A stretch of DNA of 64,000 nucleotides from a virus, in IMG/VR virus record IMGVR_UViG_3300042448_001704, positions 24,776 to 88,775 of that record; one strand, written 5' to 3'. The notes below the pieces were generated by a model. That model was not told the DNA's origin. It saw only the letters and a list, made by a program, of their open reading frames with translations, and did no database searches. The position numbers and the translations under genes were made by a program. Positions 1 through 64,000 of this stretch are shown in pieces (the first letter of the stretch is position 1; every line of letters starts with the position of its first letter).

Positions 1-1
1 C

Positions 2-133
2 GCACGCTTAGGTGAATTGTTTGGTACTGACCCCATCAGAATCCTTGATGGTGATGATACGGAGTGGTTGATAAGAGTAGCGTGTGCTAAAGTTATTGGA
101 GATGATAGAGAGCGCGCTTCTAAGGAGAAGTAG
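2..133 (+). CDS. 3' end of probable tail assembly chaperone (partial)
   Basis: Open frame ARLGELFGTDPIRILD...KEK* directly upstream of the tape measure gene; positional inference. Confidence 0.55.
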   Translation, partial: ARLGELFGTDPIRILDGDDTEWLIRVACAKVIGDDRERASKEK

Positions 134-170
134 TTAAAACTCGTATTATATTTAATACTTCGGAGTGCAT

Positions 171-3100
171 ATGGCTGAGAATGTCACAATTAAAATTGAC
201 GTTGATGCCGATATTGCCAGTATCACCGCAGTACGCGCAGCTCTTAACGCAATGTGCAGTGAAGTTGATGACTGCACCAAAACGATGGATAAACATCGTA
301 AGAAGATGGATGAAGTTACATCCACTCACGACACTCTTGAAAAAGGCACAAACAAAAACAGCAAGGCGCTAAATAGTCATTCTGGTGCAACTAAGAATGC
401 GACTAAAAATCAGGATAGTTTTCTGAAAAAACTTTTTCATGTTAACGACGCAACCAAGACCCTTCTGGGCGGATTGCACAAACTCATAAAATTTGGCATT
501 AAACCAATGGCTATTGAAATGGCCGCTGCAGCGCTTGCTATTGGGGCGTCGGCACTATTGTTTAAGTCGGGCGCAGCGGTCGCTAAAGGGTATCAATTAG
601 CTCTATCAGGTGTTGCTTATGCAATAGTTGCGGCAACGGCTGCTTTTGCCACATTCTTAGCAGCTCAGAGAGAGTTTGCGTCAACTTCTTTTGCTCCAAT
701 GTTTGCTGATGGGGCAACAAATACAGCCAGTAGTGTTGAGGCTGCTTCTTCCGCAATGAAGATGTTTGTGGATGATGCTCAATTAGCAGTACTTGGATCA
801 AAGTCGCTTACCGCAGCCTTCTCAACCCTCTCCAAGCAGGGACCTGTCACTGGTAAAACAACCGCAGCTTTTAGAGCCTTAGCGGATGTTACAAGCGGTA
901 TGGGAGGGGACATAGGCAAGAACTCAGAAGAACTAGCAAAGTTTATGGCTGAGTACCAAAAGCGCGGAACATTTGGTTCCAAAGTTCAACAAGCCGGTAA
1001 AGCGCTTGGCCCAGAGTTCACGAAAATACTTAAAGAAGCAAACGCTCAGGGAATCAACACTTATGACAAGTTTGCTGAAGCTGCTGTTAACGGAACACTA
1101 GGAGATACTTTCAAAAAGTACTCTGGTCAACTTGGAAACATGAACAACACGCTTGTTGGTCAAGCAAAGGGTGCCTTGAGTGAAATCAAGGGAATGTTTG
1201 TTGAAATGGGTGAACCTCTTCTCGGGCCGGTCAAGCAAATTTTCCAACAAATGACGGGCGACATAAGAGTCTTGTTCATGCGCATCAATGCCGAAATGGG
1301 TGGCGTAGTAAATGGCGGAACGCTTCAGAAACTTGCCGATGGTTTTGGAAAAATAACCAATGCTATTGGAAGACTAATTGAGACACGTGTTCCTGACGCT
1401 ACGAATGCTCTTGGAAGATTGAGTGATGGTTGGAAAACCTTTAGTAACTTAGCCAGTAGAATAGTAGAATGGTTGCGTCCTTTGCAGGATGCTGCTTCTG
1501 GTATCTGGAAAGCTCTTTTACCCGCTTTGCGCGCTGTTGCTTCAAGCTTTGGTGGAACCGTTGATCAGATTGCCATGTTCTTTACTGACAAATCGTTTTT
1601 AGACAATTTAACAAAATTTTCTATGGCATTTGCCGAAGTTTATTTGGCACTTTCTGATATTGGAACACAAATAAAAGACGCCTTTGTTAAAGCTCTTCCA
1701 GTTATGACTATTGTTGCAAAAGTAGTTGCTGCAATTCTTACAGCAATGGGAGCGCTGCTTTCCCTAACAAACAAACTCCCTGGAGCTCTTGGTGGTATAG
1801 CAACATTAGGCGCTGCTTTTATCGGTATGAGGGCGCTCAAAATGGGCGGGGCACAAGTTAAAGGAAAAGTTGGTGGAGCACTCAATGCTGGCGCTTCAAA
1901 ACTAACTGGCGGTACAGGTGCCATGCCTGGCGTTGCTTCTTCCACGGGCACAATGAATGTCACGGCTGGTTCTGTGTATGTAAATGGAACAGGAGTCACT
2001 GGAGGCGCAGCGGGGACTGTTGCGAATACAGCAGCGACACGTGCAATAGGTGGTGCTGGTGCTGCTGGACGAATGAGTATGGGTCAGCGATTTGGTAACT
2101 ATAGATCAAGAGTTGGTGGTGAATTTCAAAGAATTAGAGGAGGAATAGGACAGATTGCTTCACCTAGCAATGGATTGAACCGACGTGCAAATTTTGGGAA
2201 CATGTTTTTTCCACCTACTACAACTCCAGGTCTTGGAGCCAGCGCAACAGGATCTTTAAATTATGGACAAAGAGCCGCTAATGCTTTTCAGGGTTCTCGC
2301 TATGGTGGAGCAAGCATAACTCAATCTTTAAAAAATTCCCGAAAAGCTGTAGGTAGACAGTTCGCAGCATCTGGCGGCATGGGCAATGTGGCAAGTAAGG
2401 TTGGCAATATTGCAGGAAACCCAATGGCGCTGATGATGGGCGGTCAAGCAATAAGCGGTCTTGATGTCGGTGGAAAACAAGGAAACGCTGTTACTGGTTC
2501 TGCTGGCAGTGCAATGCAGATGGCGGGTATGGCAAAAATGATGGGTGCTTCTGGTCCAGCTGCAGCGATACTTGCTGGTGGAACCGCTGCTTGGAAACTT
2601 GGTGGAGCGGTTTCTGCTGGAATGTTCGGAAACAGCGACAGCAATGTTGCAAAAGCCGGAGGAGGACTTGCTGGTGCAGCCACTGGTGCGGCAATTGGTG
2701 CAACTATCGGAAGTGCGGTTCCTGTTTTAGGAACAGCCCTTGGTGCGGCTCTCGGTGGTGCTATTGGTTTTGCGGCAGGAGTTTGGAACGCTGGAAAATA
2801 CAACAAGCAAGCACGTTCAGCAGCTAAAGAATTTATTGCTGGTTATGCAACACGCCTAGATGATGCCATGAGTGCTGGCGACCTTGAAGGTGTTCAGTCT
2901 GCTGTTGACAATGTTTACGCAGATGCCGCTGCTGCTGGCAAAGGAAACATTGATGTTTACAACAAGGAAATTGAAAAGCGCAAAAAAGAAATTGATGCAC
3001 TAAGCAAAGGCGCATCTAATTATTCTAAAAATGCTGGATTGTTTCAAATAGTATTTGGTGCCGACGCAAAAGAAATGGTAAAGATTGCGAACAAGGCCGG

Positions 3101-3962
3101 TGTTGGGATAGATGGTCTCAAAAAAGGCATTGTCGGAGTTATGGATGTTGCCAAAAAAGCGGGAATAAATCTTACGGAAAAAATGGCTCCCGGTTTAGCT
3201 AACATGAATGCCCAAATGCTTGACGCAAAAATGGCATTGTTTGACGCTCCTCTTCAAGCTCTTGACATGCAGAATCAATTTGACTCCATGCAGGACAAGA
3301 TTGCAAGCGGTGATACAAGCAAATCCACGATTATTCAGTTCTTAAAAACAGGATTTCAACGTGGTTACGCTTTAACTGGAAGTTCTTCAAAAGCAACAGT
3401 AATGCTGGAAGACACGATGAAGTCTCTTGCGGATGTAATGCCTGGACAGATTGACAAAATAATGGAAGTTGCGTCTGAGATTGGTGTTTTTGATTCAAAG
3501 AGAGAGTCGGAATCGTTTATAACATCCAAGGGTTCTACATATTCTTCAATATTTGGCGAAGCCATAAGGAATTCGGGCGTAGAGGGAGTTTCGGATACTC
3601 AAATTTTGACTCAAATAGGTAAAGTTATTGCGGAAGGTGGAGCGGGTGCTTCGGTTGCAATGGATGACCTTTTAAATAATGTTTTGTTAGGAAAATCATC
3701 AGGTAAAGATATTCTTGCTTTCCTTAACACTGGATATTTGAATACTCCTAATCCTGGTGCACAGGGGAATGATGTTCTTCCGAGTGGAAAAAGAGTTGCT
3801 CCCGTTGATCCAAGTTCGCTTTCTACACAGGTTGCATATGCACCAAATATTCAAATTAGTGGTGTTATTTCTGTTGATGATAAAGCAGCACAAAAGGTCA
3901 TTACTGATATTGTTGATGCGCAGTGGCTAAAAATAAAAAGACAAAATCAAGGTGCTAAATAA
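171..3962 (+). CDS. Tape measure protein
   Basis: About 1260 aa, Ala/Gly-rich and helical with hydrophobic glycine-zipper segments; precedes baseplate genes; GGAG before ATG 171. Confidence 0.85.
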   Translation: MAENVTIKIDVDADIASITAVRAALNAMCSEVDDCTKTMDKHRKKMDEVTSTHDTLEKGTNKNSKALNSHSGATKNATKNQDSFLKKLFHVNDATKTLLGGLHKLIKFGIKPMAIEMAAAALAIGASALLFKSGAAVAKGYQLALSGVAYAIVAATAAFATFLAAQREFASTSFAPMFADGATNTASSVEAASSAMKMFVDDAQLAVLGSKSLTAAFSTLSKQGPVTGKTTAAFRALADVTSGMGGDIGKNSEELAKFMAEYQKRGTFGSKVQQAGKALGPEFTKILKEANAQGINTYDKFAEAAVNGTLGDTFKKYSGQLGNMNNTLVGQAKGALSEIKGMFVEMGEPLLGPVKQIFQQMTGDIRVLFMRINAEMGGVVNGGTLQKLADGFGKITNAIGRLIETRVPDATNALGRLSDGWKTFSNLASRIVEWLRPLQDAASGIWKALLPALRAVASSFGGTVDQIAMFFTDKSFLDNLTKFSMAFAEVYLALSDIGTQIKDAFVKALPVMTIVAKVVAAILTAMGALLSLTNKLPGALGGIATLGAAFIGMRALKMGGAQVKGKVGGALNAGASKLTGGTGAMPGVASSTGTMNVTAGSVYVNGTGVTGGAAGTVANTAATRAIGGAGAAGRMSMGQRFGNYRSRVGGEFQRIRGGIGQIASPSNGLNRRANFGNMFFPPTTTPGLGASATGSLNYGQRAANAFQGSRYGGASITQSLKNSRKAVGRQFAASGGMGNVASKVGNIAGNPMALMMGGQAISGLDVGGKQGNAVTGSAGSAMQMAGMAKMMGASGPAAAILAGGTAAWKLGGAVSAGMFGNSDSNVAKAGGGLAGAATGAAIGATIGSAVPVLGTALGAALGGAIGFAAGVWNAGKYNKQARSAAKEFIAGYATRLDDAMSAGDLEGVQSAVDNVYADAAAAGKGNIDVYNKEIEKRKKEIDALSKGASNYSKNAGLFQIVFGADAKEMVKIANKAGVGIDGLKKGIVGVMDVAKKAGINLTEKMAPGLANMNAQMLDAKMALFDAPLQALDMQNQFDSMQDKIASGDTSKSTIIQFLKTGFQRGYALTGSSSKATVMLEDTMKSLADVMPGQIDKIMEVASEIGVFDSKRESESFITSKGSTYSSIFGEAIRNSGVEGVSDTQILTQIGKVIAEGGAGASVAMDDLLNNVLLGKSSGKDILAFLNTGYLNTPNPGAQGNDVLPSGKRVAPVDPSSLSTQVAYAPNIQISGVISVDDKAAQKVITDIVDAQWLKIKRQNQGAK

Positions 3963-4870
3963 TGCCTGACAATAAAACTATTATTAATAAAAGAAACAAT
4001 AAGGTAAGTGGAACATCTGTTTCAACAATCAGTATACCTTTGACTGGTGCCGCACTATTGGCGTTTAATGAGACTCAAGCGCAAATCAGAACCACCAAGA
4101 GCAGTCTAGTTAGTAGTAACTCTTTTACAAGTACTTATAATATGAACATAGATCCATATATGAGGTTGCTAAAAAATGTTGAAACTGATGAGTTTTACGA
4201 TTTTTATTTTCCTTTTTCCCCTGGTGAAATATCATACGAACAACTTTCTAATGAAATAGTTGAAGTCCCCAGAGCCGGCAGAACACCGTTGGTTATGTAT
4301 AAGTCACAAAAGTTAATGAAACTTAGTTTTGAGTTTATGCTTGCGGTTCCTTTTGACGGTATGGTTGAATCAGTTAGTGATTCAATAGAACTGTTAAGGA
4401 AAATGGCTACGGACACAACCCGAAGTGTTCAATTTTTTAATTTTGACGATATGCTTACTAAGTCGTTGTTTTTATCTAAAGCACCTGTTACTTCTTTTTC
4501 AATAGTAGAAAGAACGAATAGGTTTTTTATTGCAGATCTTACAATTAGTAGTATTAGGAGAAATGCTGACAATCAGGTTACGAACGCAAATGTAAGCATT
4601 TCTTTTATTGAAAACAGAAACCCAGATATAACAATTGTTGATATTCCAAAATTTAGAAAAGATCCTGTTCTTACTTGTCCTCAAAAATGCAAAAAGAATA
4701 ATAAACCAGGCGCAAAAAGAACGGCATGTATAGCAAAATGCTCTAAACCCCAACAAAAGCCATGCACTCTTCCAAAAGTGAGTTGCATGATGGATTCGTC
4801 AGGTAGAAATCGTAAGTATATTAAAGGGAAAATCACCACCGAACCATGCCCAGTGTGTAAGAGTAAATAA
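3962..4870 (+). CDS. Tail tube initiator/baseplate hub-associated protein with Cys/Lys-rich C-terminus
   Basis: Follows the tape measure gene; FPFSPGEISY...EVPRAGRTPL pattern typical of gpU/tube-initiator-like proteins. Confidence 0.55.
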   Translation: MPDNKTIINKRNNKVSGTSVSTISIPLTGAALLAFNETQAQIRTTKSSLVSSNSFTSTYNMNIDPYMRLLKNVETDEFYDFYFPFSPGEISYEQLSNEIVEVPRAGRTPLVMYKSQKLMKLSFEFMLAVPFDGMVESVSDSIELLRKMATDTTRSVQFFNFDDMLTKSLFLSKAPVTSFSIVERTNRFFIADLTISSIRRNADNQVTNANVSISFIENRNPDITIVDIPKFRKDPVLTCPQKCKKNNKPGAKRTACIAKCSKPQQKPCTLPKVSCMMDSSGRNRKYIKGKITTEPCPVCKSK

Positions 4871-4872
4871 AA

Positions 4873-5832
4873 ATGCTTCATATAAGTGATTTACATATAA
4901 AAAAACCAAACGGCAAAGCTGATTTTAATGAATCAATAACATCAATGACGGTTAACTGGACAATGGACGGAGCTTCGCGTTTGGAAGTTGATGTTGTTGA
5001 TAAAGGTTTCAAAATGCTTAGAAATGATTATTTTGAGCTTGACACCGTATACGAATGGGGCACGCGTGATTTTTTGCTGTCAACAATCAGTGTTCGTCAA
5101 GGAGATGGTGATTTTGCTGTGATTTCTCTTGAATTGTTTGAATCAAAATGTCAACAACTTAAAAACAATAAAAATCCTGGATCTTTCAAAGCGTTAAACG
5201 GTTTTCAGTATGCGGCAAATGTCGCCGCAAAAATGAAACTTGAATTTGTAGGAGAGAGAGTCAAGGGAGATCAACAAGCGATTCAGGTTAAAGCGAAAAA
5301 CAATAGGGAGAGCGTGTGGCAAGTGCTTCAACGTACCGCTCAAGAAAACCAGTATGTGTGTTTTATAGCTAATAACACATTGTTTTTTGCATCCCCTATG
5401 TATCTTTTAGGAAGGTGGGGGGTTGATTCTAAAAACTATCAACCAAAAGGGGAGTCGTCTGCCCGTAAATTTAGTTATGTTCCACTTGAATGGCCGACCC
5501 CAGAAAAAGAAAAAAGATTTTTATTGATGCAAATGCCAAAACTGCAAATAGCTAAAGATATGCCCACGAGTGGTTCTGGTTCTGCTTTAGTCTGGAGAGA
5601 TAATGGATATAAACTTAGGGCTGGAATGACATGTATCATTCGTGGCATTAGTCCCCAATTTAATAAGCCCTATTTGATAACTTCGGTTGAGTACAAAGTT
5701 GACGAACCAGAACCTGTGGCTATTGAATTTGCTACTGTTGATAAAATTTCTAATCCAGACACGAGAAACCTTGATGAAGTAGAAGATGACCCACCAACGA
5801 ATGAAGTTATTATTGGAACCGAAGGTGATTAA
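4873..5832 (+). CDS. Baseplate hub protein (gpD/Mu gp44-like)
   Basis: ESVWQVLQRTAQENQYVCFIANNTLFF and YLITSVEY motifs; position. Confidence 0.65.
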   Translation: MLHISDLHIKKPNGKADFNESITSMTVNWTMDGASRLEVDVVDKGFKMLRNDYFELDTVYEWGTRDFLLSTISVRQGDGDFAVISLELFESKCQQLKNNKNPGSFKALNGFQYAANVAAKMKLEFVGERVKGDQQAIQVKAKNNRESVWQVLQRTAQENQYVCFIANNTLFFASPMYLLGRWGVDSKNYQPKGESSARKFSYVPLEWPTPEKEKRFLLMQMPKLQIAKDMPTSGSGSALVWRDNGYKLRAGMTCIIRGISPQFNKPYLITSVEYKVDEPEPVAIEFATVDKISNPDTRNLDEVEDDPPTNEVIIGTEGD

Positions 5833-5834
5833 TA

Positions 5835-6122
5835 ATGTTTAAATCTGATCCTTTTCGTAATATACAAGCACCTGAGAGTCCTGCGGTTCTTAAAGAACCT
5901 GGCATATATGTTGGGGTTGTAAAAACAGTTGATGCGACAACTAGAACGGTGACTGTAATTGTTCCTGCGGTAGCGGATCAGAATACTGCCCTTGGCCCAG
6001 CAAGAGTGATGGCACCAATAGCTAGTGGGACACCGGCAATGCCAACTATTGGAATGAAAGTTGTTGTGGCTTTTTTAAATAACTCATACGATACTCTTGT
6101 TGTGTTGGGCAAATATGTTTGA
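5835..6122 (+). CDS. Baseplate spike OB-fold protein (gpV/gp5 N-terminal-like)
   Basis: YVGVV...PTIGMKVVVAF...VVLG pattern. Confidence 0.65.
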   Translation: MFKSDPFRNIQAPESPAVLKEPGIYVGVVKTVDATTRTVTVIVPAVADQNTALGPARVMAPIASGTPAMPTIGMKVVVAFLNNSYDTLVVLGKYV

Positions 6123-6139
6123 TATGAGAGAATAGATAA

Positions 6140-6436
6140 ATGGACACAATTAGAACCCCGCTTTCTTTCAATAGCGACGGAACAACAAAACATTATGTCG
6201 TTGGAACTGACGACTATTATGCGCATCTAATAAGACAGATAACTCTCATACAGCCTGGGGAGTTGCCTCTGACTGTTAACTATGGAGTTGATGACCCTTC
6301 ATTTGCTGAAATCAAGACGGCTACCATTAGGGAAAAAATACATAAATATGTGGATAATGTTAATATAACGAAGGTTGCTGTTCAGCAATCCGATTCAGGT
6401 AATGTTAATCTATTGATTAGCTTTGAGGTAGTTTAA
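6140..6436 (+). CDS. Baseplate wedge/sheath initiator (gp25/gpW-like)
   Basis: 98 aa with PGELPL...YG motif, between spike and baseplate J. Confidence 0.7.
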   Translation: MDTIRTPLSFNSDGTTKHYVVGTDDYYAHLIRQITLIQPGELPLTVNYGVDDPSFAEIKTATIREKIHKYVDNVNITKVAVQQSDSGNVNLLISFEVV

Positions 6437-6437
6437 A

Positions 6438-7610
6438 ATGTCGTCACCAGATTTTTCTCAATATGTTGATTTAACTCTTTACGATGTTGAACCGCAAGAT
6501 GTATATAGTGCTGCTTTAACATACGCACAAACAGCACTTCCTGAATTTATTCCCGTAATTGGAACAGTAGAAGACGCAGTACTTCAGGCAACAAGTTATA
6601 TGACATACATTCTTGCCGCCGGAATCAACAGAGTGCCCAACGGACTGATGGAAGGCATTATTAAATTAATGGGCTTCTCTAGACGTGAAGCAACATTTGC
6701 TACTGGTTCAGCATTGTTTACACTTAGCGTTAACACTGGAACAACAATTCCAGAAGGCACAATCATTGCCTACACCACGACGATTGACAACGAAGTTGTT
6801 GCCTACTCTTTTGCAACCACGACAGACACGATTGTTCCATCTGGCAGTGACACGGTAAGCATTGCTATTGAAGCAACAGAAGAAGGACAATATCCCACTC
6901 TTTTAGATACGCAACAAATGATTTTAATTTCTTCCGTGCCGACCATCTTGGAAGTTTCCCTTGATGCCGACATCGTAAACGGTATCAATTCTGAAACAGA
7001 TGCTCAATATTTTGACAGAGCAGCACAGTTTCTTTCTTCAACAAATACTTCACTAGCAACAAAAAGACAATTAGTTAACTACATTGCTGCAAACTATCCT
7101 ACTGTCAACATTTCCGCCGTTTACGATACTACTAACTCTGCTGGCAATCTTTTGTTTGCAACCGCTGCGGCACCTGGATATGTAACCATTGCTGTTGCTC
7201 AAAGTGATGGCACAGCACTGGGTTCAACCATCAAAAACGCACTTCAGGCAGATGTAGCAGGAAAAGCAATAGCTGGCTTAACTGTCGGAGTGATTGACCT
7301 CTCTTCGTTTTCATGCTCAATAGCAGTTTCAATTGCTGTTGTTTCTGGATATACGCCCGCAACTGTTCAAGCAAGCGTTGCTGACGCTGTTGAGTCATAC
7401 ATTTCTCCCTTGGGGTGGGATCAGGAACAAACAATTAACCCCAACAAAATTGTTGCCTTAATTGCTGTTCTCCCAGGAGTTGGATATGTTTCCAGTGTTA
7501 CCTTAACAATTCCTACATCTCCAGCAAACGTGACACTAGCTTCAAATGTAATAACCATTGCAAAAAAAGCATATTTTCCGGTAGGAATTGCCACCGTAAC
7601 GGTGATTTAA
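6438..7610 (+). CDS. Baseplate J-like wedge protein
   Basis: GFSRREATFATG, IPEGT, G-x-x-x-ETD and LPGVGYV motifs; 390 aa. Confidence 0.85.
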   Translation: MSSPDFSQYVDLTLYDVEPQDVYSAALTYAQTALPEFIPVIGTVEDAVLQATSYMTYILAAGINRVPNGLMEGIIKLMGFSRREATFATGSALFTLSVNTGTTIPEGTIIAYTTTIDNEVVAYSFATTTDTIVPSGSDTVSIAIEATEEGQYPTLLDTQQMILISSVPTILEVSLDADIVNGINSETDAQYFDRAAQFLSSTNTSLATKRQLVNYIAANYPTVNISAVYDTTNSAGNLLFATAAAPGYVTIAVAQSDGTALGSTIKNALQADVAGKAIAGLTVGVIDLSSFSCSIAVSIAVVSGYTPATVQASVADAVESYISPLGWDQEQTINPNKIVALIAVLPGVGYVSSVTLTIPTSPANVTLASNVITIAKKAYFPVGIATVTVI

Positions 7611-7611
7611 A

Positions 7612-8868
7612 ATGGGTTTCACTACCACTTTAATGAACACTGGGAGCAGTGTATTCACTTCTTCAGTTGTGCCACCATCTTTTAGATGGTCTTTTACTAA
7701 TGCAACTTCAACAATAGATTTGAATGAATACAAAACAGCCGGATACGGTTCAATCTTTGTAGAAGCAGTTTCTTCCAGCACTTACACCTGCACGTACAAC
7801 AAAGCGTTTACGACTGGTTGGACAACAACAAGCCTCACTACTGATGGTGTGCGCGGATCAAAAATTGATTTTTTTTGTTTCATAAAAACATCAGAAACAA
7901 TATCTATTTCGGCACAAGTTAACCTTCATCAAATTACTTCTGGAGGCAGTGAAGTCAACCTGATTTCAGGAGAAGTATTTAATACTAGTATTTTATCGGG
8001 TGACTGGACATTAGTCAGGGCAACAAGCGGTCTTGTTCCTGAAGACACGAACACGTACTCAATAGAAGTGGTTCTTTCAGTAACGGCCACAACTACCAAT
8101 AGTGATATTTATATTCACAGACCTGTAATTTATAACAGATATGCATTTCTTGAAAACAATGCGATGGTAGAAACGCTAGATAATGTTCCAACAGTTTTTC
8201 ATGAAGACGATTCACAGTATAACGATTCTTTATTATCGCACCCATTTTATAGACTCATGGACATATTGACAGCCTCAATGGATGACATACTTTCGTTAAT
8301 AACAACAATACAATACAACGATATTTCAGATGGTTACGATGTTGCTATTCCTGAAACAAAAAGTATTTTAATTGATGCAGATGTGGTGGCTCGTGGTTAT
8401 ACGGATTGGTTAGCGCAATTTGTTGGAGTAAAACTACAAAACCCCTCTGGTATAGCAACCCCTTGGGAGAACTTGCCAGGAACATGGAATGGTATTGACT
8501 TAATTGACACGGTTGATTCGGCTGGTGACTCTGTTCAATGGAAACTTCTTGAAGCGTACAATCCTGAACCTTCTAACCTTTTAGAATTTCTACGTTGGCA
8601 AATAAAATATGCATATACGGGAATTAATGCAGGTTCAAGAAACTCTGTTATTAATGCCGCAAAATGGATGTGCACGGGGACTAAGCAAGTCAATTTGACC
8701 TGCGATGTTGCAACGACTCCATTTGTTCTTGCGGTTACAACAAAATTGTCTGAATTTTCAATTCCAGATACCGACTATGTTGTCGGTGACGACTCTCAAG
8801 AGATAATAGACATTTTAAATGAAGTTAAGCCTTTGGGCTACACAATTACCCATAGTTTTATTTCATAG
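7612..8868 (+). CDS. Baseplate wedge protein (gpI-like C-terminal half)
   Basis: DWLAQFVGV and C-terminal KPLG motif, follows baseplate J. Confidence 0.65.
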   Translation: MGFTTTLMNTGSSVFTSSVVPPSFRWSFTNATSTIDLNEYKTAGYGSIFVEAVSSSTYTCTYNKAFTTGWTTTSLTTDGVRGSKIDFFCFIKTSETISISAQVNLHQITSGGSEVNLISGEVFNTSILSGDWTLVRATSGLVPEDTNTYSIEVVLSVTATTTNSDIYIHRPVIYNRYAFLENNAMVETLDNVPTVFHEDDSQYNDSLLSHPFYRLMDILTASMDDILSLITTIQYNDISDGYDVAIPETKSILIDADVVARGYTDWLAQFVGVKLQNPSGIATPWENLPGTWNGIDLIDTVDSAGDSVQWKLLEAYNPEPSNLLEFLRWQIKYAYTGINAGSRNSVINAAKWMCTGTKQVNLTCDVATTPFVLAVTTKLSEFSIPDTDYVVGDDSQEIIDILNEVKPLGYTITHSFIS

Positions 8869-8897
8869 TTGTATACTAGGTAGGTTCAGGAGAATAT

Positions 8898-10046
8898 ATG
8901 GCAGCGACACAAAGCAACTCACCTCGGTTTAGTTTATACACATGGGGATCAAGCTCTGACGACTTCACTCGTGAACAAATGACTTTATCGCATGAAAATG
9001 TTGAATCATACGGTGCGTTATTCTTAACGGGAGCTGGTGCCCCGAGCACTGCAAACAACACAACAGAGCGATCCATATTCTGGGACTCAACCAACTCTCA
9101 TCTTTATTTTCGTGGAACAAGTGGAACGGCGTGGACGAGAATACCTTTCTCTTTCGGTACAGGAATAGTTCAAATAACAGCCGGAGCAACCCTTAGTGGT
9201 GGTTCTGGATTTGACCTAGCACGAGCCAACCATGTTCATAGTGTTTCTACAGCCGCGGCTTCAAGTCTCGGTTCGGCAAACGCAGAGGGTTCATCTTCTT
9301 CTCTTGCTAGAGCTGACCATGTTCATACAATTGCGGCCGGCCACATTGTTGACGCAATGGTTTCTGCAACTGCGGCTATTGCTGGTTCAAAAATATCTGG
9401 TGCGGTTCCTACTGCAAGTGCTTGGGCGACAGGAAGAACCATCACCCTTGCGGGGGATTTAACTGGCTCTGTTACTCTTGACGGAAGCGCAAACGTCACG
9501 CTTACAGCAGTTGTCGTTGATGAAAGCCATGCTCACGCAGCTCAATATCAGCCTGTTGACGCCGACCTGACGGCACTTGCAGCACTCTCCACTACGGGAA
9601 TTGTTGCCCGAACAGCATCTAATACTTATGTTCCACGAAGCATTGCAACTTCTGGAACTGGCATAAGTATTTCTAACGGTGATCTTGTTTCTGGCAATGC
9701 AACAATCACCCTCAACAGCGATACTACGGCAACCATAAATACAATCGTTTTACGAGATTCGGCTGGTCGGTTCCGTGCGGTAGATCCATCACATGTGTCA
9801 GATGTGGCTACAAAAAACTACACCGACACAGCAGACGCCCTCAAAGCCAACTCAGCAGATGTTTACACAAAAACAGCAGTAAACAACGCAAAACTTTACC
9901 AGTATGGAAACACCACAAGCGGACAAGGCGTAGGACTTCCAACAGACGCCGCTCGCGTCACGCCACGCATATATGTCCAAGCAACCGAGCCAACATACCC
10001 ATCGGGTCAGGTTGCGGTAACTGGCGACATTTGGTTTGAAATCTAA
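8898..10046 (+). CDS. Tail fibre protein
   Basis: ARADHVH repeats, RTITLAGDLTGSVTLDGS, C-terminal GDIW. Confidence 0.75.
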   Translation: MAATQSNSPRFSLYTWGSSSDDFTREQMTLSHENVESYGALFLTGAGAPSTANNTTERSIFWDSTNSHLYFRGTSGTAWTRIPFSFGTGIVQITAGATLSGGSGFDLARANHVHSVSTAAASSLGSANAEGSSSSLARADHVHTIAAGHIVDAMVSATAAIAGSKISGAVPTASAWATGRTITLAGDLTGSVTLDGSANVTLTAVVVDESHAHAAQYQPVDADLTALAALSTTGIVARTASNTYVPRSIATSGTGISISNGDLVSGNATITLNSDTTATINTIVLRDSAGRFRAVDPSHVSDVATKNYTDTADALKANSADVYTKTAVNNAKLYQYGNTTSGQGVGLPTDAARVTPRIYVQATEPTYPSGQVAVTGDIWFEI

Positions 10047-10228
10047 TGCCCGCCTGCCGCGTTTTCATTGATAATGAATGGAAACTAGTTAAGAATTTCT
10101 ATATTAATAAAGATGGTTTTGGATTTGTTCCTCTTGAGTCAATTAAAGTTATGTCTGATACTGGATGGGTTATTGTCCAGTCAGAAGGATGGACAACGCT
10201 TCTGTCTAGCGAACTTGTTGGCATCTAA
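10046..10228 (+). CDS. Small fibre-associated hypothetical protein
   Basis: Translationally coupled (TAATG) in the tail operon. Confidence 0.55.
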   Translation: MPACRVFIDNEWKLVKNFYINKDGFGFVPLESIKVMSDTGWVIVQSEGWTTLLSSELVGI

Positions 10229-10575
10229 TGGGAGACACCGCAAACACTATTTTTACGATTGTTGGGTTAATTACCGCAACCATTTCGGCGTTTGTAGTTT
10301 TGAGAGGTCAAAATCTTAATTTCAGAACATCCCTACATGGGAACAGTAATCAGGAAATGAAAACAATTTTTGACGCTTATTCTTTAGTTGTTGAAGAATT
10401 AAGAAGTGAAGTTGAAAGACTTAATGTGGTTGTTTTAGAAAACCAGGAAGCATTATTTGAACAGGGCGAAGAAGTCATTAGATGCGAACAAAGAAATAAT
10501 GAACTTATAGATTTGATTAATGTATTACAGGACAGAATAAGCGTACTGGAGGCCACCAATGGCGGACAACAATGA
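10228..10575 (+). CDS. N-terminal TM plus coiled-coil protein
   Basis: One hydrophobic helix followed by a heptad-rich region. Confidence 0.6.
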   Translation: MGDTANTIFTIVGLITATISAFVVLRGQNLNFRTSLHGNSNQEMKTIFDAYSLVVEELRSEVERLNVVVLENQEALFEQGEEVIRCEQRNNELIDLINVLQDRISVLEATNGGQQ

Positions 10576-10801
10576 GGAAACTGTTCTTAAAACATTTCTA
10601 GATCTTATGAAAAATTCAATGCCCGATTCTTTAATCTCTAACTATGTGGTTATTGCTGAGGTTGTTGGCAATGAAGCAAATCAACTTTCTATCCTTACAA
10701 GCCCTGGTATGACGCCGTGGTTAGCGCAGGGGATGTTGCAATCTTCCATAGACATGATTATGTCTGGGCAAGAAACATATTTTGAAGACGAAGACGAATA
10801 G
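10559..10801 (+). CDS. Hypothetical protein
   Basis: GGAGG RBS; MTPWLAQGML motif. Confidence 0.6.
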   Translation: MADNNEETVLKTFLDLMKNSMPDSLISNYVVIAEVVGNEANQLSILTSPGMTPWLAQGMLQSSIDMIMSGQETYFEDEDE

Positions 10802-10866
10802 CACATTTACTTACCCTGATACGCTATTTCATAGTCTAAAATTAGCATCAGGTAACCGGAGGAACC

Positions 10867-11220
10867 ATGATTGCTGGAATTTATAATATAACTTGCGAAC
10901 AGGGTGCTACATTTACACGAACTTTCACAATAACTGACCCAGATGGTGACATTGTTAACTTAACTGGTTACACAGGCCGTATGCAGGTTCGTAGAGATAT
11001 TGACTCTACAGCGACACCACTAGTAGAACTGACTACAGCTAATGGAAGACTTGTAATAGTTCCATTGTTGGGTGAAATAACCATCACCTTGACGCCACAA
11101 TTAACAGCACCAATTACACGTGATGGTGTCTATGACCTTGAAATAGTTAACACAAGTTCTGGGGTTGTTTACCGCGTACTAAAAGGTTCATTTAAGATTG
11201 ACAAAGAGGTCACTCGATGA
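10867..11220 (+). CDS. Virion structural protein (LtfC/BppU-like Ig-fold adaptor)
   Basis: EQGATF...NLTGYTGRMQVR...YDLEI...G motif common in fibre modules. Confidence 0.7.
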   Translation: MIAGIYNITCEQGATFTRTFTITDPDGDIVNLTGYTGRMQVRRDIDSTATPLVELTTANGRLVIVPLLGEITITLTPQLTAPITRDGVYDLEIVNTSSGVVYRVLKGSFKIDKEVTR

Positions 11221-11396
11221 CTCTTCCTCTTGACCCCGCTTTTGATGTAACCGTAGAGGAACTGCGGAATACGGTAATAGTTGATCAGGCTGCTCCAAAT
11301 AACGTAACTGTTCAAGTCAACACAAAACTTAAATCCGGATCTGTTGCCATAGGCTACGGTTCGGGTGCGCCCTGGACGATAGTAGTGGACATCTAA
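11217..11396 (+). CDS. Hypothetical 59 aa protein (not in ORF track)
   Basis: MTLPLDPAFDV...GYGSGAPWTIVVDI*; ATGA overlap with upstream gene; GAGG RBS. Confidence 0.6.
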   Translation: MTLPLDPAFDVTVEELRNTVIVDQAAPNNVTVQVNTKLKSGSVAIGYGSGAPWTIVVDI

Positions 11397-11732
11397 ATGC
11401 CAAACATTGCAAGCGATTACGGCGACATTGGTGATTACTACATAGATGTTGACAGTGGAGACTTTTACGGTCCCAAAACAGCAGACGGATGGCCTGACAC
11501 TCCGTTCTTTACGGCTGTTACAACAGATACTCAGCAAAACGAGCGACACGTTCACACACAAAGCACATCAAGTACCATATGGACAATAAATCATAGCCTT
11601 GGAGGTCGTCCGTCGGTTACCGTAGTTGATTCTTCTGATACTATGGTAATTGGTGAGGTAACATATGTGAACAGCACACAAGTACGTGTTTCTTTCTCAG
11701 CAGCATTCTCCGGAAAAGCATATCTCACATAG
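11397..11732 (+). CDS. Fibre-associated structural protein
   Basis: GDYYID...FYGPK and WTINHSLG..PSVTVVD...FSGKAYL motifs. Confidence 0.7.
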   Translation: MPNIASDYGDIGDYYIDVDSGDFYGPKTADGWPDTPFFTAVTTDTQQNERHVHTQSTSSTIWTINHSLGGRPSVTVVDSSDTMVIGEVTYVNSTQVRVSFSAAFSGKAYLT

Positions 11733-11742
11733 GTGGCATTAA

Positions 11743-13047
11743 ATGGCAACAAAATTTTTAACAAACCTTGACCTTAATCAAAACCAACTACTTAACGCCA
11801 CGTTTGAAGTATTGGCCACCGACCCTAGTTCTGGCAACTTTGAGGGCAGGTTAATCTACAACTCAACAACTGACACGATTAAGGTTTATGCCAATAGTGC
11901 TTGGCGCTCACTTCCTCATTCAATCGTTTCTGGTGGCGGAGCCGGAATCGCTGAAGCACTTACCGTTTCTGAGTCAAACGGTACAGTTACCCTCACTCTC
12001 AATGTTGCAGATACCGACAGTGCTGGTTTGCTTCCAGCTGCAATGTGGAACATGCTTACGGACGCAACTCCTGATGCAACTGCTTCTAAATTGGTCAAAA
12101 GAGATGGAAATGGTAATGCCAAAGTTGCCACCCCGACAGATGCGGCACATATTGCTACCAAGGGTTATGTTGACGCTGCCCGCCAGGGTCTTGATGTCAA
12201 GGCTTCAGTAAGAGCTGCCACCACTGGAGCAATTAACCTTTCAACCGATCTTCAAAACGGCGATGTACTTGACGGGGTAACACTCGTTACTGGAGACCGC
12301 GTTCTTGTCAAGAATCAAGGTTCTGCTTCCGAAAACGGTATTTATGTTGTCGTTGCTTCTGGCGCAGCTTCTAGATCATCAGACGCAAACGGAACAGCCG
12401 ATACTGGTGAGCTTACAAGTGGAACCTTCACTTTCGTAGAAGAAGGAACTGTCAACTTTGATTCTGGTTTCGTGGTTTCAACCAATGGAACAATCACTGT
12501 TGGTACAACAGGCATTGTTTGGACACAGTTCTCTGGTGCTGGTTCATTTGAAGCTGGCGACGGACTCTCAAAGTCTGGTACGACAGTAAATGTCAATGTC
12601 ACCGCCAACAGAACAGCAATTACCGCTGATGCGATTGATATTGCATCAACATATGTGGGTCAGTCTTCAATCACGACCCTTGGAACAATCACCACTGGTG
12701 TTTGGAACGGTACAGATGTTGCGGTCGCAGACGGTGGTTCTGGTGCATCCAACGCCTCAGACGCCCGTACAAATCTTGGATTTACAACAACCTCTGGTCA
12801 AACAACTTCTACCGCAGTTCTTGCTCGCGTCGTTAATCAGCAATGTGCGGCTTCAGTTGGTACAACCTCAGTAACAACAGTTACACACAACTTTGGTACT
12901 AAAAATGTCGCTGTGCAGATTTACGAAGTTTCTTCTGGTGCAACCGTCATTGGCGATGTTGTTAGAAGCACAGATGATTCGGTGACCGTAACAATGAACG
13001 GTTCTTCAATATTGTTAAACGATTACAAAATTGTTGTAACAGGATAG
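11743..13047 (+). CDS. Tail fibre/structural protein
   Basis: ATKGYVD, GDRVLVKNQ...ENGIY, THNFGT motifs. Confidence 0.75.
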   Translation: MATKFLTNLDLNQNQLLNATFEVLATDPSSGNFEGRLIYNSTTDTIKVYANSAWRSLPHSIVSGGGAGIAEALTVSESNGTVTLTLNVADTDSAGLLPAAMWNMLTDATPDATASKLVKRDGNGNAKVATPTDAAHIATKGYVDAARQGLDVKASVRAATTGAINLSTDLQNGDVLDGVTLVTGDRVLVKNQGSASENGIYVVVASGAASRSSDANGTADTGELTSGTFTFVEEGTVNFDSGFVVSTNGTITVGTTGIVWTQFSGAGSFEAGDGLSKSGTTVNVNVTANRTAITADAIDIASTYVGQSSITTLGTITTGVWNGTDVAVADGGSGASNASDARTNLGFTTTSGQTTSTAVLARVVNQQCAASVGTTSVTTVTHNFGTKNVAVQIYEVSSGATVIGDVVRSTDDSVTVTMNGSSILLNDYKIVVTG

Positions 13048-13053
13048 GAAAAT

Positions 13054-13242
13054 ATGAAAATCACAGCAGAACAAAAAGCAATGGCAGCATCGTACGCAAG
13101 AAGCGTCCTTGGTGCAGCAGTCGCAGTTTACGCTTCAACAGGAGATATCAAGATGGCGGCAAATGCTCTCTGGGCAGCAGGCCTTCCTGTTATCATGCGT
13201 TATCTGAATCCAAACGACAAAGCATTCGGCAAAAAGGCTTAA
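13054..13242 (+). CDS. Holin-like small membrane protein
   Basis: Two hydrophobic segments, LNPNDKAFG and basic C-terminus. Confidence 0.6.
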   Translation: MKITAEQKAMAASYARSVLGAAVAVYASTGDIKMAANALWAAGLPVIMRYLNPNDKAFGKKA

Positions 13243-13285
13243 TGCCTTGCCCTGAGGGGCATTAACAAAGAAAGCGATTGAGGTC

Positions 13286-13735
13286 GTGGCACAGAAATTT
13301 ACAGTTCCCGTAACTATACGCAACCTAACTTCTGCCAGCTCCGAAGCTTTCACAATATACGTTGACCAAGATGCTCATCCACGCCTACAAGTTCAGGCTG
13401 GTGGTCGTCTTGTTTGGGGTACTGGTGGGGTAACTGGAGATGTGAACCTTTACCGTTCTGATACAAACATACTGACAACAGATGATTTGTTTAAAGCAGC
13501 TTCCGGTCTTGTCACGCTTACTACTGCGGGCCCACCGACAGCATCTCTTCCTGACGGTGCTCTTGCTGTTGACTCGCTTAATGATGATTTTTACTTTCGC
13601 TCTGGTGGCGAATGGAAACTTACTAGTGGTGGATCAATATCGGGAGACATTGATGGCGGAAACACGCTTAATGATATTCTTGAGGCAGAAGTTTCAAATT
13701 ATGCGATAATTACATTTGACGGAGAAGAACTATAA
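13286..13735 (+). CDS. Fibre-associated structural protein
   Basis: GAGG RBS, GTG start; IDGG motif; located in fibre cluster. Confidence 0.6.
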   Translation: MAQKFTVPVTIRNLTSASSEAFTIYVDQDAHPRLQVQAGGRLVWGTGGVTGDVNLYRSDTNILTTDDLFKAASGLVTLTTAGPPTASLPDGALAVDSLNDDFYFRSGGEWKLTSGGSISGDIDGGNTLNDILEAEVSNYAIITFDGEEL

Positions 13736-16700
13736 TGGCTGGTGCAAGAATACAATTAAAGCGCGGTTTAGCGGCGCAGTGGACTGCATCTACTACAGTT
13801 TTACTTTCTGGTGAAATTGGATACGAGACAGACACCGACAAGTTCAAAATTGGTAACGGCACATCCCTGTGGACATCTCTTCCGTATTTCAACGGGAACT
13901 TAACTGGGTCAAACCTTAACGATCTTGCTGATGTAACTATTACTTCTGCTGCCAATGGTGACTTCCTTCGTTGGAATGGTACGGCATGGATTAACGACGC
14001 TGTAAACCTTTCAACAGACACTGTTGGGGATTATGTTGGTTCTCTTGTTGCTGGAACCGGTGTCACTCTTGCAAATAACTCTGGTGAAGGCGCAACACCT
14101 ACTGTCACCGTTGATACATCGGTAATTCAAGCAAGGGTTGCAAATGTAACAGACACAGAAATCGGCTACCTTGATGGTGTCACCTCTGCCATTCAAACAC
14201 AGTTGGATACCAAATCACCTACTAACTCACCGACATTCACAGGGACAGTAACCCTTCCAGATAACACTGTTGCTCTTGGAACCAAAACAAGCGGAGACTA
14301 TGTTGCATCTTTGGTTGCTGGAACAGGTGTAACGCTCACCAATAACTCAGGTGAAACAGCAACACCAACTGTTGCAATTGGACAGGCAGTAGCCACAAAT
14401 AGCAATGTTACTTTTAATGACGTAATTGTTTCTGGAAACTTGACTGTTAGTGGATATACAACATCAATAAATACTGAAATACTTACCGTTGATGACAATG
14501 TTATTATTCTTAATAATAATGTAACTACTGCGCCAACAGAAAACGCTGGAATTGAAATTGAGCGCGGAACATCACCAAATGTTCGTGTTCTCTGGAATGA
14601 AACAACCGACAAATGGGAAACAACTAACGACGGAACCACTTATGGAAACATAGTTACAACTGCGGATTCTGGCACTGTCACTAGCGCAATGATTACTGAC
14701 GGAACCATAGTCAATGGCGATATTAACGCTTCTGCGGCAATCGCTCTTTCAAAACTCGCTTCTGGAACATCCGCACAAGTCGTTGTTGCTGACGCTTCAG
14801 GTGTTCCAACCTACGCAACTCTTACTGGAGATGTCACCATTTCCAATACTGGAGTTACCACAATTACGGCCAACTCAGTTTCTCTTGGAACAGACACAAC
14901 GGGTGACTATGTTCAAAACCTCGTTGCTGGAACTGGAGTTACCTTAACTAACAATACTGGTGAAAGTGCTACACCTACAGTTGCAATCGGGCAATCTATA
15001 GGAACTGGCGACTCTCCGACATTTACTGGTCTTACCATCAATGGTGCGAGCGTTGTCTTTGAGGGTGCAACGGCAAACGATTTTGAAACGACTCTTGCCG
15101 TCACTGATCCAACTGCCGACAGAACAATCACTTTTCCTGACGCAACAACAACGGTTGTTGGAACAGACACAACTCAGACCCTTTCTAATAAAACTCTTAC
15201 TACTCCTGTAATCAATGGACCGACAATTACGGCAACTGGTCAAACACCAGTTATTCACGGTATTTTGCTTCCAGCAACACATAACATCATTTTTGAGGGA
15301 ACAACAGATGATGATTTTGAAACAACGCTGTATGTCGTAGAACCAACTGCCGACAGAACCGTAAGCCTCCCTGATGCGACGACCACCCTCGTTGGCAAGG
15401 ACACAACAGATACTCTTACCAATAAAACACTGACATCTCCTAAAATTAATGAGGATGTTGCCCTTACTGCATCTGCTACCGAGTTAAACATTCTTGACGG
15501 TGCGACTCTTTCAACCACGGAACTTAACTATGTAGACGGTGTAACAAGCGCAATTCAGACACAAATGGATTTGAAATCACCACTTGCGAGTCCAACATTT
15601 ACAGGAACAGTAACCGTTCCCGACAATACTATTGCTCTTGGAACTAAAACAACTGGAGACTATGTAGCAACAATAACTGGCGGAACTGGTGTTAGTTCAA
15701 CAGCCGCAACAACTGGTGAGGGAACAACCCACACGCTGTCTATCGGTCAAGCAATCGCAACAACAGATTCACCAACCTTTGCAGGACTCACCGTCAATGG
15801 AGCAAGCGTTGTATTTGAAGGCGTAACAGCAAACGATTTTGAAACAACCCTTACTGTCACCGACCCAACAGCGGATAGAACAATCACAATCCCCGACGCG
15901 ACCGGCACAGTTGCCCTTACCTCGGATGTTACGACTCACGCAAACCTGACGGAAGCACATGGTGCAACTGGTGCAGTAGTTGGGACAACGAACACTCAAA
16001 CACTTACTAATAAAACGCTGACATCACCAAAAATTAACGAAGACGTTGCATTGACTTCTACGGCAACAGAACTAAACGTTCTTGATGGTATTACTTCATC
16101 AACAGCAGAACTGAATATTCTTGATGGTGTCACAGCAACCGCTGCAGAACTGAATATTCTTGACGGCGTGACCGCCACTGCGGCAGAGATTAACACTCTT
16201 GACGGAATTACTTCTTCTGTATCAGAACTAAACATTCTTGATGGTGTTACTTCCTCTGCTGCGGAACTAAATATTCTTGATGGGGCTACTCTTACTACTA
16301 CAGAACTTAATTACGTAGATGGTGTAACAAGTGCGATTCAGACACAGATTGACGCGAAAGCACCAACCGCAAGTCCAACTTTTACTGGCACAGTCACACT
16401 TGCCGCAGATCCAGCATCAGCATTACAAGCAGCAACAAAACAGTATGTTGACAATGTTGTTTCTGGAGTAAACTTTCATGCATCAGTAGTTGCAGCAACA
16501 TCTGGCAATCTCGCTGGAACATACAGCAATGGAACCAGCGGTGTAGGCGCAACGCTAACAAAAGCAACAAATGGTGCAATTGGAACTATTGACGGTGCAA
16601 CAGTAGTTGTTGGAAACAGAATTCTTCTCAAGTCGCAGACTGATGCTAAAGAAAACGGTATCTATATCGTTACCGCAGTTGGCAGCGTCAGTGCCCCTTG

Positions 16701-17535
16701 GGTAGTAACCAGAGCAACAGATGCTGATAACAATCCATCAGGCGAATTGGCTAATGGCGACTTCTGCTTCGTAACTGGTGGCTCAACTAATGGTGGATAC
16801 GGATACATCAATAGTTCTTCTGCAAATCCAATTGTTATTGGAACTGACGATGTTACGTACGCAGTATTTAACGCAGCTCAAATTGTAACTGGCGGTGCTG
16901 GTCTTGCTTTTACTGGAAATGTTCTTGATATCGGCACTGCATCAGTTAGCAGAATTGTTGTCAATGCTAACGACATCGATCTTGCTTCTGGTATTGCGAC
17001 AATCGGAACCTATCAATCAGTAACTGTAGATACATATGGCCGAGTAACTGCTGGAACAAACCCAACAACGCTTTCTGGATACGGCATCACTGACGCAGCG
17101 CCAATCAATAACGCATCATTTACGGGAACATTCTCTGCTCCTTCTGGAACTATCACTAGCACGATGATTACGGATGGCACAATCGTCAATGGTGACATCA
17201 GTACTTCAGCCGCAATTGCTCTATCAAAACTTGCTTCAGGAACGTCTGCTCAAGTAATTGTTGCCAGCAGTGCTGGTGTCCCAACATATGTAACACTTTC
17301 TGGCGATGTCACCATCTCGGATACGGGTGTTGCCACAATTCAAGCCGACTCAGTAGCTTTAGGGACAGACACAACAGGTTCGTATGTAACATCCCTTGTT
17401 GCAGGAACTGGTATAACATTAACCAACAACTCTGGAGAAAGCGCCACTCCGACAGTTGCTGTAACGGCAAACACTTATGACGCATATGGTTCCGCACGGA
17501 ATCTTGAAATTAAATTCCTTATGGAGGTTATGTAA
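13735..17535 (+). CDS. Long tail fibre with Mtd/hyaluronidase-like N-terminal domain
   Basis: RIQLKRG..W...GEIGYETDTDKFKIGNG..W..LPY N-terminus; many internal repeats (DPTADRTIT, QTLTNKTLTSP, ELNILDG). Confidence 0.8.
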   Translation: MAGARIQLKRGLAAQWTASTTVLLSGEIGYETDTDKFKIGNGTSLWTSLPYFNGNLTGSNLNDLADVTITSAANGDFLRWNGTAWINDAVNLSTDTVGDYVGSLVAGTGVTLANNSGEGATPTVTVDTSVIQARVANVTDTEIGYLDGVTSAIQTQLDTKSPTNSPTFTGTVTLPDNTVALGTKTSGDYVASLVAGTGVTLTNNSGETATPTVAIGQAVATNSNVTFNDVIVSGNLTVSGYTTSINTEILTVDDNVIILNNNVTTAPTENAGIEIERGTSPNVRVLWNETTDKWETTNDGTTYGNIVTTADSGTVTSAMITDGTIVNGDINASAAIALSKLASGTSAQVVVADASGVPTYATLTGDVTISNTGVTTITANSVSLGTDTTGDYVQNLVAGTGVTLTNNTGESATPTVAIGQSIGTGDSPTFTGLTINGASVVFEGATANDFETTLAVTDPTADRTITFPDATTTVVGTDTTQTLSNKTLTTPVINGPTITATGQTPVIHGILLPATHNIIFEGTTDDDFETTLYVVEPTADRTVSLPDATTTLVGKDTTDTLTNKTLTSPKINEDVALTASATELNILDGATLSTTELNYVDGVTSAIQTQMDLKSPLASPTFTGTVTVPDNTIALGTKTTGDYVATITGGTGVSSTAATTGEGTTHTLSIGQAIATTDSPTFAGLTVNGASVVFEGVTANDFETTLTVTDPTADRTITIPDATGTVALTSDVTTHANLTEAHGATGAVVGTTNTQTLTNKTLTSPKINEDVALTSTATELNVLDGITSSTAELNILDGVTATAAELNILDGVTATAAEINTLDGITSSVSELNILDGVTSSAAELNILDGATLTTTELNYVDGVTSAIQTQIDAKAPTASPTFTGTVTLAADPASALQAATKQYVDNVVSGVNFHASVVAATSGNLAGTYSNGTSGVGATLTKATNGAIGTIDGATVVVGNRILLKSQTDAKENGIYIVTAVGSVSAPWVVTRATDADNNPSGELANGDFCFVTGGSTNGGYGYINSSSANPIVIGTDDVTYAVFNAAQIVTGGAGLAFTGNVLDIGTASVSRIVVNANDIDLASGIATIGTYQSVTVDTYGRVTAGTNPTTLSGYGITDAAPINNASFTGTFSAPSGTITSTMITDGTIVNGDISTSAAIALSKLASGTSAQVIVASSAGVPTYVTLSGDVTISDTGVATIQADSVALGTDTTGSYVTSLVAGTGITLTNNSGESATPTVAVTANTYDAYGSARNLEIKFLMEVM
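16057..16335 (+). repeat. Tandem 39-nt (13 aa) coding repeats, T(A/S)xxxELNILDGx, about 7 copies
   Basis: Seen directly in the translation of the long fibre. Confidence 0.8.
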
Positions 17536-17894
17536 TGGCATTGACACAAAAGCGACTTGCTGGTCCCGCGCAGTTAACGGCATCTTCTGCTGTTTACTAC
17601 ACGGTTCCAGTCAGCACAACGACAATTGTTAAACAGATTATTTTGACAAACACAACAGCATCGGCCAAAACCGTAACCGTACGCCTGAAGCCATTGGGTG
17701 TTACTGAAGCAGCAACCCACGACATCGTTAGCGCAATGTCCCTTGCAGCAAATGAAACCATGTCCTTTAACTGTTCATTAGTTTTAAACAACAACGGATC
17801 AACAGCAAGTGCTACGAATAGTGATCAATTGACTGCTCTTTGCAGTTCTGCTACTTCTGTTAATATAACCGTGGTTGGTGTAGAAGAGGCATAA
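17535..17894 (+). CDS. Small fibre-associated beta protein
   Basis: YTVP..TTTIVKQIILTN motif; coupled start. Confidence 0.65.
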   Translation: MALTQKRLAGPAQLTASSAVYYTVPVSTTTIVKQIILTNTTASAKTVTVRLKPLGVTEAATHDIVSAMSLAANETMSFNCSLVLNNNGSTASATNSDQLTALCSSATSVNITVVGVEEA

Positions 17895-18604
17895 TGGCTG
17901 GAATGGTTCGCTACCCTGCGGCTAACGCAATGGCGTCATTTATTGATGCTCCAGATCCTGTTTATGGAACAGGGTCTGATGGTGATGCAACCCTTGATGG
18001 AACTACAACCGTTTTGAGCATGGCACCGTCGTCTAGTGTTTATTCAATGACGCAAGATTTGTATTTTAATAACTTGATAATCAATGCTGGCGTTACATTA
18101 AAACCAAACGGTTACAGAATATTTGTAAAGAATTTATTAACTTTTGGTGGAAACAACTCAACAATTGGTTTCACGACTGGATACGCAACTAGCGGATCAA
18201 TCTTTCAAGGCGGAGCCGCCGCCACTGCTGTCACGCACAGTCTTGGTGGATCAGCAACTGGTTTTACGGCAACTGCACCAACCGCGGGTACTGGCGGTAG
18301 CGCATACTACACAATTCCACGACAAGCAGTTCAGGGATACTCTATAACAGCGTCAGGAGGCCCTACATGGCTTCGTGGGGGTGCTGGTGGCACTGCGCAG
18401 GCTGGTGGGGCTGTAATCATCCTTGCAGCTCGTTACATTGCGGCTCCACCTTCAGGGACTGGATACATTAAAGCTCCAGGTACAGCACCTGCGGGTGGTG
18501 GAGTTATTTTAATTGTTTCATCTGCAGCCACTTTACCTGCTGGCGTCTCTACAGATGTAACAGGTCAAAACGCTGGAACAGTGAATTACATGCAGTTGGT
18601 GTAA
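17894..18604 (+). CDS. Gly-rich fibre/adhesin-like protein
   Basis: YGTGSDGD...NGYRIFVK; GGA/GGG runs; N-terminus paralogous to the next gene. Confidence 0.65.
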   Translation: MAGMVRYPAANAMASFIDAPDPVYGTGSDGDATLDGTTTVLSMAPSSSVYSMTQDLYFNNLIINAGVTLKPNGYRIFVKNLLTFGGNNSTIGFTTGYATSGSIFQGGAAATAVTHSLGGSATGFTATAPTAGTGGSAYYTIPRQAVQGYSITASGGPTWLRGGAGGTAQAGGAVIILAARYIAAPPSGTGYIKAPGTAPAGGGVILIVSSAATLPAGVSTDVTGQNAGTVNYMQLV

Positions 18605-18605
18605 A

Positions 18606-20027
18606 ATGGCGGGAATTCAAAAATCTGGTTCGTTAGTAAAAGTACAGCGCGCAGGAAATGATCAGCTTTATGGAAATGGCGCTGATGGTGATGTGACAAT
18701 CTCTGGAACAGTCACATTAACTAGTGACAAGAATTATAATTCTTTAACCGTCCCATTGGGAACATTTCTATACACCGCCGGCTTCAGAGTATTCGTCAAA
18801 ACGACAGCCGTCATTAACGGTGTTGTCGGTGTTGCAACAGTCACAGGAAACTCTGCTGGCGTATCCAACGGCACCATCACTAGTCCTGGATCTTTAATAT
18901 CAACAGGAACAGCACCAGGCCACACCAACTCTTCAATTACATACCGTTTAGGTGGTGAAGGCGGAGGAGCAACTGCTCCAGGGACTTCAGTTCTTCCTTC
19001 TTTTTTAATTAAAAAATTTGAGGCTTTAACTGGAACAATAATTGATGCCACATATGCGTCTACACCTATTGCGCTTGCTGGTGGTTCAAAAGGAACAACA
19101 GGGACAGTCGGAACAACCACCCCGATTGTTACGGGAACATGGCCCGGGAAGTCCGGTACCGCAGGTTCAAACGGTGGACACCCAACAAATGGCACAACTG
19201 TTGGTGCAGCAGGCGGTAAAGGTGCTACAGGCGCTGATGGAACAACAACTGGTGCCACCACTGGCGCAGGTGGTGCAGGTGGCGCTGGCGCTGCAGGTGG
19301 CGCAGTGGTTATTTTGATTGCTAAAACAATCACAGGAACCGGAACAGTTGCTTCTCTCGGGATGATTGGTACTGTTGGATCTGCTGGTGCTACAGGAAAC
19401 CCTGGAACCGCAGGCGCAGCAGGCGCGGCCGCCCCTAACTACACGGTTACTCCGCATTCAGCTTCACCAACGCATCACCATACACCGAATGGACATGTGC
19501 ATCCGCATGTGCATACACACCCACATCATACTACTCACCCACATCATTTGGTGTACCCACATCATCACGTAAACCATACGCATACGGTGCATCCGCATCA
19601 CCACTACAACACCGGTTATTCCGACATACATGACCATACCCCTGGTGGGCACCATCATGTGGGTCATCACCATACGACCTATAACCACCACCATACACCA
19701 GGTGGGCATCACCATACACCAGGTGGGCATCACCATACACCCAACGGACATGCGCATCCACATAGTCACGTACAAAGTCATTCACATCATGTTGCCAATC
19801 CAACTATTCATTATGCAGGTGGTGCAGGCGGTGCAGGCGGTGCAGCTTCTCCTGCGGTGACGGGTGGAACAGGAAAACGCGGTGGTGCAGGCGGTGGCGG
19901 ATCAATAATTGTTCTTACTGAAACGACACCATCTGGGCTAAACTATGATGTACGCTCAGGTACGACGGCAGATTCTGATACTTTTTCAGGTTCTTCTGGA
20001 ACGACCTACATACTTTTAAACGCCTAA
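18606..20027 (+). CDS. Gly-rich fibre/adhesin-like protein with poly-His insert
   Basis: YGNGADGD...AGFRVFVK; Gly-rich flanks; about 48 His in about 119 residues. Confidence 0.75.
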   Translation: MAGIQKSGSLVKVQRAGNDQLYGNGADGDVTISGTVTLTSDKNYNSLTVPLGTFLYTAGFRVFVKTTAVINGVVGVATVTGNSAGVSNGTITSPGSLISTGTAPGHTNSSITYRLGGEGGGATAPGTSVLPSFLIKKFEALTGTIIDATYASTPIALAGGSKGTTGTVGTTTPIVTGTWPGKSGTAGSNGGHPTNGTTVGAAGGKGATGADGTTTGATTGAGGAGGAGAAGGAVVILIAKTITGTGTVASLGMIGTVGSAGATGNPGTAGAAGAAAPNYTVTPHSASPTHHHTPNGHVHPHVHTHPHHTTHPHHLVYPHHHVNHTHTVHPHHHYNTGYSDIHDHTPGGHHHVGHHHTTYNHHHTPGGHHHTPGGHHHTPNGHAHPHSHVQSHSHHVANPTIHYAGGAGGAGGAASPAVTGGTGKRGGAGGGGSIIVLTETTPSGLNYDVRSGTTADSDTFSGSSGTTYILLNA

Positions 20028-20040
20028 AATTGGAGACATC

Positions 20041-20268
20041 ATGGAATTTGAACTAACGGCAGAACAAAAAATAAGTGCTTTGAATAATGTCAAAATACAA
20101 GTTATCAATGAAATGTATTCAATGATTTTGTTTCTTGGTCTTGATCCAGATACTTTTGATTCATCAACATGGGTGCACGACGACACCCCAACAGGTAATG
20201 AGGCACGACTGATTTCTCTTATTTCTACCGTTGCTATGGTTAATACAAAGATTGCTGCACTGTCATAA
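20041..20268 (+). CDS. Hypothetical protein, paralog of 30174-30413
   Basis: Shared K..AL, E(M/L)Y, G(L/I)DPD.(F/L)D and TK(I/L) pattern. Confidence 0.7.
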   Translation: MEFELTAEQKISALNNVKIQVINEMYSMILFLGLDPDTFDSSTWVHDDTPTGNEARLISLISTVAMVNTKIAALS

Positions 20269-20283
20269 TTTTAAAAGGTATAA

Positions 20284-21384
20284 ATGAGTGATATCTCAAC
20301 AATAGACACTTCCCTGTATGAATACTATTATTTAGTTGATACTCAAGAAGATTTTAAGCTATATACAAGAACGCCTAATGGTGATACAGAATTTACTGAT
20401 TATAATGTATTTTCTATAGATGAAAAATCAATATTAGCGTTTAAGAAAAATATTAAAAGGCCTTTAATAAATTATAGTTATTTTTTAAAAACAGAAGATA
20501 ATGAATATGTTATAAATTCATTAGACTATGAACAATATATAACACTTATTTCACAAAATAATTTTTATTCTAAAAGTCTTTATACAATAATGAATTTTGT
20601 TCCTGCTGAAAATCATAGAGCAGTAGTTCATAATTTAATTTTGCCATATGATACTAGATGCGATACATCAACTTTTTCTTTTATTCCGTATCAAATTTAT
20701 GATGGAGTAAAGACCACGACTAACGATCCAACAAGGTTAAATGTTTCAACAATTGAAACACATACACCACTCATGACATCTACTGGTATAAGTGCAATTT
20801 CATTAACAGTAGTATCAAATATAGAAACTTCTTTTCGTGATTGGCCAACGGTTACACGTAGTGCAAAAACAATTATGGGTGTAATGAAACTTCTAATTGA
20901 ATGGGCTTCACTGTTAGATGCCCCTTTCAATAGTTCTGATGAACTCCCGCAAGATGCAAAAAATTTTATTGATTCTTTAAAAATACCACAAGCAGTTCTT
21001 GATGAGATATCAATAACACAAGAAGATATGCCTCTTTATAGGTATTTAAAAGGCATACCCAATTCGCGTCATGGATTCATAGAACAAGAAGAATTATCGC
21101 CTCTTTTTGCTGAATGGCTTTACAAGCAAATGATGTTTAGAACCCTTAACTCAATGGCTTTAAATCATCCCGATACTCCAAATTTTCCAGAAGAAGTGCT
21201 TAACTTGGAAAAAGCAAAAATAGAAGCAATTATTTATGGTGCCTGCGTCCTGTATGGACTAGATTATGAAACAGCAACACCTGACCAAATTATCAGTTCC
21301 CTTCCTCTTGAATCCGAAATATATCAAGTAGAAACTATTAAAACCGTCAAGGATGCAATAAACAATCGCAACGCATACCTGTAG
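20284..21384 (+). CDS. Hypothetical protein, paralog of 29462-30172
   Basis: Shared RCD, EW....PFNS, DM.L.RYLKG..N.R, SP....W. Confidence 0.7.
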   Translation: MSDISTIDTSLYEYYYLVDTQEDFKLYTRTPNGDTEFTDYNVFSIDEKSILAFKKNIKRPLINYSYFLKTEDNEYVINSLDYEQYITLISQNNFYSKSLYTIMNFVPAENHRAVVHNLILPYDTRCDTSTFSFIPYQIYDGVKTTTNDPTRLNVSTIETHTPLMTSTGISAISLTVVSNIETSFRDWPTVTRSAKTIMGVMKLLIEWASLLDAPFNSSDELPQDAKNFIDSLKIPQAVLDEISITQEDMPLYRYLKGIPNSRHGFIEQEELSPLFAEWLYKQMMFRTLNSMALNHPDTPNFPEEVLNLEKAKIEAIIYGACVLYGLDYETATPDQIISSLPLESEIYQVETIKTVKDAINNRNAYL

Positions 21385-21389
21385 GAAAA

Positions 21390-22895
21390 ATGAATAACAA
21401 AATATCTTTTGCAATAGTTGGTTCTGGCACAGCAGGATTAGTAGCCGCATTAATGCTAAGAAAAGCTTTTAGAGATGCAGACATAACCGTTATCTCATCT
21501 TCTCAAATTGGGATAGTTGGTGTTGGTGAAGGATCAACAGAGCATTGGAAAATGTTTATGGAATCTTGCGATATTCCAGTAGAGGAACTAATTGTAAATA
21601 GTTCAGCGACCCATAAAAATGGAATACGATTTGAAAACTGGACTAATCATACTCCCGACTATTTCCATAGCATTGGTGGAATAGATGAAATTTTTGCCAA
21701 CGGACTTTATGCATCCTATATGGGTATGATTGAAAATAAACAATTAATTACTAATCAGACATCAAGTGTTGGATTGGTAACTAACAAAATTGGACGCAAC
21801 AATATACACAAAACAGTAAATCAATTTCACTTTGATACATATCAACTTAACGACTATTTAATGGGTATATGTTTTAATAGAATGATTAAATTTGTTGAAG
21901 GAAATGTAGATTCGGTTAATCTAGATTCTGAAAATGGAACAGTCAAATCAGTCAATGTGAATAACGGAACCATGGTTGATGCTGATTTTTGGTTTGACGC
22001 AAGTGGTTTTTCCCGCGTAATCATGAATTCCCTAGAGAATACTGAATGGGAATCTTTTTCTCCTTACCTATTGGCGGATTCTGCAATCGCATTCCCAACA
22101 GAGTCTGACCCAAATGGCCAGATACGACCATACACACGCGCCCGTGCGGCATCTTCTGGTTGGATGTGGGAAATACCAACACAAGAGCGGCGGGGAAACG
22201 GTTATGTATTTTCGTCTGCGCACATATCTGTAGATAAAGCAATAGAAGAAGCTGAGAAGATTAGTGGATACAAGGTTAAAGACAATCCACGAACATTCAA
22301 ATATGATGCTGGTTATCTAAAAAATCAGTGGGTTAAGAATTGTGTTGCCGTTGGTCTTGCAGGTGCTTTTGTTGAGCCGCTAGAAGCGACAAGTATTGGT
22401 AGCACGATAATTTTAATGAAGTCTTTAATGCAAAGCCTTTCTTCATATACTAAAGAGTCTGAAAAAATGCAGACTGCATACAACAAGATGACTAAAGAAA
22501 CAATGAGAAACATACTAACGATGATAAGACTTCATTATGTTTCCGATAGAAGAGATACTCAATTTTGGATAGATCAATCAAACATGCCAATCAATGATGA
22601 ATTGCAAGAGCTGATTGATTTATGGTCAGAGCGTCCACCATCTCGGTATGATTCATACAATCAACAACATCTAATGTTTCAAACCCCTCATCTGGCTCAT
22701 GTAATGCAAGGACAAGGACTAATACCTCCTGAACCTTCCTCAATCGCCCTAGACAGACTCAACATAAGAGATATTGTACGTGCGGAAATTGATAAAATCA
22801 GAAATTCACGACACGCACATGAACTTATTGACCATAGAGTAGGGTTAATGGAAATCAAACTTATTGACGAGGAGTACAGCAATGGAATTCAATAA
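21390..22895 (+). CDS. Flavin-dependent tryptophan halogenase family protein
   Basis: GSGTAG FAD motif, GVGEGS, ATHKNGIRFENW (catalytic Lys position), WMWEIP, FVEPLEATSI. Confidence 0.9.
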   Translation: MNNKISFAIVGSGTAGLVAALMLRKAFRDADITVISSSQIGIVGVGEGSTEHWKMFMESCDIPVEELIVNSSATHKNGIRFENWTNHTPDYFHSIGGIDEIFANGLYASYMGMIENKQLITNQTSSVGLVTNKIGRNNIHKTVNQFHFDTYQLNDYLMGICFNRMIKFVEGNVDSVNLDSENGTVKSVNVNNGTMVDADFWFDASGFSRVIMNSLENTEWESFSPYLLADSAIAFPTESDPNGQIRPYTRARAASSGWMWEIPTQERRGNGYVFSSAHISVDKAIEEAEKISGYKVKDNPRTFKYDAGYLKNQWVKNCVAVGLAGAFVEPLEATSIGSTIILMKSLMQSLSSYTKESEKMQTAYNKMTKETMRNILTMIRLHYVSDRRDTQFWIDQSNMPINDELQELIDLWSERPPSRYDSYNQQHLMFQTPHLAHVMQGQGLIPPEPSSIALDRLNIRDIVRAEIDKIRNSRHAHELIDHRVGLMEIKLIDEEYSNGIQ

Positions 22896-23646
22896 AAAAG
22901 TGAAACCTGGTCAAGTAAGAATAACACCAGAAGACAATCGCTTAATGACAATGCCCCCATATCTTAATGGTCCAACAAGCATGCCTAAATGGTACAGAGC
23001 ATTAAGCAAGTCTCGTGGAATGAAGAAGTGCGCAGCAATAAACGACTATTTGTCTCTGGGGATGACAATGCCTCTTTGGAGCAATATCTTTTTTAGACCG
23101 TCTCCAGAAGGTAATTTTTGGGAATCACGAATTGAAAATATGCAACCCCCTCTTCGCAACCTTCAAATTGATGGTTTCAATTATGAACAACATGGGCAAT
23201 GTCCAATAACTGGAGTGCGCAAAATTGAAAATGCACAAATTCCTAAAATAGTAACTCCTTGGAGAATAGAAACAGCACCAGGTTGGTCTTGTTTGTTTCT
23301 TCCAGTTCTATGGGAACCAAGCAACGACTATGATGTTCTTCCAAGCATTGTGCATACTGATTTTTATCACACTGTAAACATTGTTTTAAATATAAAAACA
23401 AATACCGATTTTGTGATTCCATATGGAACATCGATGTATCACATTATTCCATTTAAAAGAACAAGTAATTTCAAAGAAATTAAATTTGAAGATGAATCAC
23501 GTTTTAAGTATGTTGATGTTACTGGATTTGGATCTGGATTCTTAATGCCAAGCACTGGAACAGCCGGACCATATAGGCGCGCCAGACACAAAATTGATTT
23601 AGGGTTAGAAAACAAAAAATCCAAATGGTGGAATTTTAATAAATAA
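22882..23646 (+). CDS. Hypothetical protein (DUF6065-like, usually beside phage 2OG oxygenases)
   Basis: PKWY..KKC, PWRIETAPGWSCLF, IIPFKR; GAGGAG RBS. Confidence 0.6.
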   Translation: MEFNKKVKPGQVRITPEDNRLMTMPPYLNGPTSMPKWYRALSKSRGMKKCAAINDYLSLGMTMPLWSNIFFRPSPEGNFWESRIENMQPPLRNLQIDGFNYEQHGQCPITGVRKIENAQIPKIVTPWRIETAPGWSCLFLPVLWEPSNDYDVLPSIVHTDFYHTVNIVLNIKTNTDFVIPYGTSMYHIIPFKRTSNFKEIKFEDESRFKYVDVTGFGSGFLMPSTGTAGPYRRARHKIDLGLENKKSKWWNFNK

Positions 23647-23692
23647 AACAAGGTATTGTCTTGTTTGCAATAAAGAAATATAGTTGTTTATT

Positions 23693-24274
23693 ATGAATGA
23701 AATTTTTCCATCAATCTGGGTCTATAGCCAGATATTTCAAAATTCGCAGCTAGTAATTGATTCGCTAGAAAAAGCGATAGATGAAAATGTTTTACTTAAT
23801 TGGGTTTATGCAAGTACTGGAAATCATCAAACTGATGGAAGTGTGAAAAACCCTTACAGGAGCAATAAGACCATCTCTCTGCCAAACGATATTAATACTG
23901 CCGATGGTTCCGGAAATCTTGATTCATTTATTTTTAATCAGGTAACAGAACTAACTAATGAATATTCGTCTCATTTTGGTTTAGGGGGAATGAAAGACGA
24001 AGGATATTCTGTTTTAAAATATGTTGATGGGGCGGAATATAAACAACATTTTGATTGTGGCGGGGATCACAAAGATCGAGTTGCTTCAATGGTTCTGTAT
24101 TTGAATGATGATTACGAGGGTGGGGAACTTGAGTTTCCATTTTTTGGAATCAAATACAAGCCCTCTGTCGGTGATGTGATTTTTTTCCCTTCTTCCTATA
24201 CTTTTGCCCATATTGCACATCCAGTTACGAGTGGAACAAAGTATGCTCTCGTAACATGGTTGGCCTATGAATAA
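23693..24274 (+). CDS. 2OG-Fe(II) oxygenase, prolyl 4-hydroxylase-like
   Basis: HFD, YLNDDYEGGEL, FPS...H...PVTSGTKY. Confidence 0.9.
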   Translation: MNEIFPSIWVYSQIFQNSQLVIDSLEKAIDENVLLNWVYASTGNHQTDGSVKNPYRSNKTISLPNDINTADGSGNLDSFIFNQVTELTNEYSSHFGLGGMKDEGYSVLKYVDGAEYKQHFDCGGDHKDRVASMVLYLNDDYEGGELEFPFFGIKYKPSVGDVIFFPSSYTFAHIAHPVTSGTKYALVTWLAYE

Positions 24275-24848
24275 TGTAGACACATTCCGCCAAAACAATT
24301 TTGTCTACCTTGGGAATATTATTTCACAAGATCTTGTTTCTGCCATTTCTGGATACGCCCTCCTTCAGGAAACATACGCTTTTACTCCTGACACTGAACA
24401 GGTAATAAATGCCCACGCTGTGTATTCAGACTTTTTAATGGAGTCACTATTGGTTCAGTACAAACCGATAGTTGAAGAAGCAACTGGTTTGTCCCTTCTG
24501 CCAACTTATTCTTTTTATAGGGTTTACAGAAGAGGTCAAGAACTGGTTCCACATATTGATAGACCGGCTTGCGAAATATCAATGAGTGTCTGTTATGACT
24601 TTGACTATATGGGTAAAGATTACGACTGGCCACTATATATGGAAGACGATCCGCTGGTTATGAAACCGGGCGATGCGGCTATTTACCGCGGTATGGACTT
24701 AAACCACTATCGGCCAATATTTAATGTTCCTCAAAACTCATACCATATTCAGGCTTTTTATCATTATGTTGATGCAAACGGTCAATATGCCGAATATGCA
24801 TATGATAAAAACAAAAACTCTCATCTGAAAGTAATAGAAACAAAATAA
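24267..24848 (+). CDS. 2OG-Fe(II) oxygenase-like protein
   Basis: PTYSFYRVY, HIDRPACEIS, GD..IY.G...HYR, QAFYHY. Confidence 0.8.
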   Translation: MNNVDTFRQNNFVYLGNIISQDLVSAISGYALLQETYAFTPDTEQVINAHAVYSDFLMESLLVQYKPIVEEATGLSLLPTYSFYRVYRRGQELVPHIDRPACEISMSVCYDFDYMGKDYDWPLYMEDDPLVMKPGDAAIYRGMDLNHYRPIFNVPQNSYHIQAFYHYVDANGQYAEYAYDKNKNSHLKVIETK

Positions 24849-24849
24849 T

Positions 24850-25140
24850 ATGTTTTTTAAGAAAATTATTTCCGCCATTAAGACCATGAGTTCCAAAGAT
24901 TACTGGACACGGGTTAACACCGTTGAAGCGTGGGGTTTTTCTACCAAGATTGCCATTATTTTTCCTGGTCTACTGTTGGGGAAGCAATTTTGGTGGCTCT
25001 ACATCTTTGCTATCGTTTCCAGCGTGGCTCTTATTTGGACTTCCACGAAGAAAACTCTTCCAACAATTATTTTGTTTAATGTCTTGTGGGTGATACTCGC
25101 AAGTTTGTCAATTATTAAACACTTTTGGTGGTTTGGCTAA
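24850..25140 (+). CDS. Small multi-TM membrane protein
   Basis: Three hydrophobic segments. Confidence 0.6.
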   Translation: MFFKKIISAIKTMSSKDYWTRVNTVEAWGFSTKIAIIFPGLLLGKQFWWLYIFAIVSSVALIWTSTKKTLPTIILFNVLWVILASLSIIKHFWWFG

Positions 25141-25184
25141 ATAATACCTTTCCATCAAAAGCCTTATAAATGCTAAAATAGGCC

Positions 25185-25592
25185 ATGGAACGATTCTGGT
25201 ATGGGGCAACCCTTAATAAAGTAATTGATGGGGACACCATCGAGTTAATGGTTGATCTTGGCTTTAATGTTCATCACAAAATCCGCGTTCGCCTATACGG
25301 TGTGAATACCCCAGAATCACGTACTAAAGATTTGGCCGAGAAGGCTATGGGGCTGAAAGCTAAACAATTTACTCAAGAATGGTTGACAAACCATAAGTGG
25401 GTATTTGTTAACACCATCCCAGACAAGAACGATAAATACGGCCGAGTCTTGGCTCGCATATTTTCTTCCGATGATATTAACAACCCGACTACTGCCTGCC
25501 TAAACATAGACATAATAGAATCTGGACTAGCCAGAGAATACTATGGCGTTGGCGACAAAACTTGGGATGAATATAAAAAGGAAACAAAGTGA
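25185..25592 (+). CDS. Thermonuclease (SNase-like)
   Basis: VIDGDTI, RLYGVNTPE, DKYGRVLA. Confidence 0.9.
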   Translation: MERFWYGATLNKVIDGDTIELMVDLGFNVHHKIRVRLYGVNTPESRTKDLAEKAMGLKAKQFTQEWLTNHKWVFVNTIPDKNDKYGRVLARIFSSDDINNPTTACLNIDIIESGLAREYYGVGDKTWDEYKKETK

Positions 25593-25957
25593 TGTCAGAA
25601 GAAAAATCAATATTCAGTATGATGATGGCAGGTATGCCAGTAAGAATCATGGACAGAACCGAAGCTTTCCAGCACCCTCTTGCTCCCGAAGAAAAAGAGC
25701 TGGCGGACGCCCTTGTTGGGATTGCCGAAAGATATGGCAAGTTCAATGAAGACAAAAAAGGAATCTGGGCAGGCTACGACGATGCTTCTAGTAATACTGT
25801 TGCAAGAATTGGTGTTAAGTGCGCAAACTGTGTTTTGTATATGGGTGATGGTCAATGCCGTATAATCCTTCAAACTGTTGAGCCTGAAGGAAAATGTAGA
25901 TTTGCTGTTATTCCTGATGGTGTCGTGCAAGCGACAATGAATAACCAGATTATTTAA
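25589..25957 (+). CDS. Hypothetical protein with HiPIP-like Cys motif
   Basis: CANC..Y....C.........G.C spacing. Confidence 0.55.
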   Translation: MMSEEKSIFSMMMAGMPVRIMDRTEAFQHPLAPEEKELADALVGIAERYGKFNEDKKGIWAGYDDASSNTVARIGVKCANCVLYMGDGQCRIILQTVEPEGKCRFAVIPDGVVQATMNNQII

Positions 25958-25969
25958 TAAGGAAATAAA

Positions 25970-26740
25970 ATGACATTTTTTAATGAACTATTGGGGGAAA
26001 TTAAAGGTTTTAGGTTTGAGCAAGACCTCAAAGCTCTTGGCAAACCAATAAGACCTAGAGGTCCTGATATTCCGTTAGACGGTGATGGTGATGGTTTCGT
26101 TGTAGATCCAATTACTGGAGACGACAATATTCCTTTTGTTCCCGATGTTGTTCCAAGGTCAATATCAATTAGAAAAAACCACAAGCCGGCACCAGCGATG
26201 GTTGATAAGTGGCAAAAAGACTTAGAAGACATGACACCTGTCTGGCGCGAAGATCCAATGAAAGCAGCTGATGGGTCATATTACGACTGGGAATGGGCTG
26301 ATGAAACTGTCTACAAACTTAGTCAAAATCCAGATGGTTCTACACTTTCCAAATATGACTTAGAGGGTATAAAGGCTCACTACAAAAAAGAAATTGATGA
26401 CCATAATCGCCGTGATCCAGAGAATAAGAGCAAATCTGAATTGGCTGAATCGCAAGCAGCGCTTGATGAGGTTCAAAAAATGATTGACGATAAGCCTCAA
26501 ACCGACAAACGAACTCCTGATCAAAAGTTAGATGCACTATTTTTTCAAACAAGAAAAGATAAAACTGGCCCTCCTGGAAAACAAGTCAGAACAAGAGAAA
26601 ATGACCGTCAAATACAACAAGATGCTGACAATATAAAATTTCTTCAAGAGCAATTAAAGCGCTTTGAGAAAGACCCAGAAAAGACAAAGCTAATCAACGA
26701 ATCAATATCTCACCTTCAAGAATTCAAGAAGAAGAAATAA
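25970..26740 (+). CDS. Charged hypothetical protein, possible internal virion protein
   Basis: DGDGDG motif; N-terminal G.IKGFRFE shared with next two genes. Confidence 0.6.
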   Translation: MTFFNELLGEIKGFRFEQDLKALGKPIRPRGPDIPLDGDGDGFVVDPITGDDNIPFVPDVVPRSISIRKNHKPAPAMVDKWQKDLEDMTPVWREDPMKAADGSYYDWEWADETVYKLSQNPDGSTLSKYDLEGIKAHYKKEIDDHNRRDPENKSKSELAESQAALDEVQKMIDDKPQTDKRTPDQKLDALFFQTRKDKTGPPGKQVRTRENDRQIQQDADNIKFLQEQLKRFEKDPEKTKLINESISHLQEFKKKK

Positions 26741-27186
26741 TGACAACCTGGGAAGACTATACGGGATCAATTGTGGGGTTCAGATTTGAATCAAAAGCAG
26801 ATAAAGAAAATTGTCCTCGCGCAACTCAAGACATTGGTGTAAATATTAAGAATCGCCAAAAAGCGATAGAGACTGCCGACTACGGCCCTTTAAACCCCAA
26901 AGAAGCAAACGATGCTTTCTGGAAGAAAAAAGGTGATCGTTGGGACGTTTCTCCAGAAGAAGCGAAGAAGCAAAAGTGTGGCAACTGTATTCTCTTTGTT
27001 CGTTCTCCACGAATTCTTAAATGTATTGAGGGTGCTCTCGGTAATGAGTCAGGTTCTACTTGGGACATCGTTGATGCTGGTCAAATAGGATACTGCGAAG
27101 CCTTTGACTTTAAGTGCCACTCAGAGCGCACTTGTGATGCTTGGGTTGTTGGAGGCCCAACTGTTACAGACGGTAAAGAAAAGTAA
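26740..27186 (+). CDS. Cys-containing hypothetical protein
   Basis: YGPLNP, CGNC, GYC...FKC...RTCDAW. Confidence 0.7.
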   Translation: MTTWEDYTGSIVGFRFESKADKENCPRATQDIGVNIKNRQKAIETADYGPLNPKEANDAFWKKKGDRWDVSPEEAKKQKCGNCILFVRSPRILKCIEGALGNESGSTWDIVDAGQIGYCEAFDFKCHSERTCDAWVVGGPTVTDGKEK

Positions 27187-27193
27187 CTACATC

Positions 27194-27805
27194 ATGCTTT
27201 GGAAAGATTATAAAGGAAGCATCAAGTCTATAAGATTTGAAAATAGCGAAGATTCTTTTGCTCATAATGAAAAATCATTAAAAGAGTGGTTTAAGGAAAA
27301 ATGGGTTGACTTATCTAGACCCAAAAAAGATGGTGGATTTGAGCCTTGCGGTAGGGACGACGCAGACAAGGGCAAATACCCTAAATGTGTTCCGGCTTCC
27401 AAAGCAAGCAAAATGACTGCTGAAGAAATCCGTTCTGCCGTATCTAGAAAAAGAAGAGCAGAATCAACTCAAGTCCGAGACGGTAATAAACCTATCAATG
27501 TCTCAACAGATAAAAAAGATGGTTCTGATATTGAAGAAAAATCAGCCATACCTACAGACGCTGTTTTGTATGCGCGGGTAAAAGCGGAAGCAAAAGCCAA
27601 ATTTGATGTTTACCCTTCCGCTTATGCCAATGCTTGGCTGGTTAGGGAGTACAAGAAAAGGGGTGGCGGTTATCGTTCTGAAAAGGCAGATAATGGCGAA
27701 TATGAAGAGTTGCTTCAAGACCTCACGGAAATTCAATTGTCTGATTTCTTTGATTGGGTTGACGAAAACGATAAGACTGCTAGGCTTCAAGTTCCTAACC
27801 CATAG
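27194..27805 (+). CDS. Hypothetical protein (DUF5872-like basic domains)
   Basis: WFKEKWVD, YPKCVP, YPSAYANAWLVREYKKRGG; in-frame ATG at 27194. Confidence 0.65.
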   Translation: MLWKDYKGSIKSIRFENSEDSFAHNEKSLKEWFKEKWVDLSRPKKDGGFEPCGRDDADKGKYPKCVPASKASKMTAEEIRSAVSRKRRAESTQVRDGNKPINVSTDKKDGSDIEEKSAIPTDAVLYARVKAEAKAKFDVYPSAYANAWLVREYKKRGGGYRSEKADNGEYEELLQDLTEIQLSDFFDWVDENDKTARLQVPNP

Positions 27806-27822
27806 TTTCGTTGAGGTATAAT

Positions 27823-27987
27823 ATGTCAGAACAACTTAATCCACAGTCAATTATTGATGAACTTATTAAAAGAGTAAATGCATTAACTCTTGAAAATGTC
27901 GTGCTCGCTGCGCAACTTCAAGATCACCGCAACCATCATGCTTCCAGCCAAGCAATTGATAAGGATGATGTATTTTCGGAGGATTAA
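27823..27987 (+). CDS. Hypothetical 54 aa coiled-coil protein (not in ORF track)
   Basis: MSEQLNPQSIIDELIKRVNALTLENVVLAAQL...; TATAAT immediately upstream. Confidence 0.6.
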   Translation: MSEQLNPQSIIDELIKRVNALTLENVVLAAQLQDHRNHHASSQAIDKDDVFSED

Positions 27988-27990
27988 CAT

Positions 27991-29448
27991 ATGGCGGCTA
28001 AAACAGTACACGCCTATACGGGCGCAGCTTATGTGGCCGCTATTCCTCGCAAGGCCTCAGCCTCGGCAATTAAAAGGATTTTTTCCAGCGTTACAACCAA
28101 CATCTGGGAAGGATATCCAAATGCTGTAACGTCCGTATCGGGTTCAAACACGGCCACCGGAACTTTCCCAAATAAAACAAGCAATGTAACAGTCTCGTGG
28201 AGCAATCCAGCGGACACTAGCTTGACTGCATCCTACGATATTTTCTTTGATGTCGGTAGTTCTGGAGCTTTTACAAAGCACAACTCAACAGCCATATCAA
28301 AGTCTTCTACTTCATACACATTTGGCGCTATTCCTGCTGCAACAAACTATAGATGGTTTATTAGAACGATTGGAACATCTGGTTTAACTACAGACTCTGC
28401 AACTTCTAGCGTTTTCTCTTTAAGTGCACCGGCTTCACGGTCATTAACAGCAAACACTGCTGTTTTAACGAATGGCATATCGTGGACTGCAACTGCTGGC
28501 GTGTATCAAAGATTTTATGTTTACTACTCTTCAAACAACAGCACATGGACTGGACCTATAGAAGTTGCTTCTAGTATTAGTCAAACTTCATACGCGTATC
28601 AGATAACGACCGTTGAAAACACAAATAGATATTGGCGCATGTCTGGTCAAAACACAAATGCACACTGGAGTCCAGAATCAATAGCAACGGTCTACACCCC
28701 TGTAAATTGCACTAACTATGGTACGGCAGGTGCAGACCATGGTTGGACTGCTGGAACACCAGTAGCCAACACGCCCACAGGAACATGTGGAAACAGGGTT
28801 TATACAAATACAACCACTTGGACTAAAACATTAGCAGGCACTATATGTTCTTCTTACACAACAACAAGTGGAGAAATAGCAGCGCCTAGTTGTGTTGATA
28901 GTTGCTACGATACTGGAACTGCGACAACTGAGACTATTGGTTGTCAATGTAGTGGTAGTTTTACGAGAACGACAACCCCCTACACAGCAAAATCGGGAAG
29001 TAACTGTGGGGCAAAAGCCAGTACCGTTTCAGATTCGGCGTGTGCTGGCAACTGCACAAACAGCGATGCTGATTGTTATACCGCCACTGTGACCGCTTGT
29101 GAATCTGGCATAAAAGATGGTGTTTCTGCAGCATGCGGAGCAGGAATAACATCATATGTTCCAGTTGAAACTGCTGTGCCAAAATGCGGAGACACGGCCA
29201 ATACTGGATCGTGCGGAAACTTTAATACTGAAGCTCCGCTTCCTGCTGGATGGATAAACGCTTCATCTCTATATGCAGGAACATTTCAAACACCTGGTTA
29301 TGGTATTGACGGTTGTGGTTGCGATGCCTTCCACGCGTACCGTAGATATCAATGCAGTACTGATGCTGCCATTATTAAAACAGTAGATTATGGTTGCATG
29401 CAGTGGACTCTTTCATGCGGTGGCGGCGGTAGCGGCGGAACTATTTAA
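27991..29448 (+). CDS. FN3-like plus Cys-rich fibre/adhesin-like protein
   Basis: Two FN3-like beta domains, then a Thr/Gly-rich half with 20 Cys; GGAGG RBS. Confidence 0.7.
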   Translation: MAAKTVHAYTGAAYVAAIPRKASASAIKRIFSSVTTNIWEGYPNAVTSVSGSNTATGTFPNKTSNVTVSWSNPADTSLTASYDIFFDVGSSGAFTKHNSTAISKSSTSYTFGAIPAATNYRWFIRTIGTSGLTTDSATSSVFSLSAPASRSLTANTAVLTNGISWTATAGVYQRFYVYYSSNNSTWTGPIEVASSISQTSYAYQITTVENTNRYWRMSGQNTNAHWSPESIATVYTPVNCTNYGTAGADHGWTAGTPVANTPTGTCGNRVYTNTTTWTKTLAGTICSSYTTTSGEIAAPSCVDSCYDTGTATTETIGCQCSGSFTRTTTPYTAKSGSNCGAKASTVSDSACAGNCTNSDADCYTATVTACESGIKDGVSAACGAGITSYVPVETAVPKCGDTANTGSCGNFNTEAPLPAGWINASSLYAGTFQTPGYGIDGCGCDAFHAYRRYQCSTDAAIIKTVDYGCMQWTLSCGGGGSGGTI

Positions 29449-29461
29449 CGTGTGGAAATAA

Positions 29462-30172
29462 TTATATTTCTATTTCTCTCAACATTTGAGTAGTTTCCTT
29501 AGGGGCAAACTCTTGTTGTTTTTCTTTAAACCAAGCCATCATTTTCGGAGACATTTGAGGGTAAGTCTCTGAAAGTTGCCTATGATTCACATCGCCTTTC
29601 AGATATCTTGCTAAATGCATATCTGGCAGTGAATCTATTTCATGAAGCAAACCTAAAGGAACTTCCAAGATATCTAGCGCAAGTTTTGAATATATTGCCA
29701 TTGGGTGATCCGAATTAAAAGGTTCTTCTACCATGAATGACCATTCACGCATATTTTTTAAAAGTTCAATTATTGATGTTCCAAACCATATTGTGCAAGG
29801 GGCACCGCTGGTGTCAAACAAATCGTCTGTGGCAAATGTATTTCCATCTATTGTGTTTTGATAGAACGCCACATATGTAATCACAAAATGAGGGGCAGCA
29901 TCAATTACTTTTACTCCAGATTGTATATCTAGTATTCCAAGAGGCATTCCTGTATAAGGAGATGTTTCTCCCATATACATACCTTCATCATGGTATGGAG
30001 TGTGAACTGTCGGTAATTCCATGCTGTAAGTCAAAGAATCACATCTGCCAGAATACGGAGTATTAACACCATCAACTACGAGCAAACTTTTATGAAGTAT
30101 GAAACGACCACGGTTGGCTGGTGATGCATCTCTGAAAGTTACCCAATCGGGGAGAGATTGGCTGTGTTCCAT
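29462..30172 (-). CDS. Hypothetical protein, paralog of 20284-21384
   Basis: RCD, EW....PFNS, DMHLARYLKG. Confidence 0.7.
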   Translation of the reverse strand: MEHSQSLPDWVTFRDASPANRGRFILHKSLLVVDGVNTPYSGRCDSLTYSMELPTVHTPYHDEGMYMGETSPYTGMPLGILDIQSGVKVIDAAPHFVITYVAFYQNTIDGNTFATDDLFDTSGAPCTIWFGTSIIELLKNMREWSFMVEEPFNSDHPMAIYSKLALDILEVPLGLLHEIDSLPDMHLARYLKGDVNHRQLSETYPQMSPKMMAWFKEKQQEFAPKETTQMLREIEI

Positions 30173-30173
30173 T

Positions 30174-30413
30174 TTATGATCCTAGTTTTGTGTCAATTAT
30201 TTTAAGGCCTTCGCACAGTCTGCTTATGGTCTGGTTATATGTCCACAACGAGTTAGAAGTTTCCAGAGTATTAGTAAAGGTTGTGTAGTCAAGGTCGTCT
30301 GGGTCAATTCCTCCCCTTATACACCATGTGTATAATTCGGCAAACATGCGAGAACGCAAGGCTTCCAAAGCTGCGGTTTTATCATCCGTATTTAAAAATT
30401 GTTCTAATCCCAT
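30174..30413 (-). CDS. Hypothetical protein, paralog of 20041-20268
   Basis: ELY...GIDPDDLD...DTKL. Confidence 0.7.
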   Translation of the reverse strand: MGLEQFLNTDDKTAALEALRSRMFAELYTWCIRGGIDPDDLDYTTFTNTLETSNSLWTYNQTISRLCEGLKIIDTKLGS

Positions 30414-30461
30414 TTTTTGGTTCTTTCCGTCCGTGCGCTTACCTCACACTAGTATAGAACC

Positions 30462-30707
30462 ATGGTATCTCATTGGGATGAATGGAAAAAGAAGAATGCT
30501 AAACGTCAGGAAACTGGCGTCGTACGACCGTGGGATGTAATAAACCCCGAAACGCAGTATCTGGAGCCAGAGGACGCTAAGGCGCGACTAGATATCTGTA
30601 ACAGCTGTGAGTTCCTTAATGCCCTGCATCAGTGCCAGAAATGTGGCTGCTTGATGCCTGTGAAGGTAACCCTAAAACACGCAACTTGCCCAATAGGAAA
30701 ATGGTAG
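30462..30707 (+). CDS. Cys-rich small protein (DUF6171-like)
   Basis: RLDICNSC...CQKCGC...K......CPIGKW. Confidence 0.75.
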   Translation: MVSHWDEWKKKNAKRQETGVVRPWDVINPETQYLEPEDAKARLDICNSCEFLNALHQCQKCGCLMPVKVTLKHATCPIGKW

Positions 30708-30755
30708 CCACTTAAAAACTGGTATAATTTCATAGTCACTACTTTAGGGAAGACT

Positions 30756-33700
30756 ATGAAGAAATTCGCAAGCTTAACAAGATTGCTTATATTTATTCCT
30801 GTTTTGTTTTTTGGGCTTAGTAGCCCTCCTGTTAAAGCCTCAACCATTACGGACACCTTTGACAACCTAGATGGTTGGACTATTAATAGTGGGAATCCAA
30901 TTGCTAACGGATCACTACGATTCACTTACTTCTACAGTTCAGTTACAAAAACAATTTCGGTTCCAGGGGCGGGAACCCTTACGGCGTCCATAGATGTAAA
31001 CAACTCCGAAACAAACTGCATAGGAAACTGCACTCCAGTTCCCGACACATACGCATTCCATCTAGGTGACGCACACATAGATTCCTCAACTGCCCATGCA
31101 ACAATCAGGCTAACCCAAAGCGTGACTACGACTAGTGCTGGTGATGTAGTGCTCTACCTTGGCGGTATTGACAACGGGTTCTGGGGTGGACATTACGGAC
31201 CTGTTATGGACAACCTGTCTTACGAGTTTGTCCCTGCAGCCCCGGTTGCGACTGGATATCCAGCAGATCAGAACTGGGAAGCCGTCACTTACGGGGATGG
31301 AAAATTTGTTGCTGTCGCCTCGTCTGGCGACGGTAATCGCGTTATGACATCAACAAATGGCAACTATTGGGTTTCAAGAACTTCTGCTTCTAATAGCAAC
31401 TGGCAAGGAATTACATACGCCGATAGTCAATTCGTTGCCGTCGGATCAAATGCGGTAATGACATCTCCTGACGGAATTACATGGACATCAAGAACTGCAC
31501 CAACAGGAGAATGGCAAGCAATCACAAACTGCGGTGGTCTTTTTGTTGCTACTGCAACATGGGGAAACAACTATATTATGTCCTCGCCCGACGGAATTGA
31601 TTGGACGGTTCGCTCCCCATCCACCGCATGGTCACACGATGCAGTCGCTTGTAGCGCAACAGTTCCACGGTTTGTTTCTGTATCAATGTTTGGTAGGGGC
31701 TGGTCTTCTCCTAATGGAATTACTGGTTGGTCCACACAAAACCCTGGTGCAATAGTTGACATCCGAACAGTTGCGTTTGGCAACGGACGTTTCTCATGGC
31801 TTGAATACAGCACAAATTCAGGAAATAGATATGGTGCTTACTCTACTAACGGAGTTAACTGGACCAACACCGCAAGTGCTCCAGCCAACCAGTGGAAATA
31901 CATAACATATGGTGGAAACAAGTTTATTGCCGTAGCAGAAGGTGGAGTTAATACACGCTCTGCTTATTCAACAGACGGTGCAAACTGGACGCTTGGTTCT
32001 GGGGTTCCAAACAACTCATGGCAAGGTGTTGCTTATGGTGCAGGAAAGTATGTTGCTGTAGCAAACTCTGGCACAGGAAACAGAGTAATGACGTCCTCTG
32101 ATGGGCAATCATGGGAAAGTCTTTCTGTTGCTTATTTCAACGCTGTGCAGAACTTAACTGCGGTAGCGAACGAAGACGGAAGCGTAACTCTTAATTGGGA
32201 CGCACCAGAAGCAAGCAACACTGAAATATATGGATACTCAGTAAATTTTGTTGACTATGACGATGGTGTTGAACGTGGTGGTTGGGGTGTTTGGACAACT
32301 GCTGCGAACACTAGTTATTTGCTTAGTCACGATATGTTTGATGGAGGCAACTCAGTAACAACTGGATATGGATCTGTTCGTTTTAAGGTCTACGCAATGA
32401 ATGGGCCATGTGCTGGAGTCGGTAGCGGTTCTTGTTTATATGGTCCTAGTACGAGCGCGGATGCGATTGTTTTGGAACCAACTGTACCTACTACGACTAC
32501 TAGTACTACCAGTACGACAAGTACATCATTACCGCCCACAACGACCACAAGCACAATAGTAATTTCACCTATTAATAATACAACAACTACTACCGAGCCA
32601 GTGGTTGTTCTTCCTCCAACAGACAACACCACTGTCTCAATTCCTGAGTTAGACCTAACTCCAGTTTTAACTCCAGAACCAGAAACAACAGTTACAACAA
32701 TTTCGCCAACTACTACAACTCTTATTGAAACAATATTTGACACACCAGTGGAGGTAACCCCAGTTGAGACACCCGCGAGCGAAGGTAACACCGAAGGCGA
32801 TGGACCCATCACCTCGATACCACAATATGCCCCAGAACAAGAGACAACAACACAAACGGACGAACCGCCGGTAGTTGTGCCAGAAGCCGTACAAGACGCA
32901 GCAGATGCTGCTGTTGAAGACATTTTTGACGGCCCTATGTCTAATGCAGGACTTGCAAATGCCGTTGACGATTTGGTTGCAGACGCCGAGACCCCAGAAC
33001 AACTGACAGCAGTTGTTAATTCTCTTCTTGACCAAGAACTCTCAGACACACAGTTTGCGACCGTTATTGATTCAGTTTTCTCCGAGCCTTTAACAGACGA
33101 GAACTTTGCCGCTGCCGTGGACGCAGTATTTGAAGATCCAACTCAACTTTCAGATGCGCAATTTGAAGACGCAGTTGTAGCAGTTTTTGATGGCCCATTG
33201 TCTAACGCTCAATTTGAAGACGCGGTAGAAGCGGTCTTTGAAAACACAACATCTCTTAGTGATGAACAGTTTGACGCTGCTGTACAGGCGGTCTTTGATG
33301 AGCCACTAACTACAGAACAATTTACTGAAGCCCTAAGCGCCGTCTTTGATGAGCCAATCACTGACGAGAAGTTTGATGCAATCATTGATGCGGTTTTGGA
33401 TGAACCACTTACTGAAGAGCAGTTTGAGGAACTGGTTAATGTCTTGGAATCAGATACAGTTACCGAAGAACAGGTTTCGGCCGCAGTTGATTCGGTTATT
33501 GAAAACGGCGTTACGGAAGACCAAGCCGTAGATCTTGCTACTAGCGCAAAAGTTTTGGAAAGCGTTGACGGCGAACAAGCAACAGAAATCTTTGCTACGG
33601 TTGACATCAGTGCAGTAACCGAAGAAGAAGCGGCACAACTTGTTGAGGCAGTTCAGAGCGCACCGACTGAAGTTAGAGAAGCAATGGAATCTGAAATCAA

Positions 33701-33830
33701 TGTATTCCAAGGGGCGATTGACACATATGTCCCTATTGGTAGTTCTATTCCCATCTCCACGAGAAGAGTTCTTATAGCAATGGCTGCATGTGCAATGGTT
33801 GCCCCTGTATCAATTAGGCGCGTCCTGTAA
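30756..33830 (+). CDS. Large exported/surface protein: beta-propeller repeats, FN3, Thr/Pro linker, acidic repeats
   Basis: Signal-peptide-like N-terminus; W..V.YG.GKFVAV repeats; 17-aa acidic repeats; C-terminal YVPIGS...RRVLIA hydrophobic tail. Confidence 0.75.
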   Translation: MKKFASLTRLLIFIPVLFFGLSSPPVKASTITDTFDNLDGWTINSGNPIANGSLRFTYFYSSVTKTISVPGAGTLTASIDVNNSETNCIGNCTPVPDTYAFHLGDAHIDSSTAHATIRLTQSVTTTSAGDVVLYLGGIDNGFWGGHYGPVMDNLSYEFVPAAPVATGYPADQNWEAVTYGDGKFVAVASSGDGNRVMTSTNGNYWVSRTSASNSNWQGITYADSQFVAVGSNAVMTSPDGITWTSRTAPTGEWQAITNCGGLFVATATWGNNYIMSSPDGIDWTVRSPSTAWSHDAVACSATVPRFVSVSMFGRGWSSPNGITGWSTQNPGAIVDIRTVAFGNGRFSWLEYSTNSGNRYGAYSTNGVNWTNTASAPANQWKYITYGGNKFIAVAEGGVNTRSAYSTDGANWTLGSGVPNNSWQGVAYGAGKYVAVANSGTGNRVMTSSDGQSWESLSVAYFNAVQNLTAVANEDGSVTLNWDAPEASNTEIYGYSVNFVDYDDGVERGGWGVWTTAANTSYLLSHDMFDGGNSVTTGYGSVRFKVYAMNGPCAGVGSGSCLYGPSTSADAIVLEPTVPTTTTSTTSTTSTSLPPTTTTSTIVISPINNTTTTTEPVVVLPPTDNTTVSIPELDLTPVLTPEPETTVTTISPTTTTLIETIFDTPVEVTPVETPASEGNTEGDGPITSIPQYAPEQETTTQTDEPPVVVPEAVQDAADAAVEDIFDGPMSNAGLANAVDDLVADAETPEQLTAVVNSLLDQELSDTQFATVIDSVFSEPLTDENFAAAVDAVFEDPTQLSDAQFEDAVVAVFDGPLSNAQFEDAVEAVFENTTSLSDEQFDAAVQAVFDEPLTTEQFTEALSAVFDEPITDEKFDAIIDAVLDEPLTEEQFEELVNVLESDTVTEEQVSAAVDSVIENGVTEDQAVDLATSAKVLESVDGEQATEIFATVDISAVTEEEAAQLVEAVQSAPTEVREAMESEINVFQGAIDTYVPIGSSIPISTRRVLIAMAACAMVAPVSIRRVL

Positions 33831-33877
33831 TTAAAATGATACAATATGTATTGTCCCTATGCATTTAACGAGGTTGC

Positions 33878-34048
33878 ATGTTTAGTCATTTAAGAGATGA
33901 ACTGGTAGCTACGATTTGGACCCTTGCTGGCACGGCATTGGTTCTAATTACCCTGAGTGGGGACACTCAAAAAAAGGGATTACTTATCTCTGGTGGTGCC
34001 TTCGTACTTCATGTGTTCGGTTTGATGTTCACAAAAAGCGAAGAATAA
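33878..34048 (+). CDS. 56 aa two-TM protein (not in ORF track)
   Basis: MFSHLRDELVATIWTLAGTALVLITLSG...; GAGG RBS. Confidence 0.65.
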   Translation: MFSHLRDELVATIWTLAGTALVLITLSGDTQKKGLLISGGAFVLHVFGLMFTKSEE

Positions 34049-34072
34049 AAACACTTTAATTAGTAACGGACG

Positions 34073-34330
34073 ATGAAAAATATGGCAATGATCAAAAACA
34101 TTTTACTTAGAATTATCGCAGTCTTTGCTGCGTCAGGTCTTGGCGTCATAGGAGCCGGAGCAATAGCGGGAATACCTCTCTGGAAAGCATGCTTCATGGC
34201 GGGCATGGCGGGCGTTGCCACGGTCGTAGAAGGGCTTTCACGGGCGTTCCTTGATGACGGCAAGATAGACGCTTCAGAAATAAACGACGTATTTGCCAAG
34301 GTTGACAAAAAGAAAGCTGCTGCGCAATAG
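34073..34330 (+). CDS. Holin-like membrane protein
   Basis: Two TM helices, DDGKIDASEIN tail, directly upstream of putative endolysin. Confidence 0.6.
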   Translation: MKNMAMIKNILLRIIAVFAASGLGVIGAGAIAGIPLWKACFMAGMAGVATVVEGLSRAFLDDGKIDASEINDVFAKVDKKKAAAQ

Positions 34331-34373
34331 GTTCTACTGTATAATATAGTTATCCAATTAGGAGGACTTTATC

Positions 34374-34901
34374 GTGGCACGTAAGTACAGCTATTATCCC
34401 GCATTTGACGGTAAGGGCGCACAGCCTGGCACGGAAAAATTAAACGCACTTTGTGCGGCACGTTGGAAAACCCGCAATCTGGGGATTTATTCCGCACGTT
34501 TGATGAGAAATTCTCACACAGAGGGTAAGAAAATTGGCGATCCAGGCATGGAAAAGTGGCTATCGGTTCACGCAACTGGGGCTGCCATAGACATCGGATA
34601 TACGGATCGCAAGGTTGGCGTAGCAATGTGGGATTGGTTCTTGGCCAACACCGCAGCTCTCGGTATTGAAGAAATTCACGACTATGCCTTTGATGCAAAT
34701 GCAAAAGACAAGAACAAAGGCTTCGGAAGAGGCTTCCGCTGCAGCCGCGGCGAAGGGGCTAAGGGCGTAAAAATTTTCACCGCCGATGACAATGCCGGAA
34801 GTTTCGGCGGCCTTTGGTTGCACGTAGAGCTTTCTCCAGAAATGGCAAAAGACGCAGCTAAATTTGAAGCCGCCTGGCGCGCTCTTCCAAAACCTGCATA
34901 A
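34374..34901 (+). CDS. Putative endolysin, M15-like Zn peptidase
   Basis: R...SVHATGAAID...WLHVE zinc-ligand pattern; AGGAGG RBS. Confidence 0.7.
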   Translation: MARKYSYYPAFDGKGAQPGTEKLNALCAARWKTRNLGIYSARLMRNSHTEGKKIGDPGMEKWLSVHATGAAIDIGYTDRKVGVAMWDWFLANTAALGIEEIHDYAFDANAKDKNKGFGRGFRCSRGEGAKGVKIFTADDNAGSFGGLWLHVELSPEMAKDAAKFEAAWRALPKPA

Positions 34902-34996
34902 ATAAAACATTTATCTTGTTGTCTGGGTACCGCCCAAAAAATAAGATTTATCGGAATTAGCCTAATAAACAACGCCTAAAGTGCTACTTTACTTGT

Positions 34997-35335
34997 ATGG
35001 CTGCTCAAACCGATGAACTCATATGGCATAAAGATGGCCACAAAATTGAGTTATTGATCCAAAAATCAAGTCTTCTTATCGTTAATGTGTACTGCCCTTT
35101 TCAAGGTGCCGAAGATGCTCCATGTAGTCACTGGGAAACTCCATGTGTAGTTAAGTGGTTTATTGACCTATACGCACTTGAATGCAACGTTGGGGTGTGT
35201 GTACCTCAAAAAGAACTAGAAATTGCTTGGTCTTTCGCCGGTTCCAAGGAGAAAGATATTGCTCAATGTCAGGTCTGGTTCATTCCTACCGAAGACGAGG
35301 CTTTTGCCGCTTGGCTAGTCACTCAGATTGAGTAA
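34997..35335 (+). CDS. Hypothetical protein
   Basis: 112 aa ORF with TGCTACTTT -10 upstream. Confidence 0.6.
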   Translation: MAAQTDELIWHKDGHKIELLIQKSSLLIVNVYCPFQGAEDAPCSHWETPCVVKWFIDLYALECNVGVCVPQKELEIAWSFAGSKEKDIAQCQVWFIPTEDEAFAAWLVTQIE

Positions 35336-35768
35336 TTATCTTGCTGATAAAGGAAATTAAGCGCCGTATATCGCTGTGGTTTTCGGCGTTTTCAAAGACT
35401 ATTGAGTATTCAAACCGACCGTTTACTTTTGTTCTTGCTATGAGGTCTTCTGACTGAAGCTTTGTAATTGCTTTAGTGATGTTTGTTTCGGTAACTCCAA
35501 GAAATACAGACATTTCCCTCACTGTTAATCCTGGTCTTTCAATCAATAAAATCAACACTCTTCCGTAGGGGGTCAGTAGTGACACTATGTTTTGAGGCAT
35601 GTATGAAATTATGTTCTGTTCGTCAAGAGATGTAAGAATATTCTCAACAAGCAGTTTCACATCTGCCGTATCGCCAATAACCGACCTCACCGTATTCTCA
35701 AGAGGTGTTCTTAAAACATGATCGCGCTTTGACTGATGACGAGATTGTTTTGGTTTGGGTCTAGACAC
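35319..35768 (-). CDS. Winged-helix (MarR-like) DNA-binding protein
   Basis: LTVREMSVFLGVTETNITKAITKLQSEDLIARTK pattern. Confidence 0.7.
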   Translation of the reverse strand: MSRPKPKQSRHQSKRDHVLRTPLENTVRSVIGDTADVKLLVENILTSLDEQNIISYMPQNIVSLLTPYGRVLILLIERPGLTVREMSVFLGVTETNITKAITKLQSEDLIARTKVNGRFEYSIVFENAENHSDIRRLISFISKIITQSE

Positions 35769-35833
35769 GAGACTTACTGTACTCTATAGTAAGTCAAGTT
35801 AGCAAACAAACTGCACTACAAAAATGGAGTCAC

Positions 35834-36073
35834 ATGTCAGAACTGTCCGAAAGACTAAAAACAATTTCGTCTGGTTCAAAAACCCCCTGTCCTTTGGGGA
35901 AGATACTTTTAGATCTTGATAAAGAAACATCAGAAGCGCTTCAACTTGCTTTGGAAAGTAGAGTAGCAACAAGAATAATTCATCTTGAACTATCTGGTGC
36001 TGGCATGAAAATTGGAAGAGACACAATAACTCAACACCGCAATGGTTGGTGCAGATGCGGAAAGGGTCAGTAA
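35834..36073 (+). CDS. Hypothetical protein (Cys/His-containing)
   Basis: CP...HRNGWCRC; GGAG RBS; precedes phosphoesterase. Confidence 0.65.
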   Translation: MSELSERLKTISSGSKTPCPLGKILLDLDKETSEALQLALESRVATRIIHLELSGAGMKIGRDTITQHRNGWCRCGKGQ

Positions 36074-37269
36074 TGACTACAAACAAAAAAACACCCGGAC
36101 TATCAAATCGTCTCACAGAAGCCGCTGGAAGTATCAACAAAAAAGAAGCTAACGCTAAACTTCTTGGTTCAATTGCAGAAATGCTAGAACGTAAAAATAT
36201 TGATATCACCGAAATCGGAGATATTAAACGCGTTTCTCTTTATCAATCAATGATTAAAGATGACCAAGGCGAAGCGCAAATTCACGACCTTGCCGCAATT
36301 CAATTTTCACCAAAATGGGAGTCTGGTCCAGAGTGGCCCGTTGTACAGCAAGGGAAACCAGTACAACTACAAAAGACAACGACAAAACCCAAAACAGCAA
36401 CAGACTTCAAAACGTGCATTGTGGTACCCGATATACAGTTCGGTTTCTTTAGAAACAAGAACGGTGAACTGGAACCAACACACGACGATGCGGCAATTGC
36501 AATTTTGTTAGCAATGATTAAAGACGTAAAGCCGGATTTGATTGCCTGTGTTGGTGACAACCTTGACCTTCCAGAAATGGGCAAGTACATCAACTATCCG
36601 TCGTATGCACAAACAACACAAGCGTCAATTGACCGAGCAACAATGTTCTGTGCTCAAATGCGAGACGCTGCACCACACGCACGGATTGTTTGGCTTGCTG
36701 GAAACCACGAAGAAAGAATGCCGAAGTATCTAGTTCAAAACGCTGGAGCGGCATATGGATTGAGAAAAGGAATGACACCAGAGTCATGGCCTGTTCTTTC
36801 AGTTCCATATCTTTGCCGTATGGAAGATTACGGTGTTGAGTACAAGCCTGGATATCCAGCAGCTGACCTTTGGATTAATAAGAAGTTAAAAATTATTCAT
36901 GGTGACAGAGTTAAGTCCAACGGTTCTACTGCACATGTATATTTGAATGCAGAGAAAGTATCGGTTATTTATGGGCACATCCACCGCATTGAAACGGCGT
37001 TTAAAACACGCGAAGACTACGATGGTGCTAGGACAATCATGGCTGCATCTCCTGGGTGTCTTGCTCGTATTGATGGTGCTATTCCTTCTACCCGAGGTGG
37101 GGTAGACCTAGACGGTCGTCCTTTGACACGTTTTGAAAACTGGCAACAAGGCATTGGTGTAATTACCTATGAAGAAACCGGCGATCACAAGTTCTCTTAC
37201 GAAGTTGCAACTATCTATAACGGATGGTGCATGTATCGTGGCAAAGAATACATCGCTGAAAGAAGCTAA
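36073..37269 (+). CDS. Calcineurin-like metallophosphoesterase
   Basis: PDIQ, GDNLD, GNHE, HG, GHIH motifs. Confidence 0.85.
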   Translation: MTTNKKTPGLSNRLTEAAGSINKKEANAKLLGSIAEMLERKNIDITEIGDIKRVSLYQSMIKDDQGEAQIHDLAAIQFSPKWESGPEWPVVQQGKPVQLQKTTTKPKTATDFKTCIVVPDIQFGFFRNKNGELEPTHDDAAIAILLAMIKDVKPDLIACVGDNLDLPEMGKYINYPSYAQTTQASIDRATMFCAQMRDAAPHARIVWLAGNHEERMPKYLVQNAGAAYGLRKGMTPESWPVLSVPYLCRMEDYGVEYKPGYPAADLWINKKLKIIHGDRVKSNGSTAHVYLNAEKVSVIYGHIHRIETAFKTREDYDGARTIMAASPGCLARIDGAIPSTRGGVDLDGRPLTRFENWQQGIGVITYEETGDHKFSYEVATIYNGWCMYRGKEYIAERS

Positions 37270-37275
37270 ATATCC

Positions 37276-37533
37276 TTGAGGCGCAAATCAAAACAGAAAA
37301 CAGATGTTGATCTGCTGGATGAAATAAAGTATTTGACTTCCGAGTTGAGAATAATGTCTTCAATGTGTCTTGAGGAAACAGCCCTTGCTGACCTCATGCA
37401 TCAAACCATTGTCAATATTTTAAACAAACTGCCTGTTGATTGGCGTATGGAAATACTTCCTGAAATTAAACACGCTGTTCTTTATTACGAAAACCGTAGA
37501 GATGGAGAAGAAGACGACCCAGATGATTGGTAG
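37276..37533 (+). CDS. Hypothetical protein
   Basis: 85 aa ORF continuing the operon. Confidence 0.5.
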   Translation: MRRKSKQKTDVDLLDEIKYLTSELRIMSSMCLEETALADLMHQTIVNILNKLPVDWRMEILPEIKHAVLYYENRRDGEEDDPDDW

Positions 37534-37547
37534 TCAATACTGACTAT

Positions 37548-37718
37548 CTATTTTTTGGTTTTCTTGTCAGTGGCTTTAGATTCAAAAAAATCATCAAGCG
37601 CTTGTCTTATAATGGAACCGCGTGAGAGTTTAAGTTGATCTGCGATTGAATCAAGTTTTTCTGCCCGTTCCCGGGAAATGTGAATTACTAGTTTCTCAAA
37701 ATCTTTATTTTCAGACAT
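37548..37718 (-). CDS. Ribbon-helix-helix (CopG-like) regulator
   Basis: LVIHISRERAEKLDSIADQLKLSRGSIIRQALDDFF; GAGG RBS. Confidence 0.75.
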   Translation of the reverse strand: MSENKDFEKLVIHISRERAEKLDSIADQLKLSRGSIIRQALDDFFESKATDKKTKK

Positions 37719-37736
37719 TTTGCCTCTTTGTTGTAG

Positions 37737-37812
37737 TGGTGCCTTCGGTTGGACTTGAACCAACGACCTGCGGATTAGAAGTCCGTTGCTCTATCCGCTG
37801 AGCTACGAAGGC
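37737..37812 (-). tRNA. tRNA-Arg(TCT) with encoded CCA
   Basis: Minus strand GCCTTCG-TAGCTCAGCGGATAGAGC-...CT TCT AA...GGTTCAAGTCC...CGAAGGC-ACCA, 76 nt cloverleaf. Confidence 0.95.
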
Positions 37813-37858
37813 TTAATTGTTTTATGTTATCAGGCGTAAAAATGCTACGCTTCTGTTT

Positions 37859-38518
37859 ATGCAAGAAACAAATAGAGAAATTATTGACAAACAACTAAAC
37901 GACTCCCTCAATGCTCCGAGAAGTAAATATAAACTTTCCGAGACAATAGAAACGATGACTTCTAGTTTGCGCAAAATAATCAGCAATATATATTTTGTTG
38001 ATCCGTTGTACGAAAATGAAGAACTACTAGAAACAGCAAAACGTTTAGAGCATTTAGTTGAAAAAGCGAAAATAGATGAACTTTTTCCTCCCTGGCTTAA
38101 TATCTCTTACAAAAATCCATTGTCTGGATTAATGAACCCAATAGCTCCTCCATTGGTTTACCCAAAAGTTGGTCAAACAGACTTTCATGTTTCGTTCAAC
38201 AAGGCACACCAAGGAATGAACAATGTTGTTCACGGTGGTGTTCTTGCTTCCGTTCTTGATGAAGCAATACAGAAAACAAGTCAGCAGATAGGAAAATTTT
38301 GTGCGACTTCCGAGATAACTACAGTTTTTAAAAAACCCACACCAACAAATGTTGAGCTAATTATAAGAAGTAAAATAGTTGACATTCAAGAAAACAGAAT
38401 ACTCATAACGGCCGAACTGTTATGCAATGAAGTAATTACAGCAGTAGCAACTGCCACTATGGTGCCGATTGATATAGAAAAAATTAAAAAATCGGTTTCC
38501 GATACTCTAAAATCTTAA
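37859..38518 (+). CDS. PaaI-family hotdog thioesterase
   Basis: NPIAPP, HQG...VHGGVLASVLDE, FKKPTP. Confidence 0.85.
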   Translation: MQETNREIIDKQLNDSLNAPRSKYKLSETIETMTSSLRKIISNIYFVDPLYENEELLETAKRLEHLVEKAKIDELFPPWLNISYKNPLSGLMNPIAPPLVYPKVGQTDFHVSFNKAHQGMNNVVHGGVLASVLDEAIQKTSQQIGKFCATSEITTVFKKPTPTNVELIIRSKIVDIQENRILITAELLCNEVITAVATATMVPIDIEKIKKSVSDTLKS

Positions 38519-38582
38519 CCAACCAGAGCGATGGCTGCAATTAGAACGACTGCTGACCATGCAATAAACTTAACTACGAATT

Positions 38583-38774
38583 TCATTTTGATCCTTGTTT
38601 TTGTGATTGGTAATAGGGGTTATTCTTATCATGCACCAGGGTCGCATACCCTGCCTGAAGGTAATCGCCCCAATTGTCGTTCATATATTTGAACCATGCT
38701 TTACGATCAGATTCTGACATGTCTTTCCAGACTGCAAAGTTGGCTCCTATTTCAGGTTCGCTACCGATTGCCAT
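38583..38774 (-). CDS. Hypothetical protein
   Basis: 63 aa ORF in minus-strand operon. Confidence 0.55.
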   Translation of the reverse strand: MAIGSEPEIGANFAVWKDMSESDRKAWFKYMNDNWGDYLQAGYATLVHDKNNPYYQSQKQGSK

Positions 38775-38783
38775 TACAAAACC

Positions 38784-39407
38784 TTACGAAAATACTGTTG
38801 GGATAGTTGAGAGAACAACAGCACCGAACAGCCATATGAGTACCGAAAAGGTTGATAGATAAGCAACAAGGTTTTTCATCTTCATGACGGTTGTGATACC
38901 TAGAAGAAACAAAGAAACAGCGAATAGTCCTGTGAGCATCTGAAGTTGATTGCTGTATTTTCCCTCAGTATCAGACAAATTTGTCCAATACTCGCTGCTT
39001 TTGTGTGTTTCAGTGTACGGGTTATACAGTTCGTCCATATAAGTCTTGCAGCCTGGTAGAAACCCTTTTGGATTTTCATAAAAACACGGCATAGCAAACA
39101 CATACAACTCGTAAGACCCATTGGCTGTCTTTATGTCGGAGTAAATGTCATCCATACTAACACCGTCCACCAACACACGAACTTGTTTGTCTTTCCATAC
39201 AGACAGGTCGTCTCGGTATTTTACTTCAGCTGTAATCCACATATTGTTCGCTTCAGACAGGATTAGTTGATACTCAGAACCGGCATCTGACGATCTACCC
39301 CCATGAAGAGATGATTGAATTGCTGTCCAAGCGGTAGTGGTGGAAACCAAACCGAGCATTACGACAATAAACAGGTCGCCAGATAATTTTTTAATTATTT
39401 TGTTCAT
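38784..39407 (-). CDS. Membrane protein (N-terminal TM, two C-terminal TMs)
   Basis: Hydropathy pattern; TAWTAIQSS. Confidence 0.65.
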   Translation of the reverse strand: MNKIIKKLSGDLFIVVMLGLVSTTTAWTAIQSSLHGGRSSDAGSEYQLILSEANNMWITAEVKYRDDLSVWKDKQVRVLVDGVSMDDIYSDIKTANGSYELYVFAMPCFYENPKGFLPGCKTYMDELYNPYTETHKSSEYWTNLSDTEGKYSNQLQMLTGLFAVSLFLLGITTVMKMKNLVAYLSTFSVLIWLFGAVVLSTIPTVFS

Positions 39408-39640
39408 TTGTTGCTTTCTTTTTTCCACTTAAACATGTTTCTTAGATGAACACCCTGCCAAAGGAACCACATAGCCATGAATCCTGGCTTGTTAAAGATA
39501 ATTGCGTAGGCAAGCCACGGGTACGAGTGAAGGGCGACTATCAGATGCCCATACCACTTACTGTTACCCACTATGAAGCTTCCAGCGACCCCTACGAGCT
39601 CCATTCCGAACAAGAGCCATGTCCAAGCCTGCTCAGTCAT
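39404..39640 (-). CDS. Small multi-TM protein (PnuC-like)
   Basis: Three TM helices; WLAYAI...GF. Confidence 0.55.
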   Translation of the reverse strand: MTEQAWTWLLFGMELVGVAGSFIVGNSKWYGHLIVALHSYPWLAYAIIFNKPGFMAMWFLWQGVHLRNMFKWKKESNK

Positions 39641-39809
39641 GAGTCAGTCTTAGGGTCTCTGTGAGTGTAGCCATAAGGCGTGTTGAGTCTTTGGATTCAG
39701 CAATCTGGGCTGCAAGGGTTTCTGCTTTCGCACGCCACTCATTACGGTCTTGTTCTAATTCGCCGGCTCTGTCAATCCACCATTTAATAGTTGTTCTATC
39801 CATTTTCAT
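39633..39809 (-). CDS. Hypothetical coiled-coil protein
   Basis: Overlapping operon gene. Confidence 0.5.
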   Translation of the reverse strand: MKMDRTTIKWWIDRAGELEQDRNEWRAKAETLAAQIAESKDSTRLMATLTETLRLTHD

Positions 39810-40020
39810 TATCTTCCATACTAGTGTAAAAACCGCTTCCCCATATTTCAATCGGGTGTATCCCCAACTTTACACACCAGGCATCAGCCCTATACAAATC
39901 AATGGTTCCTACGCGCTTCCAATGCCTGACAACATCACGAGATACAAGTTCCTTATACGAAGTGTCCTCTTGTATGTACCTAATAAGGGGAGCAACATCT
40001 AAACGGATGCTCTTTACCAT
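39796..40020 (-). CDS. Hypothetical, possibly HTH-like protein
   Basis: ADAWCVKLGIHPIEIWG motif. Confidence 0.6.
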   Translation of the reverse strand: MVKSIRLDVAPLIRYIQEDTSYKELVSRDVVRHWKRVGTIDLYRADAWCVKLGIHPIEIWGSGFYTSMEDNENG

Positions 40021-40154
40021 TGTATCGCCTGCAAAATAAAGGAAAAAACATCATGTATATCACGCATAGATAACAAGCATACCAACCGTCAGTCCTATAG
40101 ACAGGATTTGCGGTCAGTGATATCATTTGTTTTCATACGCACAGGAGACAAAAA

Positions 40155-40526
40155 ATGACACGACACCTATATTCGCCATACATGAGCCAAATGCTAGACA
40201 GGTTCCACAAGGATTACGACAAAAGAATAGATTGCGACCCGGGCTGGTACGACCTCATAGAAAAAATTGACGTAGAACTACGGGTTATTGATCCCGAATA
40301 CACGATTTACCAGATAAAAGAGAAGTTTGGCGCTCTCCGTTTCTACTTTGACACAGAAGAACCACCAGAAACACGCACTTACATGCAAGAAATAGTGTCG
40401 GCATATGAACTGATATCTAAGCGTGTCTGCGAGATAACAGGAACAGAGGGGATTCTCATGAAAAAGGGATCACAAATGAAAACTCTCAACCCGTTATACG
40501 CCCCAGAAGGCTTCATTGAGTGTTAA
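40155..40526 (+). CDS. Conserved phage hypothetical protein
   Basis: GWYDLI...QIKEKFGALRFY; AGGAG RBS. Confidence 0.75.
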   Translation: MTRHLYSPYMSQMLDRFHKDYDKRIDCDPGWYDLIEKIDVELRVIDPEYTIYQIKEKFGALRFYFDTEEPPETRTYMQEIVSAYELISKRVCEITGTEGILMKKGSQMKTLNPLYAPEGFIEC

Positions 40527-41308
40527 CAGATAATAGAAAGTTCACTTTTTATCTAGGAACAGACAATCCAGCATGGCTAAAGCATGCCGATATACCCCTC
40601 TTTGTTTCTCATTATCGGATCAAAAGATACGTCAACATGCCAAGGGCAATTTGTAACTGGTCATTGGACAGCGGCGGATTCACACAACTATCCATGTTTG
40701 GTGGATGGACAATAACAGCTTCAGAGTACGCAAATGCCGTAAGACGGTATAAAGACGAAATAGGCATGATGGACTGGGCTTCACAGCAAGACTGGATGTG
40801 CGAAGACGCAATGCTTGCAAAGACTGGGTTATCTATAGAAAAGCATCAGGAACTAACAGTTAACAACTATCTAGATTTACAGATGATTGCAGACGACCTA
40901 CCCATTGTTCCTGTCATACAAGGCCAAACACTAGATCAATATCGCCGGCATGTAGACATGTTTAACAAAGCCGGAATAGACCTACTTAGCAAAGACATAG
41001 TTGGTATTGGCTCTGTCTGTAGAAGGCAATCAACCAACGAAATAAAATCAATAGTAGAACCCTTGACACTAGATGGTTTAAAACTACACGGATTCGGCAT
41101 GAAAAGAACAGGACTCCGACAAGTAGGACACGCAATGACCAGTAGTGATTCAATGGCGTGGAGTTTCACCGCGCGCAGAGGAAACATACGGCTCCCCGAA
41201 TGTACCCACAAAGCAATAAAGTGTTCACACTGCTTGACATACGCCCTAAAATGGCGCAAATTAGTACTACAAGATTATTTAGATTCTTTCCCAACAGTAA
41301 CAATCTAA
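40520..41308 (+). CDS. TGT-fold protein, DpdA-like (7-deazaguanine DNA transglycosylase family)
   Basis: DSGGF, DWMCE, PVIQG, GIGSVCRR, HGFG, SSDSMAW and C-terminal Cys/His cluster. Confidence 0.75.
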   Translation: MLTDNRKFTFYLGTDNPAWLKHADIPLFVSHYRIKRYVNMPRAICNWSLDSGGFTQLSMFGGWTITASEYANAVRRYKDEIGMMDWASQQDWMCEDAMLAKTGLSIEKHQELTVNNYLDLQMIADDLPIVPVIQGQTLDQYRRHVDMFNKAGIDLLSKDIVGIGSVCRRQSTNEIKSIVEPLTLDGLKLHGFGMKRTGLRQVGHAMTSSDSMAWSFTARRGNIRLPECTHKAIKCSHCLTYALKWRKLVLQDYLDSFPTVTI

Positions 41309-41334
41309 AAAAACGCTATCCAACAAGGCAAACA

Positions 41335-41958
41335 ATGACAACAATAGTGGCAATACAAGGAGACGGTTACGCCGTAGTCTGCACAGATTCAAGGGTTTCA
41401 TCAATGGATGAATCAGGATTCGCATTCCAAATCACAACCCTCGGAGCAGGCTCCAGCAAAATAGCCCAAAACGGCAAATACCTATTAGGAGCTGCAGGAG
41501 ACGTACGAGCAATCAACATCCTGCACTACTCGTTCGTACCCCCAACACCAACACCCACACTAAAAGGCAAACAACTAGACGCCTTCATAACAAACAAATT
41601 CGTACCCGCACTACGGGCATGCTTTGACGAATCAGGGTATTCACTGCCAGAGCGCGACTCATCCGAACATCTCGCAGAACACAACTCCACGATCCTCGTA
41701 GTCATAAATGGCACTATATACATAATAGACGGAGACTACTCCTGGACATCAGACAACAACGGAATTTACGCTATCGGTTCAGGTTCACCCTATGCGCTAG
41801 GAGCAATACAAGCCTTAACGCCGAAACAAAAACCAACACTCCAACAAGCCAAAAACATCGCTGTTAAAGCATTAAACATCACAACCAAATTTGACCCTTA
41901 CACAGGTCCGCCGTACCAGACATACACACAAGAAAACCCTTTGCCAGCAAGAAAATAA
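41335..41958 (+). CDS. Ntn-hydrolase protease (HslV/proteasome beta-like)
   Basis: N-terminal MTTI, DSR, K, GSGS.YALGA, D.YTG. Confidence 0.85.
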   Translation: MTTIVAIQGDGYAVVCTDSRVSSMDESGFAFQITTLGAGSSKIAQNGKYLLGAAGDVRAINILHYSFVPPTPTPTLKGKQLDAFITNKFVPALRACFDESGYSLPERDSSEHLAEHNSTILVVINGTIYIIDGDYSWTSDNNGIYAIGSGSPYALGAIQALTPKQKPTLQQAKNIAVKALNITTKFDPYTGPPYQTYTQENPLPARK

Positions 41959-41969
41959 CGGCTAATAAT

Positions 41970-42281
41970 ATGACTGACACAAACCCAATAGATTTAACCG
42001 ATACACACGAAACAACCTGGACAAACAAAGCATCCTGCAAAGGCCTAACACACCTCATGTTCCCCAAAGAACACAAAGACATCACCTACATAAAACAAGC
42101 CCGACTCATATGCAAAACATGCCCAGTCATAGAACAATGCCTAGACTACGCACTAGAATTCCCCGCAGCAGACATGCACGGAGTATGGGCAGGCTTAACA
42201 AGCAGACAACTACTAGCAGAACAAAGACGACAAGGCCGAACCCCCACACGCCCATCAATCGCCCAAATGTATCCCCACTAG
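41970..42281 (+). CDS. whiB: WhiB-family Fe-S transcription factor
   Basis: W...ASC...ARLICKTCPVIEQCLDYAL...GVWAG. Confidence 0.9.
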   Translation: MTDTNPIDLTDTHETTWTNKASCKGLTHLMFPKEHKDITYIKQARLICKTCPVIEQCLDYALEFPAADMHGVWAGLTSRQLLAEQRRQGRTPTRPSIAQMYPH

Positions 42282-42622
42282 AAAACCCTAATCCCACACG
42301 AATCACAAAACACCATAGACCCACCATCAGAAGACACATCCACACGGTCACACGAAACCAAACCACACGGTTGCAAAGAACGCTCCCCCGCCAAATACTC
42401 ACGAATAGTGTCAGCAGGAGTGCGGGCGGTCCCCGAGGTTAGTTCTGGCAGCTTTTTGTTGTTGCGTACTGCGTCGTGTATGACGTGATTGATCCATTGG
42501 GTGAGGGATGTTTCGTTTTCTTCACATATTCTGAGTATGTCGTTTTTTAGCCAGCCGGGTACGGTGGTTTGTATGTTGTACTTGTGGTCTGGGTTTTTGG
42601 CTGGTTCAGGTTGGCGAGGCAT
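42278..42622 (-). CDS. RHH-like DNA-binding protein with C-terminal Cys motif
   Basis: IQTTVPGWLKNDILRIC...SLTQWI; C...C...CDSC. Confidence 0.6.
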   Translation of the reverse strand: MPRQPEPAKNPDHKYNIQTTVPGWLKNDILRICEENETSLTQWINHVIHDAVRNNKKLPELTSGTARTPADTIREYLAGERSLQPCGLVSCDRVDVSSDGGSMVFCDSCGIRVF

Positions 42623-42773
42623 CGCGTAATACTAGCGTCACTATATATTCTGTGATGGTCATATCGTATCCGTCGGATAGTTCTATGATTTGGTTTTTGA
42701 GCTCTGCTGGTATTTTGATGGTGAGGGTTGACACACCTGTGGCTTCTTTGGGTGGGCGGCCGTTTCGTTTCAT
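42606..42773 (-). CDS. 55 aa RHH-like regulator (not in ORF track)
   Basis: MKRNGRPPKEATGVSTLTIKIPAELKNQIIELSDGYDMTITEYIVTLV... Confidence 0.7.
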   Translation of the reverse strand: MKRNGRPPKEATGVSTLTIKIPAELKNQIIELSDGYDMTITEYIVTLVLRDASPT

Positions 42774-43030
42774 TTTGGTTTACCTAATAGCCATTCTGAC
42801 AGTTCTGCTTTGCCAAAATATTTGGAGATGTCTCCGCCTGTTCGGTGGTGCCAGTTGATGAGTTTTATCATTGAGTTGGTTAGTTCACGATTTGCTTCCA
42901 ATATTGGATCTCTTTGTGTTATTGGATCTTTGGATTCTTTGTGCACATAACAGTAGTAGCCTCCACCCATTGCGTTTGCGTTGCATTGGTTGCCATCTTT
43001 TCTTTTTGATTGGCACGTGCGGGGTTTCAT
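42770..43030 (-). CDS. C3H zinc-finger-like protein
   Basis: RTCQSKRKDGNQC...YCYVH; start moved to the in-frame ATG at 43030. Confidence 0.65.
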   Translation of the reverse strand: MKPRTCQSKRKDGNQCNANAMGGGYYCYVHKESKDPITQRDPILEANRELTNSMIKLINWHHRTGGDISKYFGKAELSEWLLGKPK

Positions 43031-43242
43031 TGTGTTGGTCGTCTGTAGTAGGGGATTAGTTCCAGGATTTCGTCGCCTGTCCAAGTGTTTATGTGTAGGA
43101 ACTGTTGTTTTTTGGGGACTGTTGGTTGTTGTGGGTAGGGGGAGCCTTGATGTACTCCGCAGTGTGGGGTGAGGTGCATTGCTCCTGATTTGCATTGGGT
43201 TCCACTTTTGGTGGTTGCTTGGCATCGTGTGTATCTGTTCAT
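43027..43242 (-). CDS. C3H zinc-finger-like protein, paralog of neighbour
   Basis: RCQATTKSGTQC...HCGVH. Confidence 0.65.
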   Translation of the reverse strand: MNRYTRCQATTKSGTQCKSGAMHLTPHCGVHQGSPYPQQPTVPKKQQFLHINTWTGDEILELIPYYRRPTQ

Positions 43243-43658
43243 TTGTATTCCTTATTTACGTGTTCTGTATAGATTTGTATGAAGTGTTCTCGATCGGCGT
43301 TTGTGTGTAGGTTGAATCCGCCGATGGTGGTGATTGTCTTTTGGAGCATCGGGTGGATGTTGGCGGGTGTGTAGGCTCCGCTGTCCATTTGTCCTGCGAT
43401 GGTGCGGTATTCTGACCAGGCGAATGCCGGCGATGGGGTGTCTGGGTCTACGGCTCTTCGGTAGATGGTTCCTGGGCGCGGTGCCCAACTGTCCTCTTTC
43501 GCTAGTTGCGTTATAATACTGTCAACTTCTGTGTAGTCTAACGATTCAAGTAGGGTAAACCAGGTTTTGTAGATCGTCTGCAGCTGGGCAGGCAAAGGCT
43601 GGATATTCCAGTTCGCATGAACCCGGTCAACGACCTGCTTGAGTTCTTCCTTATTCAC
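43239..43658 (-). CDS. Putative helicase loader/inhibitor (G39P-like)
   Basis: W..LL..LDY.EV...WAP.P.., AW, IGG...L pattern. Confidence 0.55.
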   Translation of the reverse strand: MNKEELKQVVDRVHANWNIQPLPAQLQTIYKTWFTLLESLDYTEVDSIITQLAKEDSWAPRPGTIYRRAVDPDTPSPAFAWSEYRTIAGQMDSGAYTPANIHPMLQKTITTIGGFNLHTNADREHFIQIYTEHVNKEYK

Positions 43659-43890
43659 CAGACAGTAAGTTCTTAGACATCCAGGTAGCTGAGGCTTCAG
43701 TACCGATATGGAGAGAAAGTCCGCAACAGCCCAGTGCGTCCAGAAGAAGATCAGAATTTAGTTCTTTGTTCAGATTAGGAATGAATGATTGGAGTCTCTT
43801 GATGAGATCCTCTGCAAACAACTCCTGGTGAGTGTCTGTTAGTTCACGGATTTTCCTGCGGTCAGCAAGAGATATTGTATTAGTTGTCAT
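43651..43890 (-). CDS. Hypothetical protein
   Basis: 79 aa ORF in operon. Confidence 0.55.
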   Translation of the reverse strand: MTTNTISLADRRKIRELTDTHQELFAEDLIKRLQSFIPNLNKELNSDLLLDALGCCGLSLHIGTEASATWMSKNLLSGE

Positions 43891-43999
43891 ATTTTTTTCT
43901 TTCTTTGTTTAGATTATTCATCGGCCATCTTCGCCATAACAGCAATAGCACCGACCAGACATATATGACTACCTAGCCATATTAAAAGAAGACCCAACA

Positions 44000-44347
44000 T
44001 TAGAAAGGCTCCACAAAAGGATTATCCTCAGCGATTTGAAGAAACCCTTCAATCTTGTCAGAATTCCGGAAAATAAGATCCAACGAGTCATAACGCTTCC
44101 GCTGCTTATTACCCCCCATATGGAAAGAAGACAAACTACAACCCCTTATAACCTCTAGACAAGTTTCTAGAGTGTAATCGTGGATTGCTGAACCAATTAA
44201 TTCTTTTCGCTCGGGTGACAGCTGTGCTCTGGTGCCCTTGTTCATGATCTCGCGCCAGTATGCGAACACGTGTTCAATGTCTTCCGTTGGGATAGACGCA
44301 GCTTTACTGGCCCTGGAAAGTTTAGTTTCCTGTTTGGTTCTTGACAT
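44000..44347 (-). CDS. Replication-initiator C-terminal-like protein
   Basis: VFAYW...R...I.GC..S.FHMG.N...YD.LDLIFR. Confidence 0.5.
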   Translation of the reverse strand: MSRTKQETKLSRASKAASIPTEDIEHVFAYWREIMNKGTRAQLSPERKELIGSAIHDYTLETCLEVIRGCSLSSFHMGGNKQRKRYDSLDLIFRNSDKIEGFLQIAEDNPFVEPF

Positions 44348-44504
44348 TTTTAAAACCTTTGCGTCGTTTAATGCGGTAGCCATTTACGTGGAGTGAATCA
44401 ACAACAGCTTCTGGAATTCCAGCCCACATAACTCCGTGCCTAGCAAGCACGCCGGCGATGACTTTTTCTTTACGGCTCAGCGAATCAAAACTAGAAGTAT
44501 CCAT
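44322..44504 (-). CDS. Hypothetical protein
   Basis: ATG preceded by TATACT -10 (leaderless-type). Confidence 0.5.
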   Translation of the reverse strand: MDTSSFDSLSRKEKVIAGVLARHGVMWAGIPEAVVDSLHVNGYRIKRRKGFKNVKNQTGN

Positions 44505-44987
44505 ACATGGAAGTATATCTAGGACTTTCCTGAAAGTCAAATCGGAAGAAGAATAACCATAACCATCCACGACAAATAAAGTAGAAGGTAAATAGAGAAG
44601 AGAAACTCTTTGGAGGGGGTTCGGGGGAACCTTTTCAAAATTCTCGATTGTTTTTTGGGCAACACAAATAGAACTCTTTGATCGCGGGTGCGATTAGAGT
44701 CTCGGAGTGGCCGGCCGAGTTGCTATACGCCACCGTCAAACATAGGATGCTTCAGGTGGTGAGATGTAAAGATAGCAGGTCTATTTTCTCGATGCAACAC
44801 GTGTTACAAAATAAATGTTATATATGCTGCAGCGACGTTATTGTGAGGCTGCGCGAGTCCCGTTGTTTTATAACGTATTCCGCGAGCACGTAGAAACGTT
44901 TCCGGAAGCCGGCGAAAAAGATTATTTCGCCGCTTTCCGCCACCGTCAAACATAGGATCAAAAAAGCGCCTGGATTTCCAGGCTGGG

Positions 44988-45314
44988 TTATCCCTCTGCG
45001 TGCTCTTCCAGATATTCCATAGCTGCTTGGAAGCCCCGCTTGAGGACTGTAGCCATAATGAATGCCGTGGCTTCTTGATCCGAGAAGTCTCCGTCACTGG
45101 ACGCGATGGCACGTATCTTGTTTTCTATAGCTTGTTCGTTAAATACGACGGTTACGCTTTTGCCGTCAACACTGAAACAAACCGGGCCGTCTTCTTGAAT
45201 CGCCGGCGCTTTAGCTGCAATAATTGTTATTTCTGAACCTTCTGGTTCAGTAACGAATTTTGCAATGATGTCTTGATCGTTATCGTTTGACCAGTCCATA
45301 TGTTCTATTTCCAT
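44988..45314 (-). CDS. Acidic hypothetical protein
   Basis: 108 aa ORF between two non-coding islands. Confidence 0.6.
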   Translation of the reverse strand: MEIEHMDWSNDNDQDIIAKFVTEPEGSEITIIAAKAPAIQEDGPVCFSVDGKSVTVVFNEQAIENKIRAIASSDGDFSDQEATAFIMATVLKRGFQAAMEYLEEHAEG

Positions 45315-45551
45315 AGTTTATTCTTTCTTTTTAAGGTAAAGCTTACGAAAGCCGGAAGACTTTCGCACGGGTTTGTTTTATAAGAATAAACCAATCTGTA
45401 CCAGGAATAATTTTAACGTGTCTCATTTCTTCCTGGAAGAAGATGTTTTCACGGACGTTTGGTGGCCTGTTCGGTAAACCGACGCTGCCTAGATAGAAGA
45501 CGAGAAGTTTTCCTCTTGCCTGGTTGTAAAATCGGCGGCTATCCTCCACCG

Positions 45552-45600
45552 TCAAACATAGGATCAAATTAATATCCAAGGAATTTGACCCTATGTTTGA
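45552..45600. repeat. 19-bp inverted repeat
   Basis: TCAAACATAGGATCAAATT ... AATTTGACCCTATGTTTGA (1 mismatch), overlapping the 16-mer extension. Confidence 0.85.
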
Positions 45601-45639
45601 AGCTGGGGAATGGCTTAGCGCCACTCCCCCGTCTGTACC

Positions 45640-45909
45640 TTAGGAGGCGGTTTCAGATTTTAGTGAGAAGTTCGTCGTTGCGAGCTGCATGCTCAGCATG
45701 CTGTGAATTTCTGCATTTTCAAACATTAGTTCTAGCGGCTGCTCGCTGCCTGGAATGGGGAGCCAATTGCCCAGTTCTGGATCCCAGATTGTTTTTCCAA
45801 ACCGGTGATCTGCTTGATCTTGATCAATTGTGTAAAAAACTTCTTTTGTATCGAGATCAACTTCTGCCGCGACGACAAAAAAATGTTGCCTTGTTCGCTT
45901 TTGTGTCAT
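45640..45909 (-). CDS. Hypothetical protein
   Basis: AAGGGA RBS before MTQKRT. Confidence 0.6.
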   Translation of the reverse strand: MTQKRTRQHFFVVAAEVDLDTKEVFYTIDQDQADHRFGKTIWDPELGNWLPIPGSEQPLELMFENAEIHSMLSMQLATTNFSLKSETAS

Positions 45910-46320
45910 TGTGAATTCCCTTCTAACATAACAAGCACAGCATATCACGGAAAATATCCGTTGTCAATAGTGAATATTTTTAGAAATACTTCTGACATTT
46001 TGACCCTCAGGGGCCTTACGTCTAAAAAAGCAAAAAAAACAACTTTCTGGTTACTGGGACCGGCTCCGCCACTCGATAGAAAAAGCAAAAAAATACTATT
46101 TTTTTTAATTCCGTCCGGTTATCCGCCACCGTCAAGAATAGGATGCCTTTTATTACGTGTTTTATTTAGATTTATCTGAACCAGCTGCTGAGTCAGATCG
46201 CGCAGCTAGCCTGGAAACCCGGGCACGTGCCGGGTAGTCCCGCTGCTGGGATCCAAATTTAGGTGAAAATGTTTTAATAGTTTCACCCAGAAGCCGGCGA
46301 TACGAACTAGTGTTCGGTCT

Positions 46321-46707
46321 ATGACAAATACACGCCTTCCACAGAAATCACGATGGGATCGGAACTTCGCCGCCCTTCAGCAATACGTCGCCAGAACCGG
46401 CAACGCTCTTGTACCGACATCACACACTGAACTGCACGACGACCGCAATGTTCCTATCGGAGCCTGGGTCGCTTACATGCGTCAGCGTGCACGCTTCAAC
46501 AAGCTTCCACAAGATCGTGTTGCAGCACTGGCCGGCCTTCAGGGTTGGGCTTGGGGTCCACTGCGTCCAGGACCATCAGGTGATGATGCACGAGACATCG
46601 AGATTGTGAATCTCCGCAACCAAGGTCACAGTCTTCAGACAATCGCTAAGCAAGTAGGACTTTCACGTCAGCGCGTTCACCAGATTGCAAAAGCTAAAAA
46701 CGCATGA
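46321..46707 (+). CDS. Helicase-associated (HA) domain plus C-terminal HTH protein
   Basis: W...F..L.QY...G...VP...IGAWV...R...L...R...L....WAW; SLQTIAKQVGLSRQRVHQI. Confidence 0.8.
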   Translation: MTNTRLPQKSRWDRNFAALQQYVARTGNALVPTSHTELHDDRNVPIGAWVAYMRQRARFNKLPQDRVAALAGLQGWAWGPLRPGPSGDDARDIEIVNLRNQGHSLQTIAKQVGLSRQRVHQIAKAKNA

Positions 46708-46982
46708 GTAACGAATGGAAGAATCCTCGCTTCCCGTCTTTTGAGATCCCAGAGGAATCCGAGACAGGAGCGCCAGGAAAAGCTATGTCGGTTTTTACCG
46801 CGCTACTGGGACTCGCAATACTTGTATCAACAAATACATTTTTTATTTGGGCAGCTCTTCAACTGTTGGGCCTGGACATTGAATATAGAAAAGCCGTAGG
46901 TGTCTCGATCCTTTGGATAATCTTCAGAGTGTACGATGGCGTGACACTTGGAAAAGCGTTAAGCAAAATTCAGCGACCGTAG
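46704..46982 (+). CDS. Two-TM membrane protein
   Basis: Hydropathy; ATGA overlap. Confidence 0.6.
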   Translation: MSNEWKNPRFPSFEIPEESETGAPGKAMSVFTALLGLAILVSTNTFFIWAALQLLGLDIEYRKAVGVSILWIIFRVYDGVTLGKALSKIQRP

Positions 46983-46985
46983 ATA

Positions 46986-47124
46986 CGGCTGTTGCCCCAT
47001 TGACCAAAAGGAGTAAAGTCAATGGGGCTGCCGGAGCGATAGACATACAATCGAGGTTGTGATGTCGCTCGGTTATGATCCAACAACATAACCAAAGCGA
47101 AAGTGGGGGTTTCCCCCCACTAAC
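46986..47124 (-). ncRNA. Candidate structured RNA (four hairpins, last with anti-Shine-Dalgarno loop)
   Basis: AGTGGGGG-GAAA-CCCCCACT; GGTTATG/CATAACC; GACAT/ATGTC; GCCCCATTGAC-TTTACTCCTTTTG-GTCAATGGGGC. Confidence 0.5.
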
Positions 47125-48645
47125 TTATTTCAGGTACGAACCTGTGGCATTGAAGTATGTCCGTTGCCAAGGTCGTGGCCATTCTGTGCGTGGCTTCATT
47201 CCTGCATTCAGTTGCTCAAGAACTTCTACGCCTTGAGTAACGTTCTTGCGAACAATGACACGACTCTTGATGCATTGATTAATACAATCCATCGCAAGTA
47301 AATCAGAATATCCAGTTCCGTCTCCGTGAATCTCGCCGTCCGTAATAAATACGATTGGGCTTGATGAACGATTACGCTTTGATATTGCGAATGCAAGGGC
47401 CGGTCCGTCCACTCCGTTGTTTCCAGGAAGTGTAGGAAGTGATTGAACCATCTTCCCCTTGTCGGCAAGAATCCAAATGTTTGGAGCACCTGCCGTGGTG
47501 GATGATGAATAAACAACAACCGTAGCGCCTGGCGACTTCTCAACAATGCGAACAATGTCTTCCGTCTTCAATTGCATGGAACCCGAACCATCGATCACAA
47601 CAACACCGCCGTTGCCTTTACGCCATTGATCAAAGACCCTCTTTTCAGGATCAGTCAATGCGTTAGTCAATCTGCGAGGATTGCGACCGAATGCACTAGG
47701 ACGACGCTTCTTACCGAGACCGCCAGGAGCGACACGATTAAGAAGTGACTCACCAAACTTTAATGGAACCCAACTATCAACACCACCACTGCGACGATTA
47801 TTAACAGTATTCTGTTTTTTAACATCATCAGGTGAAATAGGTGCTGGTTTGTTTGCTTTTCCTTTATTAGTTTTAGCGGCCGGTCCATCTGCATCTTCAC
47901 TTTCGTGCTTCTCTTTATGATCAACACTACTTGCTTCGTTTTCGTTCTCTTCCTTTTTCGGTGGATTGGCGAAACGATCCAACAATTCTGCAAGACGTTC
48001 TGTTGTAGAAAATCCGACTGGAGACAAATTGTTTTTCGGGTCAATAGCTGTATCGCTAAGACGACCGTACTTGTCTGCTTTCTTTAATTCTTTTTCAAAC
48101 TTCTTGATAATTGCTTTTAATGAATCGCCCCATTCACGATTGTGACGACGCACACCTGTAAGGAAAGGTTTATTTCCCCCACTGCATGCTGTCGCAATCG
48201 CACCATAAACAGCACCTGTCCAGTCGTCATTCTCTGAAACTTTTTCGCCGGCTGCGAGTTCGCTTCCATCAGAAAGATGGGTAGCAACATCAAAACCTGC
48301 TTTGTTGCAGAGAAAGTTGACACGCATTTCTTCAACGGCGCGCAATGCATTTTCGCTTGCGATCCCACGGTTTAGCCATTCTAAAAAATCGCTTCCAGGA
48401 GATACACGAGCGTGCATCATTTCATGCGCACGAATTGCACGAGCCGTTTGTTCTTGCGAAACAGGTACGACCATCTTTTTACCAACAATGTCGGTATAAG
48501 GAAGGCCGCGAACTGGTGCACATGATTCAATACTCCACGCTCCACCATCTTTGGAGGAGTCCTTTCTTCCCAACATTTCGGGAAGAGGGAGGACTGCCAC
48601 CTCGGAAGGATCGAGCACCTTGTTAGGTGTTGCGAGCATCGTCAT
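47125..48645 (-). CDS. VWA-domain protein with HExxH N-terminal domain (MoxR partner)
   Basis: HEMMH; charged linker; IDGSGSM MIDAS; ITDG. Confidence 0.85.
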   Translation of the reverse strand: MTMLATPNKVLDPSEVAVLPLPEMLGRKDSSKDGGAWSIESCAPVRGLPYTDIVGKKMVVPVSQEQTARAIRAHEMMHARVSPGSDFLEWLNRGIASENALRAVEEMRVNFLCNKAGFDVATHLSDGSELAAGEKVSENDDWTGAVYGAIATACSGGNKPFLTGVRRHNREWGDSLKAIIKKFEKELKKADKYGRLSDTAIDPKNNLSPVGFSTTERLAELLDRFANPPKKEENENEASSVDHKEKHESEDADGPAAKTNKGKANKPAPISPDDVKKQNTVNNRRSGGVDSWVPLKFGESLLNRVAPGGLGKKRRPSAFGRNPRRLTNALTDPEKRVFDQWRKGNGGVVVIDGSGSMQLKTEDIVRIVEKSPGATVVVYSSSTTAGAPNIWILADKGKMVQSLPTLPGNNGVDGPALAFAISKRNRSSSPIVFITDGEIHGDGTGYSDLLAMDCINQCIKSRVIVRKNVTQGVEVLEQLNAGMKPRTEWPRPWQRTYFNATGSYLK

Positions 48646-49364
48646 TAGACACCAACCTTGTCAATTGCAATAGCATCAACGAATGATTGCGCTTGCTGTC
48701 CAAGAATCATTTGAGCCGCGCGCTCATCTCCAAGAGATTTACGCAACTTGTCAAATGCGTAGAATGTACGCAAACTAATGCGACGCTCTCCTGCATCGGC
48801 CATGCGGACTGCATAACCTCGGAGGTCATGAGACAACAATGCGATTGCACTTGGATGTGGTTGATTAATACGAATGGCAACTGGAAAACGGTCACGCAAT
48901 GCTTCAGGAAGTTCACGCATGTCTTCAACGTTTGTCGTCATAACAACGCTGAACCCGTCCTTAGGTGCGATCGTGCGACCGTCCGATGGACGCTCCCACT
49001 TTGCACTGTCAGGTGTGTCGGTCATTGCCAGGAGGGTTGCGAAAACATCGCCACCTGCCTTGTCAATTTCGTCAACTACGAGACGACCACCGCGGATGCC
49101 GTCACCTTGCCATGCTTTTACGGCTGAGCCGTCTTTCCATGACCACTCATTTCCTGATGGAATGTAGTGTCCGGTAACATCACCATTGGTCATGTCTTCT
49201 GTGCAGATCAAACGCCATGCGCCTGCTTCAATATCTCCGTAATGGAGTCCTGCGTAGGTTTTGCCAGTTCCTGGCGGCCCAAACAAGATAAGACGGTCAA
49301 TGCCTGCATTGATTGCGTCTTGAACATCTTGCCAACATTGTGGCAAGTTTTGTACTTCGGTCAT
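48645..49364 (-). CDS. MoxR/CbbQ-like AAA+ ATPase
   Basis: GPPGTGKT, VVDEID, TTN, ALRDRF; AAGGAG RBS. Confidence 0.9.
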   Translation of the reverse strand: MTEVQNLPQCWQDVQDAINAGIDRLILFGPPGTGKTYAGLHYGDIEAGAWRLICTEDMTNGDVTGHYIPSGNEWSWKDGSAVKAWQGDGIRGGRLVVDEIDKAGGDVFATLLAMTDTPDSAKWERPSDGRTIAPKDGFSVVMTTNVEDMRELPEALRDRFPVAIRINQPHPSAIALLSHDLRGYAVRMADAGERRISLRTFYAFDKLRKSLGDERAAQMILGQQAQSFVDAIAIDKVGV

Positions 49365-49553
49365 TTTTAATTCTCCTTTTAGAATTAGTAACTGCTGACG
49401 GAATGTCAACAGTAAAAGCAAGTTTAACAGATGGGTGTGTCAACAATAAGTTGGATTGTTTTGACGATGCCCATCTGTCAACCAATAAAATAAGTCTAGC
49501 ACATGGGTGTGTCAACGTCAAATTGACAAACCCACATACGAGAGCCGGACTTT

Positions 49554-49808
49554 TTAGTCTTCCTGGGAAAAAATACTCTGATCGAGCTGATCAAAGTCAA
49601 TTTCAGGATCCAACCACAAAACACCATCTGGCGTGCGATCGCTCTGCATATATACAGAGATAAAGTCCTTGTATCTTGGCCGGCCGAGTTGGCCGCTGTA
49701 CGCCCCCATATAGGTGGAGTACTTCTTGTAGTTTGACTCATCGTTCATTAGCCACAGATTGATATTCCATGTCTGGCGATTCGTCCAACCGTTATAGTCT
49801 TCTGACAT
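49554..49808 (-). CDS. Conserved phage hypothetical protein
   Basis: YNGWTNRQTWNINLWLMNDE...TPDGV.W. Confidence 0.7.
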   Translation of the reverse strand: MSEDYNGWTNRQTWNINLWLMNDESNYKKYSTYMGAYSGQLGRPRYKDFISVYMQSDRTPDGVLWLDPEIDFDQLDQSIFSQED

Positions 49809-49862
49809 ATCTACTTCCTTTTTTATTAGATAAAGCTGGTGATCATTTCTGATCACCGTTAA

Positions 49863-50012
49863 TTACTTTTTGACTTTATGCCAAAGAGTTTGTGTTTCTT
49901 TAGCATTGCGCTCAAACGCTACGCCAAATACTCCGCCGGCTATCATGCCGCCGAAGAAAAACATCAATTGGATGACATCATTGGATAGGTGGATAGTTAC
50001 GTCTGCAATCAT
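49863..50012 (-). CDS. 49 aa single-TM protein (not in ORF track)
   Basis: MIADVTIHLSNDVIQLMFFFGGMIAGGVFGVAFER...; has its own promoter cassette and RBS. Confidence 0.6.
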   Translation of the reverse strand: MIADVTIHLSNDVIQLMFFFGGMIAGGVFGVAFERNAKETQTLWHKVKK

Positions 50013-50137
50013 TTCTGATTCCCTTTCTTTATATTACAAGCCTATCATATGGGTGTGTCATAGTCAAGGCTTCTTTATATAACAAGTATATATGAGGGGT
50101 GTATCGAGGTTAATCCCTGGCTATACTCCACCGTCAG

Positions 50138-50332
50138 ATGTATCAATGCGAAATTTGTGGGATTTCCCTACGTCCAAACGATCCAGGGATCGCGATCAAG
50201 ATCCTGGGCTGGTCGGCAGCTAAAAACGGGCGCGCCGGGTCAGTCCCGTTCAAGTATGAAGGGCCTCTGGGGTATGCCCACAAAATCTGCCTGGATACGA
50301 AAGAAGCCGGCGAAATGCCGACTCTTTTCTAA
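50138..50332 (+). CDS. Small Zn-finger-like protein
   Basis: CEIC...HKIC; ATG follows TATACT embedded in the 16-mer. Confidence 0.55.
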   Translation: MYQCEICGISLRPNDPGIAIKILGWSAAKNGRAGSVPFKYEGPLGYAHKICLDTKEAGEMPTLF

Positions 50333-50341
50333 GCGCGGTCT

Positions 50342-50851
50342 TTACAGACCGCCTATTGGATGTTTGTGCTTGTAGAACTCATGAGGTGGCTTTGAGATGC
50401 GGCCATCCGATAGCCACTTGATGTAAAGGTGGACAAACGTTGCCCTGAGATCCTTCGCTGTAACGCCCCACTCTTCCAGATTGGATGCGAAATAACCTGC
50501 ATCGAGGTCGCTGTGCATATTGGCAAGAGCTTCTGCGCCGTCCATGACTCCAATGCTGTAGTAGTTCTCCGTGAGGATCCCTTCAATGTCTTCCCATAGC
50601 TCGGAAGTCTGCTGATACTGGATCTGCTTCACAACCTTGTCTAAGACATCTGGATTGTTCGTGCTGGTTACTTCAACTACTGTTTTGCCAGAAATGTATG
50701 CAATATGGTAACCCATAAGGAACGTCCCACCCTGGGTGCCTTCTAGTCCGGTTTCGGTGACAATAACTGTGTCGTAAAGGTTGAGCGGTTTATCCAAAAC
50801 ATCCGACACGCGGAGAAGTTTTGATCCGTCTGGTAATGATGTCCAGGTCAT
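50342..50851 (-). CDS. Hypothetical protein
   Basis: Long ORF in early cluster. Confidence 0.6.
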   Translation of the reverse strand: MTWTSLPDGSKLLRVSDVLDKPLNLYDTVIVTETGLEGTQGGTFLMGYHIAYISGKTVVEVTSTNNPDVLDKVVKQIQYQQTSELWEDIEGILTENYYSIGVMDGAEALANMHSDLDAGYFASNLEEWGVTAKDLRATFVHLYIKWLSDGRISKPPHEFYKHKHPIGGL

Positions 50852-50922
50852 ATATTCTTCTTTCAATAAAAATAGGACCGGCCGTTTTGGCCGATCTGTA
50901 AGCATCCCCTTTCGGGGATTTA

Positions 50923-51213
50923 TTAGTAGTCGTTTCCGTGTTCGTCGCTGAACAATAGTTCTTTGAGCCGTATCGGAGAGTTGAAGTCTTCTTCTGCTAT
51001 GAGCTGAACGCGCTCCAGAACATCATCGAGAGTCAGTTCCAGGTCGTCGTCGTCGCCCACACGATTATCTTCGCGCAGTTGCTGAACAATTACATCCACA
51101 TCATAGGTGAACACCCGCATCACGTTGATGCGAGTGACTGCTTCACCTTCTTCAGTATTTAGTACCAACACGTTAGACCATCCGCATATTCTGCTGCCCA
51201 CTTGAGATACCAA
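50923..51213 (-). CDS. Acidic hypothetical protein (start uncertain)
   Basis: C-terminal FSDEHGNDY; follows upstream gene. Confidence 0.5.
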   Translation of the reverse strand: MVSQVGSRICGWSNVLVLNTEEGEAVTRINVMRVFTYDVDVIVQQLREDNRVGDDDDLELTLDDVLERVQLIAEEDFNSPIRLKELLFSDEHGNDY

Positions 51214-51653
51214 GATGCGTAACGCAAATCAGAAGAAATATCTTCTCCGTCTCCACGAATGACTCCGCCTTCGCTGAGTGTGTCGTCAATGAATTGAGCA
51301 ACACTAAGACAGGATGCTGGAGATTTCTCTGTTCCGTCTTCGTTATCTCCGTAGAAGGAGAACTCTTCTTCACCGAGCACTTCAAGTAGGTGATTGCCCC
51401 ACTTGCCTCGATACCAACAGTCTGTTCCGAACATTCCATAAACCGGATTACCGATTGAGGTTTGATCTTGCTTTTCTAGTTCGGTGGTGTATGGACATCC
51501 GCCGCACGCTTGTGTGGCCTGGCAGTCAATTCGGGTCATTACTGAACCGTCTTCTTCCAGGATTGGTTGGTTTTCATTATTCAGACGAGGAACCATTACG
51601 GCTGTACCCCTCGTCTTACACGGATAGTTGTGTGGGATGTTATCTAAACCCAT
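51159..51653 (-). CDS. Hypothetical protein (MGLD start, Cys-containing)
   Basis: AAGGAGTAAA RBS and promoter cassette. Confidence 0.75.
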   Translation of the reverse strand: MGLDNIPHNYPCKTRGTAVMVPRLNNENQPILEEDGSVMTRIDCQATQACGGCPYTTELEKQDQTSIGNPVYGMFGTDCWYRGKWGNHLLEVLGEEEFSFYGDNEDGTEKSPASCLSVAQFIDDTLSEGGVIRGDGEDISSDLRYASWYLKWAAEYADGLTCWY

Positions 51654-51742
51654 TTTTACTCCTTTAGTAAATTGTATATTACAAGCACATTATACCAATA
51701 GGGTGTGTCAAGGTTTCCCCCAACACACCCAATAACTAACGT

Positions 51743-52300
51743 TTATAGGTATTTTTCTACAGACTCAACCTGGTGGTTGTCTAGCCAGTCATTTACTGCC
51801 TGGCCGATTGACTCCATCCATTCGTCGTCTTGTTCTTCAGTAGAGTCAGAACCTGGATGTTTGGCAAGTGAGTCAAAGTCGGTTTCCGCTTCGTAGACCA
51901 TCTCGCCGTTCTCAAACGCGTTTACGCCTGCGAACCCCATGCCGCCTTCTTCGTACGCAATCGAGAAGATTGCCTGCGGATAGAGCTTTGAGATCCGAGC
52001 GATACCCTGAAGTGGTGGACCCCAGGGAGACTGGAAACTATAAGACTTATCTGACAGATAACCGTCAGAGTCTGGCCATTTAGTTCCCCACAATTCATAA
52101 ACCGCGTTCATACCGCCATTTGCAAAAACGGATGTTGATGTTCCGTCTGCATGAGTCATTGTTTCGTAAAACTCTGGTGATGATGGAACCAACGTTTCAA
52201 GAACTGTTTTTTCCTGCTCCACGATTTCGGCCACTTTTCTGATGAACTCATCAGAGTCCGGACCTTCTACGACTAAATAATTACTGCACCAATTTGGCAT
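51743..52300 (-). CDS. DUF1281/YubB ferredoxin-like protein
   Basis: MPNWCSN, WGTKW, F.SPWGPP, YEEGG..FAG. Confidence 0.8.
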   Translation of the reverse strand: MPNWCSNYLVVEGPDSDEFIRKVAEIVEQEKTVLETLVPSSPEFYETMTHADGTSTSVFANGGMNAVYELWGTKWPDSDGYLSDKSYSFQSPWGPPLQGIARISKLYPQAIFSIAYEEGGMGFAGVNAFENGEMVYEAETDFDSLAKHPGSDSTEEQDDEWMESIGQAVNDWLDNHQVESVEKYL

Positions 52301-52335
52301 AGTGTTTCTCCTTTCAAGAAATAAGCCTGATAGGG

Positions 52336-52737
52336 CTAGGCGACTTTCGTCGCTTTCGCCTTTTCAGTTGTGGCTGCTACTGCAAGATCAGTAACTCGGA
52401 TTTGCTCGTATGGAGTAACCTTTGTAACTGCTTCTGCAACATCAGACTTGATGTCACCGACGGTAACGAGAGCCTTGAACTTCGCTCCGTCAATGACAGA
52501 CTTGGTTGCTTTCTCAAATACTTCTGGAGCAACGAGAGTCTCAAGAACTGCGACATCATATGATGGACGCTCGCCGTAGACGACTGCGACTTTCACATTA
52601 TTGAAAATCGCAAAGTCACTTCCTGATCGTGCAAGTGCTTCCTTGAGCATTGCTTCGGCTTGTTCTTTGGCCGCCTGGGCGATTTCAAGAGCCTCGCGTG
52701 CTTCAAGATATGTTTTGGTAATTGCTGTTGGTATCAT
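52336..52737 (-). CDS. Hypothetical protein (N-terminal coiled coil)
   Basis: AAAGGA RBS and promoter cassette. Confidence 0.7.
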   Translation of the reverse strand: MIPTAITKTYLEAREALEIAQAAKEQAEAMLKEALARSGSDFAIFNNVKVAVVYGERPSYDVAVLETLVAPEVFEKATKSVIDGAKFKALVTVGDIKSDVAEAVTKVTPYEQIRVTDLAVAATTEKAKATKVA

Positions 52738-52795
52738 TTTTCTTCCTTTTTGTTGTGAACTGATAATGTAAGTATAACGTGGGGGTGTATCAAGG

Positions 52796-53170
52796 TTATT
52801 CCTCGCCCTCGTCGTCGTCCTCATCTTCTTCTTCGTCTTCCCCGAATGGAGTTGCGCATTGGCTGATGAGACTGACAAATCCGGCGTTCGGATCGTTCTC
52901 GTTGTGCCAGACGGCCGAGATGAACCTAAGAGGGCAGGAGCCGTCCCACCAGTCCGAGAGGTGATCGAGCATCTCTACCGAGCCGCTCTCTACAATCCTA
53001 AAAGATGAGGAACGAAACCATGCTGCTTCTTTCTCATCCATTGCTAGATAGATTTTGTGGCAATCGTCAAATGCGACCAGAACTGCATCCTGGATGTATT
53101 CGTCAATAGCTACCCACCCATCATGGATGCTGTCGCTGTTGTGATCGGAGTATTGGAGTTGAGTCTTCAT
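52796..53170 (-). CDS. Hypothetical protein with acidic tail
   Basis: AFDDCHKIYL, SCPLRFI; promoter cassette. Confidence 0.7.
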   Translation of the reverse strand: MKTQLQYSDHNSDSIHDGWVAIDEYIQDAVLVAFDDCHKIYLAMDEKEAAWFRSSSFRIVESGSVEMLDHLSDWWDGSCPLRFISAVWHNENDPNAGFVSLISQCATPFGEDEEEDEDDDEGEE

Positions 53171-53256
53171 AATAATTTTTCCTTTGTGTGAAGTGATAAG
53201 CGAAGTATAACGTCGGGGTGTATCAAGGTTTCCCCTGACACACCCGACTCGGCCGA

Positions 53257-53577
53257 CTAGAGGTCGTCCCCACAAGAGGGACAACCGCCAACTGCGTAGA
53301 GTTCCTTGCAGTCGTAGCAACCATGTGGATGCTCGGCGTACCAGTCATCCTCGTCAAGATCCTCTGTCTCGGTGTCACAGGACACCCAGGACATTGTGAC
53401 CCTAAGAAGGTTGTCATAGTCACCAGAAGTGGCTTCCGTGTTATATGCGGTGATCTCGTCGTTGCTGACGCCGGCTTTTCGCATTGCGCGAGCTGCACGA
53501 GCGAGGATTGAGAAGGCATTGCCATCTTCACCTACGAGCGCAATCTGAACGTTGGGGTATCGGGTTGTAGTAATCAT
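53257..53577 (-). CDS. Conserved phage hypothetical protein with C-terminal Cys cluster
   Basis: LVGEDGNAFSIL...SGDYDNLL; CYDC...CPSC. Confidence 0.75.
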   Translation of the reverse strand: MITTTRYPNVQIALVGEDGNAFSILARAARAMRKAGVSNDEITAYNTEATSGDYDNLLRVTMSWVSCDTETEDLDEDDWYAEHPHGCYDCKELYAVGGCPSCGDDL

Positions 53578-53679
53578 TGTTCTCCTTTTAGTAAATGTTA
53601 CAAGGTTAGTATATCACAGGGGTGTGTCAAGGTCAAATGAGACTTGACTGTGATACACCCATAGTGTAAGATAGTAGAT

Positions 53680-53916
53680 ATGGAAACATTACTAGACAAA
53701 AGCATGAGCATGAGAGAAAGCATAGCTCTGCTCAAAAACGTGGAACAAAGGCCGCAAAGTCGGTTCCGTCTGGGATCACCCTGTCGTTTCATTAGACAAC
53801 TGGACATCCTGGTTCACGTGATCACGCCAGAACTAGTAGAAGATTTCTTCCCGCAACTCTGTGGATATCTCCGAAGCACATCCCCGCGATGGGGAAGATC
53901 CTGGAGAGATTGGTAG
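53680..53916 (+). CDS. Hypothetical protein
   Basis: Leaderless-type start 7 nt after the -10 of a promoter cassette. Confidence 0.45.
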   Translation: METLLDKSMSMRESIALLKNVEQRPQSRFRLGSPCRFIRQLDILVHVITPELVEDFFPQLCGYLRSTSPRWGRSWRDW

Positions 53917-54207
53917 CGGCTATCCGCCACCGTCGCGAATAGTAAAAAACCGGACTCGCCGGCTTGGCCCCGGATCAGCTCCCTCGGATCAACCCTGGCA
54001 GTCCCGCCGCAGGCGAACAAACGAACGTACGTTCGGGACTCCCGAAGGGCTATTGCTCGATCGGTTTGCTGCACCAATCACACGTGCGACCTGGCCGATA
54101 ATCCGGATCGGTATTTTTTAGCTCACGCGGATCGATCACCTGGTGACTTCCGTGATTATTGCAATAAAGATACCTTCCGTCGCGCCATCCAATAACTTTT
54201 TCTTCCA

Positions 54208-54429
54208 TTAGAAAATCTCCCCAGGATCGTGAGAATCAACACTTTTTAGTGAATCTGCCTGATCGGAGCCGGCGAGCTGTATGAACTCGCTAAAATCTTC
54301 GGTGCTCCAGTCAGAAATGTCGTACACCAAACAGTCACGATCAACCGGAAAAAACGCAGGGATCTCCGGTTCGGTGACTTCGTTATAGACATACATGCTG
54401 TAAGTACGGTAGTTGTAAATCAGTCTCAT
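54208..54429 (-). CDS. Hypothetical protein
   Basis: TAATG coupling with upstream gene. Confidence 0.55.
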   Translation of the reverse strand: MRLIYNYRTYSMYVYNEVTEPEIPAFFPVDRDCLVYDISDWSTEDFSEFIQLAGSDQADSLKSVDSHDPGEIF

Positions 54430-54875
54430 TACACATTCACGGTCTGAACATAGGAGATCGCACTATCAACGGCTTCGTAAATGTCAAATGTTTGACAATC
54501 GAGACAACCTGCGCGCCCAGGCTCAAATGAGGGATGAGCTGAATACAGATCAAAGTAGGGCTGCACGAGCCAATCAACTCTGTTTTCCAACAAAGTTGCA
54601 TCTTGTAGATCCAAGTCATTGTTGATTCCAACGGATTCCCATTCTTTACTGGTGGTAACGCGCCCCAACCAATTTGGTCGGGTGCTTGCTTTGTTGAGAA
54701 ATGATGCGTTGTCTTTATATACGTCAATGCGCATATCGCCGTCGCATGAAACCCATACGGTGCGAACACCATCAGATACGGTAACGAGTGGATTGATCGT
54801 GGACGGAATGAACCATTCTGGTCCAGCTCTGCCTGGGGTCACTTCTGTGTGCCAGGTGATTGTAAGTTCTGTCAT
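54429..54875 (-). CDS. Hypothetical protein
   Basis: AAAGGA RBS; CDGDMRI. Confidence 0.65.
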   Translation of the reverse strand: MTELTITWHTEVTPGRAGPEWFIPSTINPLVTVSDGVRTVWVSCDGDMRIDVYKDNASFLNKASTRPNWLGRVTTSKEWESVGINNDLDLQDATLLENRVDWLVQPYFDLYSAHPSFEPGRAGCLDCQTFDIYEAVDSAISYVQTVNV

Positions 54876-54907
54876 TTTATTCCTTTCATAGAATTACAGA
54901 TAAGCAA

Positions 54908-54938
54908 ATAGGGGAAGAGCCTAAACCCTTCCCCATAT
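54908..54938 (-). terminator. Intrinsic terminator-like hairpin
   Basis: GGGGAAG...CTTCCCC stem followed by T-rich run on minus strand. Confidence 0.55.
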
Positions 54939-54940
54939 TC

Positions 54941-55099
54941 TTAGCGTTCCCAACGGAAACTTTTACACGCCTCACGGCTTTCCTGCTTGCGCAGGTCACC
55001 GAAATTTTGCGCACGGCGGCGACAGCCGTCAGCGAAACCCTGTCTTTCAGAGTCATCCCAACGGTTGAGCTGTTTTTTGTGCTTTGCTTGCTTTGCCAT
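54941..55099 (-). CDS. 52 aa basic protein (not in ORF track)
   Basis: MAKQAKHKKQLNRWDDSERQ...FRWER*; full promoter and RBS cassette. Confidence 0.7.
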   Translation of the reverse strand: MAKQAKHKKQLNRWDDSERQGFADGCRRRAQNFGDLRKQESREACKSFRWER

Positions 55100-55177
55100 T
55101 TTTACTCCTTCAGTAAATCTTACAAGGTCAGTATATCAGGGGGGTGTGCCAGGGTTTCCCCTGGCAACGTTCCCCAG

Positions 55178-55627
55178 TTATTTTTTGAGTGCCTTCGGCC
55201 GGTCCTGCGGATTGAGCAGATCGGTGAAGTTCCCATCAGAGCAAAGATGCGTTGTCTGACGCATCAAGGCACTCCAAGTGGTTGCCGTTACATGGAACTG
55301 CTGGCTGCACTTCGTACAAGTTGTCTTGTAAAAAGTGATTGCCTGATCTTTGCGGATTGGTGTCTGACCTGCATCTGCCGATTGGTAGATGGTCATAGCC
55401 TTTTCGCATTGAGGGCAATAGACGAGCGTGGTTGCGTATTCGCGCTTATTCCATGTTGCAACTGTCTTTAGTGACAGTTTCACGGCTCCACACTTTGTGC
55501 ATGGATCGTGAGGGCGATTCTTTGTTTCACCCGAAATGTTGAATTGAAATAGTTCATTCAACAAGCCAAACGGAATGTCTTTTTTCTGAGCCTGGTTGAG
55601 GACGTGGTGGGTAGGGCGTAGTGACAT
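55178..55627 (-). CDS. Zn-ribbon protein
   Basis: CTKC, CPQC, CTKC; cassette upstream. Confidence 0.7.
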   Translation of the reverse strand: MSLRPTHHVLNQAQKKDIPFGLLNELFQFNISGETKNRPHDPCTKCGAVKLSLKTVATWNKREYATTLVYCPQCEKAMTIYQSADAGQTPIRKDQAITFYKTTCTKCSQQFHVTATTWSALMRQTTHLCSDGNFTDLLNPQDRPKALKK

Positions 55628-55708
55628 TTGGTTTACTCCTTTAGTAAATGTTACAAGTGTATTATATCAAGCGGGTGTGCCGGGGTTTCCCCCGACACTT
55701 CAATGAGA

Positions 55709-55939
55709 TTAGATATGGTTTAGCTGTACGACTTCTCCAAATCCAGGTCCGTTTCCTTCGGGATCCTGCATCAGGACGATTCCGTCTCCGTTGTCTAGAA
55801 CCAGTACGGTTGTCTCATCTTCGTCGCAGTACCAATCAAAGGCTTCTTTGATGTCCTGAGCCGTCAGATAGACGACCTTGACGATTTTGCGACCAGCGAG
55901 CTGCTCGTGTAGATAGTGGGTTTTTGTTGCTGTTGGCAT
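55709..55939 (-). CDS. Conserved phage hypothetical protein
   Basis: L.GRKI..V...QDPEGNGPG; cassette upstream. Confidence 0.75.
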   Translation of the reverse strand: MPTATKTHYLHEQLAGRKIVKVVYLTAQDIKEAFDWYCDEDETTVLVLDNGDGIVLMQDPEGNGPGFGEVVQLNHI

Positions 55940-56037
55940 TTTTACTCCTTTAGTAAATATTACAAGATTAGTATATCACGTGGGTGTGTCATAGTCAAGC
56001 CCCCCCCACCCGTGAGGGCAGGGGGTAGTGAGTTGTA

Positions 56038-56460
56038 TTAGCGAACTCTGTTTTCCCACATTTGCTCTACTGCTAGAGCCAATGAACCAGACGCGTTGCC
56101 GTAATCTTCCACGATTTCAACTCCATCAGGTCGGGTGATCTCCAGGATTGAGGCTTTACCCTCATCATTTATGACATAGACCATATGGACGCGTACACGA
56201 TCAGGGTGCTCGCTTGGGGGTACATCCCCAATTTCGTTGTCTGGGTTGAGTGGGGCTGCCCATCCAACCGTCTCAACCCCGACTGCAATAGCAGAGGGTG
56301 GGATGACTGCGCTGTCTAGAGCTTGATAGATATCCGCATTGAGTGAGATAGTTTTTATGCTTCCACCATCAAACATGGCAAAGACGCCGGCTTTGGATCG
56401 GTCTAAACCATCTAGGAAATCTAGTAATTCGCGTGCATGGATAATAGTTGGGGTATTCAT
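56038..56460 (-). CDS. Hypothetical protein
   Basis: GWAAP...PPSEHPDRVRV...GSLA. Confidence 0.7.
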   Translation of the reverse strand: MNTPTIIHARELLDFLDGLDRSKAGVFAMFDGGSIKTISLNADIYQALDSAVIPPSAIAVGVETVGWAAPLNPDNEIGDVPPSEHPDRVRVHMVYVINDEGKASILEITRPDGVEIVEDYGNASGSLALAVEQMWENRVR

Positions 56461-56555
56461 GTTATTCCTTTCAAGAATATAAGTATCGGTGATCCGATAT
56501 AACAAGCAGTATATAGGAAGGGTGTGTCGGGGTTTCCCCCGACGTTCCCAACTGA

Positions 56556-56975
56556 CTAATCCTGGATGCTGAAAGACTGGACAACCTTGCGCTGACGGTG
56601 AGTACCGCCCTCGATGGTTTCTGCCCACATTTCGTTATCTTCTCCACGCATGATCCAAGTGATTGAATCGGTAGATACGGAACCAATGGCATCCCATACT
56701 TCATCCCAACACATTCCGATCTTGTCGCCGCCCCAGTCATTTAGGACAACGTTGGAATCTTTGAGTTCGGTGAGGAACCCGTAGTCATCCATGATCGTTT
56801 TTACAACGACTGACAAATTAGCTTCTACTAATATGTATTCGTCAATGGTGTTGCACCATGAGATATGACCAATCTTTGACTCTGCTTTACGCAGACCCTC
56901 AATCAGTCGTGGCATGTCTTTGGCTGCGAGTGTGATCTCGCTTGACATTTGTTCGGTATCGGCACAGTAGCCCAT
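56556..56975 (-). CDS. Hypothetical protein
   Basis: MGY start, GEDNEMW; cassette upstream. Confidence 0.7.
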   Translation of the reverse strand: MGYCADTEQMSSEITLAAKDMPRLIEGLRKAESKIGHISWCNTIDEYILVEANLSVVVKTIMDDYGFLTELKDSNVVLNDWGGDKIGMCWDEVWDAIGSVSTDSITWIMRGEDNEMWAETIEGGTHRQRKVVQSFSIQD

Positions 56976-57335
56976 ATTGTTTTACTCCTTATAGTAAATG
57001 TTACAAGCGCAGTATATCAGAGGGGTGTGTCAAGGTCAAGCCAGGGTACAGCTGATCGAGGGGGTGTGTCAGGGTTTCCCAGGTGCGCGATCCAAAAAGT
57101 AGCTTTTTGTGACGTTTTCCCGGAAGCCGGGTATTTTTGCCGGCTATCCGCCACCGTGAACTGTTCTGAAACACATTTCCGATCCTGGGGAGTCCCGCTG
57201 GTGAGCGGCTGAAGCGCGCCGGAAATCACGTTGCCGCGCCGGGTCGGGACTGCCGGGCCGATCGGAAGCTGCCGATTTGACAAGACGTTATATTTCTGAT
57301 ACACTCAGGATCTATATTTTATCTAAGGAGTAAAA

Positions 57336-57797
57336 ATGCCGGAATTAGCAATTTTATCTGATGCCCAGGAACATGAGTTTGTTTCTTTTCTTCAGAACAA
57401 CAAGAGTAAGAGCTCTTTTTACGCGGACCTACTAAGCAAGTACAACAAGTTTGGTGGACTGACTCAAGGTCAGTGGGATGCCGTAGAAAAGTCAATCCCC
57501 CGTGAACAAGCGGCCGACCTTCGTGCCTTGCGATTAGCAAAGAGCGGAGCGGTGATCGTTGAAGGTATCCACGAGATTACGGGAACCGTACTATCCCTGA
57601 AGGCTCACGATAGTCGTGGACTGGTGTTCACGATCGAGACTGATGAGGAACTACGACTGTGGGGAACCGTACCCGCCGATATGCGGGAAGATATCAAGGT
57701 GGGCAGCAAAGTTACTTTTGTTGCGGAGATCCTAAGTTCTAAACCTGACCCAACTTTTGGGTTCTTCAAGAAACCCCGTGCAGGAATGATCCTGTAA
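57336..57797 (+). CDS. Hypothetical protein with OB-fold-like C-terminus
   Basis: F..DL......G.LT.GQ; ITGTV...WGTVP...VTF.A...FGFFKKP. Confidence 0.7.
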   Translation: MPELAILSDAQEHEFVSFLQNNKSKSSFYADLLSKYNKFGGLTQGQWDAVEKSIPREQAADLRALRLAKSGAVIVEGIHEITGTVLSLKAHDSRGLVFTIETDEELRLWGTVPADMREDIKVGSKVTFVAEILSSKPDPTFGFFKKPRAGMIL

Positions 57798-57816
57798 GGA
57801 CCGGCCACGATAAAGC

Positions 57817-57853
57817 AAAAAGCCCCCCACCCGTGAAGGTGAGGGGCTTTTTT
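57817..57853. terminator. Bidirectional intrinsic terminator
   Basis: AAAAGCCCC...GGGGCTTTTTT between convergent genes. Confidence 0.8.
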
Positions 57854-57858
57854 GTGGA

Positions 57859-58083
57859 TTAGGCGAACTGGGGAGCGCGCATTGTTAGATCAACGCTCAC
57901 AGTTCTAATCTGAACCTCATGAAAATACTTTCGGTAGGTCATTGCTTTTGACTGTGCCTGACGTTCTGCTAGAGCGCCCGTGAAGATTACCCATTCTGTC
58001 GGGTGGAGTGCGAAGTCCCCCTTGAAAATAGGATCTTTATGATCGAGCGGCAGGTGGGCGAGAACAATGTAACTATTCGTCAT
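57859..58083 (-). CDS. Hypothetical protein
   Basis: Coupled to upstream gene. Confidence 0.55.
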   Translation of the reverse strand: MTNSYIVLAHLPLDHKDPIFKGDFALHPTEWVIFTGALAERQAQSKAMTYRKYFHEVQIRTVSVDLTMRAPQFA

Positions 58084-58427
58084 TATTGCTCCCACGCCAT
58101 TTCTATCATCTCATCCCATTCGGTGATGAGTGCCGTGTCATTGGTTTCCATTGTGATGTCAAAACGAATGTCACCGTCGCAGGCGTACCATTCTGTCGGA
58201 TGAGTTGCTAACCATTCGGTTAGTTCATACTGTGACTGGTACGAGCGAACGATAGTCATTAGTTCGGCAAGGCATTGAGCTGAGGCGTATGCGTAATCTT
58301 CTTGATCACCGCTACCTGCATCCCAAGGGAACATTCCGGCGACACGAGCTGCTGCCAGCTCTACGATTGTCTGAAGATCAACTTTCTGAACGATTTGTTC
58401 TGCTAGTTCTTTTTGGCTCCGTGCCAT
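58083..58427 (-). CDS. Hypothetical protein
   Basis: Promoter cassette at 58471; AAAGGGG RBS. Confidence 0.65.
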   Translation of the reverse strand: MARSQKELAEQIVQKVDLQTIVELAAARVAGMFPWDAGSGDQEDYAYASAQCLAELMTIVRSYQSQYELTEWLATHPTEWYACDGDIRFDITMETNDTALITEWDEMIEMAWEQ

Positions 58428-58520
58428 TGTTGGTACCCCTTTCAGTTGGTATATAACAAGTGTATCATATGGGTGTGTCAGGGTCAACGTTATGTGCGCG
58501 GCCGGCCCCAGGACGCCCAA

Positions 58521-58559
58521 AAGCCCCTCAACCTGTCATGTCTGAGGGTTGAGGGGCTT
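58521..58559 (-). terminator. Terminator hairpin
   Basis: AAGCCCCTCAACC ... GGTTGAGGGGCTT. Confidence 0.7.
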
Positions 58560-58571
58560 AGGTAGTTTGGG

Positions 58572-58781
58572 CTAGTTAGACGAGTCTACGAGCCACTCTG
58601 AGTTGATGTCACGAGCGACACACTCGGTACCGATAAAGGAACCGAACATGAGGGTCTCACGACAGTCAAGAAGGGCTACGACATACCCAAGGTCTGCCAT
58701 GACCGATCGCTGATCGGTGAGCCTGATGAGCTTTGCACCTGAGTAGGGGTGACCTTTGGGGACTTGAAGTGTAATGGACAT
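58572..58781 (-). CDS. Hypothetical protein
   Basis: AAAGGAG RBS. Confidence 0.6.
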   Translation of the reverse strand: MSITLQVPKGHPYSGAKLIRLTDQRSVMADLGYVVALLDCRETLMFGSFIGTECVARDINSEWLVDSSN

Positions 58782-59034
58782 TGTTTCTCCTTTATTGAAA
58801 CGTCGCGACCAGTGCGGAAGCGATATAGGTACTTTATCAAAAGGGTGTATCAGGGTTTCCCCCGACACACCCCGTCTAGTTAGTGGAGCTGCCCCTTCGG
58901 ATCGGAAGGACATACAACTCCGTGGATGTATAAAAGCATTATAGCAAAAGGGTGTATCAAGGTTTCTAGGGGATCAACCCTGGCACACCCCCCTGATATA
59001 CTGTGCATATAAGATTTAGTGAAAGGAACTAAAC

Positions 59035-59235
59035 ATGGCAACATCAACAAAAAAGGGAGATCGAGTACGTCTCGTCTCAACAAGTGACAGCGGAACTCGC
59101 CTCAAGTCAGGCGACGAAGGCGTAGTCATGTCAGCGAGAATTGACCCTTGGGGTGACTTCACAATCAGCGTCAAGTGGGATAGTGGCTCAAGCCTCTCGC
59201 TCATCAGTGGCGAAGATTACTGGCAAGTAATCTAA
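59035..59235 (+). CDS. DUF4314-like SH3-fold protein
   Basis: GDRVRLV...GDEGVV...D...VKWDSGSSLSLI...D. Confidence 0.8.
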   Translation: MATSTKKGDRVRLVSTSDSGTRLKSGDEGVVMSARIDPWGDFTISVKWDSGSSLSLISGEDYWQVI

Positions 59236-59241
59236 AGACAC

Positions 59242-59276
59242 AAAAACCCTCACTCATCACGAGTGGGGGTTTTTTT
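59242..59276 (+). terminator. Intrinsic terminator
   Basis: AAAACCCTCACTC...GAGTGGGGGTTTTTTT. Confidence 0.8.
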
Positions 59277-59589
59277 ACGCGATTCGGGACTCCCGGGCCA
59301 GGACGTGAGACAAAAAGACAAAAGCTGTCTCGATGTCGCCGCTATACGCCACCGTCGTAAGTTCTTATTTTTTTCTGGTTTTCCCGGCTTTTCGGGACTT
59401 CGCCAGGCAGCGCGCTGCGCGCAGCTCCAGATCAGCCGCTCTGGGAGTCCCGACTTTCGGGCAGCTCAGCTGCAGCTTGATCCCCGATCCCAGGCAGCGC
59501 GATCCCAGGAAAGCCGTAGATCAGGAACTTTCAACATTGGCACACCCTTATGATAGAACATACTTGTAATATTTACTGAAGGAGTAAAC

Positions 59590-59796
59590 ATGGTAATAGC
59601 AAGTATAAGAACAGCAAAGGACACAGACAAGGTGATCACTAATCGCCAATTCTCTGATCTGAAAGCTGCGCAAGGATTCTGTGACTCAATAATCGGAGAC
59701 TACTCAGATAACCACGGAACTGTGGAGTTCATACTCTTGACGGATTATGAAACTGGATTATCGGAAGAATACAGCATTGAAGATGGGGGTAAATAA
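59590..59796 (+). CDS. Hypothetical protein
   Basis: Full cassette with AAGGAGTAAA. Confidence 0.7.
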   Translation: MVIASIRTAKDTDKVITNRQFSDLKAAQGFCDSIIGDYSDNHGTVEFILLTDYETGLSEEYSIEDGGK

Positions 59797-59797
59797 T

Positions 59798-60211
59798 ATG
59801 ACCGACATGCTCACGCTCAAAGGAACGATCACCAACTCATGCACTTGTGTCTCATACGATGAGGACAAGGGCGACTTTGCGGAAGCACCAGAGTGTTGGG
59901 GCGACTGTTGGGAATACTCATTAGAGGACTTCGCCAATGTCACCGAGTCTCTCCGTAACGACAACCCAACCGACTACTGGAAGGTTGAGAATCTTCGCCT
60001 ATGGAATGGTGAAGTCTCGGGCCACTTTGAGGCTAGGACTGTTGAGGATCTGTTGCGCGGAATGACTGTTCGCAGCGAGTGGTCAATGAGCTATGAGATC
60101 TTTGCTGATCGCATTGAGTACTCACTATCTCACCACGACTCACCTACGGGTAGCACCAGCGTTCTCCGTCCAGTAGAGGCAGAGGAATACGAAGAAAGAT
60201 ATAGGTGGTAA
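59798..60211 (+). CDS. Conserved phage hypothetical protein
   Basis: CTC...CWGDC; LWNG; SHHDSPTG. Confidence 0.7.
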   Translation: MTDMLTLKGTITNSCTCVSYDEDKGDFAEAPECWGDCWEYSLEDFANVTESLRNDNPTDYWKVENLRLWNGEVSGHFEARTVEDLLRGMTVRSEWSMSYEIFADRIEYSLSHHDSPTGSTSVLRPVEAEEYEERYRW

Positions 60212-60320
60212 AGGCTAACAGCCGGCCAGGGGCGTGGTTACTGATCACAACCCTGGCACACCCATTTGATAGAACATACATATTGTTTCAACCTGAAGCG
60301 AGAATCTTGAAAGGATTACC

Positions 60321-60491
60321 ATGACCGATCTACACGAAGAACTTTGCGAACTTTGCGAAGACAAAGTTGATTATTGCGAGTGCCGTCGCTGCGAACTCTG
60401 CGGAGAACTCACCTTGGGCGAAGACGCTGTTGTCAATGACATGTGCCTCAACTCTGGTGACGACGGTATCTGTGGCGGAGACTTCATTTAG
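60321..60491 (+). CDS. 56 aa Cys-rich acidic protein (not in ORF track)
   Basis: MTDLHEELCELCEDKVDYCECRRCELCG...; promoter box, RBS and terminator. Confidence 0.65.
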   Translation: MTDLHEELCELCEDKVDYCECRRCELCGELTLGEDAVVNDMCLNSGDDGICGGDFI

Positions 60492-60505
60492 TCGCCTCAA
60501 CACCT

Positions 60506-60535
60506 AGCCCCTGCCCTGATCGGTAGGGGCTTTTT
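60506..60535 (+). terminator. Intrinsic terminator
   Basis: AGCCCCTGCC...GGTAGGGGCTTTTT. Confidence 0.75.
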
Positions 60536-60632
60536 GTTGTCTGATCCCTGATCGCAAACGTTGGCACACCCATTTGATAGAACATACATATAGCCCTCAC
60601 CGCGGGGGCGACGATCTAAAGGAGATCCCATA

Positions 60633-60782
60633 ATGGAACAACACGAATACGAACACTCGCACCTGAACAACTGCCAGGCATGCGACGAGCATGCCGATCG
60701 CATGCAGCGCCGTCAAGATAGGCAGAACCGCCAGTGGGCAACCCAAGCCCGCCTAGGTGTTCCAATGAGGGGGTCACGATGA
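60633..60782 (+). CDS. 49 aa hypothetical protein (not in ORF track)
   Basis: AAAGGAG RBS; MEQHEYEHSHLNNCQAC... Confidence 0.55.
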   Translation: MEQHEYEHSHLNNCQACDEHADRMQRRQDRQNRQWATQARLGVPMRGSR

Positions 60783-60985
60783 TAGTGAAGGATCAGCGGA
60801 ACTGGTCAGTCTGGGTAGGTGGTGGTGAAGTCAATGACTACTACCTACCCTTAGACAAAGCCCTCAACTTGGCCTCAGACTTCTCTGGCGACGGTTACGA
60901 CGATGTACTTATCATGGAAGAAGTAAGCAAAAAATTCTACTTACCTAACCACCCAGTCTTTGGTCAAATAACGATACTGAAGTAG
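60779..60985 (+). CDS. Hypothetical protein
   Basis: WSVWVGGGEVNDYYL...GYDDV; ATGA overlap. Confidence 0.65.
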   Translation: MIVKDQRNWSVWVGGGEVNDYYLPLDKALNLASDFSGDGYDDVLIMEEVSKKFYLPNHPVFGQITILK

Positions 60986-60991
60986 GCACTC

Positions 60992-61022
60992 AAGCCCCTG
61001 CCCTAACGGGTGGGGGCTTTTT
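60992..61022 (+). terminator. Intrinsic terminator
   Basis: AAGCCCCTGCCC...GGGTGGGGCTTTTT. Confidence 0.8.
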
Positions 61023-61077
61023 GCTGTCTCTACGGCTTCCCAGGGCGGATCGTGGCCGGTCCTGAAACTACGACAAC

Positions 61078-61130
61078 AAAGAGAAAGAGTGAGGTGGCAG
61101 GCAGAAAGGAGTAAAGACCCGCCACCTCAC
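61078..61130 (-). ncRNA. Candidate small hairpin RNA with anti-Shine-Dalgarno loop
   Basis: TACAAT -10 at 61143-61138; GTGAGGTGGCGGG-TCTTTACTCCTTTCTG-CCTGCCACCTCAC then T-rich tail. Confidence 0.55.
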
Positions 61131-61410
61131 GGAAAGAATTGTACTTCATGTCATGAGCGCGAATCCATACCTTCACAATATTTGTTGCGCAGCTGGTGAT
61201 CGCGGAAAACAGCTGAAGTTTGGAAGTCCCGACGTCGGCCGAGCCGCAGCTGGAAGCCGGGAAAAAGACGTTTTTTATCCTGGAAGCGGCACGTTTCTGG
61301 CCGCACGCGCTGCGAAAATAAAAAGCGGGACTACTGATCCGAAGCTGGGCGCGCCTGATCCCAGACAGCAAAAAACCCGCCCCATCGCTGGAGCGGGCCT
61401 TTTAGTTTCT

Positions 61411-61632
61411 TTACAGAACTACGACGCTGATTACATCGCTAAATGTGAGGGCCACATCGTCTTGGTGCGGAGCTTCAAGATCCGCTTGTGTGATGGTGAA
61501 CTCTTGAGTGGCGAGGTTGAGATCCTCAATGCACCACCCGTCGTAGTTCCCTTGAGTTGTCTCAAGCTCATGAAACAGACGTTTTTCATCCTGGCAGCGC
61601 CAGAGCGTTTCCGCAATTTCTATTGTTTTCAT
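61411..61632 (-). CDS. Hypothetical protein
   Basis: Full cassette; terminator at about 61370-61403. Confidence 0.7.
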   Translation of the reverse strand: MKTIEIAETLWRCQDEKRLFHELETTQGNYDGWCIEDLNLATQEFTITQADLEAPHQDDVALTFSDVISVVVL

Positions 61633-61778
61633 TTTACTCCTTCAGTAAATACTATATGCATAGTGTATCAGGGGGGTGTGTCAATGTCAAATCCGGTCGC
61701 CGGAACCCCGATACACCCCTTTGTTATACTTGTTCTTATAGCCCTCACGGTGGGGGTGATAGTTCAGAAGGAGAACAA

Positions 61779-61913
61779 ATGAGCTACATTCCAGCTCCAG
61801 CAAATCACACGCTTGAAGTTTGCACAGTGTGCCAGCACTACTACGGCCGCCCAAAAAGCGATCAAAAACGTGTTTGCCCAGTATGCACAAAAAACCGGAA
61901 AAGAAAAGCTTGA
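61779..61913 (+). CDS. 44 aa Zn-ribbon protein
   Basis: CTVC...CPVC; AAGGAG RBS. Confidence 0.6.
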   Translation: MSYIPAPANHTLEVCTVCQHYYGRPKSDQKRVCPVCTKNRKRKA

Positions 61914-61969
61914 CCCTGACACACCCATTAGATATACTACACTTGTAAGTTTTTATGAAAGGAAACAGC

Positions 61970-62296
61970 ATGACCACCCGAATTAGAGAAGGTCGCTACT
62001 GCGATGCAACCACGATCCTCCGTCAAATAGGCGGAACAACCGTTATGGCGGTTACTGGTGGCCGCTACGGAGTTATCCGAGACAGCGAACAAGAAGTAAT
62101 CGGAGTTCAACTTATCTGTAGCGCCAACCGCACAGTAGAAGTAACCCTATCTTTTATGGATACCTACACTGTCCGTCGCTACCGCACCGTAGTTCGTGGA
62201 GAGCGTCGTGGAGACGACATTGTGGAGTACGAAGCAACCGACATTTATTGTGACCAACTAAGCGATGTCGTTTATACGGCAGGTTGTTGGAAGTAA
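61970..62296 (+). CDS. Conserved phage hypothetical protein
   Basis: ILRQIGG...DTYTV...DIYCDQL; promoter and terminator 62308-62338. Confidence 0.75.
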   Translation: MTTRIREGRYCDATTILRQIGGTTVMAVTGGRYGVIRDSEQEVIGVQLICSANRTVEVTLSFMDTYTVRRYRTVVRGERRGDDIVEYEATDIYCDQLSDVVYTAGCWK

Positions 62297-63159
62297 CCAC
62301 AGCGAGAGAGCCTCACCCTAACGGGTGGGGCTTTTTTTGTTGCCTATTGCGGCTATCCGCTACCGCATTAAATTAAACGTCATTTTTCTGGCGCGCCGTG
62401 GCCTGGGATCAGAGCTTCAAATTCCGGATTGCGCAGCTTGGGATCAGAAAACCAGAAGTCCCGACCGGGTTGTTTCCCGGTTTCAACACGTCTGGCCCGG
62501 CTTTATTTCCGGTTTATTCGTTTTTATTCCGGTTTTGACGTGCAGCTCGCGCCGGGTTTGGCAGCTCGATCCCGGGAAAGCAGCTCGATGCGGCAGCAGC
62601 GCGGCAGTCCCGATGGCAACTCGATACGTTACGTGTAAAAAAATAACGTTTACGCGAACCCTTTCGCCGGCAAAAACAAACTTTTTGATTTATTAACCAG
62701 GCTTTTAGACGTAAAAACTGCGGCTATACGCCACCGTCACTTGTTCTTGATTATTTTGTCAAGTTATCTTGAGAGCGGCTCGGCCGCCAGCAGCGCGATC
62801 TAGACGTTGCTGCCGGGTTGTCGGGACTTCCCGGCAGATCCGTCCGGAATTTAGCTCGATTTAGCAGCTTTTTTAGCAGCTCGATCCGGACGTGCAGCTC
62901 GATCCGGAACTGGGGAGAGTCCCGCAAAAACCGGGTGACGTGCACTGCGCTGCGCGCGCCGGAAACGAAGAAAAGTCACTTTTTCCAGTTCTTTCGTACT
63001 TCTTGAAAAAAAGGAATTGCCAGAATGGTTCCCCAAACGGCCACTGGGATAACAAGAATGTCTGGCGTAAATAGCATAAATAGTGCAAAAAATGTTAAAG
63101 TAATCAAGTCTTTTATTTGTTTATCAATCATTCGCACATCCTATTGAGTTTCGGGCAAA

Positions 63160-64000
63160 ATGTCAATCATTAATCTCTACTTATCCAACGATCACCTGGT
63201 TTTGGATTATCCGTACGACCCAGCTCAGGTTGCAGAAACAAAGCTGATCCCAGGCGCGAAGTGGGACAAAGCAGCAAAAGTCTGGAGAGTCCCGATGTCT
63301 GGATTAAATGCAGCGCGAGAGTTTGCCGGAAAACATGATTTTGTGATCGATACTGAAGTTCTCCTTTTTGATTTACCAGAAAAAGACAACCCAACCTTCG
63401 GAATTGAAGAACGCAACGACTTTATCTACCTAAGCTTCGGTTATGACCCAGTAAAAGTACGTGGAGTTAAACAAATTGCTGGAATAACCTGGGACGCAGA
63501 CACAAAAGCTTGGAAAGCTCCGAGCGCATCGCTGCAAGAAGTGTTGCAATGGGCCGAAATGTTCCGGGAAAAGATCCCGACGGGACTGCTGCACCAGGCC
63601 GAAGACCGGGCCGAGACGTCGCGGAAAGCGGCCGACGCATCCAGGGCAACCGAAGGAGTTATTGATGTTGGCGAACTTCCACTCCTTCCATACCAAAGGG
63701 CGGGAGTTGAGTACGCACTCTCCGCACGCAAATGTTTCATTGCTGACGACATGGGGCTAGGCAAGACACTTCAGGCGATTGCTGTAATAGAGAAGGCGCA
63801 GGCATACCCCGCAGTTGTTGTATGCCCTGCAAACCTTGTACTGAACTGGCGTAACGAATACACCAAGTGGTTACCGACAAGAACTGTTGCTGTAGTTACT
63901 AATAGAAAAGACTTCCCCACCGAAGCAGTTGATGTGATTGTTGTTGGTTACTCAAACCTGGCCCACTGGGCAAAACAACTTGCTGGTAAAGAAACGTATG
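63160..64000 (+). CDS. SNF2-family helicase with two HARP-like N-terminal domains (3' truncated)
   Basis: IPGAKWDKAAKVW and IAGITWDADTKAW repeats; PYQ..G; ADDMGLGKTLQ; VVCPA. Confidence 0.85.
   Translation, partial: MSIINLYLSNDHLVLDYPYDPAQVAETKLIPGAKWDKAAKVWRVPMSGLNAAREFAGKHDFVIDTEVLLFDLPEKDNPTFGIEERNDFIYLSFGYDPVKVRGVKQIAGITWDADTKAWKAPSASLQEVLQWAEMFREKIPTGLLHQAEDRAETSRKAADASRATEGVIDVGELPLLPYQRAGVEYALSARKCFIADDMGLGKTLQAIAVIEKAQAYPAVVVCPANLVLNWRNEYTKWLPTRTVAVVTNRKDFPTEAVDVIVVGYSNLAHWAKQLAGKETY

What the first reader, a model, noticed from the sequence alone, without database searches (positions are those of the whole stretch)
44680..63060. Non-coding islands tagged by a same-strand 16-mer and packed with restriction-modification-type sites
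Seen: eight mostly ORF-free islands (about 44680-44990, 45340-45640, 45950-46320, 53880-54200, 57080-57310, 59280-59530, 61150-61370, 62340-63060). All but the 61.2 kb island carry GCTATMCKCCACCGTC on the + strand. They do not align with one another, yet they are built from the same short words separated by A/T tracts: CCGG, ACGT, AGCT, GATC, GCGC, CGCG, (C)TCGA(T), CCWGG, GCWGC and asymmetric GGGAC/GTCCC (usually AGTCCCG). Hand counts: 62341-63000 has 16 CCGG, 10 ACGT, 9 AGCT, 7 GATC and 6 TCGA in 660 nt (about 2.5-4 each expected); 53881-54150 has 7 GATC, 4 CCGG, 4 CCWGG; 59281-59530 has 5 AGCT, 5 GATC, 4 CCWGG, 7 GCWGC. Established: these are targets of common type II enzymes (HpaII, MaeII, AluI, Sau3AI/Dam, HhaI, EcoRII/Dcm, TseI, BsmFI), and phages usually avoid such sites. 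Inference: the sites are positively selected, for example as decoys or sponges for host restriction or methyl-sensing proteins in the early region, or as methylation-dense patches read by a phage protein that loads at the 16-mer. I know of no described system with this layout.
Basis: partly seen in the sequence, partly recalled or inferred. Interest (0 to 1): 0.9.

Follow-up and report, generated by a model that had tools for sequence, protein, structure and literature searches.

The report
Restriction-site-packed spacers behind one-way box
In an uncultured lake phage that otherwise avoids restriction-enzyme sites, the non-coding gaps between its early gene cassettes each start with a clade-wide, one-directional 16-base box and are crammed with those same sites; this lineage also carries an unusually long, modular cytosine DNA methylase, so the gaps are more likely methylation-target or regulatory patches than decoys.

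Summary
There are ten same-strand copies of GCTATMCKCCACCGTC, one of them diverged. After dinucleotide correction ACGT, GATC, AGCT and CCGG are 2-3.5 times enriched (z 5.6-7.6). Site density is 70/kb in the 150 nt after a box, against 22/kb in the rest of the early region. The late region purges the same words (TCGA O/E 0.06).

New here:
- The box is a hallmark of a large clade of 100-170 kb freshwater, probably actinobacterial, phages. I found 217 copies on one strand and none on the other across 80 loci.
- The box always points the same way as a conserved two-domain HA+HTH DNA-binding gene (window 46321-46707), the candidate reader.
- Relatives have removed GATC, AGCT and TCGA from entire genomes.
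- About 12 kb beyond the window, this lineage encodes a 615-aa C5 methylase with a ~350-aa modular variable region.

The islands are non-coding, depleted in ATG/CAT, and less diverged than the surrounding DNA in the one informative strain comparison.

The decoy idea has no support. "Methylation-dense patches beside a protein-loading box" is plausible but unproven. A neutral word-copying origin is not excluded. The scan noted the same layout before on other DNA (e1-5969435, e1-5320964, e1-5744087).

The parts
44722..44737 (+). box copy 1 (16-mer)
44932..44947 (+). box copy 2 (1 mismatch)
45538..45553 (+). box copy 3
46118..46133 (+). box copy 4, 187 nt upstream of the HA+HTH gene
53919..53934 (+). 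box copy 6
57143..57158 (+). box copy 7 (1 mismatch)
59341..59356 (+). box copy 8
62352..62367 (+). diverged box copy (3 mismatches), directly after a terminator-like hairpin
62723..62738 (+). box copy 10
44680..44990 (.). site-dense non-coding island 1
45340..45640 (.). island 2 (least site-dense; holds a 93-aa minus-strand ORF of unknown status)
45950..46320 (.). island 3
53880..54200 (.). island 4; holds AGTCCCG ... CGGGACT around a 14-nt perfect palindrome (54022-54035); variant alleles in lake populations keep the same words
57080..57310 (.). island 5, ends at a sigma-70-like promoter (57277-57305) for gene 57336-57797
59280..59530 (.). island 6, between a terminator-like hairpin and promoter 59537-59564
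61150..61370 (.). island 7, without a box
62340..63060 (.). island 8, the densest (19 sites per 150 nt)
62542..62907 (+). six or seven same-strand copies of (G)CAGCTCGAT(CC) with phased A/T tracts, next to the SNF2 gene: iteron-like
46321..46707 (+). 128-aa HA-domain + HTH (sigma-70 region 4 / resolvase type) protein, candidate reader of the box
50138..50332 (+). conserved 64-aa CxxC...HxxC protein gene; contains several island words in its variable parts
63160..63999 (+). 5' part of an SNF2 helicase gene (continues in L071); contains the same words

Best explanation
The islands are the non-coding boundary spacers of a cassette-built early region in an uncultured freshwater, probably actinobacterial, phage of about 130-150 kb.

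Each spacer begins, in a fixed genome direction, with an asymmetric box. The extended consensus is GCTWTMCGCCACCGTC, then a purine, then N4, then TTG. The box is most likely the binding site of a conserved two-domain HA+HTH protein. It would work like a stoperator or insulator-type boundary mark, not as a promoter or a terminator. This step is inferred.

Downstream of the box lie GC-rich words. One of them is the clade-wide AGYCCCG/CGGGRCT.

In this lineage alone, the spacers have also filled with the 4-bp sites that relatives purge: GATC, ACGT, AGCT, CCGG, GCGC, CGCG, TCGA, CCWGG and GCWGC. This is tolerable because the lineage carries a 615-aa C5 methylase with a roughly fourfold oversized, modular target-recognition region, probably multispecific. 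In virion DNA the spacers would then be dense 5-methylcytosine patches next to the box and the early promoters. This is inferred, not shown.

My best guess is that the patches modulate protein binding or transcription at cassette boundaries rather than absorb restriction enzymes.
For: Box.
- Ten copies, all on the + strand.
- Four relatives have 3-13 copies each, all on one strand, clustered in 18-20 kb where the whole array is on the contig; the reversed-pattern control finds none.
- 87 distinct copies give the extended consensus, with a purine at position 17 in 86 of 87.
- In 80 loci fetched through the HA+HTH protein alone, 61 hold the box: 217 copies co-oriented with the gene and 0 opposite, over 1.2 Mb.
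- The core CCACCGTC and the HTH recognition-helix residues RQRVHQ are both invariant.
- The gene has a box within 250 nt upstream in 29 of 79 loci.
- The protein model has pLDDT 84.8; its C-terminal HTH resembles resolvase and sigma-4 type DNA binders.
- The box lies in gaps, overlaps stop codons or sits inside ORFs in relatives. It keeps its direction where local genes flip.

Sites.
- Statistics.
- Flanks are variable.
- Relatives purge the same words.

Methylase.
- The link to this lineage is a chain of overlapping contigs: window to L071 (98.2%), then L071 to L078 (99.5%).
- L078 encodes a 615-aa PF00145 protein with core residues 5-194, motifs IX-X at the C-terminus and about 350 aa between.
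- Family members range from 420 to 878 aa, with block-wise insertions and deletions only in the variable region.
- G000-G004 hold no PF00145 gene.

Constraint.
- Against strain L174 the islands differ at 12 of 715 nt. The rest of that 5.6-kb alignment differs at 205 of about 4890 nt.
- CAT, ATG, GAG and AGG are the most depleted trinucleotides in the islands.
Against: - No methylation data, so the methylase's targets are unknown. It sits on a different contig of a near-identical strain, not on this contig.
- A relative with a 642-aa methylase of the same kind (G035) has no packed spacers and no AGCT.
- Site positions are not significantly more conserved than other island positions: 8 changes against 12.5 expected.
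- Against strain L003, two of three islands are more diverged than their surroundings.
- TaqI-type enzymes are, to my knowledge, not blocked by C5 methylation. TCGA is nevertheless 10-30 times denser here than in the late region.
- Island words also occur in coding DNA.
- The co-occurrence of box and protein could be shared ancestry alone.
- Population deletions join at repeated promoters, not at boxes.
Confidence: 0.42

Rival explanations
1. Neutral by-product. With selection against sites relaxed (by self-methylation or a permissive host), fast-turning non-coding spacers drift towards GC-rich, cryptically simple sequence. Short-patch copying and quasi-palindrome correction amplify whatever words are present. 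TpA and ATG avoidance then leave mainly GATC, ACGT, AGCT, CCGG, GCGC and CGCG.
For: - Seventy-one per cent of island bases lie in 7-mers that recur three or more times.
- A lake variant of the 53.95-kb island differs by a 12-nt patch that copies a neighbouring GGATCAACCC word.
- Site positions are not significantly conserved.
- The non-enriched palindromes are those containing TpA or ATG.
- In the wider clade the 150 nt after a box is typically only about 1.4 times denser than the rest (my reading of the ratio column).
Against: - O/E of 1.4-3.2 remains after trinucleotide correction.
- GGCC and TGCA contain neither TpA nor ATG, yet are not enriched.
- Against L174 the islands are less diverged than the surrounding DNA.
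- After-box density of 70/kb is the highest among 81 loci.
Confidence: 0.27
2. Decoys or sponges. The clusters titrate host restriction enzymes or methyl-sensing proteins away from the rest of the genome.
For: The enriched words match those purged in relatives and in the late region. The clusters lie in the early region.
Against: - An unmethylated cluster on the same molecule would be cleaved and would kill that genome. A methylated one does not bind type II enzymes.
- No DNA-mimic or anti-restriction gene is linked to the islands.
- The early-domain genes themselves are also site-richer than the late genes, which a decoy model does not predict.
Confidence: 0.06
3. Restriction-and-repair scars. 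Cuts in dispensable spacers are repaired by end joining or recombination of site-ended fragments. Sites and site-bounded words multiply in spacers while genes stay purged.
For: - Sites have variable flanks.
- Words occur in both orientations.
- CpG O/E is 1.0-1.5 in islands against 0.83 elsewhere.
- Four of the sites (CCGG, ACGT, TCGA, GCGC) can, from known enzymes, give the same CG overhang. This last point is my own knowledge.
Against: No direct trace. AGCT and CGCG enzymes cut blunt. The islands are conserved between strains.
Confidence: 0.07
4. At least the 62.3-63.0 kb island is a replication origin or another protein-array site (iterons with bent A/T tracts), and the site density is incidental to that.
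For: - Six or seven same-strand (G)CAGCTCGAT(CC) copies and phased T-tracts lie beside SNF2, SSB and primase-helicase genes.
- In relatives, two or three perfect DnaA boxes sit next to one box copy.
Against: No DnaA-box cluster in the window. This explains one island of eight. There are no replication data.
Confidence: 0.12
5. The islands encode small proteins or structured RNAs.
For: ORFs of 64-123 aa overlap several islands. The fold z reaches about -3 for some.
Against: - No homologues for any island ORF in relatives, apart from the near-identical strain L003.
- No protein-level remnants of the zinc-ribbon gene.
- No Rfam hit.
- ATG and SD-like words are depleted on both strands.
- Fold z-scores are weak and similar on both strands.
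Confidence: 0.04

Closest known systems
Operator/stoperator sites of cluster A mycobacteriophages (L5 gp71, TipsytheTRex repressor; PMC9283540)
   Same: A short asymmetric site in many copies, in short intergenic gaps and sometimes within genes, with a strict orientation rule. It is read by a small monomeric protein with two helical DNA-binding domains. The host is an actinobacterium.
   Different: - 16-17 bp here against 13 bp.
- Confined to an 18-20 kb early domain rather than spread genome-wide.
- No sequence or fold match to gp71.
- Binding is not shown.
- The phage is large and has no sign of lysogeny in the parts seen.
PeSL (promoter-early stem-loop) regulatory cassettes of T4-type phages (Arbiol et al. 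2010, PMC2839356)
   Same: Small early genes carry their own near-identical sigma-70 promoters and terminator hairpins. Strains differ by cassette gain and loss, with joints in the repeated regulatory DNA.
   Different: The box itself is neither promoter nor terminator. The spacers are long and site-dense, which PeSLs are not.
Multispecific C5 DNA methyltransferases of Bacillus phages SPR, phi3T, rho11s (Trautner et al. 1996, cited in PMC12707154; own knowledge)
   Same: A phage-borne C5 methylase whose variable region is several times the monospecific size and varies by whole blocks between relatives. It would self-protect against several 4-bp-site enzymes.
   Different: No detectable sequence similarity of the variable region to other phage enzymes beyond weak hits. 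Its specificities are unknown. No site-dense spacers have been described for the Bacillus phages, to my knowledge.
Restriction-site avoidance and the site-free first-entering DNA of T5-type phages (own knowledge; scan notes e1-5857633, e1-5969435)
   Same: Strong purging of 4-bp palindromes, differing between genome domains. G001 purges ACGT only in its early domain.
   Different: Here the polarity is reversed. The early domain, and above all its spacers, is the site-rich part.
Methylation-site clusters used as switches (GATC clusters at oriC/SeqA, P1 pac, Mu mom; own knowledge)
   Same: Local clusters of methylase targets next to protein-binding sites.
   Different: Those involve one adenine-methylated site type. 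Here at least six cytosine-containing site types occur in eight patches, and no reader is known.

Membership tests
Stoperator-type repressor sites (cluster A mycobacteriophages) | Many copies of a short asymmetric site | tested here: met
   10 copies here; 3-13 in relatives (8-13 where most of the array is on the contig); 217 in 80 loci
Stoperator-type repressor sites (cluster A mycobacteriophages) | Orientation follows the local direction of transcription | tested here: inconclusive
   The direction is constant in the genome. Most neighbouring genes in G001 run opposite to the box as written, but in the window both gene orientations flank boxes.
Stoperator-type repressor sites (cluster A mycobacteriophages) | Cognate gp71-type repressor | tested here: not met
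   The candidate reader is an HA+HTH protein. Foldseek gives only weak resolvase or sigma-4 type HTH matches.
Stoperator-type repressor sites (cluster A mycobacteriophages) | Protein binding that blocks transcription | not testable with these tools
   Needs EMSA or footprinting and transcription assays.
PeSL cassettes | Repeated sigma-70 promoter plus terminator stem-loop at cassette borders | tested here: met
   TTGAC(A/C/T)-N17-TAnACT promoters and hairpin-plus-T-run sites flank the cassettes.
PeSL cassettes | Recombination between the repeats creates cassette gain and loss | tested here: met
   Joints 55958/57001, 59531/60248 and 61692/61905 in lake contigs; L174 lacks 59564-60247.
PeSL cassettes | The repeated element is itself the promoter or terminator | tested here: not met
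   The box has no -35/-10 arrangement and no hairpin, and it occurs inside ORFs in relatives.
Multispecific C5 DNA methyltransferase | C5 catalytic motifs I-VIII and IX-X | tested here: met
   PF00145 E 6.5e-52; M.HhaI residues 12-172 aligned.
Multispecific C5 DNA methyltransferase | Enlarged variable region made of several target-recognising modules | tested here: met
   About 350 aa between the cores, against about 90 aa in M.HhaI. There are block-wise presence/absence differences among homologues of 420-859 aa.
Multispecific C5 DNA methyltransferase | Methylates several different sites | not testable with these tools
   Needs expression and a methylome.
Restriction-site avoidance | Observed/expected well below 1 for palindromic sites | tested here: met
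   Late region: TCGA 0.06, ACGT 0.41, AGCT 0.55, CCGG 0.55. G001 has 0 GATC, AGCT or TCGA in 128.6 kb.
T7-type phage RNA polymerase promoter | A single-subunit RNA polymerase gene in the genome | tested here: not met
   PF00940 was absent from G000-G004, including the complete G001. The control genomes also lacked it, so this is weak evidence.
Known RNA families / tRNA | Covariance-model or ARAGORN match | tested here: not met
   Only tRNA-Arg at 37737-37812.

The most novel reading that the evidence does not exclude
The box, its HA+HTH reader and the site-packed spacers form an epigenetic boundary system. The phage's multispecific methylase turns each spacer into a dense 5-methylcytosine patch. 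The difference between fully methylated incoming DNA and unmethylated newly replicated DNA then decides whether the box-bound protein insulates or silences the adjoining early cassette. This would give the phage a replication-coupled early-to-late switch built from restriction-type sites.
Probability: 0.1. Interest if true: 0.85.

Novelty: new variant of a known kind. Interest (0 to 1): 0.62.

Why it matters
Phage genomes are expected to shed restriction sites. Here one lineage of a clade that sheds them to an extreme degree concentrates them in defined non-coding patches beside a conserved, one-directional protein-binding box.

If the patches are methylated on purpose, this would be a use of restriction-type sites as regulatory or identity marks in a virus. 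It would also give a function to the long, modular C5 methylases that are common in metagenomes.

Independently of that, the box and its candidate reader define a large, abundant and uncultured group of lake phages. They offer a simple handle (one protein, one 16-mer) for experiments.

Tried and rejected
- Sigma-70 promoter reading of the box, in either direction: no consistent -35/-10.
- T7-type promoter: no PF00940 gene.
- Sigma-54, ECF and MotA-box likenesses checked by eye: spacing or conserved bases do not fit.
- ops/RfaH idea: a weak NGN-like hit for 56556-56975 (E 0.006, below the cut-off) is absent from relatives.
- tRNA or Rfam elements: none.
- Islands as decayed copies of the zinc-ribbon gene: no protein-level trace.
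- DnaA boxes in the window: at chance level.
- Long perfect palindromes: only 2-4 times enriched.
- Literature search for the 16-mer core: only unrelated primers.
- No close relative among 50,697 deposited phages. The terminase is at most 44% identical, to Gordonia phages.
- RNA run X24: contigs cover the region evenly at DNA-like depth, so transcription cannot be judged.
- Site-versus-non-site conservation: not significant.
- Link between the methylase and packing was not replicated in G035. Most other contigs are fragments, so the absence of a methylase there says little.
- The fold search for the HA+HTH protein gave no match with E below 0.001.

Full report
**What the DNA is.**
The window is the right-hand 64 kb of an 88,775-bp IMG/VR contig, estimated about 60% complete. 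The contig holds:
- portal, prohead protease and terminase genes;
- a long block of virion genes;
- from about window 43 kb, a block of small genes, most with their own sigma-70-like promoters and strong ribosome-binding sites.

The terminase is at most 44% identical to any deposited phage; the nearest are Gordonia phages. A contig that continues the right end encodes an Rpf-type transglycosylase. Both point to an actinobacterial host. The stretch is present at 90-99% of sampled words in 23 lake-water or freshwater DNA runs. Independent contigs L003, L174, L175 and L071 confirm its continuity.

**The 16-mer.**
- It occurs nine times with at most two mismatches, against 0.01 expected. A diverged tenth copy lies at 62352. 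All copies are on the + strand, all within window 44.7-62.7 kb, and none lies elsewhere in the contig.
- An exact-pattern scan of IMG/VR found multi-copy, single-strand arrays in many contigs.
- Four larger relatives show 13:0, 8:0, 0:13 and 3:0 copies on the two strands, clustered in 18-20 kb. A reversed-pattern control found none.
- From 87 distinct copies the site extends to GCTWTMCGCCACCGTC, then a purine (86 of 87), then N4, then TT(G).
- In the compact relative G001 the box sits in very short gaps, overlaps a TGA stop codon, or lies inside ORFs of 159 and 496 aa.
- In the window it keeps its direction whether the flanking genes are on the minus strand (44-57 kb) or the plus strand (57-64 kb).
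- It has no usable -35/-10 arrangement in either direction and no hairpin. No T7-type polymerase gene was found.

I therefore read it as a protein-binding mark, not a promoter or terminator.

**A candidate reader.**
Window 46321-46707 encodes a 128-aa protein with a helicase-associated (HA) domain and a C-terminal HTH of the resolvase / sigma-70 region 4 type.
- It is conserved in G001, G002 and G003, each time on the same strand as the box.
- 43 close homologues share an invariant RQRVHQ recognition helix.
- The model is confident (pLDDT 84.8). It has two helical domains joined by a conserved linker. Fold matches are weak and limited to HTH DNA binders.
- 80 loci were fetched through the protein alone. 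Of these, 61 hold the box within two mismatches: 217 copies on the gene's strand and none on the other, in 1.2 Mb.
- More distant members carry TCTTCCRCCACCGTC. The core CCACCGTC never changes, while the 5' half does.
- A box lies within 250 nt upstream of the gene in 29 of 79 loci.

This shows co-occurrence and co-orientation. It does not show binding.

**The islands.**
- Against per-island dinucleotide-preserving simulations: ACGT z 7.6, GATC z 6.4, AGCT z 5.7, CCGG z 5.6. CGCG, GCGC and TCGA are not significant by this null.
- With a trinucleotide-based expectation, O/E is 3.15 for ACGT and 1.3-1.7 for GCGC, AGCT, GATC, CCGG, CGCG and TCGA. AT-only palindromes, CATG and CTAG are below 1.
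- Words of the same composition read backwards are not enriched.
- The flanks of ACGT, GATC and CCGG vary freely. AGCT is mostly GCAGCT.
- Dense bins coincide with the islands and lie to the right of each box. Density is 70 sites/kb in the 150 nt after a box, against 22/kb in the rest of the region. This is the highest value among 81 loci.
- The islands do not align.
- They have no protein homologues in relatives and no Rfam match. Folding signals are weak and similar on both strands.
- CAT, ATG, GAG and AGG are their most depleted trinucleotides.
- Against strain L174 they differ at 1.7% of positions, while the rest of that alignment differs at 4.2%. Against L003 one island is more conserved and two are less conserved than their surroundings.

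**A second clade-wide word.**
AGTCCCG and its complement occur 18 times in the window, 16 of them in islands. None occurs in the first 44 kb. In G001 and G003, AGYCCCG/CGGGRCT is absent from about 80 kb of late genes. It occurs at 2-14 copies per 4 kb over a roughly 36-kb early domain. The copies are often inverted pairs 17-26 nt apart, lying 37-60 nt after a box. This word has nothing to do with restriction sites and is conserved in relatives that have none.

**Context that changes the picture.**
- The late region of this phage purges the very words that fill the islands. TCGA is 8 observed against 128 expected. ACGT is 0.41, AGCT 0.55, CCGG 0.55, CGCG 0.57 and GATC 0.62.
- The replication module to the right is site-poor again.
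- Relatives go much further. G001 has no GATC, AGCT or TCGA in 128.6 kb, and it purges ACGT only in its early domain. G003 has no GATC or AGCT. Several loci lack seven of the sixteen 4-bp palindromes.
- In those relatives the spacers after the box are built from CGCG, GCGC and CA-rich words, the only members of the set still allowed.

**The methylase.**
An earlier scan note (e1-5969435) pointed to a methylase, so I walked off the contig end. L071 overlaps the window end at 98.2%, and L078 overlaps L071 at 99.5%. L078 encodes a 615-aa C5 methylase. It has the catalytic core at residues 5-194, motifs IX-X at the C-terminus and about 350 aa between them, roughly four times the monospecific size. 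Homologues range from 420 to 878 aa, and those I aligned (420-859 aa) differ by whole blocks within that region only. This is the architecture known from multispecific phage methylases. No C5 methylase was found in G000-G004. It was found in only 3 of 69 further related or motif-bearing records. One of those, G035 (642 aa), shows no packed spacers, so the association is suggestive, not established.

**Evolution of the region.**
Lake contigs show cassette deletions that join at repeated promoters. L174 lacks one whole cassette. A variant of the 53.95-kb island differs by a short patch that copies a neighbouring word. Within islands, substitutions hit site positions 8 times against 12.5 expected, which is not significant.

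**Reading.**
Shown:
- the box, its clade-wide strand rule and its association with the HA+HTH gene;
- the site enrichment and its contrast with purging elsewhere;
- the modular methylase in the lineage.

Inferred:
- the protein binds the box;
- the methylase covers the island sites;
- the patches act on binding or transcription at cassette borders.

The decoy reading has no support and is mechanistically awkward. A neutral origin through relaxed selection and word copying remains a serious rival. The densest island may additionally be an origin-like protein array.

Noticed in passing
G001 (L058-L064, L054), G003 (L055, L056, L065-L070): Complete relatives contain no GATC, AGCT or (G001) TCGA in 128-133 kb. 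G001 removes ACGT only from about 88-120 kb, the early domain, as expected for DNA that must work before restriction is disarmed.
   Followed up: partly
L054 about 10215-10265; L057 about 10500-10560: Two or three perfect DnaA boxes (TGTGGATAA) lie between a minus-strand promoter and a box copy in G001 and G002. This may be a replication origin. There is no such cluster in the window.
   Followed up: partly
window 55958/57001, 59531/60248, 60751/61001, 61692/61905: Lake-metagenome contigs join these points, so whole cassettes are present or absent between strains. The joints lie in the repeated TTGAC...TAnACT promoters.
   Followed up: partly
window 50138-50332 (+): A conserved 64-aa CxxC...HxxC protein gene starts 2 nt after a box and has no Shine-Dalgarno sequence. 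In G001 its homologue starts 46 nt after a box. It may be a leaderless or box-driven transcript.
   Followed up: partly
window 56556-56975 (-): A 139-aa protein gives a weak, sub-threshold match to the NusG/Spt5 NGN domain (E 0.006). It is not found in four relatives.
   Followed up: partly
window 47125-49421 (-): A conserved pair of a 258-aa AAA_5 (MoxR/McrB-type) ATPase and a 506-aa protein of unknown family (phrog_33218). In G001 a box copy lies in the middle of the large gene.
   Followed up: no
window 50040-50113, 57011-57075, 61662-61700 (-): Early promoters share a conserved spacer, TTGACA(C)ACCCC...; the same box was noted by the scan in another genome (e1-5971245).
   Followed up: no
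L078 11265-11915 (-): Directly upstream of the 615-aa methylase lies a 216-aa ORF that matches only the first third of the C5-methylase profile. It may be a truncated second methylase or a regulatory fragment.
   Followed up: no
L071 about 1645-1720: A tRNA-like sequence (TAGCTCAGTTGG...) follows the SNF2 gene just beyond the window's end.
   Followed up: no
window 21390-22895 (+): A tryptophan-halogenase-family gene (phrog_2928, E 2.6e-100) sits among the virion genes.
   Followed up: no
L072 / G005 33841-34792: A more distant relative has a C5 methylase with a normal-sized variable region, interrupted by an in-frame TGA. Its genome lacks GATC only.
   Followed up: no

What the first reader, a model, noticed from the sequence alone, without database searches (positions are those of the whole stretch)
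61078..61143. Stand-alone hairpin sRNA whose loop is antisense to the phage early-gene RBS
Seen: on the minus strand, TACAAT is followed 7 nt later by a 13-bp stem, a loop UCUUUACUCCUUUCUG and a U-rich tail. The one stem mismatch is a G-U pair only on the minus strand. UUUACUCCUU is the exact complement of AAGGAGUAAA, the RBS of at least eight cassette genes here (starts 51653, 55099, 55627, 55939, 56975, 57336, 59590, 61632). Inference: a trans-acting anti-SD sRNA of about 50 nt that shuts off early genes together, or blocks host mRNAs with strong SD sequences while leaderless phage mRNAs escape.
Basis: partly seen in the sequence, partly recalled or inferred. Interest (0 to 1): 0.8.

Follow-up and report, generated by a model that had tools for sequence, protein, structure and literature searches.

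The report
Phage hairpin RNA mirroring early ribosome sites
This uncultured lake phage carries a conserved RNA hairpin whose open loop is the exact complement of the ribosome-binding tag on eight of its early genes; it belongs to a family of such hairpins in related phages and probably turns down early-gene translation, but no transcript or effect has been shown.

Summary
There is a 13-bp GC-rich stem (61089-61101 / 61118-61130) and a 16-nt loop. On the minus strand sit TACAAT 7 nt upstream, a U-rich tail, and one stem position that is G.U on the minus strand only. The loop complements AAGGAGUAAA, the RBS of eight early cassettes.

It is not an isolated oddity:
- The phage has at least three hairpins with unrelated stems and the same loop core.
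- Two strain variants carry pair-preserving stem changes with unchanged loops.
- In a 94%-identical variant the hairpin sits in a conserved block (3 changes in 89 nt) between flanks diverging 17-26%.
- In distant relatives, homologues of the second hairpin lie just behind a two-gene ATPase operon, on the gene's strand. Their stems all differ, their loops are 85% pyrimidine, and each loop covaries with the RBS of the operon's first gene.

The anti-SD sense and RBS pairing are therefore well supported for the family, and by extension for this copy. Still unproven: that this copy is a stand-alone, trans-acting sRNA rather than the distal tail of read-through transcripts, and that it shuts off early genes. 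The host-shutoff / leaderless-escape idea has no support.

The scan has met this kind of element before in other lake phages. I found no Rfam family or paper describing it in phages.

The parts
61089..61130 (-). Hairpin 1: 13-bp stem (5' arm 61130-61118, 3' arm 61101-61089) and 16-nt loop UCUUUACUCCUUUCUG (61117-61102)
   Evidence: In variant L215 the loop is 16/16 identical and the only stem change is C61120T, which is G.U to A-U on the minus strand.
61138..61143 (-). TACAAT, a -10-like hexamer 7 nt before the stem. The -35 is weak: TGGATT here and TTGATC in L215, 18-nt spacer.
   Evidence: conserved in L215. Not listed by the sigma-70 scan. Lacks the phage's GACACACCC promoter motif.
61072..61088 (-). 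U-rich tail after the stem (UCUUUCUCUUUGUUGU)
   Evidence: One change in L215, at 61080.
61060..61148 (-). Conserved block holding the -10 box, hairpin and tail
   Evidence: 3 differences in 89 nt against 8/31 (61029-61059) and 12/72 (61149-61220) in the 94%-identical variant L215.
61368..61400 (-). Canonical intrinsic terminator (8-bp stem, U6) of the 73-aa cassette gene 61411..61632. It lies between that gene and hairpin 1.
   Evidence: Read.
61633..61642 (-). RBS AAGGAGTAAA of the cassette immediately upstream on the same strand (start 61632); 10 nt complementary to the loop
55941..55950 (-). RBS of the cassette starting at 55939. With 55632-55641 and 51655-51664 it offers 11 nt (AAAGGAGTAAA) of complementarity.
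55632..55641 (-). RBS of the cassette starting at 55627 (11 nt complementary)
51655..51664 (-). RBS of the cassette starting at 51653 (11 nt complementary)
55101..55110 (-). RBS of the cassette starting at 55099 (10 nt)
56981..56990 (-). RBS of the cassette starting at 56975 (10 nt)
57325..57334 (+). RBS of the cassette starting at 57336 (10 nt)
59579..59588 (+). RBS of the cassette starting at 59590 (10 nt)
46994..47028 (-). Hairpin 2, a paralogue: perfect 11-bp stem unrelated in sequence, loop UUUACUCCUUUUG. It lies 100 nt behind the 506-aa gene of the AAA_5 ATPase operon.
   Evidence: Closing pair changes C-G to T-A in variant L164. Homologues in relatives.
49373..49380 (-). AAAAGGAG in the RBS of the AAA_5 ATPase gene (ATG 49364); pairs with the hairpin 2 loop (8 Watson-Crick pairs plus one U.G)

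Best explanation
Hairpin 1 is a selectively maintained RNA hairpin read on the minus strand. It is one member of a family of phage anti-RBS hairpins: variable GC-rich stems that present a pyrimidine-rich loop with an anti-Shine-Dalgarno core near the loop's 3' side. The loop base-pairs with the extended Shine-Dalgarno region of phage mRNAs and occludes ribosome binding, probably also exposing the mRNA to decay. This copy's loop matches 10-11 nt of the private tag (A)AAGGAGUAAA carried by eight early cassettes, including the cassette directly upstream on the same strand. The RNA could be made in two ways, which I cannot tell apart. It may be a ~55-60-nt RNA started at the TACAAT box and ended by its own stem and U-rich tail, acting in trans. 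Or it may be the distal tail of transcripts that read through the cassette's terminator, acting in cis or in trans as in icaR. Shown: the anatomy, conservation against diverged flanks, pair-preserving stem changes, family membership, and loop-RBS covariation in the homologous family. Inferred: transcription, strand, pairing in vivo, and a repressive effect.
For: (1) The fold is far better than shuffles, and better on the minus strand.
(2) The loop motif is strongly non-random. AAGGAGTAAA occurs 10 times against 0.11 expected, and 2 of those 10 copies sit in loops of the window's ~20 strongest hairpins.
(3) A third copy lies in L040, the contig that continues this record. There the anti-SD sense is on the strand of all flanking genes, in a 5' leader that is kept in relatives.
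(4) Strain variants preserve pairing. In L215 the loop is 16/16 identical and the stem change is G.U to A-U on the minus strand only. The hairpin has 1 difference in 42 nt against about 14% in the flanks (binomial p about 0.015), and the block 61060-61148 has 3 in 89. In L164 the closing pair of hairpin 2 changes on both sides.
(5) Of the 50 non-redundant loci that encode relatives of the 506-aa protein (33-50% identity), about 20 have such hairpins on the gene's strand just behind its stop. They are 21 of all 38 such hairpins on that strand, in under 3% of the sequence.
(6) Across 19 family hairpins, 188 of 190 inner stem pairs are canonical in the anti-SD sense against 180 on the other strand. 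Each stem position shows 4-6 pair types, and loops are 85% pyrimidine.
(7) Loops covary with the RBS of the operon's first gene. The mean longest match is 8.7 nt for cognate pairs against 5.6 for non-cognate ones, duplex energy is -13.9 against -8.5 kcal/mol, and 0 of 100,000 permutations reach the observed value. Examples are AAGGAGAAAGA against AAGGAGUAAG in sister phages L327 and L328, and the atypical AAAGGCAG in L326.
(8) Loop-to-RBS duplexes with the eight cassettes are -12.5 to -13.8 kcal/mol.
(9) The mechanism has precedent: the icaR 3'-UTR anti-SD motif 260 nt behind the stop codon (PMC3868564), and long-range aSD-RBS pairing in B. subtilis (PMC12697547).
Against: There are no strand-specific expression data. 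The only RNA-labelled run is held as contigs that cover nearly the whole stretch laid, so it says nothing about strand or ends. Hairpin 1 lies behind strong terminators on both strands, so it needs read-through or its own promoter. That promoter is weak: the -35 is poor, there is no TG extension, and it is not the phage's promoter type. Loop-RBS covariation was shown for the hairpin 2 family, not for hairpin 1, for which only one informative variant exists. The permutation test does not correct for relatedness. The loop binds some non-cassette SD sites almost as well (-12.3 kcal/mol at the gene starting 52300). No RBS in the 60% of the genome held matches the full 16-nt loop, so the true cognate target may be missing.
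Confidence: 0.55

Rival explanations
1. It is simply a Rho-independent terminator or transcriptional insulator for minus-strand read-through, protecting the convergent plus-strand genes. The loop's likeness to the RBS would then be inherited by duplication from an RBS-bearing sequence or from hairpin 2, with no function of its own.
For: A GC-rich 13-bp stem followed by a U-rich tail on the minus strand. It lies in a gap between convergent units. The terminator scan lists a partial site at 61133-61118.
Against: A 16-nt loop is unusual for an intrinsic terminator, and a terminator does not need a conserved loop. Yet the loop is identical in a variant whose flanks differ by 17-26%. The same loop core recurs on unrelated stems that have no U-tract: hairpins 2 and 3 and most relatives. 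The phage's ordinary terminators have short, different loops. Terminator function and loop function are not mutually exclusive.
Confidence: 0.15
2. It is a non-functional relic: a decaying copy of a hairpin 2- or hairpin 3-type element, or of a former leader, stranded in a non-coding island.
For: It sits in a non-coding island with no gene downstream on the minus strand. ATCCGCC lies 42 nt downstream on the minus strand and recalls the TATCCGCC box that follows hairpin 3 and its homologues. A repeat of part of the neighbouring gene lies in the island (family D17).
Against: The hairpin is conserved against fast-diverging flanks, and its one stem change preserves pairing. The stem is perfect apart from one wobble.
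Confidence: 0.1
3. It is a DNA-level element of the non-coding islands, for example a protein-binding or cruciform site related to the polar 16-mer that marks the other islands, and not an RNA.
For: The 3' arm on the plus strand (CCGCCACC, then TCA) resembles the core of the same-strand motif CCGCCACCGTCA found in seven other islands, and it aligns at that motif's position. This is the only island without an intact copy (scan note e1-6054182).
Against: Variable arms with an asymmetric conserved centre do not fit a dimeric DNA-binding site. The G.U-type variation and the eight G.U pairs in the family are meaningful only in RNA of one sense. Loop-RBS covariation in the family is an RNA-RNA signature.
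Confidence: 0.07
4. The plus-strand RNA is the active one. The hairpin would then display a very strong SD (AGAAAGGAG) in its loop as a decoy or sponge for 30S subunits, or for a factor that binds the cassette RBS, or as an mRNA stabiliser.
For: The plus-strand loop carries a 9-nt complement to a typical 16S 3' tail (established knowledge) and the exact cassette tag. For hairpin 2 a neighbouring small hairpin tolerates a strain change slightly better on the plus strand, U.G to U-A.
Against: The plus strand has an A.C mismatch where the minus strand has G.U. Hairpin 1 lies behind a strong plus-strand terminator at 60992-61019. Hairpin 3 and all hairpin 2 homologues have the anti-SD sense on the gene's strand. 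The plus-strand upstream flank is poorly conserved.
Confidence: 0.06
5. The loop mimics the 16S rRNA 3' tail and acts as a decoy for a protein or nuclease that targets that tail (a MazF-like or colicin-like toxin, or bS21/S1) rather than pairing with mRNA.
For: CUCCUUUCU in the loop matches the 3' tail of many bacterial 16S rRNAs (established knowledge). Toxins that remove the anti-SD exist: the title and abstract of PMC12274833 were listed, but I did not read the paper.
Against: Loops in relatives follow their own phage's RBS variants, such as AAAGGCAG or GGAGGAC, rather than one fixed 16S sequence. The UUUA extension here matches the phage tag, not the 16S tail.
Confidence: 0.04

Closest known systems
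icaR mRNA 5'-3' UTR interaction of Staphylococcus aureus (PMC3868564)
   Same: An anti-SD motif lies far behind the stop codon (260 nt in icaR; 280 nt here behind the gene starting at 61632, 100 nt for hairpin 2). It pairs with the SD of the message, blocks ribosome loading and promotes decay, and may act in cis or in trans.
   Different: Here the motif is displayed in the loop of a long GC-rich hairpin. It occurs in several copies per phage genome and matches a tag shared by eight genes. A canonical terminator stands between the gene and the hairpin. No RNase III role or any effect has been tested.
Cuckoo / CcsR (alpha-r14, RSs0680) sRNAs of Alphaproteobacteria (PMC4615179, PMC8034643)
   Same: Hairpins whose stems vary freely by compensatory change while every loop keeps one aSD-like motif. 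[quoted passage not shown] The proposed action is pairing with ribosome-binding sites.
   Different: Cuckoo RNAs have 2-4 adjacent hairpins with the fixed motif CCUCCUCCC and are chromosomal genes of Alphaproteobacteria. Here there are single hairpins at separate loci of a phage. The loop is U-rich (UUUACUCCUUU) and follows the phage's own RBS variant. There is no Rfam match.
C-rich-loop sRNAs that target SD regions in Gram-positives (RNAIII, RsaE; mentioned in PMC4615179 and PMC6158497)
   Same: Exposed pyrimidine loops of stable hairpins start the pairing with G-rich SD regions of several mRNAs.
   Different: Those are host regulators with UCCC motifs and several domains. This is a phage element with 10-11 nt of exact complementarity to a private tag.
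Anti-RBS hairpins behind early ATPase operons in other uncultured lake phages
   Same: Same architecture and same logic: a loop complementary to a private RBS tag, with tag and loop changing together. My hairpin 2 family, found independently here, is of this kind.
   Different: Hairpin 1 is not behind the ATPase operon. It stands alone in a non-coding island behind a small cassette and its terminator, with a -10-like box and a U-rich tail of its own.
Lambda sib retroregulation and the P1/P7 c4 antisense RNA (from my own knowledge, not checked here)
   Same: Phage RNA elements that act from the 3' side of a message or through loops paired to an RBS region. sib works only on read-through transcripts.
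   Different: sib is an RNase III site without anti-SD pairing. c4 is processed from a leader and targets one operon.

Membership tests
Phage anti-RBS hairpin family (defined here from hairpins 2 and 3 and 14 homologues) | Stem of 10 bp or more, GC-rich, free to vary in sequence | tested here: met
   13-bp stem; inner 10 pairs all canonical on the minus strand.
Phage anti-RBS hairpin family (defined here from hairpins 2 and 3 and 14 homologues) | Loop of 8-20 nt, pyrimidine-rich, with an aSD core (CUCC, CCUC or CCCU followed by U's) near its 3' side | tested here: met
   The 16-nt loop is 13/16 pyrimidine. CUCCUUU ends 3 nt before the 3' arm, within the family's range.
Phage anti-RBS hairpin family (defined here from hairpins 2 and 3 and 14 homologues) | Loop complementary, beyond the generic SD, to an RBS of the same phage | tested here: met
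   10-11 nt of exact complementarity to eight cassette RBS, including the non-SD extension UAAA.
Phage anti-RBS hairpin family (defined here from hairpins 2 and 3 and 14 homologues) | Loop and cognate RBS change together between related phages | tested here: inconclusive
   Met for the hairpin 2 family. For hairpin 1 the only variant (L215) has both loop and RBS unchanged.
Phage anti-RBS hairpin family (defined here from hairpins 2 and 3 and 14 homologues) | Lies downstream of a gene or operon on the same strand as the anti-SD sense | tested here: met
   It lies 280 nt behind the stop of the minus-strand gene 61411..61632, but a canonical terminator intervenes.
Cuckoo / alpha-r14 sRNAs | 2-4 adjacent hairpins, each with the loop motif CCUCCUCCC | tested here: not met
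   Single hairpin; loop UCUUUACUCCUUUCUG. No Rfam match at E up to 1.
icaR-type 5'-3' UTR interaction | Anti-SD motif complementary to the SD of the same gene | tested here: met
   10 nt complementary to the RBS at 61633-61642.
icaR-type 5'-3' UTR interaction | Motif and SD lie on one transcript (a long 3' UTR) | not testable with these tools
   A strong terminator at 61400-61368 lies between them. Only assembled contigs of one RNA-labelled run were available.
Canonical intrinsic terminator | GC-rich stem, short loop (about 3-8 nt), run of U directly after the stem | tested here: inconclusive
   The stem fits. The 16-nt loop does not. The tail is U-rich but interrupted, with 8 U in the first 11 nt. 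The scan lists only a partial inner site.
Stand-alone sRNA gene | Own promoter and own terminator | tested here: inconclusive
   TACAAT matches the -10 consensus at 5 of 6 positions, lies 7 nt upstream and is conserved in L215. The -35 matches at 3-4 of 6 with an 18-nt spacer. It is not found by the consensus scan.

The most novel reading that the evidence does not exclude
The phage places anti-RBS hairpins just behind the terminators of early units: hairpin 1 behind the cassette starting at 61632, hairpin 2 behind the ATPase operon. Early transcripts that stop at the terminator would be translated freely. Once read-through or antitermination sets in, the same messages acquire a tail that folds back on their private RBS tag, and on those of the seven sister cassettes. 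That would be a retroregulatory timer that switches off a whole class of early genes by RNA alone.
Probability: 0.15. Interest if true: 0.85.

Novelty: new variant of a known kind. Interest (0 to 1): 0.62.

Why it matters
Shut-off of early genes in large uncultured phages is mostly unexplained. Here there is a private ribosome-binding tag on one class of genes and hairpin loops that mirror it, with both sides changing together in relatives. That would be a purely RNA-based way to control a gene class after transcription. It would extend the anti-SD logic known from a few bacterial mRNAs and sRNAs (icaR, Cuckoo/CcsR, RsaE) to phages, and it gives a directly testable pair of sequences. It also warns annotators that large-loop "terminators" in phage genomes can carry information in the loop.

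Tried and rejected
- Rfam gave no family for any of the hairpins, here or in ten related loci.
- The INPHARED phage collection had no match, near or distant.
- An exact loop search in IMG/VR returned 12 hits, all ordinary RBS without a stem.
- A search with the cassette leader motif in IMG/VR returned only single chance hits.
- Relatives of the 73-aa neighbour: none.
- Relatives of the 83-aa neighbour were many but distant and lacked the hairpin. Only L215 was informative.
- Helicase relatives L041-L043 were too distant and have no such hairpin.
- Coding readings of the island are rejected. The 51-aa ORF gains a stop in L215, and the 113-aa ORF through the hairpin shows radical replacements.
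- A plus-strand RBS reading is rejected because no start codon follows.
- Laying sequencing runs gave only contigs. An RNA-labelled run covers almost the whole stretch laid with a 2-3% diverged strain, and shows no strand or ends.
- MAFFT could not align the hairpins by structure, so I built no covariance model and counted stems with my own script instead.
- RNAcofold cannot represent loop-to-strand kissing and paired the tail instead.
- Cis pairing of the hairpin 3 loop with its own downstream SD is weak and does not covary across leaders (read).
- The scans of bacterial genomes for the Rpf-like protein and for the hairpin came back empty, so there is no host clue.

Full report
WHAT IS THERE. 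The window is the last 64 kb of an 88.8-kb IMG/VR record of an uncultured phage, about 60% complete. Its DNA is held by 23 lake-water metagenome runs.

The hairpin is exactly as described. On the minus strand, TACAAT (61143-61138) is followed by 7 nt, then a 13-bp stem (61130-61118 / 61101-61089). The loop is UCUUUACUCCUUUCUG and the tail is UCUUUCUCUUUGUUGU. The one non-Watson-Crick stem position is G.U on the minus strand and A.C on the plus strand. The minus strand folds at -26.9 kcal/mol (z = -8.0) and the plus strand at -22.5 (z = -3.8).

AAGGAGTAAA occurs 10 times against 0.11 expected. Eight copies are the RBS of small early cassettes. These cassettes share a promoter and leader consensus, TTGAC..GACACACCC..GATATACT..TTTACTnAAGGAGTAAA(n)ATG. 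The other two copies are hairpin loops. No start codon follows the plus-strand copy in this loop.

CONTEXT. The hairpin lies in a ~400-nt gene-free gap between convergent units. The plus-strand gene 60734..60985 ends with a strong terminator at 60992-61019. The minus-strand 73-aa cassette 61411..61632 ends with a canonical terminator at 61400-61368 (read). The hairpin is therefore behind a terminator on either strand. ORFs crossing the gap are not genes. In the variant L215 the 51-aa ORF gains a stop, and the 113-aa ORF shows radical replacements.

PARALOGUES. A scan for strong hairpins found a second one at 46994-47028. It has a perfect 11-bp stem of unrelated sequence and the plus-strand loop CAAAAGGAGTAAA. 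A third lies in L040, the 6-kb contig that overlaps and continues the record. Its stem is again different, and its loop CUACUCCUUUC is on the plus strand. That is the strand of all flanking genes: the helicase, tRNA-Met, and an Rpf-type transglycosylase (PF06737). This third hairpin sits 27 nt before that gene's start. The three loops share AAAGGAGTA / UACUCCUUU.

STRAIN VARIANTS. L215 is 94% identical over 60248-61692. Its loop is unchanged (16/16). The only stem change, C61120T, turns G.U into A-U on the minus strand (A.C into A-T on the plus strand). Differences are 8 in 31 nt on one flank (61029-61059) and 12 in 72 on the other (61149-61220), but 3 in 89 over 61060-61148. That block holds TACAAT, the hairpin and the tail. 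For the hairpin alone, 1 change in 42 against about 14% outside gives a binomial p of about 0.015. In L164 (97.4% identical) the closing pair of hairpin 2 changes on both sides, C-G to T-A, with the loop untouched.

THE FAMILY IN RELATIVES. The 506-aa protein upstream of hairpin 2 has a MIDAS-like DGSGS motif but no Pfam hit, and it follows an AAA_5 ATPase gene. It has relatives at 33-50% identity in 61 IMG/VR loci.

Of the 50 non-redundant loci, about 20 have an 11-17-bp GC-rich hairpin with an 8-20-nt pyrimidine loop on the gene's strand, within about 150 nt behind its stop. These are 21 of the 38 such hairpins found anywhere on that strand, in under 3% of the sequence. Most have no U-tract.

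Over 19 family hairpins, 188 of 190 inner stem pairs are canonical in the anti-SD sense against 180 on the other strand. Every stem position shows 4-6 pair types. Loops are 85% C+U, and the aSD core sits near the loop's 3' side. The RNA sense of the family is therefore the anti-SD sense, which is the minus strand for hairpins 1 and 2.

LOOP-RBS COVARIATION. In each relative the loop is complementary to the RBS of the ATPase gene, the first gene of the same operon, and it follows that RBS's peculiarities:
- L327: AAGGAGAAAGA pairs with UCUUUCUCCUU.
- L328: AAGGAGUAAG pairs with CUUACUCCUU.
- L326: AAAGGCAG pairs with CUGCCUUU.
- L302: AAGGAGGC pairs with GCCUCCUU.
- L318: AGGAGGAC pairs with GUCCUCCU.
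- L307: CAGAAAGGG pairs with CCCUUUCUG.

Cognate pairs match over 8.7 nt on average against 5.6 for non-cognate pairs. Duplex energy is -13.9 against -8.5 kcal/mol. No permutation in 100,000 reaches the observed value. Relatedness is not corrected for, but sister pairs such as L327 and L328 show paired changes. In this phage, hairpin 2 pairs with the ATPase RBS over 8 Watson-Crick pairs plus one U.G. It matches the cassette tag even better, at 11 nt.

WHAT THIS MEANS FOR HAIRPIN 1. It has all the structural marks of the family. Its loop matches 11 nt at the cassettes starting at 55939, 55627 and 51653. It matches 10 nt at those starting at 57336, 59590, 61632, 56975 and 55099. Loop duplexes are -12.5 to -13.8 kcal/mol.

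The most likely action is occlusion of these ribosome-binding sites. This is the mechanism shown experimentally for the icaR 3' UTR (PMC3868564) and for aSD-like sequences hundreds of nucleotides from the RBS in B. subtilis (PMC12697547).

Two routes of synthesis remain open. One is a short RNA from the conserved TACAAT box, ended by its own stem and tail. The other is read-through of the terminator of the cassette starting at 61632. The promoter evidence is weak. The -35 matches at only 3-4 of 6 positions, the consensus scan does not list it, the phage's own promoter motif is absent, and hairpins 2 and 3 have no equivalent box.

ALTERNATIVES. A plain terminator explains the stem and tail, but not the conserved loop shared with non-terminator paralogues. 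A plus-strand SD decoy conflicts with the wobble position, the family's orientation and the plus-strand terminator. A DNA element related to the islands' polar motif is suggested by CCGCCACC in the 3' arm, but it cannot explain the RNA-type covariation. A 16S-tail decoy conflicts with loops that track phage-specific RBS variants. A relic conflicts with the conservation.

COMPARISON WITH WHAT IS KNOWN. No Rfam family matches. The nearest known kinds are icaR-type 5'-3' UTR pairing and the Cuckoo/CcsR sRNAs, which have variable stems and a fixed aSD-like loop and are processed from a 3' UTR (PMC4615179 and PMC8034643). Hairpin 1 is a member of neither. Three literature searches found no description of such elements in phages. 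Earlier notes of this scan report the same kind of element behind early ATPase genes in other lake phages. I reached the hairpin 2 result independently, before reading them.

LIMITS. There are no strand-specific expression data. There is only one informative variant of hairpin 1. The host is unknown.

Noticed in passing
window 46983-47124: The whole 142-nt gap between the convergent 92-aa gene and the 506-aa gene folds into four or five hairpins, equally well on both strands (-63.3 kcal/mol). All four differences in strain variant L164 are structure-neutral: two are compensatory, one turns a wobble or mismatch into a Watson-Crick pair, and one lies in a loop.
   Followed up: partly
window 61221-61314: A 94-nt block of the non-coding island is 100% identical in the 94%-identical variant L215, which is better conserved than the neighbouring coding gene. 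It holds palindromes (CCGACGTCGG, CAGCTG) and a 31-nt repeat of part of the gene 61411..61632 (61261-61291 against 61572-61602, 87%). Its function is unknown.
   Followed up: partly
window 61119-61129; compare 44724, 44938, 46120, 53921, 57145, 59343, 62725: The plus-strand 3' arm of hairpin 1 (CCGCCACC, then TCA) resembles the core of the same-strand motif (..TATCCGCCACCGTC..) that marks the other non-coding islands. It aligns at that motif's place, so the hairpin may have arisen by inverted duplication of that motif.
   Followed up: partly
window 51650-61660 (cassette leaders): The shared cassette leader is itself a small palindrome, TTTACT-N5-AGTAAA, with part of the SD in its 5-nt loop. 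Each early mRNA can therefore fold a weak hairpin over its own RBS spacer.
   Followed up: no
window 59531-60248, 60751-61001, 61692-61905: Contigs of other lake runs join across these points. Whole cassettes are thus present or absent between strains, apparently by recombination between the repeated promoters and terminators.
   Followed up: no
L040:1720-1957 and loci L165-L210: The leader of the Rpf-type transglycosylase gene is conserved across relatives at 50-100% protein identity: a hairpin of variable sequence, with G.U pairs valid only on the gene's strand, then a TATCCGCC box, the SD and the start. Loops range from aSD-like (CUACUCCUUUC, CUACCUUCC) to unrelated (GCUUGUUAUCU).
   Followed up: partly
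L040:1557-1632 and 1645-1719: tRNA-Met (CAT) lies directly behind the helicase gene, preceded by a weak second tRNA-like match (29.1 bits, at Rfam's threshold). The distant relative L041 also has a tRNA behind its helicase gene.
   Followed up: no
loci L304, L306, L310, L327, L335 and others, downstream of the 506-aa gene homologues: Many relatives carry a recurring CTACTAA / ACTAGAAA word just before the SD of the next gene and of the ATPase gene. It may be part of a promoter or of a start-associated sequence.
   Followed up: no
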